A DNA stretch of 64,000 nucleotides, from NCBI RefSeq assembly GCF_028368995.1, contig NZ_JAQNDL010000003.1:1568001-1632000 (forward strand), read 5' to 3'. Position 1 is the stretch's first letter, and every line of letters begins with the position of its first letter. The position numbers and the translations under genes are program-made. Below are positions 1 to 64,000 of the stretch, piece by piece. The DNA is from Nannocystis bainbridge. GTDB taxonomy: Bacteria; Myxococcota_A; Polyangia; Nannocystales; Nannocystaceae. The notes beneath the pieces are model-generated. The model saw only the letters and a program-made list of their open reading frames with translations. It ran no database searches and was not told the origin of the DNA.

Positions 1-1
1 A

Positions 2-346
2 TTTCGACTCGGGCAGGCCATGGCCGCCGCACCAGTCGGCCGGCGCGGCCACGGGCGGGCCCACGTCCGGGAGCTTCACGTCGGGCTTGCAGATCGGGCA
101 CAGCGACCCGGGGAAGCCGTGCTCGTGGCACCAGTCGCCCTTGGACTGATAGACCGCCGCGAGCGCGGGGTTGCACTTGGGACAGATCGGGCGAGTCATG
201 CCGTGTTCGCACCGGTCCACAGCCGGCGGCGAGACGGCCGAAGGCGCCGTCGCGCTCGCGGCCGACCGCGGAGCCTGGCCGCGCTCGCCGCAGGCCGCGA
301 CGAGCATCCCGACCACCGCGCTGACGAGCCCGAGCTTCCGCTTCAC
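2..346 (-). CDS. Partial (runs off window start) lipoprotein with Cys/His metal-binding repeats; probable N-terminus of a heavy-metal RND efflux adaptor
   Basis: Not in the ORF track. My translation from GTG at 346, overlapping the upstream TGA: MKRKLGLVSAVVGMLVAAC (lipobox) ... CEHGMTRPICPKCNP ... DWCHEHGFPGSLCPICKP ... DWCGGHGLPESK. The adaptor call is inferred from context. Confidence 0.7.
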   Translation of the reverse strand, partial: MKRKLGLVSAVVGMLVAACGERGQAPRSAASATAPSAVSPPAVDRCEHGMTRPICPKCNPALAAVYQSKGDWCHEHGFPGSLCPICKPDVKLPDVGPPVAAPADWCGGHGLPESK

Positions 347-696
347 GGCTTCGCCTCGCCGGCGGGCGGCGGTCGGACGATCTTCAGCTCGGGGTTGCAG
401 AGCCGGCACTGCGACTCGGGGAGGTCGTGCTCGACGCACCAGTCGTTGCTGGCCTTGAACGCGGCGATCAGGGCGGGATTGCAGCGAGTGCACAACGACT
501 CGGGGACCTCGTGCTCGCCGCACCAGTCCTCGTGAGAACCAGGCTTCACGCCGGCAGCCGCGTGCTCGGGGCCTGACGCCGGAGCCGGGGCGGCAGGTCG
601 GGCCTTCTGCTCCGCGTCCTGCTTCGGCGAATCACAACCAGACGCGAACAGGACGATGAGGGACAGGAAGACGGAGCGAGCCAATGTGTGGACCAT
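343..696 (-). CDS. Small lipoprotein with two DWCxEHxxPESxCxxCNP metal-binding repeats
   Basis: Lipobox FASGC; motifs DWCGEHEVPESLCTRCNP and DWCVEHDLPESQCRLCNP. Confidence 0.8.
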   Translation of the reverse strand: MVHTLARSVFLSLIVLFASGCDSPKQDAEQKARPAAPAPASGPEHAAAGVKPGSHEDWCGEHEVPESLCTRCNPALIAAFKASNDWCVEHDLPESQCRLCNPELKIVRPPPAGEAKP

Positions 697-820
697 GAAC
701 GAACCCTCAGGGGCGCTGTGTGCGAGTTGCTGGGAGGTGGATGCGGCCGATCGCCTGCGAGCGACGACGCCACGACGAGGGACTCCAAGGGACGAGGCGC
801 GGCATGGGGTACGTGGGTGG

Positions 821-1438
821 TCAGCCGCTCGCGCGCGACTGTCGCTGCTCGCGGCGCGCCTGGGCGAGGACCTGGACGGCGCTGACGAGCGCGAGCCCGG
901 AGATCAGGACGGCGACCAGCAGGTCGGGCCAGCGCGAGCCGAAGGCGAGCACGCCACCGGCCGCCAGCAACACCGCGAGGTTGCCGAGCGCATCGTTGCG
1001 CGTGCACAGCCACACCGAGCGCATGTTGCTGTCGCCGTCGCGATAACGGTACAAAAGCACCGCGACGGCGAGGTTGGCGATCAGCGCGACGACGCCGGTC
1101 GCGCCCATCACCTCGGCGTGCGGCAGCTCGCCGCCGGCGAGGCTGAGCACCGCGCGCCCGAGCACCCACAGGCCGAACAGGCCCATCGTCACGCCCTTCA
1201 CGGTGGCGACGCGGGCTCGCACGCCCAGCGCCCGCGAGGCGGCCCACAGGCTCAGGGCGTAGTTGCCGGCGTCGCCGAGGAAATCGAGCGCGTCCGCCTG
1301 CAGCGACAGCGAGCCCGCGAACAGCCCCGCGACCACCTCGACCACGAACATGCCACCGTTGACGGCCAGCGCGATCCACAGCGCCCGGCTGTAGCCAGGC
1401 GCGACCTGAATCGGCGTTCCGCAGCACTTTGCGCTCAT
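821..1438 (-). CDS. Cation diffusion facilitator (Co/Zn/Cd efflux) transporter, short form
   Basis: Hydrophobic helices, SLSLQADALDFLGD and NMRSVWLCTRNDALGN motifs, N-terminal CC, GGAGG RBS. Confidence 0.9.
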   Translation of the reverse strand: MSAKCCGTPIQVAPGYSRALWIALAVNGGMFVVEVVAGLFAGSLSLQADALDFLGDAGNYALSLWAASRALGVRARVATVKGVTMGLFGLWVLGRAVLSLAGGELPHAEVMGATGVVALIANLAVAVLLYRYRDGDSNMRSVWLCTRNDALGNLAVLLAAGGVLAFGSRWPDLLVAVLISGLALVSAVQVLAQARREQRQSRASG

Positions 1439-1461
1439 ACCGGTCCTCCGGGGTGACGGTC

Positions 1462-1492
1462 AACGTAGACCCTGTAGCGACTACAGGGTCAA
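1462..1492 (-). promoter_or_regulatory. MerR-family (CadR/PbrR/ZntR-type) metal-responsive promoter/operator
   Basis: Minus strand TTGACC-N19-TACGTT; perfect dyad GACCCTGTAG-cga-CTACAGGGTC at 1468-1490 directly upstream of the CDF gene. Confidence 0.85.
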
Positions 1493-1756
1493 GCGAGGCC
1501 CGTCGGCGGACACGTGCGAGTCCCCGCACGTGTGGGTCTCGGGGAGCGCGAAGGTGCCGTCAGAGCGCCCCCAGCACGGTTCAGCCCCGGCGCCTCGAGC
1601 GCCCACACGAGGCCGCGCGCCGACGTGATCGGCCTCATCGCTCGCCGTGGTCCTCGCGCACTCCGGCTGCTCCGACCCGAACCATCGCGGCCGCCCGCGA
1701 GGCGTGACTCTCACTCGTGGCGCTCGCGCTGCGAGGCCTCGCAGACGCGACGCTCG

Positions 1757-2230
1757 CTACAGCCGCTCGATCTCGTGGGCGCGGGCGTCGACCTCGAGCG
1801 GCGCATCGCGGTACCCGACGGTGGCGATCTGCTGCAAGTAGCTCCCGAGGAACGCCGCGATCGAGCCCGCCTGCTCATATTGATGGACGTGCCGGCATTC
1901 GTGCGACAGCAGCCGGGTGGAGACGGGGCGCTTGCGGACATAGATGCCATGGCCCAGGGTCAGGCCGATCGTCTCGGGACCCAGCATGCCGAGGCTCACT
2001 GCTGCCTGGCGGAGCTCGGGATCCTCCGGGAGCGGGATGCGGGCGACCACGGCGATCCGCACCCGCTCCGGCTCTCGGACCCCGACCGAGCGGGCGACCG
2101 CTTGCATCTTCGCGTCGAGCGCCAGCCCGTTGCGCAAGATCTCCGCCTCGCGGGCCTCGGCCCAGCGCACTACCGCGGGCCCGAGCGAGGCGAGGCGAGA
2201 CAGCAGATCGCTGCGCATGCCTGCGAGCAT
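1757..2230 (-). CDS. DUF4157-like HExxH metallopeptidase-fold protein
   Basis: GLTLGHGIYV ... LLSHECRHVHQYE ... APLEVDAR. Confidence 0.7.
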   Translation of the reverse strand: MLAGMRSDLLSRLASLGPAVVRWAEAREAEILRNGLALDAKMQAVARSVGVREPERVRIAVVARIPLPEDPELRQAAVSLGMLGPETIGLTLGHGIYVRKRPVSTRLLSHECRHVHQYEQAGSIAAFLGSYLQQIATVGYRDAPLEVDARAHEIERL

Positions 2231-2405
2231 ACGACGCCATCCAGGCGAGCACCAGCCGCTCCCTCCGCGAGAGCGACGCCATCGCCGGCGATTCTTCCTG
2301 CTCGCCGCGCCCGACCAGCTCGCGCCTGCGGCAGCCCGACCTCGCGGACAGATCGTGCAAACCCCGACCGCCTCGCCTCGGTGGTCGTCGCCGCGAACTC
2401 GACGA

Positions 2406-3665
2406 TCACCTCTTGCGCTTCGCGGCCCCGAGTCGCTTCGCCTTCAGCCCTCGCTGCTTGAACCATCCGCCGGCCTCGAGCGCGCTCACGGCCGCGGGCG
2501 GCGCGATCAGCAGCGTCACCGTCTGATCGCCGGTGCCGAGCACATACAGCGGCGCGACCCCGGCGACGAGGGCGACCGCGCGGAACAGCAGCGCGACGTC
2601 GACCCAATCGTCGACCTCCGCGAGCGGCGACTCGAGCGTGTGCTGCTCCCCTGCCGTGAATACCAGCCGCCAGCCGCGGCCCTCGACGAAACAATCCTCG
2701 TCGATCGAGATCGTCCGCCCCAACCTGCCTGCGATCGCCGTCAGCAGGGCACCGTGCTCGCGGTGCGGCGCGAACCCGGTCTCGGCGTCGAACTGCAGCA
2801 GCCAGCCGCGACGCTCGAACGGAAACCATGCCGGCCGCCCGTCCAGCGCCGCCTCGTCGATCGCCGTCGGGGTCGCGAACCCGGCCTCCACCAGCGTCGC
2901 CTCGAGCGCTGCCGCGGTCGGGTCGCGCTCGCGCAGCTCGATCCGCTCCTGGCGGCGCCGCGCCTGCTCGGCCGCCGCGACCTCGGGCAAACCATTGCGC
3001 GCCCTCGCCAGCGCCTCCGAGGCCCCGTCGATCTGCGCCAGCTCGTCGACGATCGCACGCACCCACGCGACCGTCTGCGGCTCTCCGGGCCGCATGTCGC
3101 TGACCAGCGTGGCCAGGTCTGCTGCCAGCGCCGCGTAGACGACCCGCCGCCCCCGATCGGCCCCGGCGAACGCTCGCACGCGGGCGAGCTCTTCGCCCAG
3201 CGCATCGAACTCTCGATACGCCGTGATCGCCATCGACTCGCCGTAATTGCGAATCACCGCGCCCGCGAACTCCGGCCCGAACCGCTCGGCGAGCCGCTCC
3301 GAGCGCGCCAGCAATTCCATCCGACCCGCGCGCGACAGCTTGGCCAGCACCATGCGCACCGCCATCGTCCACGCCACCCCGATCCGCGGCTCCGGGTGAC
3401 GCACCGCGACCTCCTCGAGGTCGTTCACGACGCTCTCCAGATCGGCGAACTGCGCCTCCGCGGCGAGCGCCACCAGCAAATGCTTGCCGGCGCGCAGCGC
3501 CTCGAACGCGAGGTTCGGCGCCGACCGGCCGCCGAGCTCGCCGCGGATCTCCGCATAGTTGCGCAGCGCCGCCGCGATGCGCGAGGAGGAGAGACTGGCT
3601 TCGCCGAGCGCGAGCATCGGCGCGACTCTACGCGAGGTCGCGGGCAGGTCGTGGGGGGCGAGCAT
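2406..3665 (-). CDS. Hypothetical protein (start uncertain)
   Basis: 419-aa ORF with normal amino-acid composition and GC-ending codons; no motif recognised. Confidence 0.6.
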   Translation of the reverse strand: MLAPHDLPATSRRVAPMLALGEASLSSSRIAAALRNYAEIRGELGGRSAPNLAFEALRAGKHLLVALAAEAQFADLESVVNDLEEVAVRHPEPRIGVAWTMAVRMVLAKLSRAGRMELLARSERLAERFGPEFAGAVIRNYGESMAITAYREFDALGEELARVRAFAGADRGRRVVYAALAADLATLVSDMRPGEPQTVAWVRAIVDELAQIDGASEALARARNGLPEVAAAEQARRRQERIELRERDPTAAALEATLVEAGFATPTAIDEAALDGRPAWFPFERRGWLLQFDAETGFAPHREHGALLTAIAGRLGRTISIDEDCFVEGRGWRLVFTAGEQHTLESPLAEVDDWVDVALLFRAVALVAGVAPLYVLGTGDQTVTLLIAPPAAVSALEAGGWFKQRGLKAKRLGAAKRKR

Positions 3666-3850
3666 GAGGACGTCGTACCTCCGAAGTTGCCGGCGTGGCC
3701 CCGGACCTTCACCTCGCCCGCAGACGCCTGCGCACCCGGGCGCCGCCTCGCGACCCCGACGGACCGGCCGCCTCGGCGCGTGAGCCTGCCGCTACCGCGC
3801 TCGGCTTCGCCATCTCCCGGGTCTGGCCCGCCCGCGATATCCTGGCCGCC

Positions 3851-5284
3851 ATGTCTCGCGCGCGCTCGCTCGTGGTCTCGCTCGTCGCCCTCACCGCCTG
3901 CAACGAATCGGCGAGCCCGCCGACGACCGGCACCGACAGCACCACGGCCGCGACCGACCCTGGCACCGCGGCCACCGACGCCAGCACCGACGGCCCCGCG
4001 ACCGCGACCTCGACCGGCGATGAGCCGACCACCACCTCGCCGACCGGCACCACCGGCGAGCCCGCGGGCCCGACCTACTACCGCGACATCAAGGCGATCC
4101 TCGACGCCAAGTGTGCCACTTGCCATCGCCCCGGCGACATCGCCCCGTTCTCGCTGACGAACTACGACGAGGCCGGCATGTTCGCCAAGATCCTCGGCCC
4201 CGCGATCGAGGACCGCACCATGCCCCCGTGGCCGCCCGGCGCCGACTGCAATCAGTTCGCCCACGACCGCGGCCTCTCGGACGGAGAGCGCGAGCTGGTG
4301 CTCGCGTGGATCGCCGCCGACGCGCCCGCGGGCGACCCGGACGACGCCCCGCCGCCGGTCGACGACGACGCGCCGCCGATCGCCTACGACGTGCAGATCG
4401 GGATCTCCGAGCCGTTCACGCCGGCGGAGGGGCTGGCCGACGATTATCGCTGCTTCCTGCTCGACTGGCCCAAAGACCAGGAGACCTACGCGACGGCCTT
4501 CACGATCGAGCCGGGGGCGCGGGAGATCGTGCATCACGTGATCGCCTTCATCATCCCGCCGGACGAGCTCGCGGAGTTCGAGGCGCTCGACGCCGCCGAC
4601 CCCGGGCCCGGTTATCCGTGCTACGGCGGCCCCGGCGGCGAGGCCAGCCCGCGCGCGCAGTGGCTCGGCGCGTGGGTCCCGGGCGCCAGCTCGGGCGCGC
4701 TGCCCGAGGGCACCGGCATCCGCGTCAAGCCCGGCTCGAAGATCGCCATGCAGATGCACTACCACCCGAACGGGGTCCCGACCGCCGACCAGTCGACGAT
4801 CATGGTCCGCACCGCCGACACCGTCGCGCGCCCCGCCCTGCTGCTGCCGGTCGCCCACCCCGGCTGGATGGTCGACGCCCCGCCCATGACGATCCCCGCC
4901 GGCGAGGCCGACGTCATGCACTCGTTCACCATCGACCTCGGCTCCATCATTCAGTACCTCTACAAGGACGAGGCGATCGGCGTCGGCAAGCCGATGCTGG
5001 CCCACATGGCCGGCGTGCACATGCACACCCGCGGCGCCCGGGCCAGCCTGGCCGTCGAGAGCGGCGGCGCCCCCGAGGCCTGCCTCGTCGACGTACCCCG
5101 CTGGGACTTCAACTGGCAGGGCATCTACGAGTTCGCCGCGCCGATCACCGTCGAGCCGTCCGACGTCGTCCGCCTCGAGTGCCACTTCGATAATTCCGCG
5201 GGCGACTCCGCGATCAAGTGGGGCGAGGGCACCGGCGACGAGATGTGCCTCGGCATGATCTACGTCAGCACCGACGCCCCGTGA
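3851..5284 (+). CDS. Lipoprotein, copper type II (ascorbate-dependent) monooxygenase-like, with an N-terminal c-type haem motif
   Basis: ATG at 3851, lipobox LTAC, Thr-rich linker, KCATCH, IVHHVI, MQMHYH, GVHMH, WDFNWQ, DEMC. Confidence 0.8.
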   Translation: MSRARSLVVSLVALTACNESASPPTTGTDSTTAATDPGTAATDASTDGPATATSTGDEPTTTSPTGTTGEPAGPTYYRDIKAILDAKCATCHRPGDIAPFSLTNYDEAGMFAKILGPAIEDRTMPPWPPGADCNQFAHDRGLSDGERELVLAWIAADAPAGDPDDAPPPVDDDAPPIAYDVQIGISEPFTPAEGLADDYRCFLLDWPKDQETYATAFTIEPGAREIVHHVIAFIIPPDELAEFEALDAADPGPGYPCYGGPGGEASPRAQWLGAWVPGASSGALPEGTGIRVKPGSKIAMQMHYHPNGVPTADQSTIMVRTADTVARPALLLPVAHPGWMVDAPPMTIPAGEADVMHSFTIDLGSIIQYLYKDEAIGVGKPMLAHMAGVHMHTRGARASLAVESGGAPEACLVDVPRWDFNWQGIYEFAAPITVEPSDVVRLECHFDNSAGDSAIKWGEGTGDEMCLGMIYVSTDAP

Positions 5285-5323
5285 CATGTCCCTTTCGACA
5301 TGCTCCTCGGGGCATGTCGTGAG
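5282..5323. repeat. 14-bp-period CATG array, 3 units
   Basis: TGACATGTCCCTTT / CGACATGCTCCTCG / GGGCATGTCGTGAG; CATG at 5285, 5299, 5313; the first unit overlaps the stop codon. Confidence 0.65.
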
Positions 5324-5408
5324 GGCCAGCCGACCGCCGCGCCCGCGCGCGGACGCACGAGCCCGGCGGCTGCGGCGGCGGGCGCGAGCGGTTATACTCG
5401 CCGGCGGC

Positions 5409-6017
5409 ATGGCGAGCGAAGACACCAAGTCGGCCCGGACGCGCGAGCGGATCCTCGACGCGGCCGCGCGCGTGCTCAGCCGCAAGGGCTACGCCGGCAC
5501 CCGCCTGGCCGACGTGGCCGAGGCCGCCGAGGTCCAGGCGCCGGCGATCTACTACTACTTCGAGTCGCGCGACGCGCTGATCGAGGAGGTCATGTGGGTC
5601 GGGGCCCACCGCGTGCGCATGCACGTCGAGGAGGTGCTGGCCGCCCTGCCCGCCGACACCAGCCCGTTCGACAAGCTGCTCGAGGCGGTCGCCGCCCACC
5701 TCCGCTACGAGCTCCACATCTCCGATTACACCACCGCGTCGATCCGCAACGCCAACCAGGTCCCCGAGCAGCTGCGCGTGCGCCCGGCCGCCGAGGAGGC
5801 CACCTACAGCCGCCTGTGGCGCGACCTGTTCGCCCAGGCCCAGGCCGCCGGCCAGCTGCGCCCGGGCCTCGACATCAACGTCTCGCGCCTGCTCCTGCTC
5901 GGCTCGATGAATTGGGCCGCCGAGTGGTGGAACCCGCGCATGCGCTCGCTCGCCGACCTCGTCAAGGCGACGCAAGAATTCGTCCGCTTCGGCATGGGCA
6001 ACCCGGCGCAGTTCTGA
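5409..6017 (+). CDS. TetR/AcrR family transcriptional regulator
   Basis: ATG 5409; TRERILDAAARVLSRKGYAGTRLADVAEAAEVQAPAIYYYF helix-turn-helix. Confidence 0.92.
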   Translation: MASEDTKSARTRERILDAAARVLSRKGYAGTRLADVAEAAEVQAPAIYYYFESRDALIEEVMWVGAHRVRMHVEEVLAALPADTSPFDKLLEAVAAHLRYELHISDYTTASIRNANQVPEQLRVRPAAEEATYSRLWRDLFAQAQAAGQLRPGLDINVSRLLLLGSMNWAAEWWNPRMRSLADLVKATQEFVRFGMGNPAQF

Positions 6018-6196
6018 CGGGTCACCCCGTCGAGGCCCGGCCCGCTCGCGCGACACACACCGCGACGACAGCGGGAGCGATGCTGCTCCGAACATCGAGC
6101 CATCATGCTCCAGGCACCACGGTCCGGACGGCATCTCCTCGCCGCACGCTCGGCCATGGTCGTCGCTGACGGCCGCGGCGATGGTAGAGTGCACGC

Positions 6197-6667
6197 ATGC
6201 GCCTCGCCTGCGTGCTCGTCACCGTGCTGGCCGCTTGCCAGGGCATCGAGCCTCCACCGGCCGAGTGCCCGCGCGACAGCCTGCTCGACGACCGCCTTCC
6301 GCTCTACCCCGACATGGAGGTGCGGTCGACCGGCGCGACGACCCGCGGCCGGCAGGACCACAACGGCTACGCCGCGACCGTGGCCGCGCCGTTCGCCCGC
6401 GTGCGCGAGTTCTACGCCCGCTGCCTGCGCGCCGAGCCGCTCGGCAACGACGACCACGCGCTGTTCCGCCGGACCGTCGTCGGCGCGTGGAGCGACCCGG
6501 GCGTCGACATCAAGGGGCCCGTCTTTCGTCCCGAAGACATGACCGACGTCATCCGCCTCCACCGCGCCGACGACGGAACCACTCGCATGACCCTGTCGGT
6601 GTCGTTGCCGTGGGGCCGCGGCGACCCGCGCAACGACGCCTACCGCCGCTCGTGGCCCGACTATTGA
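6197..6667 (+). CDS. Hypothetical lipoprotein
   Basis: MRLACVLVTVLAAC lipobox; plausible codon usage. Confidence 0.65.
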   Translation: MRLACVLVTVLAACQGIEPPPAECPRDSLLDDRLPLYPDMEVRSTGATTRGRQDHNGYAATVAAPFARVREFYARCLRAEPLGNDDHALFRRTVVGAWSDPGVDIKGPVFRPEDMTDVIRLHRADDGTTRMTLSVSLPWGRGDPRNDAYRRSWPDY

Positions 6668-6676
6668 GGCGGCGAA

Positions 6677-6705
6677 CCGACCGGGAGCGCTCCGCTCCCG
6701 GTCGG
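6677..6705. terminator. GC-rich hairpin between convergent genes (possible terminator)
   Basis: CCGACCGGGAGCG-ctc-CGCTCCCGGTCGG, a perfect 13-bp stem; no U-tract. Confidence 0.55.
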
Positions 6706-6713
6706 GCCGCGAA

Positions 6714-8900
6714 TCACTCGTAGCGTTCGCCGCGCTCGGCCTTCGCCACCAGCGACGCCGGCGGCTCGAAGTGCGGCCCGTACGCCGCAGCCAGCGCGCG
6801 CGCCCGCTGCACGAACCCGCGCAGCCCGCCCTCGTATTGATTGATGTACTGCAACACCCCGCCGGTCCACGCCGGGAAGCCGATGCCGTAGATCGAGCCG
6901 ATGTTGGCGTCGGCCGCCGAGGTCAGCACATTGTCGTCGACGCAGCGCACCGTGTCGATCGCCTCGGCGAACAGCATCCGCTCCTGCAAGTCGATGAACG
7001 GCAGCTCCTTGCTGCCCGAGGCGAACGCCTCGCGCACCCCCGGCCAGATGCCGACGCGCTTGCCCGCCGCGTCGTACTCGTAGAACCCGCCGCCGGTCGA
7101 GCGGCCCTTGCGACCGAGCTCGTCGATCATGCGGTCGACCACCGCCTCGGCCCCGTGCGCGACCCACGTCTTGCCCTGCGCCTCCTCGGCCTTGCGCGTC
7201 TCCTGGCGGATCTTCTGCGTCAGCGTGATCGTCAGCTCGTCGAGCAGCTGCAGCGCCCCCGCCGGATAGCCGGCTTGCAGCGCCGCCTGCTCGATCGTCG
7301 CCGGCTCCACGCCCTCGCCGACGGCCGCCACCGCCTCGTTGATGAACTTGCCGATCACCCGCGACGTGAAGAACCCGCGCGCGTCGTTGACCACGATCGG
7401 CGTCTTGCGGATCTGCAGCACGAAGTCGAACACCTTGGCCAGCACCGCGTCCGACGTGTTCTTGCCGCGCACGATCTCGACCAGCTGCATCTTGTCGACC
7501 GGCGAGAAGAAGTGGATCCCGATGAAATCGGCCGGCCGCTGCACCCCCTCGGCCAGCAGCGCGATCGGCAGCGTCGAAGTGTTCGAGCCCAGCACCGCGG
7601 TCGGCTCCACGTACGGCTCGATCTCTTTGAAGACTTTGTGCTTGAGCTCGACGCTCTCGAACACCGCCTCGATCACGAAATCGACCCCCGTGAAGTCCTG
7701 CGGGTCCTCGGTCGCGTGGATGCGGGCCAGCAGCGCGTCGGCCTTGTCCTGGGTGGTCTTGCCGCGCTCGACCGCCTTCTGCTCGAGCTTGACCGCGTAG
7801 CTCTTGCCCTTCTGGGCCCCTGCCAGCGTCACGTCCTTGAGCACCACCTCGATCCCCGCCTTGGCCGCGACGTAGGCGATCGCCGCGCCCATCATGCCGG
7901 CGCCGATCACCCCGACCTTCTTGGCCTGGAACTTGGGGAACCCCGCCGGTCGGCTGGCGCCAGCGTTGATCTTCTGCAGGTCGAAGAAGAACGCCCCGAT
8001 CATGTTCTTCGCCACCTGGCCGGTCGTGAGGCTGACCAGATAGCGGGTCTCGATCAGCGACGCCGTGTCGAAATCGACCAGCGAGCCCTCGACCGCCGCC
8101 GCGAGGGCGGCCCGCGGCGCCGGCATCGGCGCGCCCTTGACCTGCTTGCGCAGGTTGGCCGCCATCGCCGGCAGGATGCTCGCCAGCGCCGGGCTGGCCG
8201 CGCTGCCGCCGGGGATCTCGAAGCCCTTCCTGTCCCACGGCTTTGCAGCCTCCGGGTTCGCGGCGATCCACGCCTTGGCTTGCGGGATCAGCCGATCGAC
8301 CGACGGCACCACCGCGTCGACCAGCCCGAGCTCGAGCGCCTCGCGCGGCTTGAACTTGGTGCCCGGCAGGATCACCTGCGTCAGCGCCTTTTGCAGCCCG
8401 AGCATGCGGACGATGCGGGTGATGCCGCCGCCGCCGGGCAATAGGCCCAGCGTGACCTCGGGCTGGCCGATCTGGCAGCCCGGCACGTCGGCGGCGATCC
8501 GGTGATGCGCGGCCAGGGCGACCTCGAGGCCGCCGCCGAGCGCGGTGCCGTTGATGGCGGCGACCACCGGCCGGCCGAGCTTCTCGAGCCGGCGCAGGTG
8601 ATCCTTGACGCGCTCGATGTGGGCCGTCTGTTCGGCCGCGCGCGAACCATCGTAGTTGCGCAGGCGGTTGAGGTCGCCGCCGGCGAAGAAGCTCTTCTTG
8701 GCGCTGGTCACGATCACCCCGGTGATCGTCGCTCGCTCCGCCTCGAGCCGCTCGACGCTGGCCGCCATCGACTCGGTGTAGGCGTCGTTCATCGTGTTGA
8801 CGCTCGCGCCCGGGTCGTCGATCGTCAGGATCACGATCCCGTCGTCGTCGCGCTTCCAGTGGATCGCAGGGGCCTTGTGGGTGTTCGAATCGCTCGTCAT
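6714..8900 (-). CDS. fadB: Fatty acid oxidation complex alpha subunit (enoyl-CoA hydratase / 3-hydroxyacyl-CoA dehydrogenase)
   Basis: FFAGGDL, GTALGGGLE, PEVTLGLLPGGGG, GVIGAGMMG, GSNTSTLPI, GIHFFSPV. Confidence 0.93.
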   Translation of the reverse strand: MTSDSNTHKAPAIHWKRDDDGIVILTIDDPGASVNTMNDAYTESMAASVERLEAERATITGVIVTSAKKSFFAGGDLNRLRNYDGSRAAEQTAHIERVKDHLRRLEKLGRPVVAAINGTALGGGLEVALAAHHRIAADVPGCQIGQPEVTLGLLPGGGGITRIVRMLGLQKALTQVILPGTKFKPREALELGLVDAVVPSVDRLIPQAKAWIAANPEAAKPWDRKGFEIPGGSAASPALASILPAMAANLRKQVKGAPMPAPRAALAAAVEGSLVDFDTASLIETRYLVSLTTGQVAKNMIGAFFFDLQKINAGASRPAGFPKFQAKKVGVIGAGMMGAAIAYVAAKAGIEVVLKDVTLAGAQKGKSYAVKLEQKAVERGKTTQDKADALLARIHATEDPQDFTGVDFVIEAVFESVELKHKVFKEIEPYVEPTAVLGSNTSTLPIALLAEGVQRPADFIGIHFFSPVDKMQLVEIVRGKNTSDAVLAKVFDFVLQIRKTPIVVNDARGFFTSRVIGKFINEAVAAVGEGVEPATIEQAALQAGYPAGALQLLDELTITLTQKIRQETRKAEEAQGKTWVAHGAEAVVDRMIDELGRKGRSTGGGFYEYDAAGKRVGIWPGVREAFASGSKELPFIDLQERMLFAEAIDTVRCVDDNVLTSAADANIGSIYGIGFPAWTGGVLQYINQYEGGLRGFVQRARALAAAYGPHFEPPASLVAKAERGERYE

Positions 8901-8922
8901 CTCGGTGCCCTCGGTGAAGCGC

Positions 8923-10134
8923 TCACACGCGCTCGATGATGGTGGCGATGCCCATGCCCGCGCCGACGCACAGCGTCGCCAGGCCGTAGCGCAGGTTGCG
9001 GCGCTCGAGCTCGTCGAGCAGCGTCCCGAGGATGATGCAGCCGGTCGCGCCGAGCGGGTGGCCCATGGCGATCGCCCCGCCGTTGACGTTGACCTTGTCG
9101 GCCGGGACCTCGAGGTCGCGCTGCCACTTGAGCACCACCGACGCGAACGCCTCGTTGAGCTCGAACAGGTCGATGTCGCCGATCGTCAGGCCCGCGCGCG
9201 CGAGCACCTTTTTGGTCGCCGGCGTCGGCCCCGTCAGCATGATCGTCGGCTCGCTGCCGGTCGCCGCCATCGCCACGATCCGCCCGCGCGGCTTCAGCCC
9301 GAGCTGCTTGCCGGCCTCCTCGCTGCCGAGCAGCATCAGCGCCGCGCCGTCGACGATGCCCGACGAGTTGGCCGCCGTGTGCACGTGGTGGATCTTCTCG
9401 ACCCGGTGGTACTTCTGCAGCGCCACCGCGTCGAAGCCCCCGAGCTCGCCCATCTTGACGAACGACGCCGGCAACGCGCCCAGCGACTGCACCGTCGACT
9501 CGGGCCGCCGGTGCTCGTCGTGGTCGAGCACGAGCACCCCGTTCATGTCCTTGACCGGCACCACCGAGCGCGCGAAGTGGCCGCTCTTCCACGCGTGCTC
9601 GGCCTTGCGCTGCGAGCCGACCGCGAACGCGTCGACGTCTTCGCGGCTGAAGCCCTCGAGCGTGGCGATGAGGTCGGCGCCGATGCCCTGCGGCACGAAG
9701 TAAGCGTCGTACGCGGTGGTCGGGTCCTGATGATAGGCCCCGCCGTCGGCCCCGATCGGCACGCGCGACATCGACTCGACGCCGCCCGCGAGCACGAGGT
9801 CGTCCGACCCCCCCGCGATCTTGGCCGCGGCCGTGTTGACGGCCTCGAGCCCCGAGGCGCAGAAGCGGTTGAGCTGCACGCCGGCGACCGTCTCCGGCAG
9901 CCCGGCGACCAGCGCCGCGGTGCGGGCGATGCACCCGCCCTGCTCGCCCACCGGCGACACCACCCCGAGGACGATGTCGTCGATGCGACCCAGCTGCAGC
10001 CCCGGGTTGCGCGGCACCAGCTCGTGGATCAGGCCGACGACGAGGTCGACCGGCTTGATGCTGTGCAGCGCTCCGCCCTTCAGCTTGCCCCGCGGGGTCC
10101 GCATCGCGTCGTAGATGAACGCGCTCTTGGCCAT
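8923..10134 (-). CDS. fadA: Acetyl-CoA C-acyltransferase (thiolase)
   Basis: [33 protein letters not shown]. Confidence 0.93.
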
Positions 10135-10246
10135 GGCAGCAATCTAGACACGGCCCCAAATTTTTACAACGAATTAAAAAAGAACGCCCGCAGACTTGAC
10201 TCACGGCCGGTGTACGCGCCATCCTCGATGCGAAGGTAGGCGACCC

Positions 10247-11452
10247 ATGGCCATCCGCTTCGACCTCGATCCGGAGCTCGCCGCGCTGGTCCAGCGCACC
10301 CGCGAGTTCGTCCGCGATGTCGTCATCCCCGTCGAGCTCGCGTGCGGCGGCTCGCTCCACGACGCGCGCGACGCCGAGGACATCCGGCGCACGCTGCAGT
10401 CGCAGGCGCGCGCCGCCGGCCTGCTCGCGCCGCACGTCGGCGCGCAGTTCGGCGGCCGCGGCCTCGACGTGCGCGGGCAGGCGAGCGTGTTCGAGGAGGC
10501 CGGTTACTCCTTGCTCGGCCCGCTCGCGCTCAACATCTCGGCGCCCGACGAGGGCAACATGCACCTGCTCGAGCGCGTGGCCACGCCGGCGCAGCAGGCC
10601 AAGTATCTGGCGCCGCTCGCGGCCGGTGAGGTCCGCAGCTGCTTCGCCATGACCGAACCGCCGCCCGGCGCCGGCTCCGACCCACGCGCCCTGAGCACCC
10701 GCGCCACCCGCGTCGCCGAGGGCTGGCGCATCGAGGGCCGCAAGTGGTTCATCACCGGCGCGCGCGGGGCCGCGTTCGCCATCGTCATGGCCCGCACCTC
10801 CGGCGCGCCCGGCGACCGCGGCGGCGCGACCATGTTCCTGGTCGCCGGCGACAACCCGGGCCTGCAGATCGTCCGCGACCTCGACACCCTCGACCACGCG
10901 CTGTTCGCCGGCCACAGCGAGGTCGTGTTCGCCGATTGCATCGTCGGCGACGACGCGATCCTCGGCGAGGTCGACCGCGGCTTCGAATACGCGCAGGTCC
11001 GCCTGGCCCCGGCGCGCCTCACCCATTGCATGCGCTGGCTCGGCCTCGCGCGCCGCGCCCACGACCTCGCGCTCGCCCACGTGACCACGCGCGAGGCCTT
11101 CGGCGGCCGCCTCGCCGAGCTCGGGATGATCCAGCAGCAGCTCGCCGACAACGAGATCGAGCTCGCGGCCAGCCGCTCGTTGATCCTTCACACCGCGTGG
11201 GTCCTCGACACCGGCGGCGACGCCGGCACGGCGTCGTCGATCGCCAAGACCTTCGTGTCGGAGGCGGTCGGGCGGATCGTCGATCGGGCGATGCAGATGA
11301 CCGGCGCCGTCGGCACGTCCGGCGATCTGCTGCTGTCCCGCTACTGGCGTGAGGTCCGACCGTTCCGCATCTACGACGGCCCGAGCGAGACGCACCGGTG
11401 GTCGATCGCCAAGCGCAGCGTGTCGGCCTTCAAGAAGCGAGGCCACGGATGA
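10247..11452 (+). CDS. Acyl-CoA dehydrogenase (ACAD10/11-like)
   Basis: ATG 10247; APDEGNMHLL, FAMTEP, GRKWFITGA, RIYDGPSETHR. Confidence 0.92.
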   Translation: MAIRFDLDPELAALVQRTREFVRDVVIPVELACGGSLHDARDAEDIRRTLQSQARAAGLLAPHVGAQFGGRGLDVRGQASVFEEAGYSLLGPLALNISAPDEGNMHLLERVATPAQQAKYLAPLAAGEVRSCFAMTEPPPGAGSDPRALSTRATRVAEGWRIEGRKWFITGARGAAFAIVMARTSGAPGDRGGATMFLVAGDNPGLQIVRDLDTLDHALFAGHSEVVFADCIVGDDAILGEVDRGFEYAQVRLAPARLTHCMRWLGLARRAHDLALAHVTTREAFGGRLAELGMIQQQLADNEIELAASRSLILHTAWVLDTGGDAGTASSIAKTFVSEAVGRIVDRAMQMTGAVGTSGDLLLSRYWREVRPFRIYDGPSETHRWSIAKRSVSAFKKRGHG

Positions 11453-12465
11453 ACCCGCCCGGCCTCGACCTGGCGGCGCTGCACCGCTACTTCGAGCAGC
11501 ATGTGCCCGACTACGGCGGCCGGCTCGACGCGCAGCTGCTCGCCGGCGGCAAGTCGAACCTCACCTATCGCCTGCGCGACGGCGTGCACGACTGGGTGCT
11601 GCGCCGGCCGCCGCTCGGCACGCTCACGCCCAGCGCCCACGACATGGCCCGCGAGTATCGAGTCGTCGCCGCGCTCGGCCCGACGCCCGTGCCCGTCGCC
11701 CCGGCCGTGCTGCTGTGCGAGGACACCGCGGTGCTCGGCGTGCCGTTCGCAGTCACCGCCTTCGTCGCGGGCCGCGTGATCCAGAGCGCCGCGGACGCGA
11801 CTTTATTAAATCCCGACGAGCAGCGACTGTGTGGATTCGAGCTGATCGATCGGCTTTGTCAATTGCACGCGATCGATCCGTCGAACGTCGGTCTCGACAA
11901 CTTCGGCCGCGCCGCGGGTTACCTCGAGCGGCAGATCCGTCGCTGGACCGACCAGTGGGAGCGCGTGCACACCCGCGACCTCGCCGAGCCCGTCGAGCTG
12001 GCCGGCCGCCTGCGCCTGGCCCTGCCCGCGCGCAGCGATCGCAGCATCGTGCACGGTGATTTTCGCCTCGACAACGTCATCCTCGCGCCCGACCGCATCG
12101 AGGTGGCCGCGATCGTCGACTGGGAGATGTGCACGCTCGGCGACCCGCTGGCCGACCTCGGCCTGGCGCTGGTCTACTGGGACCCGCTCACCGAGCCCGT
12201 GCTCGGCGTGCCGCACATCCGCCGGGATACCGCGAATCATTTTCCAAACGCCGAGGCGCTGGTCGAGCGCTATTCACGGCAGTCCGGCCGCGAGCTCGGC
12301 GAGCTCGACTTCTACGTGGCCCTCGGATTTTTTAAACTGGCGGTGATCGCCGAGGGCATCCATCAGCGCTACCGCGCCGGCCTGACCGTCGGGGACGGCT
12401 TCGCCACCACCGGCGACGCCGTCCTGCCGCTGCTGCGCGCGGGCATCGAACGCCTCGCGCCGTGA
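11449..12465 (+). CDS. Phosphotransferase (APH / ACAD10 N-terminal-like) family protein
   Basis: ATGA overlap with the ACAD gene; GGKSNLTY, SAHDMAREY, VHGDFRLDN, DWEMCTLGDPLAD. Confidence 0.9.
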   Translation: MNPPGLDLAALHRYFEQHVPDYGGRLDAQLLAGGKSNLTYRLRDGVHDWVLRRPPLGTLTPSAHDMAREYRVVAALGPTPVPVAPAVLLCEDTAVLGVPFAVTAFVAGRVIQSAADATLLNPDEQRLCGFELIDRLCQLHAIDPSNVGLDNFGRAAGYLERQIRRWTDQWERVHTRDLAEPVELAGRLRLALPARSDRSIVHGDFRLDNVILAPDRIEVAAIVDWEMCTLGDPLADLGLALVYWDPLTEPVLGVPHIRRDTANHFPNAEALVERYSRQSGRELGELDFYVALGFFKLAVIAEGIHQRYRAGLTVGDGFATTGDAVLPLLRAGIERLAP

Positions 12466-12468
12466 GCA

Positions 12469-13649
12469 TCACTTAGTTCCCCCGCGCCCTCTCTTGCGAG
12501 GTGGCGGGGGCGGTGTCTCCGATAAATTGTTACTTGTGGCTCGGTCTACAATGGTATTCGCAGGCCCTAGTGCTGAGAAAATTTGCTGCTGAGCCCGCAT
12601 CGCGGCCGCTTCCAGTACTTTACTCAATGTTCGCTGTCGATCGCCTTTTGCCCGCTGATAACTCTTCTTAAATTCACCATCCGTACCGCGCTCCCAAAAT
12701 CTCTTCACAGAATAATAGAAATGCTGAGCAGACTCATCAGCGGCAAACCCAGCCTCAAATTCCACCTTAATCCCGTTCTTGCGCTCATCGATGGCAATCC
12801 ACGTCATTTCGCTCACAAAAAAACGAGACTCCGTAAAGCGCTTGTACTCCGGGGAGTGGTCAACTTTTCTTCCCGTTAGGATGATCTTCTTTACAGCAGC
12901 GGAAAAGTCTTCCTTAATGAGGTCTTCATCGCCCAGTTCATCTTCATTTGTTACGGACATACGGCTCCCTCGCACACTGAGGGTTTCGTGCATGTTGAAC
13001 CCTTCCATGTTGTGTCCGAGGTTGATGAAGAAGTTGGTACGAGATTCTGGATCCAGGATCGTCGAGAGATCAATAATAGTAGCGTTGACAGGCTCGCCCT
13101 TAGATTTCTGCAGACTTGCGACCATACTCTGAAGAATCTCTGTCCCACGATCTTGAGCACTGTGACGCACCTGAAGCCCAGAGCTGCTTTTCTCGATCTC
13201 GACCGAGACCTCACGCAAAGTCCTCTGAGCTAGGCGTGTCTTCCCAGGATCCACTTCCATATAGGTTGCGACAACGTGAAAGTGATTTTTGCCGGATTGC
13301 GCTACAGACCATTGCTCCCCCGCCGTTTCGGTTCTCTCTTCCTTCAAGAGATCCAGAACCGAACTTACCTCATCGATGGTGAAATCTCCAGCAATTGCCG
13401 CCATCGCACGCTTTCGCTACGTTCTAAAGTGCTAGTCTGGTCAAGAATTTCAGACAGCTGAATCCAGCTGTGCGACATGCGAGCAATCGCTGCAATGATC
13501 TGTTCGCGGCTATCCTCTTTGGGCAAAATAATTCCACGACCTTGGGCAAGTTGTAGCAGCCGTTGCTTGCCAAGCTTGGAAGAAAGCAAAAGATCCTTGA
13601 CGTCCTTATCGTCAGCAAAAATCATTCCTTCCGCAACTCGCTTACCCAT
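12469..13649 (-). pseudogene. Second gene of a putative two-gene defence cassette (GAPS4b-like); appears frameshifted near 13412
   Basis: ATG 13649 overlaps the upstream stop (ATGGGTAA). MGKRVAEGMIFADDKD...ERSE continues in another frame as MAAIAGDF... (13404-12469); one extra A rejoins the two frames. AT-richer than the flanks. Confidence 0.55.
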
Positions 13650-14610
13650 CGCGCCACCCCAGTTCCGTCTCATCAAACCTGCGCATAACGTCTGGCACAG
13701 ATCCGTAAGTGACCCGCTCCAGTCGCTCGCGCGGAAAATTATAAAAACGTGACGCGTACTGTACTTTCGCTCGCTCAAAGCGAGAGCGAGCATCCGACAT
13801 CGGCGACACAACGCGGACATTTATGGATGTCGACTTGTCTACCAAAAGCTGATGACGAAAAAAACTATCGAACAGGTAACCAAACTCTTCAGAAGTCCCT
13901 CCGTCTTGGCGGTACCAAAATGTATAGTGCACAGATTCGCCATTTCGAGACCTCATTGCAATCCAAGGCCCTGTCAGCATTTCGATACTTGCCGCTCGTG
14001 GTTCTGCGTCTTGAAGGCGAACCGAGACAAGTTCTGGATACCAGAAGCGGCAAAATTCCATACTTGGAAGGCCGCCATCTTGTCGCAACGTCTGCATGTC
14101 GCGCGCGATGCCATACAATGCCACGATTGACTGAGGTCCCAGCACCATGACCTTAGTGCGGGGAGGAAGCATAAAATCTGAAGGGTCCACTTCTGAAAAC
14201 AGACTGGTAAAAAGATCCTTCTCGTAGCTTAGCGAGTGATCATAAACGAACAGCATACCCGCGATGTTATTCTCGGCGATTTCCGCCACGTACTTCTCTT
14301 TCCAACCTGAGCCCCGACTCGCACATTTAATCGTATCGCACAGGTTATTCAACGCGCCCTTGATCTTTGCCTTCTGGATCGTTGACGCGGCATAGCTTTT
14401 TAGATCCGTAATGACATACACTTCGCGATCTCGATTATAGGGATCATCATATTTGAATACGACATCAGTCGGGTGCTCGTCGCGGTTATGGCTCTCGGTG
14501 ACACAAGCCCAGTGGCTATCAACGGGTCCAATCCTCTCCCATCCGAATCGCGAAAAAATCTCGGCCGAGATTTTTTCGGCCATGAGAGCGATATTGCTGG
14601 TTTCTCCCAC
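13642..14610 (-). CDS. PD-(D/E)XK nuclease-like protein, first gene of a putative defence cassette (GAPS4a-like)
   Basis: N-terminal helix Glu (MAEKIS), HPTDVVFKY, ITDLKSY; AT-richer island. Family call is from memory. Confidence 0.6.
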   Translation of the reverse strand: MGETSNIALMAEKISAEIFSRFGWERIGPVDSHWACVTESHNRDEHPTDVVFKYDDPYNRDREVYVITDLKSYAASTIQKAKIKGALNNLCDTIKCASRGSGWKEKYVAEIAENNIAGMLFVYDHSLSYEKDLFTSLFSEVDPSDFMLPPRTKVMVLGPQSIVALYGIARDMQTLRQDGGLPSMEFCRFWYPELVSVRLQDAEPRAASIEMLTGPWIAMRSRNGESVHYTFWYRQDGGTSEEFGYLFDSFFRHQLLVDKSTSINVRVVSPMSDARSRFERAKVQYASRFYNFPRERLERVTYGSVPDVMRRFDETELGWRDG

Positions 14611-14699
14611 CCTGGGGGCGAGATTACCCAGGTTCAGGTCAGCAGGTCAAGACGGTAGGGAGTGGGCCTGATTTCGCACCGCCTCCCCCGTCGAGCTCG

Positions 14700-16148
14700 C
14701 TACCCGCCGATCTCGCGCTTGAGCGTCTTCCGCGTCTTCTCGCCGTACGGCGGCTTCAGCCCTGCCAGCCCCGCGATGTCCAGCTTCGGCTGGCGGTAGA
14801 TCCCCTTCGCGTGGCTGAATGTTTTAAAGCCGTCGAAGCCGTGGTAGCTGCCCATGCCTGACGGGCCGATGCCGCCGAACGGCAGGTCTTCGGGGACCCC
14901 GTGGAAGATGACGTCGTTGAGCGTCACCCCGCCCGAGACCGTGCGCTCGACCACCCGGCGCTCCTCGTCGGCGTCGTCGCCGAAGTAGTAGAGGGCCAGC
15001 GGCCGCTCGCCCGCGTTCACGTACGCGATCGCCTCCTCCACGCGGTCGTACGGCACGATCGGCAGGATCGGCCCGAAGATCTCCTCGCGGGTCAGCCGCA
15101 TCTCCGGCTTCGTGTTGCGGACCAGGTGCAGCGGCATCTTGTTGCTGCCCGCGCTGGCGAAGTCCTCGTTGGCCGGGTTGATGGCGATCACCTCGGCGCC
15201 CTGGGCCCTCGCGTCCTCGAGCAGGCCCTGCAGGCGCTCGCGGTGGCGGCCGTCGACGATCGACGTGTAATCGTCGTTGCTGAGCATCGTCGGGTACAGG
15301 CGCGCGACCGCCTGCTGCAGCGCGGCGACGATCGCCGGCTCCTTGCTGCGCGGCACCAGCATGTAGTCGGGCGCGAGGCAGACCTGGCCGGCGTTGAGCA
15401 GCTTGCCCGTGACCACGCGCTCGCTCGCGCGGGCGACGTCGGCGGTCTCGCCGACGATCACGGGCGACTTGCCGCCCAGCTCGAGCGTCGTCGGCACCAG
15501 GTTGTCGGCAGCGGCGTGGAGGATGTGGCGGGCGATGCCGGTGCCGCCGGTGAAGATCAGGTGGTCGAACGGCAGGCCGGCGAACGCCTTGCCGATGTCG
15601 GTGCCGCCGAGGATGAACGCGAGCTCGTGCTCGGGGAAGAACTTGGTCGCCAGCTCGCGCATCAGCTCGGCGGTGCGCGGCGTGTGCTCCGACGGCTTGA
15701 CCATCGCTCGGTTGCCGGCGGCGAAGATCTGCGCCAGCGGATCGAAGGTCAGGTAGACCGGGAAATTCCACGGCGAGATGACGCCGACCACGCCCTTCGG
15801 CTGGTGCTCGACGTGGGCCCGCGCGCCCAGCAGGCCGAGCGGGAAGTCGAGCTTGCGCTTCTCCGGCTTCATCCACCGGTCGACGTGGGCCAGCGCGTGC
15901 CGCAGCGCCTTCACCGACGCCATGATGTCGGTGATCGTCGACTGCGTGGCCGAGCGGTGGCCGAAGTCGGCCGACAGCGCCTGCGTCAGCCGGTCCTGAT
16001 TGCCGACCACGAGGTCGATCGCGCGCCGCAGCCGGTCCTTGCGGATCGCCGCGCTCACCGGCAGCTCGGCGGTGAACGCCTCGCGCTGGCGTCGCAGGAC
16101 GTCGCGCATGTGCGCCAGGATCGTTTCGTCGCTCGAGTGATTCTCCAT
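14700..16148 (-). CDS. Aldehyde dehydrogenase (coniferyl/long-chain aldehyde type)
   Basis: PWNFP, KPSE, FTGG, LELGGKSP, GQVCLAPD, EEIFGP, PFGGIGPSGMG. Confidence 0.93.
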   Translation of the reverse strand: MENHSSDETILAHMRDVLRRQREAFTAELPVSAAIRKDRLRRAIDLVVGNQDRLTQALSADFGHRSATQSTITDIMASVKALRHALAHVDRWMKPEKRKLDFPLGLLGARAHVEHQPKGVVGVISPWNFPVYLTFDPLAQIFAAGNRAMVKPSEHTPRTAELMRELATKFFPEHELAFILGGTDIGKAFAGLPFDHLIFTGGTGIARHILHAAADNLVPTTLELGGKSPVIVGETADVARASERVVTGKLLNAGQVCLAPDYMLVPRSKEPAIVAALQQAVARLYPTMLSNDDYTSIVDGRHRERLQGLLEDARAQGAEVIAINPANEDFASAGSNKMPLHLVRNTKPEMRLTREEIFGPILPIVPYDRVEEAIAYVNAGERPLALYYFGDDADEERRVVERTVSGGVTLNDVIFHGVPEDLPFGGIGPSGMGSYHGFDGFKTFSHAKGIYRQPKLDIAGLAGLKPPYGEKTRKTLKREIGG

Positions 16149-16272
16149 GGTGCTCTCCTCGCTGCTTCAGGTCCGACGCCCGCGTCGCGCGGTCGGGGTC
16201 CCCAGGGTCTCGCGCCGCCGCGACGACTTCAACCACTGTTCACCGCGCCGCGGCGCGTTCGCCTCCGCCACC

Positions 16273-17829
16273 TCAGCTGACCGCCCGCTCGCGCCCGTGC
16301 CAGAACGGCGCCCGCAGCTCGCGCTTGAGCAGCTTGCCGGTCGGCGTGCGCGGCAGCGCGGCGACCACCGACACGCCGACGGGGACCTTGAACTTGGCCA
16401 GGTGCTGGCGCGCGAACGCCTGCAGCTCCTGCGGGTCGACCGTCGCGCCGGGCCTGGCGACGACCACCGCGAACGGCGACTCGCCCCACACGTCCGACGG
16501 GACGCCGATCACCGCCGCGTCGGCGACGGCCGGGTGCTTCATCAGGATGTTCTCGACCTCGGCCGGATAGATGTTTTCGCCGCCCGAGATGATCATGTCC
16601 TTGACGCGGTCGTGGATGTAGACATAACCGTCGTCGTCGAAGTAGCCGATGTCGCCGGTCCGCAGCCAGCCGTCGACGTTGATCGCCGCCGCGGTGCCCT
16701 CGGCGTTGCGCCAATAGCCGACCATGTTCTGCTGCGATCGGGTCCAGATCTCCCCCGGCACCCCGACCGGCATCTCGGCCCCGCTGTCGGGCGCGACGAT
16801 CTTCAGCTCGACCCCGTCGTGCGGCTTGCCGGCCGCGCGCAGGCGGTGGCGATGCGGCCCCTGCGGATCGTGGTCCTCCGGCGGCAGCGTCACGATCGCC
16901 CCGGTCGTCTCGGTCAGCCCGTACGCCTGGGCGAACTTGCAGCCCATCCGCCGCACCGCCCCGGCCAGCACCGACTCGCTGATCGGCGACGCGCCGTAGA
17001 CGATCAGCTCGAGGCTCGAGAAGTCGCCGGTGGCCGCCGCCGGCACCTGCTGCATGAAGTGCAGCAGCACCGGCACGAGGAACGCGTGGCTGATCCTGTG
17101 CTCGCCGATCACGCGAATCAGGCCCGTCGGATCGACGTCGCGCACCACCACCGACTTGCAGCCGTGGAACATGCCGACCATCGCCCAGCCGCCGCCGCCG
17201 ACGTGGAACAGCGGCAGCGCGATCAGGTTGACCGAGCCGGCGTCGACGCCCCACTTCTGCGACGAAGTCGGCAGCAGGCCGAACACGTTGTCGTGGCTGA
17301 GCAGCACGCCCTTCGGGTCGCCGGTCGTGCCCGAGGAGTAGAACTGGAACGCGACGTCGCTGCCGCGGATCGTCACATCCGGGTCGACGTCGGCGCCGCC
17401 GTCGCGCCAGGCCGCGTACGACGGCTGCGCCGCGTCGCCGCCGATCACCAGCAGCGTGTGCACCGTCTCGAGCGCGCCGGCCAGCTCCGCCGCCAGCGGC
17501 AGGAACTCGGCGCCGACCACGAACACCCGCGCCTCGGCGTCGTTGACGATGAAGCCGACCTCGCGCGCGGTCAGGCGAAAGTTGACCGCGACCAGCACCG
17601 CCCCGAGCTTGGCGGTGGCGAACAGCAGCTCGAAGTACTCGAGCCCGTTCTTGTCGAGGAAGGCGACGCGGTCGCCGAAGCCGACCCCGACCCGGCGCAA
17701 GGCGTCGGCGACCCGGTTCGAGCGCGCGTGCAGCTCGGCCCAGGTCAGGCTCTGCGCGCCGCACACGAGCGCGACCGCGTCGGGGCGCTCGGCGGCGTGG
17801 GTACGGATCACGGACGAGATCGTGGTCAT
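16273..17829 (-). CDS. Long-chain fatty acid--CoA ligase
   Basis: YSSGTTGDPKG, YGLTE, RTGDIG, DRVKDMIISGGENIYPAEVE, PRTPTGK. Confidence 0.93.
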   Translation of the reverse strand: MTTISSVIRTHAAERPDAVALVCGAQSLTWAELHARSNRVADALRRVGVGFGDRVAFLDKNGLEYFELLFATAKLGAVLVAVNFRLTAREVGFIVNDAEARVFVVGAEFLPLAAELAGALETVHTLLVIGGDAAQPSYAAWRDGGADVDPDVTIRGSDVAFQFYSSGTTGDPKGVLLSHDNVFGLLPTSSQKWGVDAGSVNLIALPLFHVGGGGWAMVGMFHGCKSVVVRDVDPTGLIRVIGEHRISHAFLVPVLLHFMQQVPAAATGDFSSLELIVYGASPISESVLAGAVRRMGCKFAQAYGLTETTGAIVTLPPEDHDPQGPHRHRLRAAGKPHDGVELKIVAPDSGAEMPVGVPGEIWTRSQQNMVGYWRNAEGTAAAINVDGWLRTGDIGYFDDDGYVYIHDRVKDMIISGGENIYPAEVENILMKHPAVADAAVIGVPSDVWGESPFAVVVARPGATVDPQELQAFARQHLAKFKVPVGVSVVAALPRTPTGKLLKRELRAPFWHGRERAVS

Positions 17830-17842
17830 GTCGAACCTCCAT

Positions 17843-18316
17843 TCACGGCGACGGCAGCCGGCGCAGGAAGAAGAACAGCGGCGCCGCGTCGCCCTTGCGG
17901 TCCATGACGCCGAGCACCCGGCCTTCGTCGATCTTTCGGAAGTGATCGAAGATCGGGTGCCGGTCGTAGATCATGGTAGCGGTCACGACCCCGCGGTAGA
18001 CCACGCGCCGCAGCGAGGCCTTGCCGAGGACCGCATTGGCCACACGCCGCCCGCCCTCGTCGCGGCTGACGATCGGGTCGACGTCGTTATCATGGTGGAA
18101 CGTCTTGCCGACCCAGCCGACCGCCGTCAGTTGCTGCTCACCCGGGTGGCCGGTGTGCAGCACCCCGCCCTCCCAGTCGCCGCGCAGGAACGCGGTGTCG
18201 TCGATCGGCGGCAGGGCGTCGAACAGCGCGTGCAGGGCGTCGGCGGTGCTATCACCGCCGCCGGCGATCAGCTCGTCGAGCGCGCTCGTGGCATTCATGG
18301 CAGTCTCCCTCGTCAT
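17843..18316 (-). CDS. DUF4334 / GXWXG domain protein
   Basis: GDWEG, GWVGKTF, ATMIYDRHPIFDHFRKID; coupled to the ADH stop. Confidence 0.85.
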   Translation of the reverse strand: MTRETAMNATSALDELIAGGGDSTADALHALFDALPPIDDTAFLRGDWEGGVLHTGHPGEQQLTAVGWVGKTFHHDNDVDPIVSRDEGGRRVANAVLGKASLRRVVYRGVVTATMIYDRHPIFDHFRKIDEGRVLGVMDRKGDAAPLFFFLRRLPSP

Positions 18317-19404
18317 GTCATTCGCAGGACCGGCTTGATGACCCGCCCGGCCAGCATGTCGGCCGCGGCCTCGTTGATCTGTTCAAAAGGATAGGTGGTG
18401 ACGAGCTGCTCGAGCGGCAGCTCGCCGCGCCGGTACCAGTCGTAGAGCCGCGGGATGAAGGTGCGCGGGTCGGCGTCGCCCTCGATGGTGCCGCGCAGGC
18501 TGCGGCCGCTGGCCATCAGGCGATTGAGGTCGAGCGTCAGGCTGGCCCCCCGCGCGCTCAACCCGGCCAGCACGATCCGCCCGCGCGGACGCAGCGCCCC
18601 GTAAGCGGCCTCGATCACCTCCGGCCGCCCGGTGTTGTCGAACGCCAGCGTCAACCCGCCGAGCCGCTTGAGCGCCGCCACGAGGTCGCCCTGCGCGCTG
18701 TCGACGACCTCGGTGGCCCCGAGCGCGCGCGCCGTGTCGAGCCGCCCGGCGCGCACGTCGACGGCGACGATGCGCTCGCAGCCGACGATCCTGGCCGCCA
18801 TGATCGCCGCCAGGCCGACGGTGCCGCAGCCGAACACGCCGATCGTATCGTCCGGCTCGGCCCTCAGCACGTTGACCACCGCCCCGGCGCCCGTCTGCAC
18901 GCCGCACCCGAGCGAGGTCATGAGCGGGCCCGGGAGGTCGTCGCCGAGGCTCACGAGGTTGTGCGCGGCCGCGATCGCGTGGCTGGCGAACGCCGACTGG
19001 CCGAAAAAATGCCCGGTGAGCGGAAGGCCCGCCTGCGAGGCCGGCGAGGAGCCGTCGAGGCGGCGGCCGAACAGGTTGAAGTCGCGCGAATGTCGACAGT
19101 ACGCCGGCGCCTCGCTCGCGCAACTGGTGCAGCGACCGCACGCGCCGAAGCTCATCACCACCCGCTCGCCGACGGCGAAGCGGGTGACGCCGTCGCCGAG
19201 CGCGACGATCCGGCCGACGCCCTCGTGCCCGAGCACGGCCGGCAGCGGGGTGCCGTAGTCGTGATCCTTGGCAGAGAGGTCGGTGTGGCAGATCCCACAA
19301 GCCTCGACCTCGACCAAAACTTCATCGGCGCGCGGCCCGTCGAGCTCGACCTCTTCGATGCGGAACGGCTCGCGCGCACGCGCGACGGCGGCGCGGATCT
19401 TCAT
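18313..19404 (-). CDS. Zn-dependent alcohol dehydrogenase (aryl/allylic alcohol type)
   Basis: Start ATG 19404 (MKIRAAV); GICHTD, LGHEGVG, CGRCTSC...YC, LGCGVQTG, GCGTVG. Confidence 0.9.
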   Translation of the reverse strand: MKIRAAVARAREPFRIEEVELDGPRADEVLVEVEACGICHTDLSAKDHDYGTPLPAVLGHEGVGRIVALGDGVTRFAVGERVVMSFGACGRCTSCASEAPAYCRHSRDFNLFGRRLDGSSPASQAGLPLTGHFFGQSAFASHAIAAAHNLVSLGDDLPGPLMTSLGCGVQTGAGAVVNVLRAEPDDTIGVFGCGTVGLAAIMAARIVGCERIVAVDVRAGRLDTARALGATEVVDSAQGDLVAALKRLGGLTLAFDNTGRPEVIEAAYGALRPRGRIVLAGLSARGASLTLDLNRLMASGRSLRGTIEGDADPRTFIPRLYDWYRRGELPLEQLVTTYPFEQINEAAADMLAGRVIKPVLRMT

Positions 19405-20549
19405 GCGGTAGCACCGATCCTGCCGAGCAGCCGATCGGCCAGCACGGCCCGCTGATGGGCCGCGTCGCCGTAAAGCACCTCGTTGTGCCGCTGCCGCTTG
19501 AACCACAGCTGAACGAAACACTCCCAGGTGAAGCCGATCCCGCCGTGCAGCTGCACCGACCGGTCCGAGCAATACGCCGCCGCGTCGCTCGCCGCCGCCT
19601 TGGCCATGCGCGCGCACACCTCCGCGCTCTCGGGCTCGTGGTCGAACGCGCAGGCCGCGTCGTAGACCAGCGAGCGGGCCGCGTCGAGCTGGACCATCAT
19701 GTCGACGAGCGGGTGCTTGACCGCCTGAAAGAACCCGATCGGCCGCTCGAACTGGACCCGCGTGCGCGCATACTCGGCCGTGGTCTGCAGCTGCCACTCG
19801 CCCGCGCCGACCATGTCGGCGGCGATGATCGTCAAGATCGCCGGCTCGGCCGCGACCAGCGCGCGCGCACCATCGCCGGGGCTCGCCAGCACCTGGGCGG
19901 GCACGACCTCGCGCAGCACGACGTGGGCCTGATCGCGCGTGAGGTCGAGGATCGCGTCCTGCACGATCGTCACGCCGGTGGCGTCGACCTCGACGAGGTA
20001 GAGCCCGAGCCCCTGCGCCGACCTGGCCTTGACGATCAGCGCCCCGACCTTGCCGGCGTCCTGCACGAACCACGCGGTGCCGCTCAATCGACCGTTCGCG
20101 TCGACGGTGACCTCGGTGTGCTCCGCCTCCCACGAGCCGCGCCGGTCGGTCCCGGCCAGGCTGACCGAAAGGCCAGCCGCGATCCGCCGCAACAATTCGT
20201 CGGCCGCCGGCCCGCAGGCGAGCGCGACGTAGGTGGCGCACAGGGTCACGATCAGGGGCGACGGCGCCGCCGCGCGCCCGAGCTCTTCGACCAGCCCGGC
20301 GATCGCCACCAGGCCCATGCCGAACCCGCCGAGGCGCTCGGGCACCGCCACGGCCGTCCAGCCGAGGTCGAGCATGCGGCGCCACAGCGCCTCGTCCCAC
20401 ACGCACTCCGAGGCGCGCGCCGGCCCGGCGTCGAGGGCCACCAGCCGGTGCAGGGCCTCGGGCGCGCAATGGTCTTGCAGCAATCGCCGCGCCGTGCCCT
20501 TGAGGATCTGCGCCGTCTCGTCGAAGCCGAAGTCGTGCGGTCGGGTCAT
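19401..20549 (-). CDS. Acyl-CoA dehydrogenase-like subunit, probably the non-catalytic partner of a heteromeric ACAD
   Basis: RVQFERPIGFFQAVKH, QLHGGIGFTWE; degenerate C-terminus (NEVLYGDAAHQR). Confidence 0.85.
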   Translation of the reverse strand: MTRPHDFGFDETAQILKGTARRLLQDHCAPEALHRLVALDAGPARASECVWDEALWRRMLDLGWTAVAVPERLGGFGMGLVAIAGLVEELGRAAAPSPLIVTLCATYVALACGPAADELLRRIAAGLSVSLAGTDRRGSWEAEHTEVTVDANGRLSGTAWFVQDAGKVGALIVKARSAQGLGLYLVEVDATGVTIVQDAILDLTRDQAHVVLREVVPAQVLASPGDGARALVAAEPAILTIIAADMVGAGEWQLQTTAEYARTRVQFERPIGFFQAVKHPLVDMMVQLDAARSLVYDAACAFDHEPESAEVCARMAKAAASDAAAYCSDRSVQLHGGIGFTWECFVQLWFKRQRHNEVLYGDAAHQRAVLADRLLGRIGATA

Positions 20550-20560
20550 CGTGGCTCTTT

Positions 20561-21793
20561 TCACTTCGACTTGGCCAGGCGGAGCACGCGCTCGCCGAGG
20601 ATGTTGCGCTGGACCTCGTTCGAGCCGGCGGCGATCGTGAAGCCGAACGAGTTCATGTAGGCGTGCGGCCAGCGACCGCCGGCCGGCGCGTTCGGATCGG
20701 TCTGGTGCAGCGTCGCCGCCATGCCCTCGATCTCGCAGGCCAGCCGCGCGGTGTCTTGCAACAATTCGGAGAGCGTCAACTTGTGCTGCAGCGGCAGCCG
20801 CAGCGGGTGATCGACCAGCGCCGGCACGGCCGCGCGCCGCTCGTTCTGCGCGAACGCCCGCTCGCGGATCAGCATCTTCACGATCGCGTCGCGCAGCCGC
20901 GGATCGTCGCTCGCCGGCTTGCCGTGGCGATACGATCGCTTCGCCAATTCGACCAGCCCCGCCGCGCCGAGCGTCGTCTCACTGTCGTCACCGAGCCCGC
21001 CGCCGGCCGACGGCGTCACCAGCGAGCCGGCCCCGCGCTCGTGCAGCAGCGTCGTCATCGCCACCGCCCAGCCGCGCCCGACCTCGTCGAGCCGCAGGTC
21101 GTCGGCGATCGGGTAGTCCTCGAAGAAGACCTCGTTGAAGCCGAGCTCGCCGGTCATCTTGACCAGCGGGCGGATCGTGACCCCGCGGCCGACGCCGTCG
21201 CGGATCGGCGCAACGAAGTAGGTCATGCCGTCGTGCTTGCGCGCGCGGTCGGTGCGGCACAGCAAGATCATCCACGTGGCAAAGTGCGCCAGCGTCGTCC
21301 ACACCTTGTGGCCGTTGACGCGCCAGCCCTCGCCGTCGCGTTCGGCCAGCGCCTGCACGTTGGCGAGGTCGGAGCCGGCCCCCGGCTCGCTGAAGCCCTG
21401 ACACCAGATCTCGTCGGCCGCGAACAGCGGCGGCAACAGGCGCCGCTTCTGCGCCTCGGTGCCGTGGTGGAAGATCGTCGGCGCCGCCATGCCGAGGCCG
21501 ACGATGTTGGGGAAGAACGGCGCGCCGGCGGCCTTGAGCTCGTGATTGGCGATCCACTGGCAATCGCGCAGGCCACCGCCGCCGTACTCGCGCGGATAGT
21601 CGCAGCCGACCAGCCCGGCCGCGTGGGCCGCCTTTTGCCAGGCGCACAGGTACTCGAGCTGCTCGCGCGTGGCGATCTCGAGCGGCCCGAGCGGCAGGCG
21701 AAAGCCCGGCCGCGGCGGCAGGCCGCTGGCCAGCCACGCCTTGCAGTGGGCGCGGAAGGCCGCCTGTTCGGAGCTCTCGCTGGATTGGTTCAT
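20561..21793 (-). CDS. Acyl-CoA dehydrogenase (heteromeric-type subunit)
   Basis: WCQGFSEPGAGSDLA, GHKVWTT, FNEVFF, TTLLHERG, TIAAGSNEVQRNILGERVL. Confidence 0.9.
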   Translation of the reverse strand: MNQSSESSEQAAFRAHCKAWLASGLPPRPGFRLPLGPLEIATREQLEYLCAWQKAAHAAGLVGCDYPREYGGGGLRDCQWIANHELKAAGAPFFPNIVGLGMAAPTIFHHGTEAQKRRLLPPLFAADEIWCQGFSEPGAGSDLANVQALAERDGEGWRVNGHKVWTTLAHFATWMILLCRTDRARKHDGMTYFVAPIRDGVGRGVTIRPLVKMTGELGFNEVFFEDYPIADDLRLDEVGRGWAVAMTTLLHERGAGSLVTPSAGGGLGDDSETTLGAAGLVELAKRSYRHGKPASDDPRLRDAIVKMLIRERAFAQNERRAAVPALVDHPLRLPLQHKLTLSELLQDTARLACEIEGMAATLHQTDPNAPAGGRWPHAYMNSFGFTIAAGSNEVQRNILGERVLRLAKSK

Positions 21794-22953
21794 CGGCTCA
21801 GCCTGCGGTCGTCGAGTCCCAGTCGTCGGCCGATGATCTCGGCCATGATCTCGCTGGTGCCGCCGAAGATGCGGGTCACCCGCGCGTCGCGGTACATGCG
21901 ACTGATGCGGTACTCCTCCATGTAACCGGCGCCGCCGTGCAGCTGCAGGCAGTCGTCGATCACCCGGCCTTCGAGCTCGGTCGCCAGCATCTTCGCCCCG
22001 CTGGCGACCTCGGCCGACAGCGCCCCCGCGTTGGCCAGCATCACGCAGTGGTCGACGTGGCTCTGCATCGCGTCGAGCTCGGCGCGCATGCGGGCCATGC
22101 GAAACCGCGGGTCCTGGAACGTGCCGATCGGTCGACCGAACGCGGTGCGCTGCTTGACGAACTCGAGCGTCACGTCGAAGGCGACCTGGGCGTGGGCGAT
22201 CGCGCCGATGGCGATCTGCAGCCGCTCGACCGCCAGCGCCTGCATCAAATAGCGAAAGCCCTGGCCCGGGTCGCCGAGCACGTTGTGCTTCGGCACGACC
22301 ACGCCTTCAAAGAACATCTCCGCGGTGTCCTGGGCGTCGAGGCCCAGCTTGTCGAGCTTGCGTCCGCGCCCGAACCCCGCCATTCCCTCTTCTACCACGA
22401 ACAGCCCGATCGCGCGGTCCGAGCCGCGGCCGGTCCTGGCGGCGACGATCACCACGTCCGCCAGCAGCCCGTTCGAGATGTACGTCTTCGAGCCGCTCAG
22501 GACCCAGTGGCCTGCGTGCTCCTCGGCGCGGGCCTGCATGCCCGCGAGGTCGGAGCCGGCGGCCGGCTCCGACATCGCCACCGCCAGGATCGTCTCGCCG
22601 CGGACCGCCGGCGGCAGCCACCGCGCCTTTTGCTCGGCGGTCCCGTGCTGACCGATGTACGGCGCCACCACCCGCGAGTGCAGCGTCAGACACAGCCCCG
22701 GGTCGCCGTGCAGGAAGTTCTCCTCCTGCACGATCTGCTCGTAGCGCATGTCCTCGAGCCCGAGCCCGCCGTACTGCTCGGGCGCCCACATCAGCAAGTA
22801 ACCCTGTTCACCGGCCTTGTGGAAGATCGCGCGGTCGACCATGCCTTGCCGGCGCCAGCGTTCGACGTGGGGGGTCGCCTCCGCGCGGAAGAACTTGCGG
22901 ACCGCCGCGCGGAAGATCTCGTGTTCGGGCTCGAAGATCGTTCTTGGGGTCAT
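21790..22953 (-). CDS. Acyl-CoA dehydrogenase (long-chain type)
   Basis: AMSEPAAGSDL, GSKTYISNG, QLHGGAGYMEEY, RIFGGTSEIM. Confidence 0.92.
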   Translation of the reverse strand: MTPRTIFEPEHEIFRAAVRKFFRAEATPHVERWRRQGMVDRAIFHKAGEQGYLLMWAPEQYGGLGLEDMRYEQIVQEENFLHGDPGLCLTLHSRVVAPYIGQHGTAEQKARWLPPAVRGETILAVAMSEPAAGSDLAGMQARAEEHAGHWVLSGSKTYISNGLLADVVIVAARTGRGSDRAIGLFVVEEGMAGFGRGRKLDKLGLDAQDTAEMFFEGVVVPKHNVLGDPGQGFRYLMQALAVERLQIAIGAIAHAQVAFDVTLEFVKQRTAFGRPIGTFQDPRFRMARMRAELDAMQSHVDHCVMLANAGALSAEVASGAKMLATELEGRVIDDCLQLHGGAGYMEEYRISRMYRDARVTRIFGGTSEIMAEIIGRRLGLDDRRLSR

Positions 22954-22963
22954 CGCACCGCAC

Positions 22964-24988
<2,025 letters not shown>

Positions 24989-25161
24989 GCTGCCTCCTGT
25001 CTGGCGTCGAATCACCCCTCGCCTCGAAGTCGCTCTACTTCGCGCCCAGGCCCATCCGACGATCTGTGGTTCGTATGTTTCCCAGCAACCTCGGGCTCAA
25101 AAGCGCTCCGGCCTGCGCGTCCATGGCTTTGAAATCACTCGAGATTTCGTCGCCGGATCCA

Positions 25162-25186
25162 CTTACTTGCTGGCGACTAGCAAGTA
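25162..25186. promoter_or_regulatory. Palindromic operator, copy 1
   Basis: TACTTGCT-ggcgact-AGCAAGTA; the 24-mer 25162-25185 is identical to 51254-51277. Confidence 0.85.
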
Positions 25187-25211
25187 TACAGATGGCGCCA
25201 TGGAGCGTCAA
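25183..25211 (-). promoter_or_regulatory. Sigma70-like promoter of the roxA operon
   Basis: Minus strand TTGACG (25211-25206), N17, TATACT (25188-25183); the -10 box overlaps the operator. Confidence 0.75.
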
Positions 25212-25358
25212 GCGGGCTCCATGGCGCGGTTTCGCCCGCCGAGAGTTCGCCGAGAGGTGCCCCGGTCGAGGCGTCGTGCGACCCCGCCTGAGGCCGCGAA
25301 TGCGGTGAATCGCCGGCTTCCACCCGGCCCGCGCGCGCGGCTATGATCGCGTGAATCG

Positions 25359-27041
25359 ATGGGCTTGCTCGACCCGATCCCGCCGCCGTACGACCCCCTC
25401 GAGTGGGCCACTCGCCCCCTGCCGGACAAGAGCCGCATGGTGTGTCGCTCGTGGGCCCTCCAGGGCTACGGGACCCCGGTCGCGGTCTACTTCGTCTACC
25501 TGCTCAAGGTCGGCCTCTACGTCGGCGGCTGGATCTTCTTCTGCGGCTTTTCGCCCGGGCTCGGCGACCCCGCGGCGATCGGGCAATGGTGGCTCGATCC
25601 GCTCGCGTTCCAGAAGGCGATCGTGTGGAGCCTGCTGTTCGAGGTGCTCGGCCTCGGCTGCGGCAGCGGGCCGCTGACGGGCCGTTACTTCCCCCCGATC
25701 GGCGGCTTCCTCCACTTCTTGATGCCCGGCACCACCAAGCTGCCGCTGCTGCGCGGCCTGCCGCTGGTCGGCGGTCCGAAGCGCGGCGCGATCGACGTCG
25801 CCCTCTACGCGGTGCTGCTGATCAGCCTGGTGCGCGCGCTGGTGGCCCCGCAGCTCGACGCATCCCTGTTGCTGCCCTTGGTGGTGCTGGTGCCGCTGTG
25901 CGGCCTGCTCGACAAGACCGTGTTCCTGGCCGCGCGCGCCGAGCACTACTGGGTGATGATCGTCGTGTTCGCGTTCGCCAGCCCGTGGCTCGCCGGGGCC
26001 AAGGCGGTGCAGGCGGCGCTGTGGTTCTGGGCCGGGGTGTCCAAGCTCAATCATCACTTCCCGGCCGTGGTGTGCGTGATGACCAGCAACTCGCCGGTGA
26101 CCCGCTTCGCCTGGCTGCGCCGCCTGGTCTATCGCAGCTACCCCGACGACCTGCGGCCGTCGACGCTGGCGACGGTGATGGCCCACCTCGGCACCCTGCT
26201 CGAGCTCGCGGTGCCGATCGTGCTGCTGCTCGGCGACGGCGGCACGGTCACCACGGTGGGCCTGGTGCTGATGGTGATGCTGCACGGCTTCATCCTCAGC
26301 ACGGTGCCGATGGGCGTGCCGATCGAGTGGAACGTGGTCGTGCTGTACGGCGGGTTCTTCCTGTTCGGCGCCCACGCCGAGGTCAGCCTCGCGGGCCTCG
26401 CCAGCACGCCGCTGCTGGCCGCGTTCGTGGCCCTGTTCGCGGTGGTGCTGCCGCTGGTGGGCAACCTGGCCCCGCACCGGCTGTCGTTCCTGCTGTCGAT
26501 GCGCTACTACGCCGGCAACTGGCCCTATTCGGTGTGGCTGTTCCGCGGCGACAGCTACAAAAAGCTGGAGCGCCTGCGCAAGTCGTCGAAGTGGCTGTAC
26601 GACCAGCTCGACGTGTTCTACGAGCGCAAGGTCTCGGTCGGCCTGGTCGGCAAGGTGATCGCGTTTCGTCTGATGCACCTGGCCGGGCGGGCGCTGTGTC
26701 GCTTGGTGCCGCGCGCGGTCGACGACCCGAACAAGTACGAATGGGTCGACGGCGAGCTGGTCGCCGGCCTCGCGCTCGGCTGGAACTTCGGCGACGGCCA
26801 CCTGCACGACGAGCAGCTGATCGGCGCCCTGCAGGCCCAGTGCGGCTTCGAGCCGGGCGAGCTGCGCTGCATCCTGGTCGAGTCGCAGCCGCTGCACCGC
26901 CAGACCATGATGTGGCGAATCCACGACGCCGCCACCGGCGAGCTCGACCGCGGCGAGATCGGCGTCGCCGAGCTGCGGCAGCTGCAGCCGTGGTCGTTCG
27001 ACGACGCTGCCGACAATCGCGGCAACGCGACGATCGGGTGA
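25359..27041 (+). CDS. DUF3556-family integral membrane protein
   Basis: Multiple TM helices; GCGSGPLTGRY, LDKTVFLAARAEHY, SKLNHHFP, MRYYAGNW, GWNFGDGHLH. Confidence 0.8.
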   Translation: MGLLDPIPPPYDPLEWATRPLPDKSRMVCRSWALQGYGTPVAVYFVYLLKVGLYVGGWIFFCGFSPGLGDPAAIGQWWLDPLAFQKAIVWSLLFEVLGLGCGSGPLTGRYFPPIGGFLHFLMPGTTKLPLLRGLPLVGGPKRGAIDVALYAVLLISLVRALVAPQLDASLLLPLVVLVPLCGLLDKTVFLAARAEHYWVMIVVFAFASPWLAGAKAVQAALWFWAGVSKLNHHFPAVVCVMTSNSPVTRFAWLRRLVYRSYPDDLRPSTLATVMAHLGTLLELAVPIVLLLGDGGTVTTVGLVLMVMLHGFILSTVPMGVPIEWNVVVLYGGFFLFGAHAEVSLAGLASTPLLAAFVALFAVVLPLVGNLAPHRLSFLLSMRYYAGNWPYSVWLFRGDSYKKLERLRKSSKWLYDQLDVFYERKVSVGLVGKVIAFRLMHLAGRALCRLVPRAVDDPNKYEWVDGELVAGLALGWNFGDGHLHDEQLIGALQAQCGFEPGELRCILVESQPLHRQTMMWRIHDAATGELDRGEIGVAELRQLQPWSFDDAADNRGNATIG

Positions 27042-27256
27042 TTCACGCCACCTCTGGTCCGGAGGCACCTCGGGGGATCGGGCGCAGACGGGCCTGGGCA
27101 CGGCCCTGAGCGGGCATTGCGCGCGAACCGGCCCGCGGGCCGCATCGTGACTCACGTTCGGTCCGCTGAGCCGATCGCGCCGCCGCAGGCGGGCCGCGCA
27201 TCGATCGCCCGTCGCGCCGGGTCGAACCGCGCGGGCTCCAGTAGTACGCTCGCCGC

Positions 27257-28549
27257 GTGCCCGGGCACGAGGCAGGCAACATCATCGCGTCCCGCTACCG
27301 CCTCGAGCGCGTATTGGCGCAGGGCGGCATGGGCAGCATTTGGGTCGCCCGCCACCTCCAGCTCGATGTCGAGGTCGCGCTCAAATTCATGGCCCCCGAG
27401 TACGCCGATTCGCCGGAGCTGCGGGCCCGCTTCGAGCGCGAGGCCAAGGCCGCGGCGATGCTGAAGAGCCCGCACGCGGTCCAGGTCCACGACTACGGCA
27501 TCGAGGCTGGCGCGCCGTACATCGTGATGGAGCTGCTCGAGGGCGAGGACCTGGCGGCCCGGCTCGCGCGCGAGCGGCGGCTGCCCCTGGCGGCGACCCG
27601 GCGGATCGTCGAGGACGTGGGCAAGGCGCTGCGGCGCGCGCACGAGATCGGCCTCATCCACCGCGACATGAAGCCGGCCAACATCTTCCTCGCCCGTCAG
27701 GCCGGCGACGAGGTGATCAAGATCGTCGATTTCGGGATCGCCAAGTCGACCCGCGCCCTCGACGGCGAACAGACCCAGACCAACGCCGTGCTCGGCTCAC
27801 CGCGCTACATGAGCCCGGAGCAGGTCCGCAGCAGCGCCCATGTCGATCACCGCACCGATCTGTGGTCGCTCGGCGTGATCGCGTTTCGCTGCCTCACCGG
27901 TCGCCTGCCGTTCCCCGACGGCGAGGTCGGCGAGGTGTTCGTGGCGATCTGCACTGCCCCCATTCCCCGCGCCTCGGACGTCGCGCCGGACCTCGGCCCC
28001 GAGATCGATCGCTTCTTCGAGCGCGCCCTCAGCCGCGCCGTCGATCAGCGGTTCCAGAGCGCGACCGAGCTGGTCGAGGCGTTCGCGGCCCTGCCGGGCG
28101 CCCGCGATGCGGCGCTGCAGCCGGCCGCCGCCAGCCGCTCCGACGTCGCGGAGCGCGAGGGCGCCAGCGAATTCCTGCCGACCCTGCCCGCGCGCGGGAC
28201 CCTGGCGCACGAGCACGAGCGTGCTCCCGGCCGGCGCCGCGCGGCGCTGGTCGTGGCCGGCGGCGTGACGGCGGTGGGGCTGGCGATCGCGCTGTACTGG
28301 GGGCTGTCGCCGGCGCGGCCCGAGCCGCAGGCCGCCACGAGCCCCATATCTGACGACATTCCCGCTGCGCCTCCGGCGCCCGAGCCGACGCCGACGCCCG
28401 TCGAATCGACGCAGCCGCCCGCCCCGCCGGTCTCGCAGCCGCCCGCGCCCGAGCCCGCGGCCAAGCCGGGGCAGTCGCCCCATAAACCGCGGCGCAACGG
28501 CTCTCACCCGCGACCGAATCGAAGCGATGATCTCCTCAAACACATGTGA
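27257..28549 (+). CDS. Membrane-anchored Ser/Thr protein kinase
   Basis: AQGGMG, VALK, HRDMKPAN, DFG, YMSPEQ, TM helix, Pro-rich tail. Confidence 0.92.
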   Translation: MPGHEAGNIIASRYRLERVLAQGGMGSIWVARHLQLDVEVALKFMAPEYADSPELRARFEREAKAAAMLKSPHAVQVHDYGIEAGAPYIVMELLEGEDLAARLARERRLPLAATRRIVEDVGKALRRAHEIGLIHRDMKPANIFLARQAGDEVIKIVDFGIAKSTRALDGEQTQTNAVLGSPRYMSPEQVRSSAHVDHRTDLWSLGVIAFRCLTGRLPFPDGEVGEVFVAICTAPIPRASDVAPDLGPEIDRFFERALSRAVDQRFQSATELVEAFAALPGARDAALQPAAASRSDVAEREGASEFLPTLPARGTLAHEHERAPGRRRAALVVAGGVTAVGLAIALYWGLSPARPEPQAATSPISDDIPAAPPAPEPTPTPVESTQPPAPPVSQPPAPEPAAKPGQSPHKPRRNGSHPRPNRSDDLLKHM

Positions 28550-29537
28550 TCGCGCGCGAGCGTGCCGGACGCGCGCCGGGCTGCGCGGGACGCTCGCGCT
28601 CGCGCTCTTGCTCGCACCTGGCGTCGCAACGGCCGCGCCCGCGGCGGGCGATCGCGCGGCCGCCGAGGCGCTGTTCAACGAGGGCCGCAAATTGGTCGAG
28701 GCCGGCGACGACGCCGGCGGCTGCCCAAAATTCGAGAGCAGCATGGCGCTGTTTCCATCGACGGGCACCGCCCTCAATCTCGCCCAATGCCACGAGCGCG
28801 CCGGCAAGCTGGCCTCGGCGTACGCGGCGTACCAGGCGGCGCTCGACTACGTCGACGAGACCCGCGACGCCCGCCGCCGCAAGGGCCTTGAGAAGCTCGC
28901 GCGCGACGGCCAGGCCGCGTTAGAGCCCCGGCTGCCGCGGCTGCAGGTCGACGTGAAGAATGCACCGGCAGGGCTCGCGGTCATCCGCGACGGTCAGCCG
29001 CTCGCCGCCGACGCGCTCGGCAAGCCGGTGCCGACCGATCCGGGCCCGCACCAGCTCGATGCCACCGCGCCGGGTCATCAGCCGCTGCGACGCGAGATCG
29101 AGCTGACCGAAGGCAAGACCGAGACCGTCGAGCTGCAGCTCGAGCCGCTGCACGCCGAAGCGCCCGTCGAAAAAAAGCGCCGCGTGCCCGCGTGGGCGTG
29201 GGCCACCGGCGGCGTCGGCCTCGGACTGATGGGCGCCTCGATCTACTTCCTCGTCGACAACCGGGCCGCGGTCGCTGACCTGAAGGCGAATTGCCAGGAT
29301 GTGCCCGGCGGCACGTTCTGCGATCCCAACTACGACTTCGCCGCCGACAACGCCCGCAAGAACCGCGACCTCGGGCTCTTCATCGGCCTGGGCAGCGTGG
29401 GCCTGGTGGCGGTGACGGTGGCGATCGTCGAGATCGCGCGCACGTCGGCGGGCAACCGCAGGGCGGCGCGCAAGGCGATGGCGACCCCGTGGCTGACGCC
29501 CGGCGCCGGCGGCCTCTCGATCGTCGGAAGGTTTTAA
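28527..29537 (+). CDS. TPR + PEGA-like domain exported protein
   Basis: Signal peptide, AEALFNEGRKL...LNLAQCHERAGK TPR, beta-rich PEGA-like segment, C-terminal hydrophobic helices. Confidence 0.8.
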   Translation: MISSNTCDRARACRTRAGLRGTLALALLLAPGVATAAPAAGDRAAAEALFNEGRKLVEAGDDAGGCPKFESSMALFPSTGTALNLAQCHERAGKLASAYAAYQAALDYVDETRDARRRKGLEKLARDGQAALEPRLPRLQVDVKNAPAGLAVIRDGQPLAADALGKPVPTDPGPHQLDATAPGHQPLRREIELTEGKTETVELQLEPLHAEAPVEKKRRVPAWAWATGGVGLGLMGASIYFLVDNRAAVADLKANCQDVPGGTFCDPNYDFAADNARKNRDLGLFIGLGSVGLVAVTVAIVEIARTSAGNRRAARKAMATPWLTPGAGGLSIVGRF

Positions 29538-29546
29538 TAAAATAAC

Positions 29547-30467
29547 ATGAGAGCCTTCGATCGATCTTCGTGCCTCTCGATGCTCGCGGCCTTACTCGTG
29601 GGCGCGGCTTGTTTCCCCGATGTCGAGCCGAACGTAAAATCCTTGCCGCGCTGCCACGCGGTCGCGCCGGTGTGCGGGGACGCGGGCGACGACGATTGCT
29701 GCGCCAGCGCGGCGGTCGCCGGCGGCGGGTTCGATCGCATCAACGACCCCGGCTTGCCGGCCACGGTCGCGGACTTCGAGCTCGACCGCTACGAAGTGAC
29801 GGTGGGCCGCTTCCGCCAGTTCGTGGCCGACTATCCGCGCAATCGCCCGGCGCCCGATGCCGGCGCGCACCCGCGGATCGAGGGCAGCGGCTGGCAGCCC
29901 GAGTGGGATGCGCTGCTGCCAGCGGACGCGGCGGCGCTGCAGGTGTCGCTGCAATGCGACGCCAACTTCCGCACCTGGACCGACGCGCCGGGCGAGGCCG
30001 AGGAGCTGCCGATCAACTGCGTGTCGTGGTACCTGGCGTTCGCGTTCTGCGCCTGGGACGAGGGCCGCCTGCCGACCGAGACCGAGTGGAACTACGCGGC
30101 CGCCGGCGGCAACGAGCAACGCTTGTTCCCGTGGGGCGCGGGCGCAGCGACGGCGGCGCGCGCGAACTTCGGCTGCGACACGGCCACGGAAGCATGCCCG
30201 CTGCCCGCGGTCGGCTCGACGCCGCAGGGCGACGGCAAATGGGGGCACGCCGACCTGGCCGGCAACGTGGCCGAATGGGTGCTGGATTTCCACGGGACGC
30301 TGACGCCCGAGTGCCGCGACTGCGCGATCTTGCAAGACGAGACGTTCGGCCGCGAGGCCCGCGGCGGCGACTTCGCCCACACCGAGATGGAGATGACGAC
30401 GACCTTCCGCATCGGCTACGCGGCCGACAGCGGGCAGACGTTCGTCGGCTTCCGCTGCGCCCGGTGA
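29547..30467 (+). CDS. FGE-sulfatase (SUMF1/EgtB/PvdO) domain lipoprotein
   Basis: Lipobox GAAC, LDRYEVT, PINCVSW, RLPTETEW, DLAGNVAEW, GFRCAR. Confidence 0.88.
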   Translation: MRAFDRSSCLSMLAALLVGAACFPDVEPNVKSLPRCHAVAPVCGDAGDDDCCASAAVAGGGFDRINDPGLPATVADFELDRYEVTVGRFRQFVADYPRNRPAPDAGAHPRIEGSGWQPEWDALLPADAAALQVSLQCDANFRTWTDAPGEAEELPINCVSWYLAFAFCAWDEGRLPTETEWNYAAAGGNEQRLFPWGAGAATAARANFGCDTATEACPLPAVGSTPQGDGKWGHADLAGNVAEWVLDFHGTLTPECRDCAILQDETFGREARGGDFAHTEMEMTTTFRIGYAADSGQTFVGFRCAR

Positions 30468-30483
30468 TGGTGGATTTTAAGAA

Positions 30484-30511
30484 GGACATGTCCGAATGGA
30501 CATGTCTCGGT
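30484..30511. repeat. 14-bp-period CATG array, 2 units
   Basis: GGACATGTCCGAAT / GGACATGTCTCGGT between convergent stop codons. Confidence 0.55.
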
Positions 30512-31950
30512 CAGTCCCAGGCGAACGACCACAGGGCGACGATCGCCAGGCCGAGCGAGAGCAGGCACAGGAGCACGGGCACGATCAGGCCGGAGCGCCG
30601 CGCCGGACTCGTGGGCGCCTGAAGCTCCGCCGCAGGCGCGACGACGGGTCTCGCGGTCGCGCTGCGCACCGCCGCCGGAGGGCGAGCGTCTCGCACCATC
30701 AACACCGTGCGGTCGTCGTCCTCGCTGCGCACCACGGGGCGCTCGACCTTCGCGCTGCCCCTATTGAGCTCCGCGCGCTCGATGTTCGCTCTGCCACCAT
30801 TTTCGCCTCCTCCGATCGGCGCTGGCGACAGGACCAGCGTCCCCTCCGCGGCTTGCGGCCGGTCCGGCAGGACCTCGGTGCGATCGACGATCGTCTCGTC
30901 GACGATCGCCTCGTTCACCGGCGCCTTTTCAAAGATCTCGGTGCCCTCGCCGACGGTCGCATCGACCGACTCACTCGCCAGCGTCGTCACTCGCGGCGTC
31001 ACCGGCCTGGCTTCACCCGTCGAGGGCAGGCTGACGATCGTGGTGCGATCCTCGAGGCTCGCCGGCGCCTCGCCCCGCTGCGTCGGCTCGTCCTCGGGCG
31101 CCTGCGCGACGGCAGGCGCGGCGTGAGTCCGCGGCGTCAGCCCCGGCGAGCGGCGAATCAGCGCCAGGTGGCGCGTCAGCTCGGCCACGTCCGCGAAGCG
31201 ATGCGACGGCTGCTGCGCCATCGCGCGGGCGATGAGCGCCTCGACCTGCGCCGGCAGCGGGATCGCCGGTGCCAGCTCGACCGCGCGCGGGGCCAGGGCC
31301 GCGCGCGCGGCCTGGAACGTCGTCGGGCCAGTGAATGGGTGCACGCCGGTCGTCAGCTCGAACAGCAGCAGCGCGAGCGTGTACACGTCGGAGCGCGCAT
31401 CGCCGGGCCCGCCCGTGAGCTGCTCCGGCGCGCGGTACTCGGCGACCATGCCTCCTTCGTCGGCGGGCGCCGGCTGCACGCCGAGCTCCGCGATCGCGCA
31501 GTCGAGCACGCGGACCTGCTCGTCGGGCGTGACCCGCACGTTGCCCGGCTTGAGCGCGCGATGCGGCGAGCCGAGCGCGATCAAGCCCTCGGCGCACGCG
31601 TGCACGATCGCCAGCGCGCGCTGCCACGGCAGCGCACCGGCGCGACGGAGCAGCGCCCCGAGGTCCTCCCCCGCCACCAGCTCGCCGGCCAGGAATGGCG
31701 GGCTCGCGGTCGTGGCGACGGCGATTCGTGGCACCACGATCGCGGGGTGCTCGGTCGCCGCCTGGGTCCGTAGCGCGCTCGCCAGCCGCGTCAATCGATC
31801 GACCGCGATCGGCGCGACATCGAGGACCTTGAGCGCGACCTCGCGGCGGGTCTGCAGGTCCCAGGCGACGAACACCTCGCCGAGCCCGCCGCTCCCCAGC
31901 CGCGCGCGCAGCTCGAACCGCTCCGCCAGCGTGTCACCGGTCGCGCTCAT
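30511..31950 (-). CDS. Ser/Thr kinase-like protein, probable pseudokinase, with C-terminal TM helix
   Basis: GSGGLG and VALK present, but HRALKPGN in place of HRD and DCA in place of DFG. Confidence 0.8.
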   Translation of the reverse strand: MSATGDTLAERFELRARLGSGGLGEVFVAWDLQTRREVALKVLDVAPIAVDRLTRLASALRTQAATEHPAIVVPRIAVATTASPPFLAGELVAGEDLGALLRRAGALPWQRALAIVHACAEGLIALGSPHRALKPGNVRVTPDEQVRVLDCAIAELGVQPAPADEGGMVAEYRAPEQLTGGPGDARSDVYTLALLLFELTTGVHPFTGPTTFQAARAALAPRAVELAPAIPLPAQVEALIARAMAQQPSHRFADVAELTRHLALIRRSPGLTPRTHAAPAVAQAPEDEPTQRGEAPASLEDRTTIVSLPSTGEARPVTPRVTTLASESVDATVGEGTEIFEKAPVNEAIVDETIVDRTEVLPDRPQAAEGTLVLSPAPIGGGENGGRANIERAELNRGSAKVERPVVRSEDDDRTVLMVRDARPPAAVRSATARPVVAPAAELQAPTSPARRSGLIVPVLLCLLSLGLAIVALWSFAWD

Positions 31951-32696
31951 GCTCCACCTGCCGCCACGTCGTCGAGGTTGTCGCGCATGACTTCGAGGAA
32001 GAGCTGGACGGCGCGGGGACTATCGGCGCCGACCTCGATCTCGAGCCGCTCCATGTCCGGCGGCACCTCGAGCATCACCGACAGATCCGCGCGCTCCAGC
32101 GTGTGCAGGCCCGGCTGCGACGGCATCACCGGCGTCAGCCCGAGCCGCGCGCAGATCGCCGCGGCCGCGTCGATGCGCCGCGGGTCCACCGGGTCGAACA
32201 CCTCCTCCCGCCGGAACGAGCGCCTGCCCGCCGCGGCGAACAGGAACGCGTGCCGCTGCAGCATGCCCGTCCACGAGCGCGCGACGACGTGGGCGCGGGC
32301 TTCGCGGAAGGCGTCCGGATCACCTTCGTCCTCGAAGCTCACGACGGGCGGGTCGTCCGGATCGCCGCGCTGTAGATCGAGGAACCAGTCCTCGCGGATG
32401 TCGCGGCCGATGCCGAGGTCGATGCCGACCTTGAGAAAGCGGTCTGTCGGGTACGACGGCGGCGTGGAAAGCAGGTGCGGCCACAGCTCGGCGGCGCGGC
32501 AGTCGGCCACCGGCAGCGCCGAGAAGCTGCCGGTCGAGCCGCCCATCGCCCGCAGGAACTCGACGTACGCGCGCGGCAGCGGCCGCGGACTCAGCTCGGC
32601 GAGCCTCTCGATGTCTCCGGACGTGGCGCCGCGGACCTGGGCGCGCAGGTCGGGCACGCGGGCGACGAGGAAGGCGAAGATCGCGGGAAACGACAT
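31947..32696 (-). CDS. SMI1/KNR4 (SUKH)-like immunity protein
   Basis: GATSGDIERLAELSPRPLPRAYVEFLRAMG; lies directly downstream of the toxin gene. Confidence 0.75.
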   Translation of the reverse strand: MSFPAIFAFLVARVPDLRAQVRGATSGDIERLAELSPRPLPRAYVEFLRAMGGSTGSFSALPVADCRAAELWPHLLSTPPSYPTDRFLKVGIDLGIGRDIREDWFLDLQRGDPDDPPVVSFEDEGDPDAFREARAHVVARSWTGMLQRHAFLFAAAGRRSFRREEVFDPVDPRRIDAAAAICARLGLTPVMPSQPGLHTLERADLSVMLEVPPDMERLEIEVGADSPRAVQLFLEVMRDNLDDVAAGGA

Positions 32697-32743
32697 GAGG
32701 GCACCTGTTCAGGGGGCGGCGTCGATCGTGCTCGCCCTCCAGC

Positions 32744-34357
32744 TCATGGAGTCGAGGACGAACCCGCCGTGTTCGCTGCGGTCGCCGGGTCCGGTTGGCT
32801 TTCGGCTTGCGTGTCGGACGTGCTCGCCGGCGGTTGTGTCTGCTTCCCTTTGGGGCACGTGCGCTTTTGATGGAGGCAGAGGGTCATCGGTACCATGGAC
32901 TGGCACGAGAGGCAGGAGGGCACGGTCGTCGCGTCCGTGAAGGCCTGCTCGCGCCCGAGCGGGTCGCTCCGCCCGAACGACAGGTGGAGCTGCGCGACCC
33001 GCCACGGGTCCCAGGCGTCGTCGTTATAGTGACGGTAGCGGAGTCGAAGCTCATGCGGCGGGACCGGCGCGAAGAACATCTCGGTCATGGCCTTGGGGAT
33101 GTGCCCGTCTTTGTGCGTCACCAGCTTCGAGGCGGCGCACTTTCCCGGGGGGTTGTAAAAGGCCTGACGGCGGTCGTTCCGGCGTTGCGCATCGTTCCAG
33201 CGGCGCACGAAGGTCCATCGGTTCAGAGCGCCGATCCGCGGGTTCGCGTCGGCGTAAGTCTTGATTGTCGGTACTTCGACGCACGGCGTCCATCCCTGCT
33301 GCTCGACGACCGCCTTGAAGCCGGGCAGCGTCTCTCCCGACATCGCGGCGAAGATCTGGTTGCACTTGCAGATCATGACCCCGACCATGTACCCGCTGTT
33401 TTCGTTCTTGTGCACGGCCGCCTTGTTGTTCGCCACGCCGATGTTGCGGATCTTTTCGATGGCGGCCTTGTGCTTGGCGTCGAGCTTCTTTCGCTCTTCC
33501 TTCTGCTTCTTCTCCTCCGCCTTCCGCGCCTTCCTTTGCGCCTGTAGCTGCGCTTTCGTGGGCGCCGCCGAACCGTCCGACCGCCCCTCCTGGTTCGCTC
33601 CTGCCGCTGGTGGATCGGCGAACGGGTCGGCCTGCGACGAACTGCTCCCGCCCGGTGCTGCTCCCGGCGGATCGACGAACGGATCGGCCTGCGACGAACC
33701 ACTCGCGGCCTTCTGCCTGGCGTCGAACTCGTCCTTCTCTTTTTTGGCCTGCTCCTCCTCGGCCTTGGCTTGATCGAGCGCCGTCTTCACTCCCGGCTGT
33801 CTCTCCATGTATTCGTCGTAGGCCCGCCGAAGCGCGACGATGAGTTGCTGCACGTATTGCTGGCTGTCCGCGGTCTCGTGGATCCGGTGGCTGGCCGGGC
33901 CGCGGAAGCAGATCGGGCACGGCCAGAAAGAGTCGTCGCCGTAGGCCCAGCCGGTGCCGCCGGCCTGCACGAACGCGGTGTTGAAGGTGTTGCCGTTGTG
34001 GCCGACCGCGTCGCTGAAGCGCGCCACGCCCTTGCCCTCGACGCGCACGTCGAGGCTGGTCGACTGCCAGCGCAGCTTGCCGCGGATCCTGCTCGAGATG
34101 ACGCCACCACCGGCGATGCCGGGCTCGTCGCCAGTGCTGGTGACGATGAAGGACGCGGCGGTGGCGATCGCCCCGCCGCCGATGCGCGTGCGCCGGGCCC
34201 CCTGCGCGAGGTCGGCGGTGCGCGCCGCGTTGACGTAGGGCACCGGCGCCGGCCCGGCCGGCGTCGGCGTCTTGCAAACGTCGGGCGGACCGGCGACGTC
34301 GACGAGGCCGTCGCGCTGATGCACGATCGTGCGACCATTGGCGAAGGTGCGTGTCAT
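32744..34357 (-). CDS. DUF4150 (PAAR-like) polymorphic toxin with a Cys-rich C-terminal domain
   Basis: ATG 34357 (ATGA overlap); PDVCKTP, PVPYVN, STGDEPG, DVRVEGKGVAR; coiled-coil linker; C-terminal GKCAASKL ... PSCLSC. Confidence 0.85.
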   Translation of the reverse strand: MTRTFANGRTIVHQRDGLVDVAGPPDVCKTPTPAGPAPVPYVNAARTADLAQGARRTRIGGGAIATAASFIVTSTGDEPGIAGGGVISSRIRGKLRWQSTSLDVRVEGKGVARFSDAVGHNGNTFNTAFVQAGGTGWAYGDDSFWPCPICFRGPASHRIHETADSQQYVQQLIVALRRAYDEYMERQPGVKTALDQAKAEEEQAKKEKDEFDARQKAASGSSQADPFVDPPGAAPGGSSSSQADPFADPPAAGANQEGRSDGSAAPTKAQLQAQRKARKAEEKKQKEERKKLDAKHKAAIEKIRNIGVANNKAAVHKNENSGYMVGVMICKCNQIFAAMSGETLPGFKAVVEQQGWTPCVEVPTIKTYADANPRIGALNRWTFVRRWNDAQRRNDRRQAFYNPPGKCAASKLVTHKDGHIPKAMTEMFFAPVPPHELRLRYRHYNDDAWDPWRVAQLHLSFGRSDPLGREQAFTDATTVPSCLSCQSMVPMTLCLHQKRTCPKGKQTQPPASTSDTQAESQPDPATAANTAGSSSTP

Positions 34358-35379
34358 CGGCTCGCGCCTCCTCGCGCGGGAGTGACTTCGAAGATGCAGG
34401 CGCCGAGCGCCCCGTCGTCGTCGCTGCCGTACAGCAGCGCGCGACCGCGGCCGCTTCGCAGGTGGTGCAGCGCCAGCGCGAGGGCCAGCGCCGGCGCGGC
34501 GGCCCCGGTGTCGCCGAAGCTCTCGCACGCCCGCAGGTGCACCAGCGGCTCGGGCATCAGCGGCGCCTGACGCAGCGCAGCGTAGCTGAAGGCCCGCGCC
34601 TCGGCGACCTCGCCGGTCTGACTGCTGGCGACGCAGCGCGGCCGCTCGTCGCCGACGCCGGGCGCGCGCGCGAGGCGAGTGAACACGTCGGCGAGCCCGT
34701 CGGCCAGCGCCCGCACGCGCCCGCCGTCATCGTTCATATGTCCCAAAGTACATGCGATGATTCGCCCCAGCGGCGCACCCTCGACCTTCGCGCCGCCGGG
34801 ACCCCGCGCGAGCAGCAGCGCCACCGCGGCCTCGCCGGGGACAATGCCGTCGCGATGCGAGGCCAGCACGCGGTCGCGCAGCCCGAGCTGCTCCAGCGTC
34901 GCAGCGTCACACAGGCTGTCGGCCGCGAGCACCAGCGCGAGCGGCTCGGCGTCGGCCGCAGTAAGTCGCTCGAGCAGCTGGAACAGCCCGGCGCGACCGC
35001 CCCGCATCACCTCGCGCAGCTCGAGCGGCGTGGGCACCTCGGCCTGCAGCGCCGCCACGATCTCCGCCTCGTCGACGGGCGCCCCGCTCCGCTGCGGCGC
35101 CGCCAAATACAGCGGCAGCGGCGTCACCGGCAACCCGGCCAGACAGTCGCGCACGGCCCAGCCGGCCAGGGCCGCGATCCGCCCGCTGCGCCCGCATGTT
35201 GCTTCGAGCCGCGACGACCGCGAGGCCCGGATCGGCTCACCGCTGCGATCCTCGAGCTCGGTCTCGGCGAAGCGCACCACGCCCGCGCGCACGGCCGCCA
35301 GGGTCGTCGGCGCCGACAGCCCGAGCGGCGTGCCCATGCCGACGCGCAGGACCGCCAGCCCGCCGTCGCCCGCGTTCAC
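34354..35379 (-). CDS. Beta-ketoacyl synthase-like (thiolase-fold) T6SS accessory protein
   Basis: GTG 35379 overlapping the DUF2169 stop; GMGTPLGL, LAADSL, VPGEAAVALLL, FGDTGAA. Confidence 0.8.
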   Translation of the reverse strand: MNAGDGGLAVLRVGMGTPLGLSAPTTLAAVRAGVVRFAETELEDRSGEPIRASRSSRLEATCGRSGRIAALAGWAVRDCLAGLPVTPLPLYLAAPQRSGAPVDEAEIVAALQAEVPTPLELREVMRGGRAGLFQLLERLTAADAEPLALVLAADSLCDAATLEQLGLRDRVLASHRDGIVPGEAAVALLLARGPGGAKVEGAPLGRIIACTLGHMNDDGGRVRALADGLADVFTRLARAPGVGDERPRCVASSQTGEVAEARAFSYAALRQAPLMPEPLVHLRACESFGDTGAAAPALALALALHHLRSGRGRALLYGSDDDGALGACIFEVTPARGGASR

Positions 35380-36359
35380 GTCGCCTCCCACGGCTCGAGC
35401 GCGCGCACCGTCACGCCCTCGAGCTCGAGCCAGTCGTCCTCGACCGCGAACGCGGTCCGCCAGATCATCGTGAAGCGGCGATCCTCGGCTTGCAGCGCCA
35501 GCGCGTCGAGCACCATGGCTTGCCGCCGTCGACCGCGTCGCCGCTGCAGCGTCGCGCGCAGGTGCAGGCGCGGCAGGCGAAACGCCAGCGGTCCGTCCGG
35601 GCTCACGCCCTCGAGCTGCACCACCTCGTCGCCGACGAGCCCCTCGCTCGCCACCAGCGCAGGCGCCGCGGCGTTGAAGAAGCGCGGGTCGAGATCTCCC
35701 GGCCAAAGCGGCGCGCGCGACTCCACCCATTGCGAATCGTAGGTGCCGGCGAAGCCCAATCGGGGCTGCCACGGACGGGCGATCGGCCCGAACCCGACCG
35801 GCGGCGGGCGATCCTCCCAGCGCTCGCACGGCGAATCCACCGCCTCGATCGCCGGCAGCGGCTGGCCCTCGGCCGCCTGCGCCGAACCATAGCCGCGACC
35901 CACCGGGTTGCGCGGATCGTCGGGGCCGCCGGCGCTGAACTCGTAACGCAGCGGCAATTGCGTGAAGGGCCGCGGCGGCGACGGGCGCAGCCCGGCCAGT
36001 CCGCGCGTCCACGTGCGCTCGCCGGTGATCGTCGCGGTGACGCGGCACGGCCCGATCCGAACGTCGACCCGTGAACGCTCGGCAGGTCGCCCACCCGGGG
36101 TCCAGGCGAAACCCTCGAGATAAATATCCGTCCCCGGGCGGTAATACGTGGTCTGCCCGGCGATTCGCAGGCTCGAGGCTCCGGGCTCCCCCCAATAGAC
36201 GTCCTCGAGCGGCGGCGCGACCTGCTCGTGAGCGACACGCGGCGGCTCCTCCATGACGAAGGTCCCCGCGACGCACACGACCAGCACGTCGCGCCCCTCG
36301 CCATTCACCGACGGGCTGGCCTGGGCCGCGAAGGGCGTCCAGTTGTGGACGATCGTCAT
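35376..36359 (-). CDS. DUF2169 family T6SS effector adaptor
   Basis: NWTPFA, DVYWGEPGASSLR, RPGTDI, LPLRYE, NPVGRG, GFGPIARPWQPR, AGTYDSQW, FFNAA. Confidence 0.9.
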   Translation of the reverse strand: MTIVHNWTPFAAQASPSVNGEGRDVLVVCVAGTFVMEEPPRVAHEQVAPPLEDVYWGEPGASSLRIAGQTTYYRPGTDIYLEGFAWTPGGRPAERSRVDVRIGPCRVTATITGERTWTRGLAGLRPSPPRPFTQLPLRYEFSAGGPDDPRNPVGRGYGSAQAAEGQPLPAIEAVDSPCERWEDRPPPVGFGPIARPWQPRLGFAGTYDSQWVESRAPLWPGDLDPRFFNAAAPALVASEGLVGDEVVQLEGVSPDGPLAFRLPRLHLRATLQRRRGRRRQAMVLDALALQAEDRRFTMIWRTAFAVEDDWLELEGVTVRALEPWEAT

Positions 36360-36667
36360 CGTCCTGCCCGTCGTCCCGTCCGCGCTCGAATGTGCACACG
36401 CATGCGGTCACTCGTGGTCTGCCGCGTGTTCCTGGCACATCGAGCGCCGCTCCGCACGGCCCGGCCGCGATGATGCATGCAATTCGCCCTGGAGCGACCG
36501 CGGCGGCTCGCGCTCGCGAGGAGAGCAACCCGCGCAGGCCGCCGTCGTCCGACCTCATTGTGCATTCGCCAGCCCCCACGCGCGACCCTGCCCGCGGGCC
36601 GGCGAACTCGAGCGAGGGTCCGCACGATCGGCTTGCCGCACCAGCGATCCATGTCACGTTGTCGGCC

Positions 36668-38842
36668 GTGTCCTCCGATGGCCTGCCGGCGATCCTCGGC
36701 AACCGTGCGCTCTTCACGTTCGCGGTCGAGGGTTGCGCGGAGGAGCTGCGCGTCGTCCGCTTCACCGGCCGCGAGGCGCTCTCGTCGCTGTTCGAGTTCC
36801 GCATCGAGCTCGCCGCGGCGACGATGCCGCTCGACGAGCTGGTCGGCAAGCCCGCAGTTTTGACGATCGAGGGCCTGCACGCCACGCGCCACGTCCACGG
36901 CCACGTGTGCGAGGCCGGCTACATCGGCGAGAGCTCGAGCTACACGCTCTACGAGCTGACGCTGGTGCCGGCGATCTGGCGCCTGCAGCAGCGCAGCGAC
37001 TGCCGGATCTTCCAGAAGCAGACCACCCCGCAGATCTTGACCCGCGTGCTCGAGGCCGCGGGCCTGCCCCGCTCCGAGTTTCGCCTCGACCTGCAGGCCG
37101 CCTACGCGCCGCACGACTACTGCGTGCAATACCGCGAGAGTGACCTCGAGTTCGTCAGCCGACTGATGGAGGACGCGGGCATCTTCTATTATTACGAGCA
37201 CGCCGAGGATCGCCACGTGCTGGTGATGACGGACCGCGCCGGCAGCTGCGACCCGATCGAGGGCGACCCGACGCTGCGCTTCAACTTCGAGCACGACCGC
37301 GAGCACATCGACACGTTCCGCCTGAGCGAGGGCCTGCGGCCGCAGCGGGTCTCGCTGCGCGACCGCAACCTCCACCAGCCCGATCGATCGATGGAGGCGA
37401 GCGAGGGCGACGGCCGCGAGCGCGAGGTCTTCGACTACCCCGGCGGCTTTCAAGAGCCGGGCGCCGGCGCGCCGCACCACGGTGGGCTCAAGGCGCGCGT
37501 GCGGCTCGAGGCGCTGCAGGCCGACCGCCGGCGCGGCCTCGGCACCAGCGACAGCCCGCGCCTCGTGCCCGGCTTCTCGTTCACCTTCTCGGCCCCGGCG
37601 CGCGGCCACCTCGAGGGCGACTATCGCCTCGTCCGCGTGCGCCACCGCGGCGAGCAGCCGCAGGCGCTCGACGAGGGCGCCGCGGGCGAGTTCAGCTACT
37701 CGAACGAGTTCGAGTGCACCGACAAGCGGCTGCCGTACCGCCCCCCGCGGCAGACCGCGCGCCCGCAGATCCGCGGGGCCCAGACGGCGACGGTGGTCGG
37801 ACCGCCCGGCGAAGAGGTGCACGTCGACGAGCACGGCCGCGTGAAGGTCCAGTTCCACTGGGACCGCAAGGGCCAGCGCGACGACGACAGCTCGTGCTGG
37901 GTCCGCGTCGGCCAGGCGTGGGCCGGCAACGGCTTCGGCGCGCTGTTCATCCCGCGGGTCGGCCACGAGGTGCTCGTCGAATTCCTCGAGGGCGACCCCG
38001 ACCGCCCGATCGTCACCGGCAGCGTGTACACCGGCCTCAACACCCCGCCGTACCCGCTGCCGGCCGACAAGACGCGCAGCACGCTCAAGTCCGAGTCGAC
38101 GCCAGGCGGCGGCGGTTACAACGAGCTGCGCTTCGAGGACGCGAAGGGCCGCGAGGAGATCTTCCTCCACGGGCAGCGCGACTGGAGCGTGATCATCGAG
38201 CACGACGCGTCGCACCAGATCGGCCACGACGAGGCGCGCACGATCGCCAACGATCGCAGCAAATCGGTGGGCCACGATCAGAGCGAGTCGATCGGCCACG
38301 ACAAGACGATCGCGGTCGGCAACGACCACGCCGAGACGATCGCCCGCGACATGACGCTCGCGGTCGGCAGCAACCTGACCGCGGCCGTCGGCGCCAACAA
38401 GGCCGAGTCGGTCGCCCTGGCCAGCGCGCTGACGATCGGCGCCGTGTATCAGGTCAGCGTCGGCGGGGCGATGAACGAGACCGTCGGCCTCGGCAAGGCG
38501 GAGCAGGTCGGCCTGGCCCGGAGCGTGACTGTCGGCGCCGACAGCTCGGAGACCATCGGCGGCGGCAAGTCGGTGACCGCGGCCGACAACATCACCGCGA
38601 CCGCCGGCAACAACCTCGTGTTCGCCGGCGGCCGGCACGTCAACGTCACCGCCGGGAACAACCTCAACGTCGCCGTCGGCAAGCAGGCCAGCGTGATCGT
38701 CGCCGACAAGCTGACGTTCCAGTGCGGCGGCGCGACGATCGTCGTCAAGAAGAACGGCGAGCTCTCGATCCAGGCCGACAACCTCGACGTTCAGGCGCGC
38801 GGGCGGATCACCGTGCGCGGCGCCATGATCAAGCTCAACTGA
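36668..38842 (+). CDS. vgrG: Type VI secretion tip protein VgrG (start uncertain)
   Basis: FTGREALSSLFEF, RIFQ, YCVQYRESDLEFVSRLMEDAGI, DEHGRVKVQFHWDR, PRVGHEVLVEFLEGDPDRP, gp5-like repeats, ends MIKLN. Confidence 0.93.
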   Translation: MSSDGLPAILGNRALFTFAVEGCAEELRVVRFTGREALSSLFEFRIELAAATMPLDELVGKPAVLTIEGLHATRHVHGHVCEAGYIGESSSYTLYELTLVPAIWRLQQRSDCRIFQKQTTPQILTRVLEAAGLPRSEFRLDLQAAYAPHDYCVQYRESDLEFVSRLMEDAGIFYYYEHAEDRHVLVMTDRAGSCDPIEGDPTLRFNFEHDREHIDTFRLSEGLRPQRVSLRDRNLHQPDRSMEASEGDGREREVFDYPGGFQEPGAGAPHHGGLKARVRLEALQADRRRGLGTSDSPRLVPGFSFTFSAPARGHLEGDYRLVRVRHRGEQPQALDEGAAGEFSYSNEFECTDKRLPYRPPRQTARPQIRGAQTATVVGPPGEEVHVDEHGRVKVQFHWDRKGQRDDDSSCWVRVGQAWAGNGFGALFIPRVGHEVLVEFLEGDPDRPIVTGSVYTGLNTPPYPLPADKTRSTLKSESTPGGGGYNELRFEDAKGREEIFLHGQRDWSVIIEHDASHQIGHDEARTIANDRSKSVGHDQSESIGHDKTIAVGNDHAETIARDMTLAVGSNLTAAVGANKAESVALASALTIGAVYQVSVGGAMNETVGLGKAEQVGLARSVTVGADSSETIGGGKSVTAADNITATAGNNLVFAGGRHVNVTAGNNLNVAVGKQASVIVADKLTFQCGGATIVVKKNGELSIQADNLDVQARGRITVRGAMIKLN

Positions 38843-38859
38843 GCAGCGCAGGAGATTCG

Positions 38860-40101
38860 ATGGCCGCGCGCGAGGTCGATCCGCTGTGGGACATCGTCGA
38901 GGAGCACTTCGACGAGGGCGAATTCCTGTGGCACGTCTGGCAGCAGAGCCTGATCGCCCCCGACTACAATCTCGACGAGGTCGCCGAGGGCCCCGAGGAG
39001 CGGTTGCTCGCGCACGTCGAGGGCCTGATCGTCAACGGGCCCCTGGTCGCCAGCCGACTGCTGCTGCCTGCGCTCGTCAGCGCCGCTCCGGCCCGCGTCA
39101 GCGTCGCCGCGCTGGCGCTGCTGCACGGTCCGCGCGGCGAGGCGGCGCTCGCCAACATCGTCGACGTCGTGCGCCGAAGGCCGCAGCAGCGCGGGCCTCT
39201 GGTGCGCGCCATGGCCTGCGTCGATGCGCCGTGGCTGCGGGCGCGCCTCCGCGAATTGCTGGCCGACGACGACCTCGGCGTTGTCGCCACCGCGGCTGCG
39301 GTGTTGACATTGCATCACGAGCCGCTCGGCGACGCCCTGGGGCTGCTGCTCGCCGACGACCAGAGCGCGACGCGAGCGCTGGCGCTGCGGGCCCTCGCCG
39401 ACGAGCCCGATCCGGGGAGATACGCGCGCGCCGTGCAGGCTGGCTTGCAGGAGCTCGACCCGATCGTGCTCGACGCGGCGATCGACGCCGGCGTGCGCCT
39501 CGGCCTCGCCCCCGCGTGGGCCCGCGCGCGCGAGCGCATGGCCGAGCCCGACGGCGGCGCCTCGATGTTGCTGTTGGCCTTGCGCGGCGAAGCGAGCGAC
39601 CTCGACGCGCTCGTCGCAGCCCTGCGCGACCGCAAGCGACGGCTGCCCGCCTTGTGGGCGCTCGGTTTTCGCGGCACGCCCGAGGTCGTCGACGCCGCGC
39701 TCGCATGGCTCGACGATCTCTCCGCGGGTCCGCTGGCCGGCGAGGTCTTCACCGCCGCGACCGGCATCGACCTCGCCGCCGCCGGCATGTCGCTGCCGCG
39801 CGACGACGATCACGAATCCTTCGACCATCGCCCCGAGGACGACCTGCCGCGGCCGGACCCGATGCTCGTCCTGCAGTGGTGGGCCCGGCACCGCCCGCAA
39901 TTCATCGACGGCCAGCGCTACCTCGCCGGTGCCCCGCGCTCGCACGCATCGCTGCTCCGCGAGCTGCGGTTCGGCGCCATGCGCCGGCGCCCCGGGCACC
40001 TCCTCGACCTCGCGCTCGACCTGCCGCCGCAGCGCCGCCCGCGGCTACCGCTCGGCGCGCCCACGGCCCAGCAGCTGCGCGCGCTTGCCTCGCTGAAGTG
40101 A
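38860..40101 (+). CDS. TIGR02270-family HEAT-repeat T6SS-associated protein
   Basis: ATG 38860 with GGAG RBS; WDIVEEHFDEGEFLW, EERLLAHVEGL, LWALGF, LPRPDP, RYLAG, MRRR. Confidence 0.85.
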   Translation: MAAREVDPLWDIVEEHFDEGEFLWHVWQQSLIAPDYNLDEVAEGPEERLLAHVEGLIVNGPLVASRLLLPALVSAAPARVSVAALALLHGPRGEAALANIVDVVRRRPQQRGPLVRAMACVDAPWLRARLRELLADDDLGVVATAAAVLTLHHEPLGDALGLLLADDQSATRALALRALADEPDPGRYARAVQAGLQELDPIVLDAAIDAGVRLGLAPAWARARERMAEPDGGASMLLLALRGEASDLDALVAALRDRKRRLPALWALGFRGTPEVVDAALAWLDDLSAGPLAGEVFTAATGIDLAAAGMSLPRDDDHESFDHRPEDDLPRPDPMLVLQWWARHRPQFIDGQRYLAGAPRSHASLLRELRFGAMRRRPGHLLDLALDLPPQRRPRLPLGAPTAQQLRALASLK

Positions 40102-40110
40102 CGCGCGGGG

Positions 40111-41229
40111 CTACGACCCCGGCGTCGCCTGCTTGCGCGCCGCGCCGCTGCGAATGCAGTGCTTGAGGGCGTCGCGCAGCCTGGCGTGCACCGAGACGTG
40201 CGAAAGATCGATCCCCAGCGCCACGATCGTCTGCGCGATCGTCGGGTGGATACCGGTGAGGATCCCTTCCGCGCCCAGCAGCCGGATCGCCTGGATCATC
40301 CGGATCAGGTGGCTCGCCGTCCCCGTGTCGACCACCTCGACCCCGGTCAGATCGAGGATGGCGAATCGGGCCCGCGTCTGCGTCACCGCCTGCAGCAGGC
40401 TGTCCATGATCTCGGCGGTGCGCGCGGTGTCGATGAGGCCGACGATCGGCATCGTCAGCACCCCGTCCCACACCTCGATGATCGGCGTCGCTAGCACGCG
40501 GATCACCTCCTGCTGGCGCTCGACCAGCTCGAGCTTGCTGCGCAGCTCGAGCTCGGCGCGCTTGGCCTCCGACACGTTGACCGTCACGCCCACCACGCGC
40601 ACTTCGCCCGGAGCGCCGTTCACCGGGATGTACCAGGTGTCGAAGAACTCGCCGTACAGCTCGACGCCGCCGGTGAACTCCGGCCGCCCACCGATCGCCG
40701 AGGCCACGACGTCGTTGTTGCCGGCCGAGCCGTACATCTCGAAGATATTCTTGCCGACGAACTGGTCCATCGACATCCCGAGCGCCCGCATCGACTTGCC
40801 GTCCATGTAGAGGAACGTGCCCCGCTCGTCGGTCGCCCACAGCGAAATCTCGAGGTTGTCCTTGATCGCCGTCAGCATCGTCGCCTCGAGCGCCGCCGCG
40901 GCCTCCGCCTCCACGCGGGCCGTGACGTCGTGGCCGTAAACGACCGTGCCGGACCTGTCCGCGAGGCTCTGCGTCCACACCTCGATCGAAAGCGTCGCCT
41001 CGCCCTGGCGGATCTGCATCACCCTCGACGCGGGCCCGGGCTCGTCGGCCAGCGCGCGCCACGAGCCGCCCACGAGCGGCAGTACCTCGGCGACGTCGCG
41101 GCCGATCGCCGCCGCAGCACCTGTCCCGAAGACCAGCTCTGCTCGCCGGTTCCAGCCGACCACCCCGAGCGCGGCGTCGACCTCGATCACGATCAACGGG
41201 GCGTCCTGCAAGATACTCGCGTCGCTCAC
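40111..41229 (-). CDS. PAS-domain + STAS (RsbR-like) sensory protein (start uncertain)
   Basis: WNRRAELVFG PAS, second PAS-like segment, LATPIIEVWDGVLTMPIVGLIDTAR, ILDLTGV, ILTGIHPTIAQT. Confidence 0.88.
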   Translation of the reverse strand: MSDASILQDAPLIVIEVDAALGVVGWNRRAELVFGTGAAAAIGRDVAEVLPLVGGSWRALADEPGPASRVMQIRQGEATLSIEVWTQSLADRSGTVVYGHDVTARVEAEAAAALEATMLTAIKDNLEISLWATDERGTFLYMDGKSMRALGMSMDQFVGKNIFEMYGSAGNNDVVASAIGGRPEFTGGVELYGEFFDTWYIPVNGAPGEVRVVGVTVNVSEAKRAELELRSKLELVERQQEVIRVLATPIIEVWDGVLTMPIVGLIDTARTAEIMDSLLQAVTQTRARFAILDLTGVEVVDTGTASHLIRMIQAIRLLGAEGILTGIHPTIAQTIVALGIDLSHVSVHARLRDALKHCIRSGAARKQATPGS

Positions 41230-41440
41230 GGAACCCTGTGTATCCGAGGTTCCGCCGCCTGTCCTGCCCCTCGTCCGCGCACTGCCGCGCGCCCTGTGCA
41301 TCGGTCTCGTCGCTCGCGCCGGGTGTCCGTGTGATGCATCCCTCGGCCACTCTCCCGCGGCGCGAAGTCGCGTCGGCGCTCCGCGCTTCGTGAGAGATCG
41401 GGCACACCGGCGGCCCCTGCGAACGAGCATGCCGTCCGCG

Positions 41441-42541
41441 TCAGCCCGATGCTTCCAGCAGCTGCCGACCGAGCGCCTCCGGACAGCGCCACAGATCGGC
41501 CACCGGCTCATACGGACACACCGTCGTGCGCGCGCCCGATCGCGGCGCGGCTGGCGGCGCATCGTCCGCCGCGATGTCCGTGAGCCTGGTGGTCTCGCGC
41601 AGCTGCAGGTCCGCGTGCCCGTCGCCGTCGACATCGCGGGCCAGCCACACCGTCTCCGCCGTCGACTCGCTGCCGCCGACATCCTCCGCGCGCATCGCAT
41701 ACCGACGCGTCGCCGAGAACTGCACGTGCATGTCGGCCACCTCGAGGATGAACCCGACCTCCCCGCTCTCGTGGTCCATCGCCTGATCGTGCTGCGGCCG
41801 CTCGACCGGCACGATCACCGTCAGCTCCGAGCGCCCGTCGCCGTCGATGTCGTACGCCTTGAACTTGTGCGGCACGTCGTCGACCCGCAGCGAAGTCTCG
41901 AACAGCCGCCTCCGCCCCAGCACCGCCCCGTCACGCACCCGCGCGACCTCCCACGCGAACACCTCGCGCCCGGCTGCCGACCACATCACGTGCCGATCGG
42001 CGATGACCCCTTCAAGGCACACGCTGAGCTCCCCCGGGGTCGCTTCACACGCGTCCACCTGCGCCTCCAACCCCGCCAGCGCGGCCTCGAGCCGGCCCGC
42101 TCGCCGCTCCTGCGCCCGCCAGGCCCGCGCGCCGTACCAGCGCAGCAGCACCAGCTCCTCGCGCCCGACGGCCCGCCGCTCGACGACCTCGACCACCTCC
42201 GCGTCCTCACCCGCGAGCACCCGCGCGAGCACCTCGAGCTCGGCCGTATTCGTCGTCGTCACCCCATGCTTCGCCGCTTCGACCTTCGTCGTCTCGGGTC
42301 CAACTACCTTCCCCGCTTCAACCTTCGTCCCCGGTCCAACATCCTTCGCGGCTTCAGCCTCCGCCTCCGCGACCTTCCCCATCACCTTGTCCGTCGCCAC
42401 CACCGCGACCTCCTTCGTCGGCGGAGCCACGACCTCGACCACAGGCCCGCCGGCCTCGGCATCACTCCCGCGACCGGTGCAGCCCATCGCACCGCCCAGC
42501 GCGACGATCGACAGGAGCGCGCGCAGCCTCGAGATCGACAT
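41441..42541 (-). CDS. Hypothetical lipoprotein with FG-GAP/DxDGDG-like motifs
   Basis: Lipobox AMGC; repetitive KVEA linker; YDIDGDGRSEL and RDVDGDGHADL. Confidence 0.65.
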   Translation of the reverse strand: MSISRLRALLSIVALGGAMGCTGRGSDAEAGGPVVEVVAPPTKEVAVVATDKVMGKVAEAEAEAAKDVGPGTKVEAGKVVGPETTKVEAAKHGVTTTNTAELEVLARVLAGEDAEVVEVVERRAVGREELVLLRWYGARAWRAQERRAGRLEAALAGLEAQVDACEATPGELSVCLEGVIADRHVMWSAAGREVFAWEVARVRDGAVLGRRRLFETSLRVDDVPHKFKAYDIDGDGRSELTVIVPVERPQHDQAMDHESGEVGFILEVADMHVQFSATRRYAMRAEDVGGSESTAETVWLARDVDGDGHADLQLRETTRLTDIAADDAPPAAPRSGARTTVCPYEPVADLWRCPEALGRQLLEASG

Positions 42542-42589
42542 GCGGCCAGTCAGCCACGTTCGCCCCCGCCGCGTCAACCGTGCCTCGCC

Positions 42590-44791
42590 TCATGGACTCG
42601 CATCACCGATTCGCAACTCCATCAGATGTTCGTCCCGCCAGCGGGCGACCACTTTGACTCCCCCCTCCTTCCACGTCACCGACGAAGCTCCGGTCTTCTC
42701 CGGATGTTTCACGGTTGCGGGGTGCCCGACAGCCTGCGACAGAATCCTGTCCGCTGGCCACGACGGTGAGTGCAGCGCCCGCCGCCCGACCGGGCCGACG
42801 GCGTAGATTCCGTCACAGTTGCCCGCTGCATCGAAACTGAAGAAGACCTCGGATCCCTCGAGCAAGGCGACCGAGAGCTTCTTGCTTCGCGAATGCAGCG
42901 GGGGGAACAGCGCGCGCAAGGTCGCCTCGTCGGCACCGATCGCAGCAACCTTGGCGTGTTCGTCGTTCACCCAGGTCTTCGCTTCCTTCGCCAGCGCCTG
43001 CAGCTCCTCGTCGTCCTTCAAGACAGCAAGCGTCTGTTCGGCCAGGGTTCCGACCTGCCCGAGCGCTTGAAGTCGCTCACCGGAGGCTTCTGCACCCAGC
43101 TCGCGGCGCACGAGCACATCGACGATCTTCCCTTTTGCCCGCTCGACTGCGGCGGCCCTCGCGGTGCTCCCCTGCGCAGCGTTGGCAGCCCTGGCGATCG
43201 TCAAACGACAGGGCTCGTCGGTGCACTGGCTGCTCCGCGAATCAATCGCGCGTGCCCGCTCCTCCGCGAGCTCTGGATCGCCGCGCCAGCTCTCGGCAAA
43301 CCACCGATCGATCGCGCCTTCGGCGTCCGTCGCATGACCATCCGCCACGAGCCTGCGGATCTCCGTCAGGCGCTCGGCTCGCGCGATCGTGGCCGCCGTC
43401 GCGGAGCGTTCCCTCCCGTGAGCAGCGATCTGATCCAGTCGCTTGAGCCGCTCCTCCCCCGCGGCCTCGTTCGCCTCGGCCAAAAGGATGGTGTCCTCGG
43501 CCTCGACGAAGGTCTGGTCGCTCGTCTCGCGCAGCGCCGCCAGCACCACGCGGGCCCGTCGTGTATCGCCGACGGCGAGCGCCTGATCGATCTCTTCGGC
43601 GGAGGGGCGAGCCACCACCCCGACGATGGCCATTGCCAGCAACGCGGCCGCCCAGAGCCCGAGGCACACCTGCTCGACTCGCTTCAGCCCCTTGAATCCC
43701 TTGCCGGTGCCCCATATTCGGAGGACTCCGCCTATCCATAATACCGCCAGCACCGTCGCCCCGAGCCATAACAGGCTCGTCGCACCGGCGGCATCTTTGA
43801 AGTACTCCGAGCGCCCGGTCGTGGAGCTCGGCATTGCGCTGCATACACTGACGAAGAGGGCGAGGATCGGCCACACGAAGAGCCGGCGACGAATCGGTCG
43901 CTTGGCTTCGGGCGTGCTGGCACCGACGAGCTGGTGGCCGGAGAGTACGAGCACGCCCGAGGTGCCGCACATGGCGTAAGATACGTCTCGTCGCGGCACC
44001 CGCAGCTGGATATAGTGCTGCTGCGCGACCCGCTCGAGGCGCGGGTCGACCCCCGCCGTCGCCCCCTGGACCGCCGAACGGCCATCCAGCTCCAGATCCG
44101 CGAGCGGCAAGGGGCCGGGAGCTTTCCGGTCGACGGCCACCGTGAACGCGGCGACGTCGTTCTCCCTCAGCAATCGAGGTTCGGTGAGCTGGCGATGAGC
44201 CAACGCGACGGGGGACTGAGGCTGGACCACGACGCTCACGCGTCTGGTCTCCACGAACGTGAGCCACGCCCGCTGATGGCCCGAGCCGTTGCAAGTCGTG
44301 CACGGAACGTTGCCGCGTCCCGCACAATTTCCACAACTGGCCTGCCCCGTTCCCTTGCACTGCTTGCACTTGTTGAGGCGGTTCGTGCTCGGGTTGCGGA
44401 ACCGCCCGGCGCCGCCACAGTTCGAACAGGAGACGCTCGCGCGGCCGCTGCACACCGAACAAGAGGCGGTGCCGGAGGCTCGACAGATCATGCAGCGCAC
44501 CACATGGGTCGTGCGTGCCTTCAAATCCTGAGCCGGGTAGGCGAACGGATCGAGCCGGGCGGGATCGACGCTCGGCTGCGTCACACCACGTTCGCTCGTC
44601 GTCGTGCGCTCTTCCCGAAGATCTCGGCGAATGATCTCGGTCAGCACCCGGTGGAGCACCTCGTCTTTGTTCTCGACCCCCGAGATCAACGATGCGAGCG
44701 CTCGCGGAGCGCCGAACACACTCCGAGCCCAAAGGTTGGCCGCTTCTGCGACATCGGGAGTGACAGGGGGGCTCGCGGGTCGGTCTACCAT
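42590..44791 (-). CDS. Membrane protein with a DnaJ-type CxxCxGxG zinc-finger array, three TM helices and a helical C-terminal region
   Basis: Six CxxC units between CMIC and CTTCNGSG; ATG overlaps the hxsA stop. Confidence 0.75.
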   Translation of the reverse strand: MVDRPASPPVTPDVAEAANLWARSVFGAPRALASLISGVENKDEVLHRVLTEIIRRDLREERTTTSERGVTQPSVDPARLDPFAYPAQDLKARTTHVVRCMICRASGTASCSVCSGRASVSCSNCGGAGRFRNPSTNRLNKCKQCKGTGQASCGNCAGRGNVPCTTCNGSGHQRAWLTFVETRRVSVVVQPQSPVALAHRQLTEPRLLRENDVAAFTVAVDRKAPGPLPLADLELDGRSAVQGATAGVDPRLERVAQQHYIQLRVPRRDVSYAMCGTSGVLVLSGHQLVGASTPEAKRPIRRRLFVWPILALFVSVCSAMPSSTTGRSEYFKDAAGATSLLWLGATVLAVLWIGGVLRIWGTGKGFKGLKRVEQVCLGLWAAALLAMAIVGVVARPSAEEIDQALAVGDTRRARVVLAALRETSDQTFVEAEDTILLAEANEAAGEERLKRLDQIAAHGRERSATAATIARAERLTEIRRLVADGHATDAEGAIDRWFAESWRGDPELAEERARAIDSRSSQCTDEPCRLTIARAANAAQGSTARAAAVERAKGKIVDVLVRRELGAEASGERLQALGQVGTLAEQTLAVLKDDEELQALAKEAKTWVNDEHAKVAAIGADEATLRALFPPLHSRSKKLSVALLEGSEVFFSFDAAGNCDGIYAVGPVGRRALHSPSWPADRILSQAVGHPATVKHPEKTGASSVTWKEGGVKVVARWRDEHLMELRIGDASP

Positions 44792-45438
44792 TCGATCTTC
44801 ACCGTGCCGGTCTGGCCATCGAGGATCTCGATCGTGACCTCATGATCACCGAGAAACCGGTTCTGAACGCGTACCGTATGAGAGCCGGGTTTCAGCACGT
44901 GCTTGCCCGTCGCGTCAGTCCCCAGCTCCTTGCCATCAACGAAGATCTTTCCGCCCGGGAAGGCCTCGAACGACACGTTTGCCGGCTTGGGCGGCTTCGG
45001 CTTGACGGGCTTCGGCGCCGGCTCCGGCGGCGGATGGACGGCCTTGCTCCCTCCGTGGCCGCTGCTGCTGCTGCTGCTTCCGCTGCTGCTGCCGCCGCTG
45101 CTGCTGCTGCTGCTGCTGCCGCCGCCCCCACCACCGCCGTAGCCGGAGGAGGGAGGCATCGCCGACATGTGCGAGGCGTGCGATCGATGGTACGAGCCGG
45201 ACGAGTGGCTGCTGTGGGAACGATGCGACGAATGAGACCGATGCGATCGATGTGCCAGGAGCGGCAGCTCGACGTCGGAGGGCGCCAGGAGCAGCGCCGG
45301 CGCGAGCTCTTCCTCCGGATCTTCCGTCCGCTTGCCGATCCGCGCCGCAGCGTCGGGGACGAGCAGGCCAGTCCCGGCTGCAGCCCCGAGCACGGCGAGA
45401 AGCGCGGCACCCAACGTCTTCAGTTTCCCCGATGCCAT
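44785..45438 (-). CDS. hxsA: His-Xaa-Ser repeat precursor protein with signal peptide, Gly/Ser linker and C-terminal PEGA-like domain
   Basis: HRSHRSHSSHRSHSSHSSGSYHRSHASHMS (nine HxS triplets); GKIFVDGKELGT...LKPGSHTVRV. Confidence 0.85.
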   Translation of the reverse strand: MASGKLKTLGAALLAVLGAAAGTGLLVPDAAARIGKRTEDPEEELAPALLLAPSDVELPLLAHRSHRSHSSHRSHSSHSSGSYHRSHASHMSAMPPSSGYGGGGGGGSSSSSSSGGSSSGSSSSSSGHGGSKAVHPPPEPAPKPVKPKPPKPANVSFEAFPGGKIFVDGKELGTDATGKHVLKPGSHTVRVQNRFLGDHEVTIEILDGQTGTVKIEW

Positions 45439-45441
45439 GCC

Positions 45442-46638
45442 TCAATCCTCCCTCTGTGCGACCATCGGTCCGCTCTGCTCCGCGATTGCGAACGGAGCGA
45501 TCCCGCGGCTCCGCCGCACCACCGATGAAGCGAAGAACCCTCCGCACCGGGCTCGCGCCTCACATCGGGCGCACTCTTCGAGATATAGGTTCTTCCAGTC
45601 CGAGATCGACGCTCGTGCGAATCGGTGCAAGACCGGGTCCAGGACGCAGAGCTGATGGTTGTAAATGGACACGTGCATCCGCGCCCTGTCGAGGATCTCT
45701 ACCGCCTCGGCCAGCTCGCGCTGGTAATCCAGCGGATCGATCCATATTGCGTCGAGGTTGGAGCGAGCAAACCCCATGAGCTCGAGGCCCATCAGCGCGA
45801 CGTGGTCGACGAACAGGAGGTTCCTCGCCACGAAACGGGCGAAGGCCGGGAGCCTCTCGACCGTGTCGCGCTGGACGACGAAGCGTAGCTCGACGCGCAC
45901 CCGGTGCCGCTTGAGGTTCAAGATCCCTCGGATCGTCTGATCGAACGCGCCTCGGGCCTGGACCACGAAGTCGTGGACCTCGGGTAGATCGCCGTACAGC
46001 GGGATCCCCAGCATCAGATCTGGATGGCCGACCTTCGCCAACGCGAGGGCGAACTTCTCGTCCGCGAAGGCACGTCCGTTCGAGAGGATGTGGAGCGCCG
46101 TTCGTGGCAAGAACCGACGAAATCGATCCACCAGGTCCACCAGACGACTCCCGAGGAGGCCAGGCTCACCGCCGGTGATCCCGATCTCGGGCGTCTCCGG
46201 CGACATCATCGGGATGATCTCGAACAGCTCGTCGACCAGCCAGCCGTCGTCGCGCTCCTTCGGCGGTTGCGAGCACATGACGCAGTAGTTGTCGCATCGC
46301 TCGGTGACGAGCATGGAGTTGAAGGCCGAAGAGCGCCGGTACAGCACCGTCAACCCACTACGCTCGGGATGAATCCGGATGATGTCGCCGTCACCGAGGA
46401 AAGGAAATTCGGCGCCGATGAAGAAGACATTCGGCTGCCGGGCAACGCCTGTCTCGCTCCGCGTCAAGTAGGCTCGAAAACCGCCGGGGAGCTCGCATGG
46501 ACCCTCGACGAGCAAGATTTCACGAGAACGTGCGGCTGCAGGGAGCGCCGGGTTGGTGCATACGCGCCCGAGGAACGGCTCGGGCGACCGCTCGGGCGAC
46601 AGAGCGCGAAGGCTTCGTCCGTGGAGCTTGATCAGCAT
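45442..46638 (-). CDS. hxsC: His-Xaa-Ser system radical SAM maturase
   Basis: LVTERCDNYCVMCSQPP, GITGGEP, ILSNGR, SIYNHQLC, SISDWKN, CGGFF. Confidence 0.9.
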   Translation of the reverse strand: MLIKLHGRSLRALSPERSPEPFLGRVCTNPALPAAARSREILLVEGPCELPGGFRAYLTRSETGVARQPNVFFIGAEFPFLGDGDIIRIHPERSGLTVLYRRSSAFNSMLVTERCDNYCVMCSQPPKERDDGWLVDELFEIIPMMSPETPEIGITGGEPGLLGSRLVDLVDRFRRFLPRTALHILSNGRAFADEKFALALAKVGHPDLMLGIPLYGDLPEVHDFVVQARGAFDQTIRGILNLKRHRVRVELRFVVQRDTVERLPAFARFVARNLLFVDHVALMGLELMGFARSNLDAIWIDPLDYQRELAEAVEILDRARMHVSIYNHQLCVLDPVLHRFARASISDWKNLYLEECARCEARARCGGFFASSVVRRSRGIAPFAIAEQSGPMVAQRED

Positions 46639-46642
46639 GGGT

Positions 46643-48103
46643 TCAGATCCAGCTCTGCAGGACTCGGCGGGCGGACGCGTCGTCCTCCATGAGGGCGATC
46701 AGGTGGCGGAGCACGGCCATCTGCTTTTTACAGAAGGACGAGAACGCCTTGTGGCCGATCACGTCTCCCTGCGTCGCCTTGTGAAAGACGGGGTCAGACC
46801 CGCAGTAGGGCATGAAGGCACAGTCGCTGCACATCGGCAGGCCCTCGAGCATCGAATCCTTCAACAGGTCGACGAGGGTATCGCTCGTCATGACCTCCTC
46901 GAAGGAGTCCTCGTCGAGATGCCCGAGTCTGAAGGTGTGATCGCCCATCTCCGCGAGCATTCTCCCCTCGTCGGAGGCATAGATCGCCCCATCATAGTTG
47001 TAGATGATGCCCGCGATCCCGAGCCCCGCCGGCGATTGCAAGTCGACGTAGCCGTTGCCGACAGGCGCGAACATCTTCTGCAGCAGGATGGCCGCGAATT
47101 CCTCGCGCATGGGATAGCCGCTGAGGTTGAGGTCGATGATATGCCGGAGCCCTTCGACGTAGAACTTCACCCAGTCGTCCACGTCGTAGCGGCGGACCAG
47201 ACTCGTGCGCACCGCGAAACCGTAAGGGCTCAGGCTGCGCAGGAATATCGAGTGAAAGCCCTGCTTGACGTACTCGTCGACGATCTCCCGCACCCGCGGC
47301 AGGCTCCCGGGCGAGGTCGTCATCAGGGCTGCTACCGCGTCAGGCCCGAGCGCTTCTCGGATGCGCTGGATCCCGTCGACCGCGGCGCGGTAGCTGCTAC
47401 CTCGCGGCAAAGCCCGGCGCTCGTCGTGCAGATCCGCGGGACCGTCGAGGGACGTCGAGAAGTAGATCCGGTGCCCCTTGCAGAAATCCAGGATCTCGTC
47501 GTTCAAGCGGGTCAGGTTCGAGGCGATGACGAACACGAGGTCGCGTCCGTGCTCCCGATTGAGGGACTCGGCCCGAAGTACGACGTGGCGGATCAAGTCG
47601 AAGTTGAGCAGGGGCTCTCCGCCTTGAAACTCGATCTTGATCGCGGGCGAGGGGCTGCGGAACACGAACTCGACTGCCCGGTCGGCGTGAGCCTGGCTCA
47701 TGTCGAAGCGGCTCTTCTCCTCCATCTGGCGCGAGACCTGGCAGTAGCTGCAGGTGTGGTCGCAGCGCAGCGTGACCACGAACATGTGCAGCGCCGTGAA
47801 GTCGGCGATCCGATCCGCCCGGCTTCGGTACTTGAGCGCGAGCAGATCGAGCGCGACCCTGGATTCGCCGTCGAACAGGAAGTGTCGGCTCTTGAGGTCG
47901 GCGTACAGCGGTGTGCCCGGCTGCAGTTCGTGCCGGAGCAGCGCCTGCAGCGCGGGCCGCTCCAGGACGACGTACTCCCCCACGTCGTTGGTGATCACGT
48001 AACGCCTGTCGTCGAGCCGAGAAAATCTGGCCGGCAGCAGCCGATAGGGGCCGCTCGGCGCGAAGGCGGAACGATCGCGGAAAGTGTCGGCGAGCTGGTT
48101 CAT
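46643..48103 (-). CDS. hxsB: His-Xaa-Ser system radical SAM/SPASM maturase
   Basis: ATG 48103 (TGATG overlap); LHMFVVTLRCDHTCSYCQVSR, KIEFQGGEPLLNF, YVDLQSPAG, YASDEGRMLAE, CSDCAFMPYCGSDP. Confidence 0.92.
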   Translation of the reverse strand: MNQLADTFRDRSAFAPSGPYRLLPARFSRLDDRRYVITNDVGEYVVLERPALQALLRHELQPGTPLYADLKSRHFLFDGESRVALDLLALKYRSRADRIADFTALHMFVVTLRCDHTCSYCQVSRQMEEKSRFDMSQAHADRAVEFVFRSPSPAIKIEFQGGEPLLNFDLIRHVVLRAESLNREHGRDLVFVIASNLTRLNDEILDFCKGHRIYFSTSLDGPADLHDERRALPRGSSYRAAVDGIQRIREALGPDAVAALMTTSPGSLPRVREIVDEYVKQGFHSIFLRSLSPYGFAVRTSLVRRYDVDDWVKFYVEGLRHIIDLNLSGYPMREEFAAILLQKMFAPVGNGYVDLQSPAGLGIAGIIYNYDGAIYASDEGRMLAEMGDHTFRLGHLDEDSFEEVMTSDTLVDLLKDSMLEGLPMCSDCAFMPYCGSDPVFHKATQGDVIGHKAFSSFCKKQMAVLRHLIALMEDDASARRVLQSWI

Positions 48104-48414
48104 CAGCGCTGCAGCAGGTCGGTGCGCGAGAACGCGTGCGCCAGGATCAGGGACCGCAACGCGTCCGTCTCCTCGTGAAGCTGAGCGCGAAGCTCCTCGT
48201 CGAGCAACTCTTGGTAGAAGACTCGGACGGCCTCCGCAGCGGCGGTATCGCTCGTCCGCGGCGGAAACGTGAAGCGCAGGATCGGCTCGTCCGAGTCCGA
48301 TGGTTCGAGGCGGACCGTGCACCGCTCCGCTACCCGATAGGCGGCCTTCTTGATCGCCGCTGGCCTGTATGTCTGTACGTCGATCCTCGTGTCGAACCTG
48401 TCATCGGCCGTCAT
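48103..48414 (-). CDS. hxsD: His-Xaa-Ser system protein
   Basis: IDVQTYRPAAIKKAAY ... FYQELLDEELRAQLHEETDALRSLILAHAFS; first gene of the operon. Confidence 0.85.
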   Translation of the reverse strand: MTADDRFDTRIDVQTYRPAAIKKAAYRVAERCTVRLEPSDSDEPILRFTFPPRTSDTAAAEAVRVFYQELLDEELRAQLHEETDALRSLILAHAFSRTDLLQR

Positions 48415-48694
48415 GCCCGCTCCCAATACATGCGTCCCGCGACGCACTGGCTATGGCCCGAGGATAGAGGTTTCTTCGCCGATCTTCCAGCGCGCGCCAG
48501 GCGAGCATAGGTGGCACACAAACGCTGTTATCGAAGACAGTGGAAGTACGCTTCTCGGGTCGGATGAGCGTCAGCCTCGCCGGCTGGGTCTTCATCTGCG
48601 GAGATGATGCGGGTGGACACGTATGACACTTCCACCCGCCGGCTCGCGCATGGGCTCCCGCCTCGTGAGGCGCGAGCCCGCCGCTGCTGCCGTC

Positions 48695-50290
48695 TCACAG
48701 CGTCTTCAGGTACTCGATCACCGCCCGTCGCTCCTGCGCATCGAGGTGGTCACCGAACGGGTGCCCCGTGTTCCAGTGGCCCGTGATGGTCGTATCGTAC
48801 ACGTGCTTGCGTTCGTCGGCCGGCGCCCCGTCCTGGCCGTACGGCAGCTCGACCCATGGCCAGCCGACCGCCTCGGGGTCGTAGTTCGTGCTGTCGTAGT
48901 CTTCGCGGCGCCACCATTTCGGCCGGGCCTTGCTGTTCAGCACCAGCTCGATCGTCGGCACCGACGCATTGTGAAGGTACGGCGCGCTCGCCCAGATGCC
49001 GTCGAGCGGCGGCGCCACGTAGCCGACGAACGGGTCGCCGGTGGTGAGCTGGCCGACGTCGCCGTACCACGATGAATTGAACCAATCGGCGAACGGGCGC
49101 GCGTCGGCCTCGAAGGCCAGCAGCGGGTCGGTGCCGATCGTCGCCAGCGGCAGCAACATGTTCGGGTACGTCTCGAGCGCTGGATCGTCCGAATACGTGC
49201 CGTGGCAGCACGAGCAGTCGCGCACGAAGATCTCCTGGCCCTGGGCGGCCAGCTCCGCGTCGATCGCAAACGGGTACTTCGGCGCCTCGACCGACTCGAT
49301 GAACGCGCGGATGTTGTTGAAGTAGGAGAAGATGCCCTCCGCCTCCTCGACCGAATCGGTGCACAGGGCGCTGGCGTAGATCATCGTCGCCCGGTGGTCG
49401 CCGCGCGACATCCCGTTCCAGAACAGCCCGTGCTTCTTCTTGGTGTGCCACCACGGCGGCGTGTCGACCGGCAAGATGACCTCGGGCACCACCGTGTTCG
49501 GCTCGTCGAGCCACTCGAGCGTGTTGGCGTCATGGCGCGTCGAGAGCACCGCCGCCAGCGAGTCCGCCGGGTTGGTGCCGACCACCAGCATGCGCGTGTA
49601 GTCGCCGACGGCCTGGTAGCGCTGGGCCATGCGCGTCAGCTCCTCGAGCCCCGGGATCGGGATGCCGGGGATCGGGATCTCGGCCAGAAATCCGCCGATC
49701 TGCTCGGTGTAATCGGCGTCGGCCTTGCCGAGGCCGATGACCAGCTCGCCGTTGAATTTGCCGGCGTGACACTCGAGGCAATTGAGCGAGACGATCTCGG
49801 CGCCGCTGCTCTTCGAGGTGTGCACGGTCCAGTTGTAGGGCACCTGGGCGTTCTTGCCGGTGCGGCCGGGGAGCGACTCGCCCTCGCCGAACGACCCGAG
49901 GAGCGGGGCGGCCAGCGGAAACAAAACGAAGGGGATCCCGCACGAGACGTAGCCCTCGTTGAGGAGGGCGTGATAGCCCGCGGCGGCGTCGCCCTGGACC
50001 TGCTCGCTGCCGGGGATCGGGTAGCCCATAGCGCAGGCGGCCGGCGGCGGGTCGTCGCCGTCGGTGGTCGCCTCGCCGTGCGACGAGCCGGTCGTCGGCG
50101 GGTCGACCCCCGAATCACTGGCCTCGGTCGGGCCCGGGCCGGCGGTGTCCGCCGTCGTGCTCGCGCTGCCACCATTCGTGCCGTCGCTGCCGTCGCCGTC
50201 GCTGCCCTGGGCCGGCGGGTCGCCGTCGCCGCAGGCGGCCAGGGCCAGACATGTCGCTGCAATCCACGTTCTCTGCGTCATCGATGCCAT
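48695..50290 (-). CDS. RoxA-like di-haem c-type cytochrome lipoprotein
   Basis: ATG 50290 with GGAGGAGG RBS; lipobox LAAC; CLECH, CSCCH, DTPPWW, IGTDP, GYVAPPLDGIWASAPYLHNASVP, NTGH, IEYLKTL. Confidence 0.8.
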   Translation of the reverse strand: MASMTQRTWIAATCLALAACGDGDPPAQGSDGDGSDGTNGGSASTTADTAGPGPTEASDSGVDPPTTGSSHGEATTDGDDPPPAACAMGYPIPGSEQVQGDAAAGYHALLNEGYVSCGIPFVLFPLAAPLLGSFGEGESLPGRTGKNAQVPYNWTVHTSKSSGAEIVSLNCLECHAGKFNGELVIGLGKADADYTEQIGGFLAEIPIPGIPIPGLEELTRMAQRYQAVGDYTRMLVVGTNPADSLAAVLSTRHDANTLEWLDEPNTVVPEVILPVDTPPWWHTKKKHGLFWNGMSRGDHRATMIYASALCTDSVEEAEGIFSYFNNIRAFIESVEAPKYPFAIDAELAAQGQEIFVRDCSCCHGTYSDDPALETYPNMLLPLATIGTDPLLAFEADARPFADWFNSSWYGDVGQLTTGDPFVGYVAPPLDGIWASAPYLHNASVPTIELVLNSKARPKWWRREDYDSTNYDPEAVGWPWVELPYGQDGAPADERKHVYDTTITGHWNTGHPFGDHLDAQERRAVIEYLKTL

Positions 50291-50570
50291 CGCGTACTCC
50301 TCCTCCTGGACCGTCGCGCCGCCGCTCGCAGCGACGGCGGGCCCACCCGCTCGCCGGCGCTCCGCTGCGTACCTCGGTCCGGACCTCTGCGCCCCCGCGC
50401 CACGTCGCGCTCCCACGCCGCCACGGCGGGCGCCGGGCGCACGGGCCCGATTGCATGGAGCTGACGAGAACACTGTACATGGGCGGACTATCGTCATTCC
50501 GGCGCGCCGGAATGGGCATTGGGGGGCTCATGCCCCGAGCGCGTCGCCCGGGCGGGCGACGCCGCGAATG

Positions 50571-51194
50571 TCAGGCCTGGGCGGCTCGCAGGGCGCGGGA
50601 GATGTGCGCCCGCATCAGCGCGTGCAGCTCCTTGACGGGGATGTCGGGGTTGACGAGCCAGCGGTAGAGGAGGCCGTCGACGACGCTGGCGAACAGCTCG
50701 GCAGCGAGCCCCGGCGCGACGCCGGCCGCGATCTCGCCGTGGGCCTGGCCCTCCTCGATCCACCGGGTGAGGGCGCGGACGTGGGCCTTGTTCAGCTTGG
50801 CGACGTTGGCCCGGTATTCGGCGCTCGGATCGATGCTGGCGTAGCGCAGCAGGTACATCGCCCGCAGCCCCTGCGGCTCGTCGACGATGAATTTGTAGAG
50901 CGCGTCGGTGACCCGCTGCAGCGCAGCGACGCCGGTGGCGCGACCGACCACCCCCTGCACCCGTCGCAGCCACTCGGCGGCGATGCTGTCGTGCACGTGG
51001 GCCAGGAGCCCCGCCTTCGAGCCGAAGCGATGCGTGACCAGCCCGCGCGAATAACCCGAGCGCTCGCCGATGCCGGCGAGCGTGGTGCCGGCGATGCCTC
51101 GCTCCACCAGCAGGCTCACGGCGGCCTCCGTCATCAATTGCTCGGACATCGCAGTGCGCTCCTCCTGGGTCCGCCGTCTTGCCTCGGAAATCAT
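50571..51194 (-). CDS. TetR/AcrR family transcriptional regulator
   Basis: RRTQEERT...LLVERGIAGTTLAGIGERSGYSRGLVTHRFGSKAGLL. Confidence 0.92.
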   Translation of the reverse strand: MISEARRRTQEERTAMSEQLMTEAAVSLLVERGIAGTTLAGIGERSGYSRGLVTHRFGSKAGLLAHVHDSIAAEWLRRVQGVVGRATGVAALQRVTDALYKFIVDEPQGLRAMYLLRYASIDPSAEYRANVAKLNKAHVRALTRWIEEGQAHGEIAAGVAPGLAAELFASVVDGLLYRWLVNPDIPVKELHALMRAHISRALRAAQA

Positions 51195-51253
51195 CGAGCG
51201 TTTTTTCTCTTGTCAAAGGCGGGACTTGTCAAAGCCTTCGTCGCTCATCTCAC

Positions 51254-51302
51254 CTTACTTGCTGGCGACTAGCAAGTTATAAAACAGCGCGCTCCGCGTC
51301 AA
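51254..51302 (-). promoter_or_regulatory. Palindromic operator copy 2 with overlapping sigma70-like promoter of tetR
   Basis: CTTACTTGCTGGCGACTAGCAAGT at 51254-51277; minus strand TTGACG (51302-51297) followed by TATAAC/TAACTT at 15/17-nt spacing. Confidence 0.8.
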
Positions 51303-51759
51303 GTCCCCGGCGCCGGGCTCCTGCGGGGCTTTCGGGGTGCGACAGGGTGGGCCTGCCCATTCCCCTGGTGCCCGGCGCGGACAGGACGGCGAACGCAGGC
51401 GAGCGCGCGTCCGCGCGGGCGGCCCGGGGCGACGTTTGCGGCGAGTGATGCGATTTACGGCGCAAGTTCCACGGCTGAGTCCGTCGCCGAATCACCGGTC
51501 ATGGCGGCGGCGGGCCCGCCTCGACGCGAGTTGCGCAACGGCGGACCGTGGCGGCCGAATTGCGGCACTCCGGAGATCCGCGACTTCACCTCCGGCCCGC
51601 GCGATTCGCCCGCAAGCGCCGCCGCGGTGCTTCGGGTCGGTGGCGCGGGGCGAGCCGCGGGCGGGCGCGTGATCATAGTTGCCGGCGTCACCCGTCGCTG
51701 TCGCCCGTCCGGGCTCGACGGTGTTTCGATTCCCTCTTCGACCCGGCCTCAGGTGAATC

Positions 51760-52332
51760 ATGTCACGAGACTTCGCCACAGCCTCGCTCGTATCCCTCCT
51801 CTCGCTCGTCCTCGCCGGCCCGACCGGCTGCAACGCCTCGAAGTCCGACGAGGTCGTGGCCGTCGCCGAGCTCGCCCCGCTCGGCGCCAGCGCCGTCGGC
51901 GGGACCGTCACCTTCACCGCGAAGAACGGCAAGATCCACGTCGAGGCGCGCATCGACGGCCTCCAGACCGGCGACCACGGGTTTCATATCCACGAGTTCG
52001 GCGACTGCTCGGCGCCCGACGGCAAGTCGGCGGGCGAGCACTTCAACCCCGATAGCAGCGATCACGGCGCGCCCAAGGCCCCGAAGCACCACGCCGGCGA
52101 CCTCGGCAACCTGGCCGGCGCGGGCAGCGGCAAGCAGACCACGCTCGACATGAACCTCGAAGGCTTCACCCTCGACACCGGCGCGCGGGGCATCCTCGGC
52201 CGCTCGGTGGTGGTCCACGCGGCGCCCGACGATTACACCTCACAGCCGGCCGGCAACTCGGGGGCGCGCATCGCCTGTGGCGTCATTCGCCCGCGCGGCG
52301 GCGACACCCAGCCGGTCACCGCGGCCAAATAG
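51760..52332 (+). CDS. sodC: Cu/Zn superoxide dismutase (exported, probable lipoprotein)
   Basis: HGFHIHEFGDC, SAGEHFNP, HAGDLGNL, VVVHA, GNSGARIACGVI. Confidence 0.93.
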   Translation: MSRDFATASLVSLLSLVLAGPTGCNASKSDEVVAVAELAPLGASAVGGTVTFTAKNGKIHVEARIDGLQTGDHGFHIHEFGDCSAPDGKSAGEHFNPDSSDHGAPKAPKHHAGDLGNLAGAGSGKQTTLDMNLEGFTLDTGARGILGRSVVVHAAPDDYTSQPAGNSGARIACGVIRPRGGDTQPVTAAK

Positions 52333-52350
52333 CGGCAGCAGGAGGGCCCC

Positions 52351-52821
52351 ATGCAAAGCCCCGAGATCTACGAGCTGCTCGCGCGCGAGCACGAGGAGAT
52401 CGTCGAATTGCTGCACCACCTCGCGCCGGCCCGCGGCCGCATCGCCGCTGACCTCTTGATGCGCATCCGCCTCAAGCTGGTGCCGCACGCCCGCGCCGAG
52501 GAGGCGGTGCTCTACCGGCGCCTGGCCGAGGACCCACGCACCGCCGCGCAGGCCCGAGACAGCGCCGGCGAGCACGGCCAGGTCGACGCGCTGCTCGACG
52601 AGATGGCCGCCATGGTCCCGCGCGGCGACGCCTGGGCCGCCCGCGCCCGCGTGCTCGCCGACCTGGTCGGCCGTCACGTCGAGGACGAGCAGCGCCAGCT
52701 GTTCCCGCTGGCGCGCCGCGTGCTCGACCCGCAGGAGGCTCAGCGGCTCGGCGCCGCCTTCGAGACCGAGCGCGACCGCGTATGGGCGTCCATCCTCGGC
52801 GAGCAGCGCGGCGCCGCGTGA
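52351..52821 (+). CDS. Hemerythrin/HHE cation-binding domain protein
   Basis: LAREHEEI, HARAEEAVLY, EHGQV, HVEDEQRQLFP. Confidence 0.85.
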   Translation: MQSPEIYELLAREHEEIVELLHHLAPARGRIAADLLMRIRLKLVPHARAEEAVLYRRLAEDPRTAAQARDSAGEHGQVDALLDEMAAMVPRGDAWAARARVLADLVGRHVEDEQRQLFPLARRVLDPQEAQRLGAAFETERDRVWASILGEQRGAA

Positions 52822-52870
52822 CGCGACGAATGGCGCTTGACCATCGCGCGCATCCGGCAACATTCCGGGC

Positions 52871-54406
52871 ATGACGCGCGAACAATCCATGGAAGGTACG
52901 ATGTCTTCGTGGCAGGCCACCTGCGACCTGCCGAGCTTCGCCCCGCTCACGCAAGACATCGAGGCCGACGTGTGCATCGTCGGCGCCGGCATCGTCGGGC
53001 TGACGGCCGCGCTGCGGCTGGTCCGCGCCGGCCGTCGCGTCGTCGTCCTCGACAGCCAGCAGCCGGGCCGCGGCAACACCGGGCGGACCACGGCGCACCT
53101 GGCGAGCGCGCTCGACGACCGCTTCAGCGAGCTCGCCCGCGTGCACGGACTCGACGCCGCGCGCATGGCGTGGGAGAGCCACGCGACGGCCATCGATCTC
53201 ATCGCGGCGATCGCCAACGACGAGGCGATCGACTGCGAGTTCGCCCGCCGCGACGGCTACCTGTGGCTCGCGCCCGAGCACGACTCCGACATCCTCCGCC
53301 GCGAGCTCGAGACGGTCCACGCGTTCGGCTGGCGCGACGTGGAGGCGCTCGACGAGGCCCCGGTGTTCGGCGGCCCGTGCCTGCGCTTCCCCGGCCAGGC
53401 CCAGTTCCACCCGCTCAAGTACCTCGCCGGCCTGTGCGCCGCGCTGGTGCGCAGCGGCGTCGCTATCTTCGGCAACACCCGCGTCGAGGGCGTCGCCGGC
53501 GGCGAGGAGGTCGTCGTCACCACCGCGCAGGGCCACCGCGTGCGCAGCGGCGCCGCCATCGTCGCCACCTGCTCGCCGATCTGCGACCTGTTCGCGATCC
53601 ACAGCAAGCAGGCGTCCTACACCACCTATGCGATCGGCCTCGAGATCGCCGCCGGCATCGTCCCGCCCGGGCTCTACTGGGACACCGCGGACCCCTATCA
53701 TTACATCCGCCTCCAGCCCGGCGCGGACGGCCGCGACATCCTGATCGTCGGCGGCGAAGATCACAAGACCGGCCAGGCCGACGACGGCGAGCGCCGCTTC
53801 GACGCGCTCGAGGCGTGGACCCGCGCCCGCGTGCCGGCGGTGCAGCAGCGGCGGTACCAGTGGTCGGGCCAGGTGTTCGAGACGCTCGACGGCCTGGCCC
53901 ACATCGGCCCCGATCCGGGCGGCGCCGCCAACGTCTACATCGCCACCGGCGACTCCGGCATGGGCATGACGCACGGGACGATCGCCGCGATGATGCTGTC
54001 TGCCCGGATCTGCGGCGAGGCCAGCGAATGGCAGCAGCTCTACGCCCCCGGCCGGCACCCGCTGCGGGCCGCCGGCGAGTTCCTGCGCGAGAACGCCAAC
54101 GTCGCCGCGCAGTACGCCGATTGGCTGCGCCCCGGCGAGGTCTCGTCGGTCGCCGAGGTCGCCCCCGGCGCGGGCGCGATCCTCCGCTCGGGCCTGTCGC
54201 GCATCGCCGTGTACCGCGAGGACACCGGCGAGCTGCACGCCTGCAACGCCGCCTGCCCCCACCTGCTCGGCTCGGTGGCGTGGAATCACCTCGAGAAGAC
54301 CTGGGATTGCCCGTGTCACGGCTCACGCTTCGATCGCCGCGGAGAGGTGATCGCCGGCCCGGCCCACACCGGCCTGCGCGTGGTCGACCCGCGCACGCTG
54401 CGGTGA
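52871..54406 (+). CDS. FAD-dependent oxidoreductase with C-terminal Rieske domain (YhfW-like)
   Basis: IVGAGIVG, TGRTTAHL, QAQFHP, CPHL...WDCPCHGSRF. Confidence 0.9.
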   Translation: MTREQSMEGTMSSWQATCDLPSFAPLTQDIEADVCIVGAGIVGLTAALRLVRAGRRVVVLDSQQPGRGNTGRTTAHLASALDDRFSELARVHGLDAARMAWESHATAIDLIAAIANDEAIDCEFARRDGYLWLAPEHDSDILRRELETVHAFGWRDVEALDEAPVFGGPCLRFPGQAQFHPLKYLAGLCAALVRSGVAIFGNTRVEGVAGGEEVVVTTAQGHRVRSGAAIVATCSPICDLFAIHSKQASYTTYAIGLEIAAGIVPPGLYWDTADPYHYIRLQPGADGRDILIVGGEDHKTGQADDGERRFDALEAWTRARVPAVQQRRYQWSGQVFETLDGLAHIGPDPGGAANVYIATGDSGMGMTHGTIAAMMLSARICGEASEWQQLYAPGRHPLRAAGEFLRENANVAAQYADWLRPGEVSSVAEVAPGAGAILRSGLSRIAVYREDTGELHACNAACPHLLGSVAWNHLEKTWDCPCHGSRFDRRGEVIAGPAHTGLRVVDPRTLR

Positions 54407-54461
54407 TTGAGAGCATTCGCGGCACCCGTCGCCGCGCCCCGCGATTCATGGCACCGCTCGT

Positions 54462-56519
54462 TCAGCGCGGCGGGGCCACGGCGGGGCGCGGCTCGTGGGC
54501 CTTCGTCCGCGGCGCTCGCGTCTCGCGGGCCACCCGGGCGAACTTCGACATCGCGTGGTCGAGGCGGGCCAGCCCGCGCAGGGCCGGGTCCGACGCATCG
54601 GCGGACCCCATGGCTCGCGGCGCGGCCGGGGGCCGACCGGCGGCCAGGTCGTCGGCGAGGCCGCGGGCGCGGTCCGCCAGGCGCAGCGCGACCGCGTGCG
54701 CGCGGGCGATCGCCACCTCGTCGAGCGCGCGTGGGTCGAACAGCAGCAGCGGCCGCGCGTGGAAGCACACCGTCGCGAACGCGAAGAACAGCCGGCTCGT
54801 CTCGCGGCCGGCCCGCAGCGACACCGCCCCGGCGGCGTTCTGCACCTCCGTCCGCACGTCTCGCAGCTTGCGGTCGAGCGCGCGGGCGGCCGCGCGCCGG
54901 CTCGCGCGCTCGGGCCCCGGCAATGTGTAGACCACCGCCAGGTCGTCGGCGAGCAGGCCCAGCGCTTCGACCATGAGGGCGCGGATCGTCGCGCGCGTCG
55001 ACACCGGGAACACCAGCATCGCCACCGCCGCGCCGACGCTGGCCCCGACCAGCGTCTCGATCACCCGCAGATACAGCAGCTCGTCGGAGAACAGCCCGAG
55101 CAGGCTGTAGAGCACCGCGATCAGCGTCGTCAGGGCCGCCACCATCCATGTGTAGGCGAACTGCAGCGTGTAATAGGCGACGAACATGCACACGAACAGG
55201 ACCCCCAGCTCGAGCCCGACCATGCCCTGGATCGCGTGCGCCACCAGCAGGCCGACGATCACCCCGACGATCGTGCCGATCGCCCGCTGCCACGCGCGCA
55301 CCAGCACCGCGCCGCGGGTGTTGGCGCGGCTGAACACCATGAACGCCGCCATCACCGCCCAGTAAGCCCGCTCGCTGGCGATCGCGTGCCCGGCCGCCAG
55401 CGCCAGCCCGGCCGCCAGAGTCGCCTGCGCCGCCTGTCTCAAAGACCAGGTCCACGTCGGCCTCGGCGTCGGCGCGGCCGGCCCGGGCTCGTCGCTCCCG
55501 CGCGGGCTCGGCACGCGCGCGTCGAGCTGCAGCGCCGCCAGCAGCGAGCGCAGCGCCTTCTCGAGCTCGCAGCTCGCGCGCGTCGCCCTCGTCAGCGCCG
55601 CGATCGCCTGGCCCGCCGCCGCCGGGTCGCCCGCGTGCACCGCCGCGCGCGCGGCCATCAACGCCGCCGCTGCGGCCTCGCGCGCCGGCGGTCCGAGCAC
55701 GGTCGCCGCCACCGCCGCCGCCGCGACCTCCTGCAGCCCGAGCTCGAGCGCGAACACCTGCTCGCGCAGCGCCGCCGACGTCGGGCTCGCCGGATCGACG
55801 CGATCGATCTGCTCGTCGATCGCCAGCGCCGACTCGTTGATCGCCCCCAGCGTGCGCCGCAGCGCCCGGATCGCCCGCGGCCCCTCGCGGCCCTCGGCGA
55901 CGATCGCCGCCAGCTGCCGCAGCGCCACCGCGATCGTGCGCCGCAGCGCCGCCAGGCGCAGCCGCAGCCGCGTCTCCGGCCGCTCGCGCACCACCCAGAA
56001 GCGCGCCGCGTAGCCCAGCGCCGCGGCGATGCCGACGCTCGTGAGCATCAGCGGCAGGCGGCTCGGCGCGGCGCGGAAGAACAGGGCGAAGAAGTAGGCG
56101 AGGAATGCGATCATCCCGAGCGCCAGCCCGCGCGGGCCGAACCGCCGCACCAGCACCGCGACGAACGCGATCGCCAGGAACAGCCCGTCGCGCAGCCACG
56201 CGTGGCCGTGGACCAGCGAGCCGAGCACCAGCGCCGCGCAGGCCACCGGCGCCACCAGGGCGGTCGTGATCCGCTGGGCCCGCGGGCTCGGATCGTTGAC
56301 CACCGCCAATCCCATCACCGCCACGTTGATGCCGACCAGGGCGACGCTGGTCGGCTGGCCGAGCGCGCTCGCCAGCCAGTGCAGCAGCGCCGCCGCGGCG
56401 ATCGCCGTCAAGGTCACGCGCGCGGCCTGCCGCAGGCGCACGAGCTCGGCGTCGGCGATGACCACGACGTCGGCGAGGTGGGCCGCATCGAACCCGCGCC
56501 CGGTGTCCGCCTGCGCCAT
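54462..56519 (-). CDS. FUSC family (aromatic acid exporter-like) membrane protein
   Basis: Two TM clusters; RQAAQA, RAYWAVMAAF, QRAIGTIVG, RVIETLVGA. Confidence 0.88.
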   Translation of the reverse strand: MAQADTGRGFDAAHLADVVVIADAELVRLRQAARVTLTAIAAAALLHWLASALGQPTSVALVGINVAVMGLAVVNDPSPRAQRITTALVAPVACAALVLGSLVHGHAWLRDGLFLAIAFVAVLVRRFGPRGLALGMIAFLAYFFALFFRAAPSRLPLMLTSVGIAAALGYAARFWVVRERPETRLRLRLAALRRTIAVALRQLAAIVAEGREGPRAIRALRRTLGAINESALAIDEQIDRVDPASPTSAALREQVFALELGLQEVAAAAVAATVLGPPAREAAAAALMAARAAVHAGDPAAAGQAIAALTRATRASCELEKALRSLLAALQLDARVPSPRGSDEPGPAAPTPRPTWTWSLRQAAQATLAAGLALAAGHAIASERAYWAVMAAFMVFSRANTRGAVLVRAWQRAIGTIVGVIVGLLVAHAIQGMVGLELGVLFVCMFVAYYTLQFAYTWMVAALTTLIAVLYSLLGLFSDELLYLRVIETLVGASVGAAVAMLVFPVSTRATIRALMVEALGLLADDLAVVYTLPGPERASRRAAARALDRKLRDVRTEVQNAAGAVSLRAGRETSRLFFAFATVCFHARPLLLFDPRALDEVAIARAHAVALRLADRARGLADDLAAGRPPAAPRAMGSADASDPALRGLARLDHAMSKFARVARETRAPRTKAHEPRPAVAPPR

Positions 56520-56654
56520 GGCCGGGTCGATCTAGGGCCCGAGGCGCCCGTGCGCAACCCGGACCCGCGCGCCGGCCGCGACGCCGGACGCGGCCCCGCT
56601 GCCCGGCCGTGCCCCGCTGCCCGGCGCAGGTCGCGGCCGTGACGCCCGCTTCAA

Positions 56655-56752
56655 GGACATGTTCTCACGAACATGCCTCATCGAGCATGACCCAATGCAC
56701 ATGCCCGTTACGACATGCCCCGTAGAACATGTTCATTCGAACATCTCACTCG
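56655..56752. repeat. 14-bp-period CATG array, 7 units
   Basis: GGACATGTTCTCAC, GAACATGCCTCATC, GAGCATGACCCAAT, GCACATGCCCGTTA, CGACATGCCCCGTA, GAACATGTTCATTC, GAACATCTCACTCG. Confidence 0.85.
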
Positions 56753-57312
56753 GCCGGTCGGTACAGCACGTCGGTGCGTAGCACGAACTTCTCGCCGCGC
56801 TTCACCTCGCAGGCGCGGTGCAGCACCCGGTGCTGGAACAGCAGCGCGCGGCCGGTCTGCGGCGTCACGACGGCGTCGAGCTCGACAAAATCGGTGGCCC
56901 CGCCCTCGAAGCCCTCGTTCAAATAAAACACCAGCGTCAGCAGGCTGCGCACCCCGTCGGCGAGCTCGACGATCGTGTCCCAGTGGGCCCCGTGGCGCTC
57001 GCCGGGCCCGTAGCGGTACAGCCGCAGCCGCGGGTTGGCGCCCGCCAGCACCTGCCCCGACAGCCGCGTCGGCACCTGCGCGCGCACCCGGTCGAGCAGC
57101 GCCTCCGCCTCGTCGGCGTCGTCCCACATCACCCGGGTGTTGTTGCGGGTCTCCGGCTCGACCACCGGCCCGCCGCCGGCCCCGACGATCGGCGCCACCT
57201 CGGCCTGGCCCGCGCGCATCCTCGCCACGTACCCCGCGCAATCGTCCGCCGAGAGCGCCCCGTCGACGGTCCAGTGCAGCGGGCAGGTGAGGTCGAGGAA
57301 GCCGGCGTACAT
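56746..57312 (-). CDS. 2OG-Fe(II) oxygenase (prolyl 4-hydroxylase-like)
   Basis: RLYRY, AHWD, YLNEGFEGGAT, LH, VLRTD. Confidence 0.88.
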   Translation of the reverse strand: MYAGFLDLTCPLHWTVDGALSADDCAGYVARMRAGQAEVAPIVGAGGGPVVEPETRNNTRVMWDDADEAEALLDRVRAQVPTRLSGQVLAGANPRLRLYRYGPGERHGAHWDTIVELADGVRSLLTLVFYLNEGFEGGATDFVELDAVVTPQTGRALLFQHRVLHRACEVKRGEKFVLRTDVLYRPAE

Positions 57313-57531
57313 CGCCGGGGATCGTAGCATCCTGGCCGCCCGCGCTACCGGCTCGATCGCGCTCCTCCGTGGCGACCGTGCCCGCGACGTCCGGCGCTTC
57401 TCCAGTGCCGCTTTGGCACCGCCAGGACGGCGCCCGCGTCACGATGGCCTGCCACCCGGTCGCGCCAACATGCGATCTCTTGCGGCTGGCCCCGGCCGTG
57501 CGCTGGCACGCCCTGTGCTCGGTCTTTCCGC

Positions 57532-59364
57532 ATGGCCGGATCCATGAGTCTCGCATTCGCCACCAGTTGGGCCCGAGCCGGCATCGCTGCATGGGGGCTG
57601 GTGCTCGGAGGGTGCGGCGCGGCGGCCGACTTGTCGGTCGGCCCGACGCCGTCGACCGTCGCTGCACCGGTCAAGGAAGTCGGCGAGGCGCGGGCCGCTG
57701 TCACGGTCGGCGGACGCCTGCGCGCTCACGACGGCCGGCCGTTGCGGGCGGCCGAGTTCACGATTCAGCGCATGGGTTTCATCGAGCCGACCGCGAAGGG
57801 GACGCTGGCGGAGGACGGCAGCTTCCGCGTCGAGGTCGAGCCCGGCATCTACATGTTCAGCATCGCCGCGATCGATCACGCAGGATTCGCGCAGACGATC
57901 CTGGTCGAACGTGCTGTCGAGGTCCGCGGCAACCTCGGCACCTACAAGCGCGCCGACCCCGGCGACGCGCTGCTGCTGAGGACCGAGCTGCTCGCGGCCG
58001 ACGGCAAACCGATCGCCACGGGCAACAAGACCGCCGTACGCGAGGCCGACGGCACCTACCGGCTCGATCTGTCGGACAAGCCGAAGCACGCCGTGAAGCT
58101 CCGCTATCAGCTCCGAGGCGGCAACGGGCGGACCTACAACGGCCCGCTCGCCGACACCTACGAGAGCGACGGCGGCGGCGACTACTGGTCGGTGGTCGCC
58201 CTCGCGGGTCGTGACGCGCTCGCGCTCGATCTCACCGCGCTGCCGCCCGCCGGAGAGGCAGCAGCGCTGACGTGGAGCGGTGAGCCGCCCGAGCTCCTCG
58301 CGCTGCGGGCGTACCGGGACCGCTGGCGTGTCCGTGAGGCACGGCTGCGCGACACCATGCTGCAAGAGGACGGCAAGATCCTCGCCCCGACCGAGAATGA
58401 GAAGGCGGCGATGGCCGCGCTCGCGGCCGAGGCCGACGCCGACGCCGACGCCGCCGAGTCCGCCGACGCACAGATGCTGCTGCGCCTCGCGCACCTCGAG
58501 CTGTTCACGGCGTACGACGACGACGCGGCCGCACGGACGCGCGCCGAGTGGCTCCTGGAGCGCGTCGTCCCGGATGATCCGCGCCTCGGACTGTTCAGGA
58601 ACGTGAACTCCCTGCTCGGTCGCGTGCTCCAGTCCGCCGACGCGGCATTCTCGGCGCGCGTCGAGGCGTGGTTCGGCCGCATGCAGGCCAACCCGGACCC
58701 GAACACGGCGCTTCGTGCGATCTCCTTCCTCATCCACCGCGCCGACCAGCGGAATGACGACGCGCGGATCGCCGAGCTGTACGCCCTCGCTCGCGGCCCC
58801 CGCTTCTCCGGCATGCACGAGCCGAAGTCCCTCGCGCAGCGCTTCGACCCCGACCGCATCCTTCAGCGGGGCAAACCATTCCCCGAATTCGAGTTCCCGG
58901 CGCTCGCCGCAGACGGCCGTCCGGTCACGCGAGCCGGGCGCGAGGGTCGGCTCTACCTCGTCGAATTCTGGGCGACCTGGTGCGCCCCTTGCGTGAGCGA
59001 GATACCGGGCCTGCACGCCGCATACGCGCACGTGAACGGCGCCAGGCCTGGAAAGGGCAAGGATGGCATGCGCCGGCTCGGGCCGGTCGAGCGGCCGAAG
59101 ATCGAGTTCGTGTTCGTCTCGCTCGACGAGAGCCCCGGCGATGTCGAAGCCTTCCGCGAGAAGCACTGGTCGATGCCGTGGACGCACGCATTCGTCGGAC
59201 GCGGGCGCGAGAAGGAGGTCATGGAGCGCTTCGGATTCTCCGGCGTCCCCACCGCGGTCCTCGTCGACGGCAACGGCACGATCGTCGAGGTCGGCGGTGC
59301 GCTCCGGCGCGAGCGCCTGCTGCCCACCCTCGAGCGGGCGCTGGAGCGATCGTCGGCCCGCTGA
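57532..59364 (+). CDS. Exported protein with C-terminal TlpA/redoxin domain
   Basis: Lipobox-like LGGC; VEFWATWCAPC, FVSLD, GVPTAVLVD. Confidence 0.85.
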   Translation: MAGSMSLAFATSWARAGIAAWGLVLGGCGAAADLSVGPTPSTVAAPVKEVGEARAAVTVGGRLRAHDGRPLRAAEFTIQRMGFIEPTAKGTLAEDGSFRVEVEPGIYMFSIAAIDHAGFAQTILVERAVEVRGNLGTYKRADPGDALLLRTELLAADGKPIATGNKTAVREADGTYRLDLSDKPKHAVKLRYQLRGGNGRTYNGPLADTYESDGGGDYWSVVALAGRDALALDLTALPPAGEAAALTWSGEPPELLALRAYRDRWRVREARLRDTMLQEDGKILAPTENEKAAMAALAAEADADADAAESADAQMLLRLAHLELFTAYDDDAAARTRAEWLLERVVPDDPRLGLFRNVNSLLGRVLQSADAAFSARVEAWFGRMQANPDPNTALRAISFLIHRADQRNDDARIAELYALARGPRFSGMHEPKSLAQRFDPDRILQRGKPFPEFEFPALAADGRPVTRAGREGRLYLVEFWATWCAPCVSEIPGLHAAYAHVNGARPGKGKDGMRRLGPVERPKIEFVFVSLDESPGDVEAFREKHWSMPWTHAFVGRGREKEVMERFGFSGVPTAVLVDGNGTIVEVGGALRRERLLPTLERALERSSAR

Positions 59365-59564
59365 CGATCGTGTGCCCCTCACGGCCGAGCTCGACGCATG
59401 GCGAGCCCGACCGTGAATGCGAGCAGCGCGAACCGCGAGGTCGCCCCTGCCGAGCCCGCCGGGACCGCCCGCGCCGGCGCCCTGCGGACCCTCCGCGGGC
59501 ACGACCTTCGCCTGCCCCGCCGATCGACTCCATACATTGTTGCACTCCCACGAAAGGCCGGCGC

Positions 59565-60068
59565 ATGACCATGGGCATGAAGACGGTGATCGCGCTGTTC
59601 GACACGGCAGCCGACGCCAAGTACGCGGTCGACGCTCTGCTCCTCCGCAAGTACGACCACAGCGACATCAGCGTGGTCGCCAACGACCTCGCCACCCTTC
59701 ACGAGGCCCCGCCGCACGCCGGGCAGATCGCCGCGGGCGCCCTCAGCACCGTCCTCGGTCTGGCCGCGTTCGGCGTCCCCTACGCCGGCCCCGTGCTGGC
59801 CGCCGGCCCGATCCTCGGCGCGCTCGGCAGCGTCGGCGCCGAGGACGTCGACAAGAGCGACTGGCTGGCCCCCGCGCTCGTCAAGATGGGCATCCCCCAG
59901 GGCGAGGCCAGCAAGTTCTCCGAGGCCTTCAACCGCGGCGGTGCGGTCGTCACCGTGCGCACGCGGGAGATCGACGCTCCCAACATCGCCAGCTTGCTGG
60001 CCGCCTGCGGCGCCGTCGACGTCGACGAGCGCGTGCGCCCCGAGACCCGCCGGCGCTCGACCGGCTGA
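59565..60068 (+). CDS. General stress protein-like membrane protein
   Basis: MKTVIALFD, DISVVA, GPVLAAGPI, ALVKMGIP, GAVDVDER. Confidence 0.7.
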   Translation: MTMGMKTVIALFDTAADAKYAVDALLLRKYDHSDISVVANDLATLHEAPPHAGQIAAGALSTVLGLAAFGVPYAGPVLAAGPILGALGSVGAEDVDKSDWLAPALVKMGIPQGEASKFSEAFNRGGAVVTVRTREIDAPNIASLLAACGAVDVDERVRPETRRRSTG

Positions 60069-60092
60069 GCCACTCCCGCGCGTCTGCGCGAC

Positions 60093-60893
60093 TCAGGGCT
60101 GCGGCTCGCGGTGCGAGCGGTCGTACGGGAAGCGCTCGTCGTGCCGCTCGGCGCAGCGGACGAAGCAGCGGTGCCGCACCAGCTCGCGCCAGTCCGCGGG
60201 CGCCAGCCCGTCCTCGTCCGGCGGCCGCGAGGGGTCGGCGTCGACGTTGTAATGGAGCTCGCCGGCGATCGCATAATCGCGGCGGAGCGCCGTGCGCCAC
60301 TGTGAATTGCTGCCCCAGCCTTGCGACAGATCGTGCACCGGGCGATTGTTGCGAGCATACGCCCAATACAGCGTCGACCCCTCCGCGATGTCTTTGACGA
60401 GATGCCGCCGCCCGGCCGCCACATGACAGCCGGCGCGGGCGAACAGCAGCGGCCCCAGCATGTGCCCCGGCCACGCCTCGGCCAGCACCCCCGGCGGCGC
60501 GTCCTCGTCGGCGGCCTGCGCGACCGTCACGACCTCGTGGAAGAACGGGTGAAACTCGGCCTGCGTCACCCGCTCGAACCCGAACGCCGCCATGAACTCG
60601 GCGTAGGCCGCCGCGGGCACCGAGAGCTGCCAGCCGGCGTCGTGGCCCGCCCGGCGGGTGAAGCCGAGGCGCAGCAGCTCGCAGATCCGCCCCATCGCAT
60701 AGAGGCGCCAGCGGTCCTCGATCGCCATCGCCGGCACCGTCGTCGCCCGCACCGCCGCCAGCGCCGCGAACCACCGCCGCTCCTCCGCGTGCGCGCGGGC
60801 CCACGGCAGCACCACGTCCTCGGCCAGGCCCGATCCCTCGTAATCGAACATCGCCTGGTGAAGCTCGCGGTACGGCTCCTGATCGCGGTGCAT
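60093..60893 (-). CDS. Conserved hypothetical protein
   Basis: Protein-like ORF: FHPFFHEVV, WPGHMLG, LYWAYAR, DLSQGWGSNSQWRT. Confidence 0.7.
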   Translation of the reverse strand: MHRDQEPYRELHQAMFDYEGSGLAEDVVLPWARAHAEERRWFAALAAVRATTVPAMAIEDRWRLYAMGRICELLRLGFTRRAGHDAGWQLSVPAAAYAEFMAAFGFERVTQAEFHPFFHEVVTVAQAADEDAPPGVLAEAWPGHMLGPLLFARAGCHVAAGRRHLVKDIAEGSTLYWAYARNNRPVHDLSQGWGSNSQWRTALRRDYAIAGELHYNVDADPSRPPDEDGLAPADWRELVRHRCFVRCAERHDERFPYDRSHREPQP

Positions 60894-61136
60894 CGCCGGC
60901 GAGCATACGCCCTCCGCCGCTCGCTCGCGCGGATCCTCGGCGCCGCGGCGGTTGCCCCGCGCCGATCTTCGCCGCGGTGACGTGGGTCATGCCATTCGCG
61001 GCCCGCGGTCCGCCGAACGCGGCGTCCCGGCCAGCCGCGTCCGCCGGGCCCGGGCGAACGCTTGCGGCGCCCGAATCCGCCGACATAGCCAGGGCTGCTC
61101 GCAATCGAGCGGGGCCGCCGCAGCGCCGGGACCATC

Positions 61137-61769
61137 GTGGCACAGCTCTTTCGTCCATCCGCGGACCGCCGCATCCGCCTGGTCCTGTGGGGCCTCCCGC
61201 TGGGCCTCGGCCTCGCGGGCGGCCTCGGCTACGCCCTCTCGCGCGCCGGCTGGACCACCGGCGTCGGCCGCTCGCCCGCCCAGCCGGTCCCGTTCAGCCA
61301 TGACCACCACGTCGGCGGCCTCGGCCTCGACTGCCGCTATTGCCACGAGTCCGTCGAGATCGCCGCGTTCGCCGGCCTGCCCGCGACCGAGACCTGCATG
61401 CATTGCCACGCCCACCTGTTCGCCGACGCCCCCCTGCTCGCCGCCGTGCGTGACAGTTGGTCCGGCGAGCGACCGATCCGCTGGCGCCGCGTCCACGACC
61501 TGCCCGACTTCGTCTTCTTCGATCACAGCATTCACCTGCACGCCGGCGTCGGCTGCGAGACCTGCCACGGCCGCGTCGACCGCATGCCGCGGATCCACCC
61601 GGTCGCCGACCTCTCGATGCTGTGGTGCATCGATTGCCACCGAGATCCGGCCCCGCACCTGCGCCCGCCCGCCGACGTGTTCGTCATGGGCTGGCGGCCC
61701 GACCCCGCCGACCCGCCCGCCCCGGGCCACGTCGAGGCCCACGTCAGCTGCTCGGAGTGCCATCGATGA
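61137..61769 (+). CDS. actA: Penta-haem cytochrome c, alternative complex III subunit A-like
   Basis: MAQLF start, TM anchor, QPVPFSH, five CxxCH motifs (CRYCH, CMHCH, CETCH, CIDCH, CSECH), LPDFVFFDHS. Confidence 0.88.
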   Translation: MAQLFRPSADRRIRLVLWGLPLGLGLAGGLGYALSRAGWTTGVGRSPAQPVPFSHDHHVGGLGLDCRYCHESVEIAAFAGLPATETCMHCHAHLFADAPLLAAVRDSWSGERPIRWRRVHDLPDFVFFDHSIHLHAGVGCETCHGRVDRMPRIHPVADLSMLWCIDCHRDPAPHLRPPADVFVMGWRPDPADPPAPGHVEAHVSCSECHR

Positions 61770-64000
61770 GCGACGAACTCGGCCGCCGCGCCTTCCTCGA
61801 GCGCATGGCCGCCGGCCTCGCCGCCGCCGGCCTCGGCGGTTGCCTGGGCCGCGATCCGCCCGAGCGCATCGTCCCCTACGCGCGCCAGCCCGAGTACGTC
61901 GTGCCCGGCGTCCCGCTGTTCTTCGCCTCGGCCTTCGTGCGCGACGCCTACGCCCACGGCGTGCTCGTCGAGACCCATGAAGGTCGCCCGACCAAGATCG
62001 AGGGCCACCCCGAGCACCGCGCCAGCCTCGGCGCGACCTGTCCTTTCGGCCAGGCCATGGTCCGCGAGCTGTACGACCCGCGGCGCTCGACCGGCGTGCG
62101 CCGCGGGCCCGAGCCGAGCAGCTGGCCCGCGTTCCTGCGCGCCGCCCGACCGCAGCTCGGCCCCGGCCGGCGCCTCGGCGTGCTCACCGGCCCCACCACC
62201 TCGCGCATGCTCGCGGACGGCCTCGCCCGGCTCGCCGCGCGCAGCCCCGGCCTCCGGTGGTTCGCATGGAGCCCGGTCGGCCGCGACAACCTCCACGCCG
62301 GCCTGCAGCGGCTGCTCGGCGCCCCGCTCGCCTGTCACGCCCGCCTCGATCGCGCCCGCGTGGTCCTCAGCCTCGACGACGACTTCCTGTTCCTCGACCC
62401 CGGCCGCCTGCGCCACGCTCGCGCGCTCGCGCAGCGGCGCCGGGCCGAGCTCGCCTCCGCCGAGGCCCTGCGGCTGTACGCGCTCGAGAGCTTCCCCGGC
62501 CTCACCGGCGCCGCCGCCGATCACCGCCGCGCCGCCCGCGTCCACGACGTGCCCGGCCTCGCCCGCGACGTCCTGCGCGGCGTGCTCGGCGATCCCGTCG
62601 ACGACCCGTGGCTCGCCGCTGCGCTCGCCGACCTCAAGATCGCCGGCGAGACCGGCCTCGTGCTCGCCGGCCCGCACCAGCCGCCGCAGGTCCACGCCAT
62701 GGTCCACGCCACCAACCATGTGCTCGGCGCCGCCGGTCGCACGGTCGTCTACGGCCAGCGGCTCGAGCGGCAGCCCTTCGGCCCCGCGCACTCGCTCGCC
62801 GCGCTCGTCACCGCCATCGCCCGGCGCGAGCTCGACGCCCTGCTCATCCTCGACGAAAACCCCGTGTACACCGCCCCGGCCGCGCTCGGGTTCGCCGACG
62901 CTCTCGCCGAGGTCCCCTTCACCGCCCACCTCGGCCTCTACTGCGACGAGACCGGCGAGCGCTGTCACTGGCACCTCCCGCTCGCCCACCCGCTCGAGGC
63001 CTGGGGCGACGCCGCCAGCGACGAGGGCGAGGTCACCCTGTCGCAGCCGACCATCCGCCCGCTCTACGACGGCCTCACCGCGCCCGAGCTGCTGGCCGCG
63101 CTCGCCGACGACCCCGCGCGCGGGCGCGACCTGCTCGAAAGGACCTATCAAGACACCGTCCCGGCCGCCGCCGACCGCGAATCGTGGTGGCGCGCCGCCA
63201 TCCACGACGGCCGCCTGCCCGCGCCCGCAACCCCCGTCACCACCGCGGTCGCAAGCGACGTCCTCACCACATTTCTCTCGGAACATGTCCCATCGGACAT
63301 ATCTTCCCCCGACCTCGTGCTCGCCTTCCGCCCCGACCCTGCCGCCTGGGACGGCCGGTTCTCGCTCGACCCGTGGCTGCAGGAGCTGCCGCGGCCGATC
63401 ACCCGGCTCATGTGGGGCAACGCCGCCTTCGTCGCCCCCGACACCGCCCGCGCCCTCGGACTCGTGCACGACGCCTGCGTGCGCCTGCGCGTCGGCGACC
63501 GCAGCGTCGACGCCCCCGTCCACGTGCTCGCTGGCCACCCGCCCGACCAGCTCACCGTCCACCTCGGCTACGGTCGTCGCGCCCCCGTCGCCGGCGTCGG
63601 CTTCGACGCCCAGCAGCTGCGCGGCAGCGACGACGCCTGGTCCGTCGCCGTGATCGCCGAGCCGCTCGCGCGCCCCGGCGGCCTCGTCGTCGACCGTCAC
63701 CGCGGCGGCGAAGATCAGCCCGGCGACGCTCACGCCCGCTGGCTGCTGCGCGGCGAGCCCCACCCGCGCCTGCCCTCGCCCGCGCTGCGGCCCGAATCGT
63801 TGCACCCGACCCGGCCGTTCGCCGAGCACGCCTGGGCCATGACCATCGACCTCAACGCCTGCATCGGCTGCAACGCCTGCGTCATCGCCTGTCAGGCCGA
63901 GAACAACATCCCCAGCGTCGGCCCCGTCGAGTCCGCGCGCGACCGGGCCCTGCACTGGATCCGCATCGACACCTACGCCGACGACCGCGGCGACGGCCCG
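61766..64000 (+). CDS. actB: Partial: Tat-exported molybdopterin-oxidoreductase-fold / 4Fe-4S protein, alternative complex III subunit B-like
   Basis: Not in the ORF track because it runs off the end. ATGA overlap; GRRAFLERMAA, RIVPYARQPE, EGRPTKIEGHP, WLQELPRPI; in frame with DLNACIGCNACVIACQAENNIP. Confidence 0.88.
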   Translation, partial: MSDELGRRAFLERMAAGLAAAGLGGCLGRDPPERIVPYARQPEYVVPGVPLFFASAFVRDAYAHGVLVETHEGRPTKIEGHPEHRASLGATCPFGQAMVRELYDPRRSTGVRRGPEPSSWPAFLRAARPQLGPGRRLGVLTGPTTSRMLADGLARLAARSPGLRWFAWSPVGRDNLHAGLQRLLGAPLACHARLDRARVVLSLDDDFLFLDPGRLRHARALAQRRRAELASAEALRLYALESFPGLTGAAADHRRAARVHDVPGLARDVLRGVLGDPVDDPWLAAALADLKIAGETGLVLAGPHQPPQVHAMVHATNHVLGAAGRTVVYGQRLERQPFGPAHSLAALVTAIARRELDALLILDENPVYTAPAALGFADALAEVPFTAHLGLYCDETGERCHWHLPLAHPLEAWGDAASDEGEVTLSQPTIRPLYDGLTAPELLAALADDPARGRDLLERTYQDTVPAAADRESWWRAAIHDGRLPAPATPVTTAVASDVLTTFLSEHVPSDISSPDLVLAFRPDPAAWDGRFSLDPWLQELPRPITRLMWGNAAFVAPDTARALGLVHDACVRLRVGDRSVDAPVHVLAGHPPDQLTVHLGYGRRAPVAGVGFDAQQLRGSDDAWSVAVIAEPLARPGGLVVDRHRGGEDQPGDAHARWLLRGEPHPRLPSPALRPESLHPTRPFAEHAWAMTIDLNACIGCNACVIACQAENNIPSVGPVESARDRALHWIRIDTYADDRGDGP

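Follow-up and report, generated by a model that had tools for sequence, protein, structure and literature searches.

The window, the whole stretch of 64,000 nucleotides of Nannocystis bainbridge DNA that was analyzed, contains a rubber dioxygenase operon and a gene for a TetR-family regulator on the same strand, each preceded by a copy of one palindrome. The features of this region are listed below.

14700-16148, minus strand, aldehyde dehydrogenase (Pfam)
16273-17829, minus strand, acyl-CoA synthetase (Pfam)
17843-18316, minus strand, GXWXG/DUF4334 protein (Pfam)
18313-19404, minus strand, Zn alcohol dehydrogenase (Pfam)
19401-20564, 20561-21793, and 21790-22953, minus strand, three acyl-CoA dehydrogenase genes (Pfam)
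22964-24988, minus strand, roxA, rubber dioxygenase A, 674 aa (NF050033, 1291.6 bits, cut-off 1000)
25165-25185, no strand, putative operator copy 1, 21-bp dyad ACTTGCTGG-CGA-CTAGCAAGT, 24-bp identity from 25162, PWM score 41.0
25183-25211, minus strand, predicted sigma-70-type promoter of the roxA operon, TTGACG-17-TATACT, 10/12 matches, -10 box overlapping the operator arm
48695-50290, minus strand, small di-haem c-type cytochrome with lipoprotein-like N terminus, 531 aa, two CxxCH motifs
50571-51194, minus strand, TetR-family regulator, 207 aa, recognition helix GYSRGLVTHRF (PF00440 and PF13977 over cut-off)
51257-51277, no strand, putative operator copy 2, 24-bp identity from 51254, PWM score 41.9
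51274-51302, minus strand, predicted tetR promoter, TTGACG-17-TAACTT, read from the sequence and below scanner threshold

The roxA product matches Protein Data Bank entry 4B2N with an E value of 1e-292, and CSGCH, CASCH, PFLHNGSVP, FWDG, and MAFG are found in the alignment. The RoxA features given in PMC10837239 are present, namely the CSxCH and CxxCH haem motifs, the MauG motif, and the equivalents of W302 and F317, and the enzyme is predicted to cleave polyisoprene to ODTD. The genes from 14700 to 19404 overlap or are separated by short gaps. The N-terminal HTH of the regulator matches PF00440 with 46 bits (cut-off 24). Its structure model consists of nine helices with a pLDDT of 91.7, and all listed matches in a fold search were TetR-type regulators; at identities of 25% or less, they did not single out a ligand class.

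The original prediction had labeled the genes as roxA, tetR, and a second RoxA-like protein. The first two labels stand, but the cytochrome behind tetR falls below the NCBIfam cut-offs for RoxA (94/1000), RoxB (120/900), RoxC (157/900), and NF040606 (135/150) and was rejected as any of the three Rox types; the trait that it shares with RoxA is one small Pfam domain. In a sequence alignment a tyrosine, not a phenylalanine, occupies the F317 position, and the F317Y exchange in RoxA lowers activity to below 1% (PMC6797691). Judged by its sequence, the cytochrome is a distant Rox relative, and its orthologs have an operator of their own in other genomes.

The 24-bp sequence CTTACTTGCTGGCGACTAGCAAGT occurs at 25162-25185 and 51254-51277 and nowhere else in the genome of 11,048,555 bases, and the match between the copies ends sharply, with zero further identical bases on either flank. 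Sequence, coordinates, and the ACTTGCT-N7-AGCAAGT dyad are thus as originally predicted. The genome-wide scan proposed there was performed, and the perfect dyad was found at these two places only; a fifth-order Markov model gives an expectation of 0.004 perfect dyads and 6e-10 further copies of the 24-mer. When the genome was scanned with the PWM, both operators scored 41-42, versus 15.6 for the next-best site. The motif is present in 3 of 401 genomes of the phylum, a rarity that does not fit the widespread repeat considered in the original prediction, and there are no Rfam matches in 24800-52000. The two copies in the genome and the lack of Rfam matches argue against a dispersed repeat or structured RNA. 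The sites had also been regarded as two independent, distant loci. This is rejected: they lie 5.0-13.9 kb apart in congeners versus 26 kb here, and they are a single locus stretched by insertions.

As predicted, both copies lie over the -10 box of a putative minus-strand promoter with a TTGACG -35 box. The promoter of the roxA operon (25211-25183) is the top of three promoter-like matches in 14000-27300. At copy 2, a TTGACG located 25 bases upstream of the dyad gives TTGACG-17-TAACTT, which falls below the threshold of the scanner; no matches above threshold were obtained in 48200-51800. Among 34 homologous sites, 21 have TTGAC 23-27 bases upstream of the operator. The location over a predicted -10 box is the position expected of a repressor site. 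A duplicated promoter or core promoter element, rather than a protein operator, could also produce 24 identical bases with a common TTGACG and -10 overlap, but the -35/-10 spacers are unrelated and the identity ends at the dyad. Moreover, myxobacteria and gammaproteobacteria alike retain the dyad although its center varies, and it tracks one recognition helix, so that this origin is highly improbable. For an activator, a TetR-type protein with a dual role is cited in the reference list of PMC7413915. The site, however, overlies the -10 box and the start region of the predicted promoter at a fixed distance. Protein bound there would stand in the way of RNA polymerase, and we find activation scarcely credible.

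The operator pattern was found in 9 of 61 related genomes, which are the same nine that hold an ortholog of the regulator (E < 1e-90), and in none of the other 52. As a control, the reversed pattern matched two genomes, once each. At 24 loci with TetR orthologs (42-97% identity), which are kin rather than independent and many of which are also in the PWM training set, a site scoring at least 30 is present within 300 bp upstream in 18 cases. The other six comprise three with a site heading the tetR gene run, one 17-bp variant, one degenerate site, and one without a site. The recognition helix GYSRGL is kept at all 24 loci. For homologs of 27-35% identity, none of seven has an operator site scoring at least 30 within this upstream distance, and the helix is altered in all six whose helix was read. 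Held-out plasmid homologs from Sphingobium and Alteromonas (33-36%) retain GYSRGL and have related sites scoring 21-31. The operator is also situated upstream of TetR orthologs in other myxobacteria and in gammaproteobacteria, and it fades as the recognition helix changes. Because it travels with the TetR across distant bacteria, it is likely the TetR binding site, and TetR(50571-51194) is the likely binder of the 21-bp operator.

Within the operator, two CTTG-N7-CAAG palindromes can be discerned, shifted by 4 bp relative to each other, so that a pair of dimers may bind next to one another. A 4-bp offset is also seen for QacR. The outer unit is CTTG in 51 of 62 half-sites, and the inner unit is CTTG, CTGG, TTGG, or CTAG in 56 of 62; the variant at locus L075 is a 17-bp single unit. 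According to PMC4150764, the dimer-of-dimers members QacR, CgmR, and CprB have 22-32-bp sites and single-dimer members have sites of 15-17 bp. The operator here has 21 bp with nested repeats.

The most constant neighbors and targets of the operator are acyl-CoA catabolic (β-oxidation) genes, and orthologs of the three acyl-CoA dehydrogenases sit behind it in genomes without roxA at that place. A β-oxidation operon forms the core of the putative regulon, in which roxA, roxB, Lcp-domain, and lipase genes recur. The operator lies directly before roxA in N. bainbridge, five congeners, and locus L072, and it heads gene runs containing roxA in Chondromyces apiculatus, Minicystis rosea, and genome G607. 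Directly before roxB-type genes, it is found in Minicystis (7 Mb from tetR), Paraliomyxa, G027, G036, and G608. Lipase genes, an acyl-CoA synthetase gene, and a carboxyltransferase gene likewise have the operator upstream, in keeping with a broader lipid signal. A roxA or roxB gene is present in eight of the nine TetR-bearing genomes versus none of the 52 other relatives. In G011, TetR and operator are present and a full-length rox gene was not found. A full rox match was not found in seven of ten further genomes reached via MAG loci; in one of them, L072 contains a cut roxA. The operator was not found at roxA in the Steroidobacter-type genomes G065 and G610, which have TetR and operator elsewhere, as well as at the metagenome roxA loci L132 and L134, the roxB of G439, and the Nevskia RoxC-like genes. 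The proposal of a rubber-degradation regulon is supported in that the site precedes roxA, but it is too narrow, since acyl-CoA genes are the most constant targets, no rox gene was found in several genomes with TetR and operator, and several roxA genes are site-free. A roxA ortholog, latA2 of Rhizobacter, is known to be induced 7-fold on rubber (PMC6460296).

These targets also bear on whether the TetR binds the site as a general FadR-like repressor answering ordinary long-chain acyl-CoA, with roxA as a late recruit co-induced with fatty-acid breakdown. The constancy of the β-oxidation genes and the operator at lipases favor this, as do distant homologs with related sites amid acyl-CoA genes, where no rox gene is annotated in the stretches examined. 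FadR of Bacillus subtilis and B. halodurans (Protein Data Bank codes 3WHB, 3WHC, and 5GP9) represses fatty-acid degradation genes, with a stearoyl-CoA structure according to the entry title. It has the TetR fold in common with the regulator (TM-score 0.78-0.80), B. subtilis FadR being among the best TM-scores listed (0.79-0.80), but the identity is 15-18%, and the Bacillus FadR model NF053878 is not among the seven NCBIfam matches at E 1e-5. Two sites in an 11-Mb genome do not make a global regulon, and rox genes are linked to the operator repeatedly, in differing arrangements and with the skew between TetR-bearing and other genomes given above. We consider a general FadR-like role unlikely.

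A second, different palindrome is present in the window, at fad genes:

5409-6017, plus strand, second TetR, 52-59% identical to Rhodococcus/Pseudonocardia plasmid proteins
6714-8900, minus strand, fadB (Pfam)
8923-10134, minus strand, fadA (Pfam)
10162-10180, no strand, palindrome TTTTACAAC-GA-ATTAAAAA between divergent fadA and acyl-CoA dehydrogenase genes
10247-11452, plus strand, acyl-CoA dehydrogenase (Pfam)
11449-12465, plus strand, phosphotransferase (Pfam)

Its sole other exact copy in the genome precedes roxB on contig C5 (G000:C5:446421-448697; NF050034, 1037.1 bits, cut-off 900). RoxA and RoxB of Steroidobacter cummioxidans 35Y and Rhizobacter gummiphilus NS21 are among the closest known counterparts. 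The window roxA scores above the cut-off of the RoxA model, as does the C5 gene with the RoxB model, but C5 RoxB differs from the RoxB of these strains by a lipoprotein-like N-terminal extension. The second TetR lies within the same cluster in 6/6 genomes of the group, which would allow a different regulator such as this one to bind the 21-bp operator. However, no copy of this TetR was found in three genomes with operator sites, namely G011 (one site), G027 (five), and G036 (eight), and it tracks a different palindrome; its binding to the 21-bp operator is most improbable. The second palindrome probably belongs to the second TetR as its candidate binder, and roxB and fadAB in this genus have passed over to this palindrome.

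No published paper describing a rox gene regulator was found. LcpR from Gordonia polyisoprenivorans VH2 (ACTI_59620) and LcpRB from Streptomyces coelicolor A3(2) (ACTI_69510) are, according to PMC7413915 and PMC8235351, TetR-family proteins that bind palindromes upstream of rubber-induced rubber oxygenase genes, which is their likeness to the system described here. They control lcp, which encodes a b-type haem enzyme unrelated to rox, in actinobacteria, whereas c-type di-haem rox and β-oxidation genes are concerned here, in Gram-negative bacteria. The lcp palindromes published in PMC7413915, compared by eye, do not resemble the 21-bp operator, and the LcpRB type has two TetR domains in ~400 aa, in contrast to the single HTH in 207 aa of TetR(50571-51194).

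We regard it as probable that the 21-bp palindrome is the operator of TetR(50571-51194), which would repress tetR and a co-transcribed roxA-β-oxidation operon until a lipid breakdown product releases it. Repression of both loci, as originally predicted, is consistent with the rarity of the site, its exact co-occurrence with the TetR, its position before roxA in all five congeners that have it, and the -10 overlap; the independence of the loci and the second RoxA did not hold. The TetR would cover the predicted -10 boxes of tetR and the roxA operon. Basal RoxA would cut extracellular cis-polyisoprene to ODTD, which the aldehyde dehydrogenase and CoA ligase of the operon may convert to the acid and its CoA ester. 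The releasing ligand would be a product of lipid degradation, probably an acid or CoA ester of this kind derived from an oligo-isoprenoid, and lifting of repression would amount to product induction with autoregulation. Across genomes, the same switch would head the β-oxidation core and recruit roxA, roxB, small di-haem cytochromes, Lcp-domain proteins, and lipases.

More tentatively, the system could be a conserved Gram-negative polyprenyl-oxidation regulon, in which one TetR governs lipases, branched-chain β-oxidation, and several haem oxygenases (RoxA, RoxB, candidate small di-haem lipoproteins, and Lcp-domain proteins). The everyday substrates would then be polyprenyl lipids more widely, such as plant or prey polyprenols and quinone tails, not latex alone. 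In this genus, the exo-cutter RoxA and the endo-cutter RoxB would have come under separate TetRs, each responding to a different product, as a two-step induction cascade. This is possible, but we would not expect all of it to hold.

The TetR and its operator likely represent a previously undescribed switch that controls the breakdown of rubber and lipids in Gram-negative bacteria. With a defined TetR-operator pair, one protein and a 21-bp oligonucleotide suffice to test directly how Gram-negative rubber oxygenases are induced and which enzymes degrade the C15 product. The second palindrome provides a clear example of a rewired regulon. Should the ligand prove to be an oligo-isoprenoid, the TetR-operator pair would be a ready reporter for screening rubber-degrading enzymes. 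As a tag, the operator singles out candidate genes of the pathway in other genomes, and it links an uncharacterized family of di-haem lipoproteins, as well as Lcp-domain proteins, to the same function.

The original prediction placed an identical 24-bp operator at two positions in the window. Both copies are present, and identity ends at the two edges of the 24-mer. The features concerned are as follows.

25162–25185, operator copy before roxA (site 1)
22964–24988, minus strand, roxA
51254–51277, operator copy before tetR (site 2)
50571–51194, minus strand, tetR, encoding the first TetR (207 residues)
48695–50290, minus strand, gene of a small di-haem c-type cytochrome (531 residues)
5409–6017, plus strand, gene of the second TetR

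The operator core is a 21-bp dyad with a 3-base centre, in which eight of the nine arm bases are complementary. A genome-wide scan found the perfect dyad only twice, against 0.004 occurrences expected by chance. A position weight matrix (PWM) built from 27 homologous sites scores the window copies 41.0 and 41.9, and the next-best place in the genome 15.6. Of 401 genomes of the phylum, three contain the pattern: N. bainbridge, one where it adjoins a TetR ortholog of 42% identity, and one regarded as a chance match. At site 1 the operator overlaps a predicted promoter, TTGACG-17-TATACT, as had been proposed. For site 2 the proposed overlap stands in part: TTGACG-17-TAACTT is readable, but it is absent from the promoter scanner's list. 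TTGAC starts 23–27 bases upstream of the operator in 21 of 34 homologous sites, several of them from close kin, so that the left arm usually provides the end of the –10 box.

The gene behind site 1 is a genuine roxA (1291.6 bits, cut-off 1000; 4B2N matched at E 1e-292) and starts about 180 bases from the operator. Downstream on that strand lie genes for three acyl-CoA dehydrogenases, an alcohol dehydrogenase, a GXWXG protein, a CoA ligase and an aldehyde dehydrogenase. Divergent from roxA is a DUF3556 membrane protein gene (25359–27041), held at the same place in all five congeners. Site 2 lies 62 bases from tetR, which is correctly labelled. The gene after it had been called a second RoxA-like protein, a description borne out only by one small Pfam domain: the cytochrome falls below the RoxA, RoxB, RoxC and di-haem peroxidase cut-offs, and in a sequence alignment it has Tyr at the position of Phe317, reported as essential in RoxA (PMC6797691). 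Its start, judged by eye, is lipoprotein-like. The gene begins 280 bases past tetR, and co-transcription of the two is a candidate rather than an established arrangement. Two paralogs in the genome (53–55% identity) have no operator in the PWM scan. The tetR leader (51210–51234) carries two CTTTGACAA direct repeats, retained in congeners, which may serve as additional –35 boxes or another binding site. A perfect 20-bp palindrome, CATTCCGG-CGCG-CCGGAATG, lies between tetR and the cytochrome gene (50495–50514); it has one copy in the genome, and several congeners have similar arms.

The two sites had been taken for distant loci, but comparison with congeners reveals a single one. The first TetR is 95–97% identical to Nannocystis proteins, and in the five congeners that have it the operators are separated by 5.0, 5.9, 5.9, 12.3 and 13.9 kb. 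All five share the order sod, operator, tetR, cytochrome, DUF3556, operator, roxA, acyl-CoA genes. In the window, the 26 kb between the sites is occupied by kinase, VgrG/PAAR and radical SAM genes. Inside this variable insertion, 31947–38842 has VgrG (plus strand) next to DUF2169, PAAR-like and SMI1/KNR4 genes (minus strand), an unexpected orientation, and 42590–48322 has a pair of radical SAM genes together with ORFs that lack annotation. Elsewhere, ORFs with no Pfam match and atypical codon GC break the catabolic cluster (12469–14610), a gap whose length differs among congeners.

Among 61 related genomes the pattern occurs in nine, exactly the nine in which an ortholog of the first TetR is found at E<1e-90. 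Orthologs of 42–97% identity, from myxobacteria and gammaproteobacteria (Nevskia, Steroidobacter and Hydrocarboniphaga MAGs), make up 24 of 31 TetR homolog loci, a set that overlaps the related genomes, so the two counts are not additive. A site scoring at least 30 lies within 300 bases upstream of tetR in 18 of the 24, many of which were in the PWM training set. Three more have it 3.2–3.4 kb upstream, before a cytochrome gene heading the run that includes tetR; the last three have a 17-bp variant, a degenerate site and none. All 24 carry GYSRGL in the recognition helix. In the seven homologs of 27–35% identity no upstream site scores 10 or more, and the helix is altered in all six for which it was printed. 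Sphingobium and Alteromonas plasmid homologs found later (33–36%) keep GYSRGL and have related sites, scoring 21–31, between acyl-CoA catabolic genes. That helix and motif go together in this way is the best evidence that the first TetR binds the operator, which we consider very likely.

The outer 4-base unit of the half-sites is CTTG in 51 of 62, and the inner is CTTG, CTGG, TTGG or CTAG in 56. With half-sites made of tandem units, the operator can be read as a pair of CTTG-N7-CAAG palindromes shifted by 4 bp; the 17-bp variant (locus L075) is a single such palindrome. This suggests that two TetR dimers may occupy one operator, as described for a dimer-of-dimers TetR subclass (PMC4150764). 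Bound there, the first TetR would cover the –10 box, and for this reason repression, given binding, is almost certain. RoxA is reported to produce ODTD outside the cell (PMC10837239; PMC5979037), and the operon holds enzymes that could convert it to the acid and the CoA ester. Several arginines of the ligand domain are invariant or nearly so among 55 aligned proteins and would suit an anionic ligand. From the pathway, an isoprenoid-derived inducer is narrowly favoured over an ordinary acyl-CoA.

The genes that follow the operator most consistently are those for acyl-CoA dehydrogenases and fadA-fadB. The expected link to roxA orthologues holds in part. roxA directly follows the operator in N. 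bainbridge, the five congeners and locus L072, and lies inside gene runs headed by the operator in Chondromyces apiculatus, Minicystis rosea and genome G607; at roxA of G065, G610, L132 and L134 no operator was found, which counts against a pure rubber regulon. roxB-type genes directly follow it in Minicystis, Paraliomyxa, G027, G036 and G608, four above the RoxB cut-off and the fifth (G036) without a score. Full roxA or roxB is present in eight of the nine TetR genomes versus none of the other 52. Three cytochrome paralogs adjoin sites in G036, and MpaB/Lcp-domain protein genes in G036 and G027. Secreted-looking lipase, CoA ligase, aldehyde dehydrogenase and carboxyltransferase genes also lie beside sites. 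Also against a pure rubber regulon, no operator was found at the roxB of G439, which has its own divergent TetR-like gene, or at Nevskia RoxC-like genes. Searches for a full-length rox gene likewise found none in G011, nor in seven of ten additional genomes located from MAG TetR loci.

Several loci have further features. In myxobacterial MAGs, MpaB/Lcp catalytic-domain genes have the operator immediately upstream (L164:5855–6766, L171:215–1084). A cluster of genes for a wax ester synthase/DGAT, an esterase and an SDR, which may serve to store breakdown products, adjoins operator copies in L163 (G007) and L173 (Paraliomyxa). The Nevskia MAG (L111, L114, L116–L127) has many Rox-like genes, three in tandem; the single one given a score is nearest to RoxC, below its cut-off. 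In L066 (G007) several genes, roxA, fadB, acdX and sod, appear split in two, possibly through frameshifts in the assembly. RoxB proteins at L172:6419–8698, L173 and L171 have a lipoprotein-like N-terminal extension, a feature that the literature review assigns mainly to RoxC.

The roxB of N. bainbridge (contig C5; 1037 bits, RoxB model) has no copy of the first operator. It shares a second motif, TTTTACAAC-NN-ATTAAAAA, with the fadA/acyl-CoA dehydrogenase divergent region.

10162–10180, second palindrome before fadAB, conserved in five congeners
G000:C5:448799–448817 (N. bainbridge), second palindrome before roxB, conserved in five congeners

The two exact genome copies compare with 1.4e-5 expected. 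The motif occurs in 6 of the 61 genomes, the same six, all close kin, that have the second TetR, and four of seven plasmid homologs of this protein are preceded by a related palindrome. The second TetR is the candidate binder. A weaker copy lies 70 bases farther upstream of roxB, and in G007 the first and second motifs flank one small lipid cluster. Since the palindrome stands at roxB and fadAB and tracks the second TetR, these genes, under the first TetR in other myxobacteria, have probably passed in N. bainbridge to the second, actinobacteria-like TetR.

TetR regulators of lcp are already reported in actinobacteria, with palindromes that differ from the window operator (PMC7413915, PMC8235351). 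Nannocystis exedens is listed among rox carriers (PMC10731047). In the portions of the open-access literature searched, neither a regulator nor an operator is described for rox genes (PMC10837239, PMC6460296, PMC6311187, PMC5979037, PMC10731047). The operator is real and well conserved, and the mechanism type is ordinary. Its owner is probably an undescribed TetR group over an isoprenoid and lipid catabolic regulon that includes the rubber oxygenases. The regulon, its motif and the way it is split between two TetRs seem to be new, and all can be tested at low cost.
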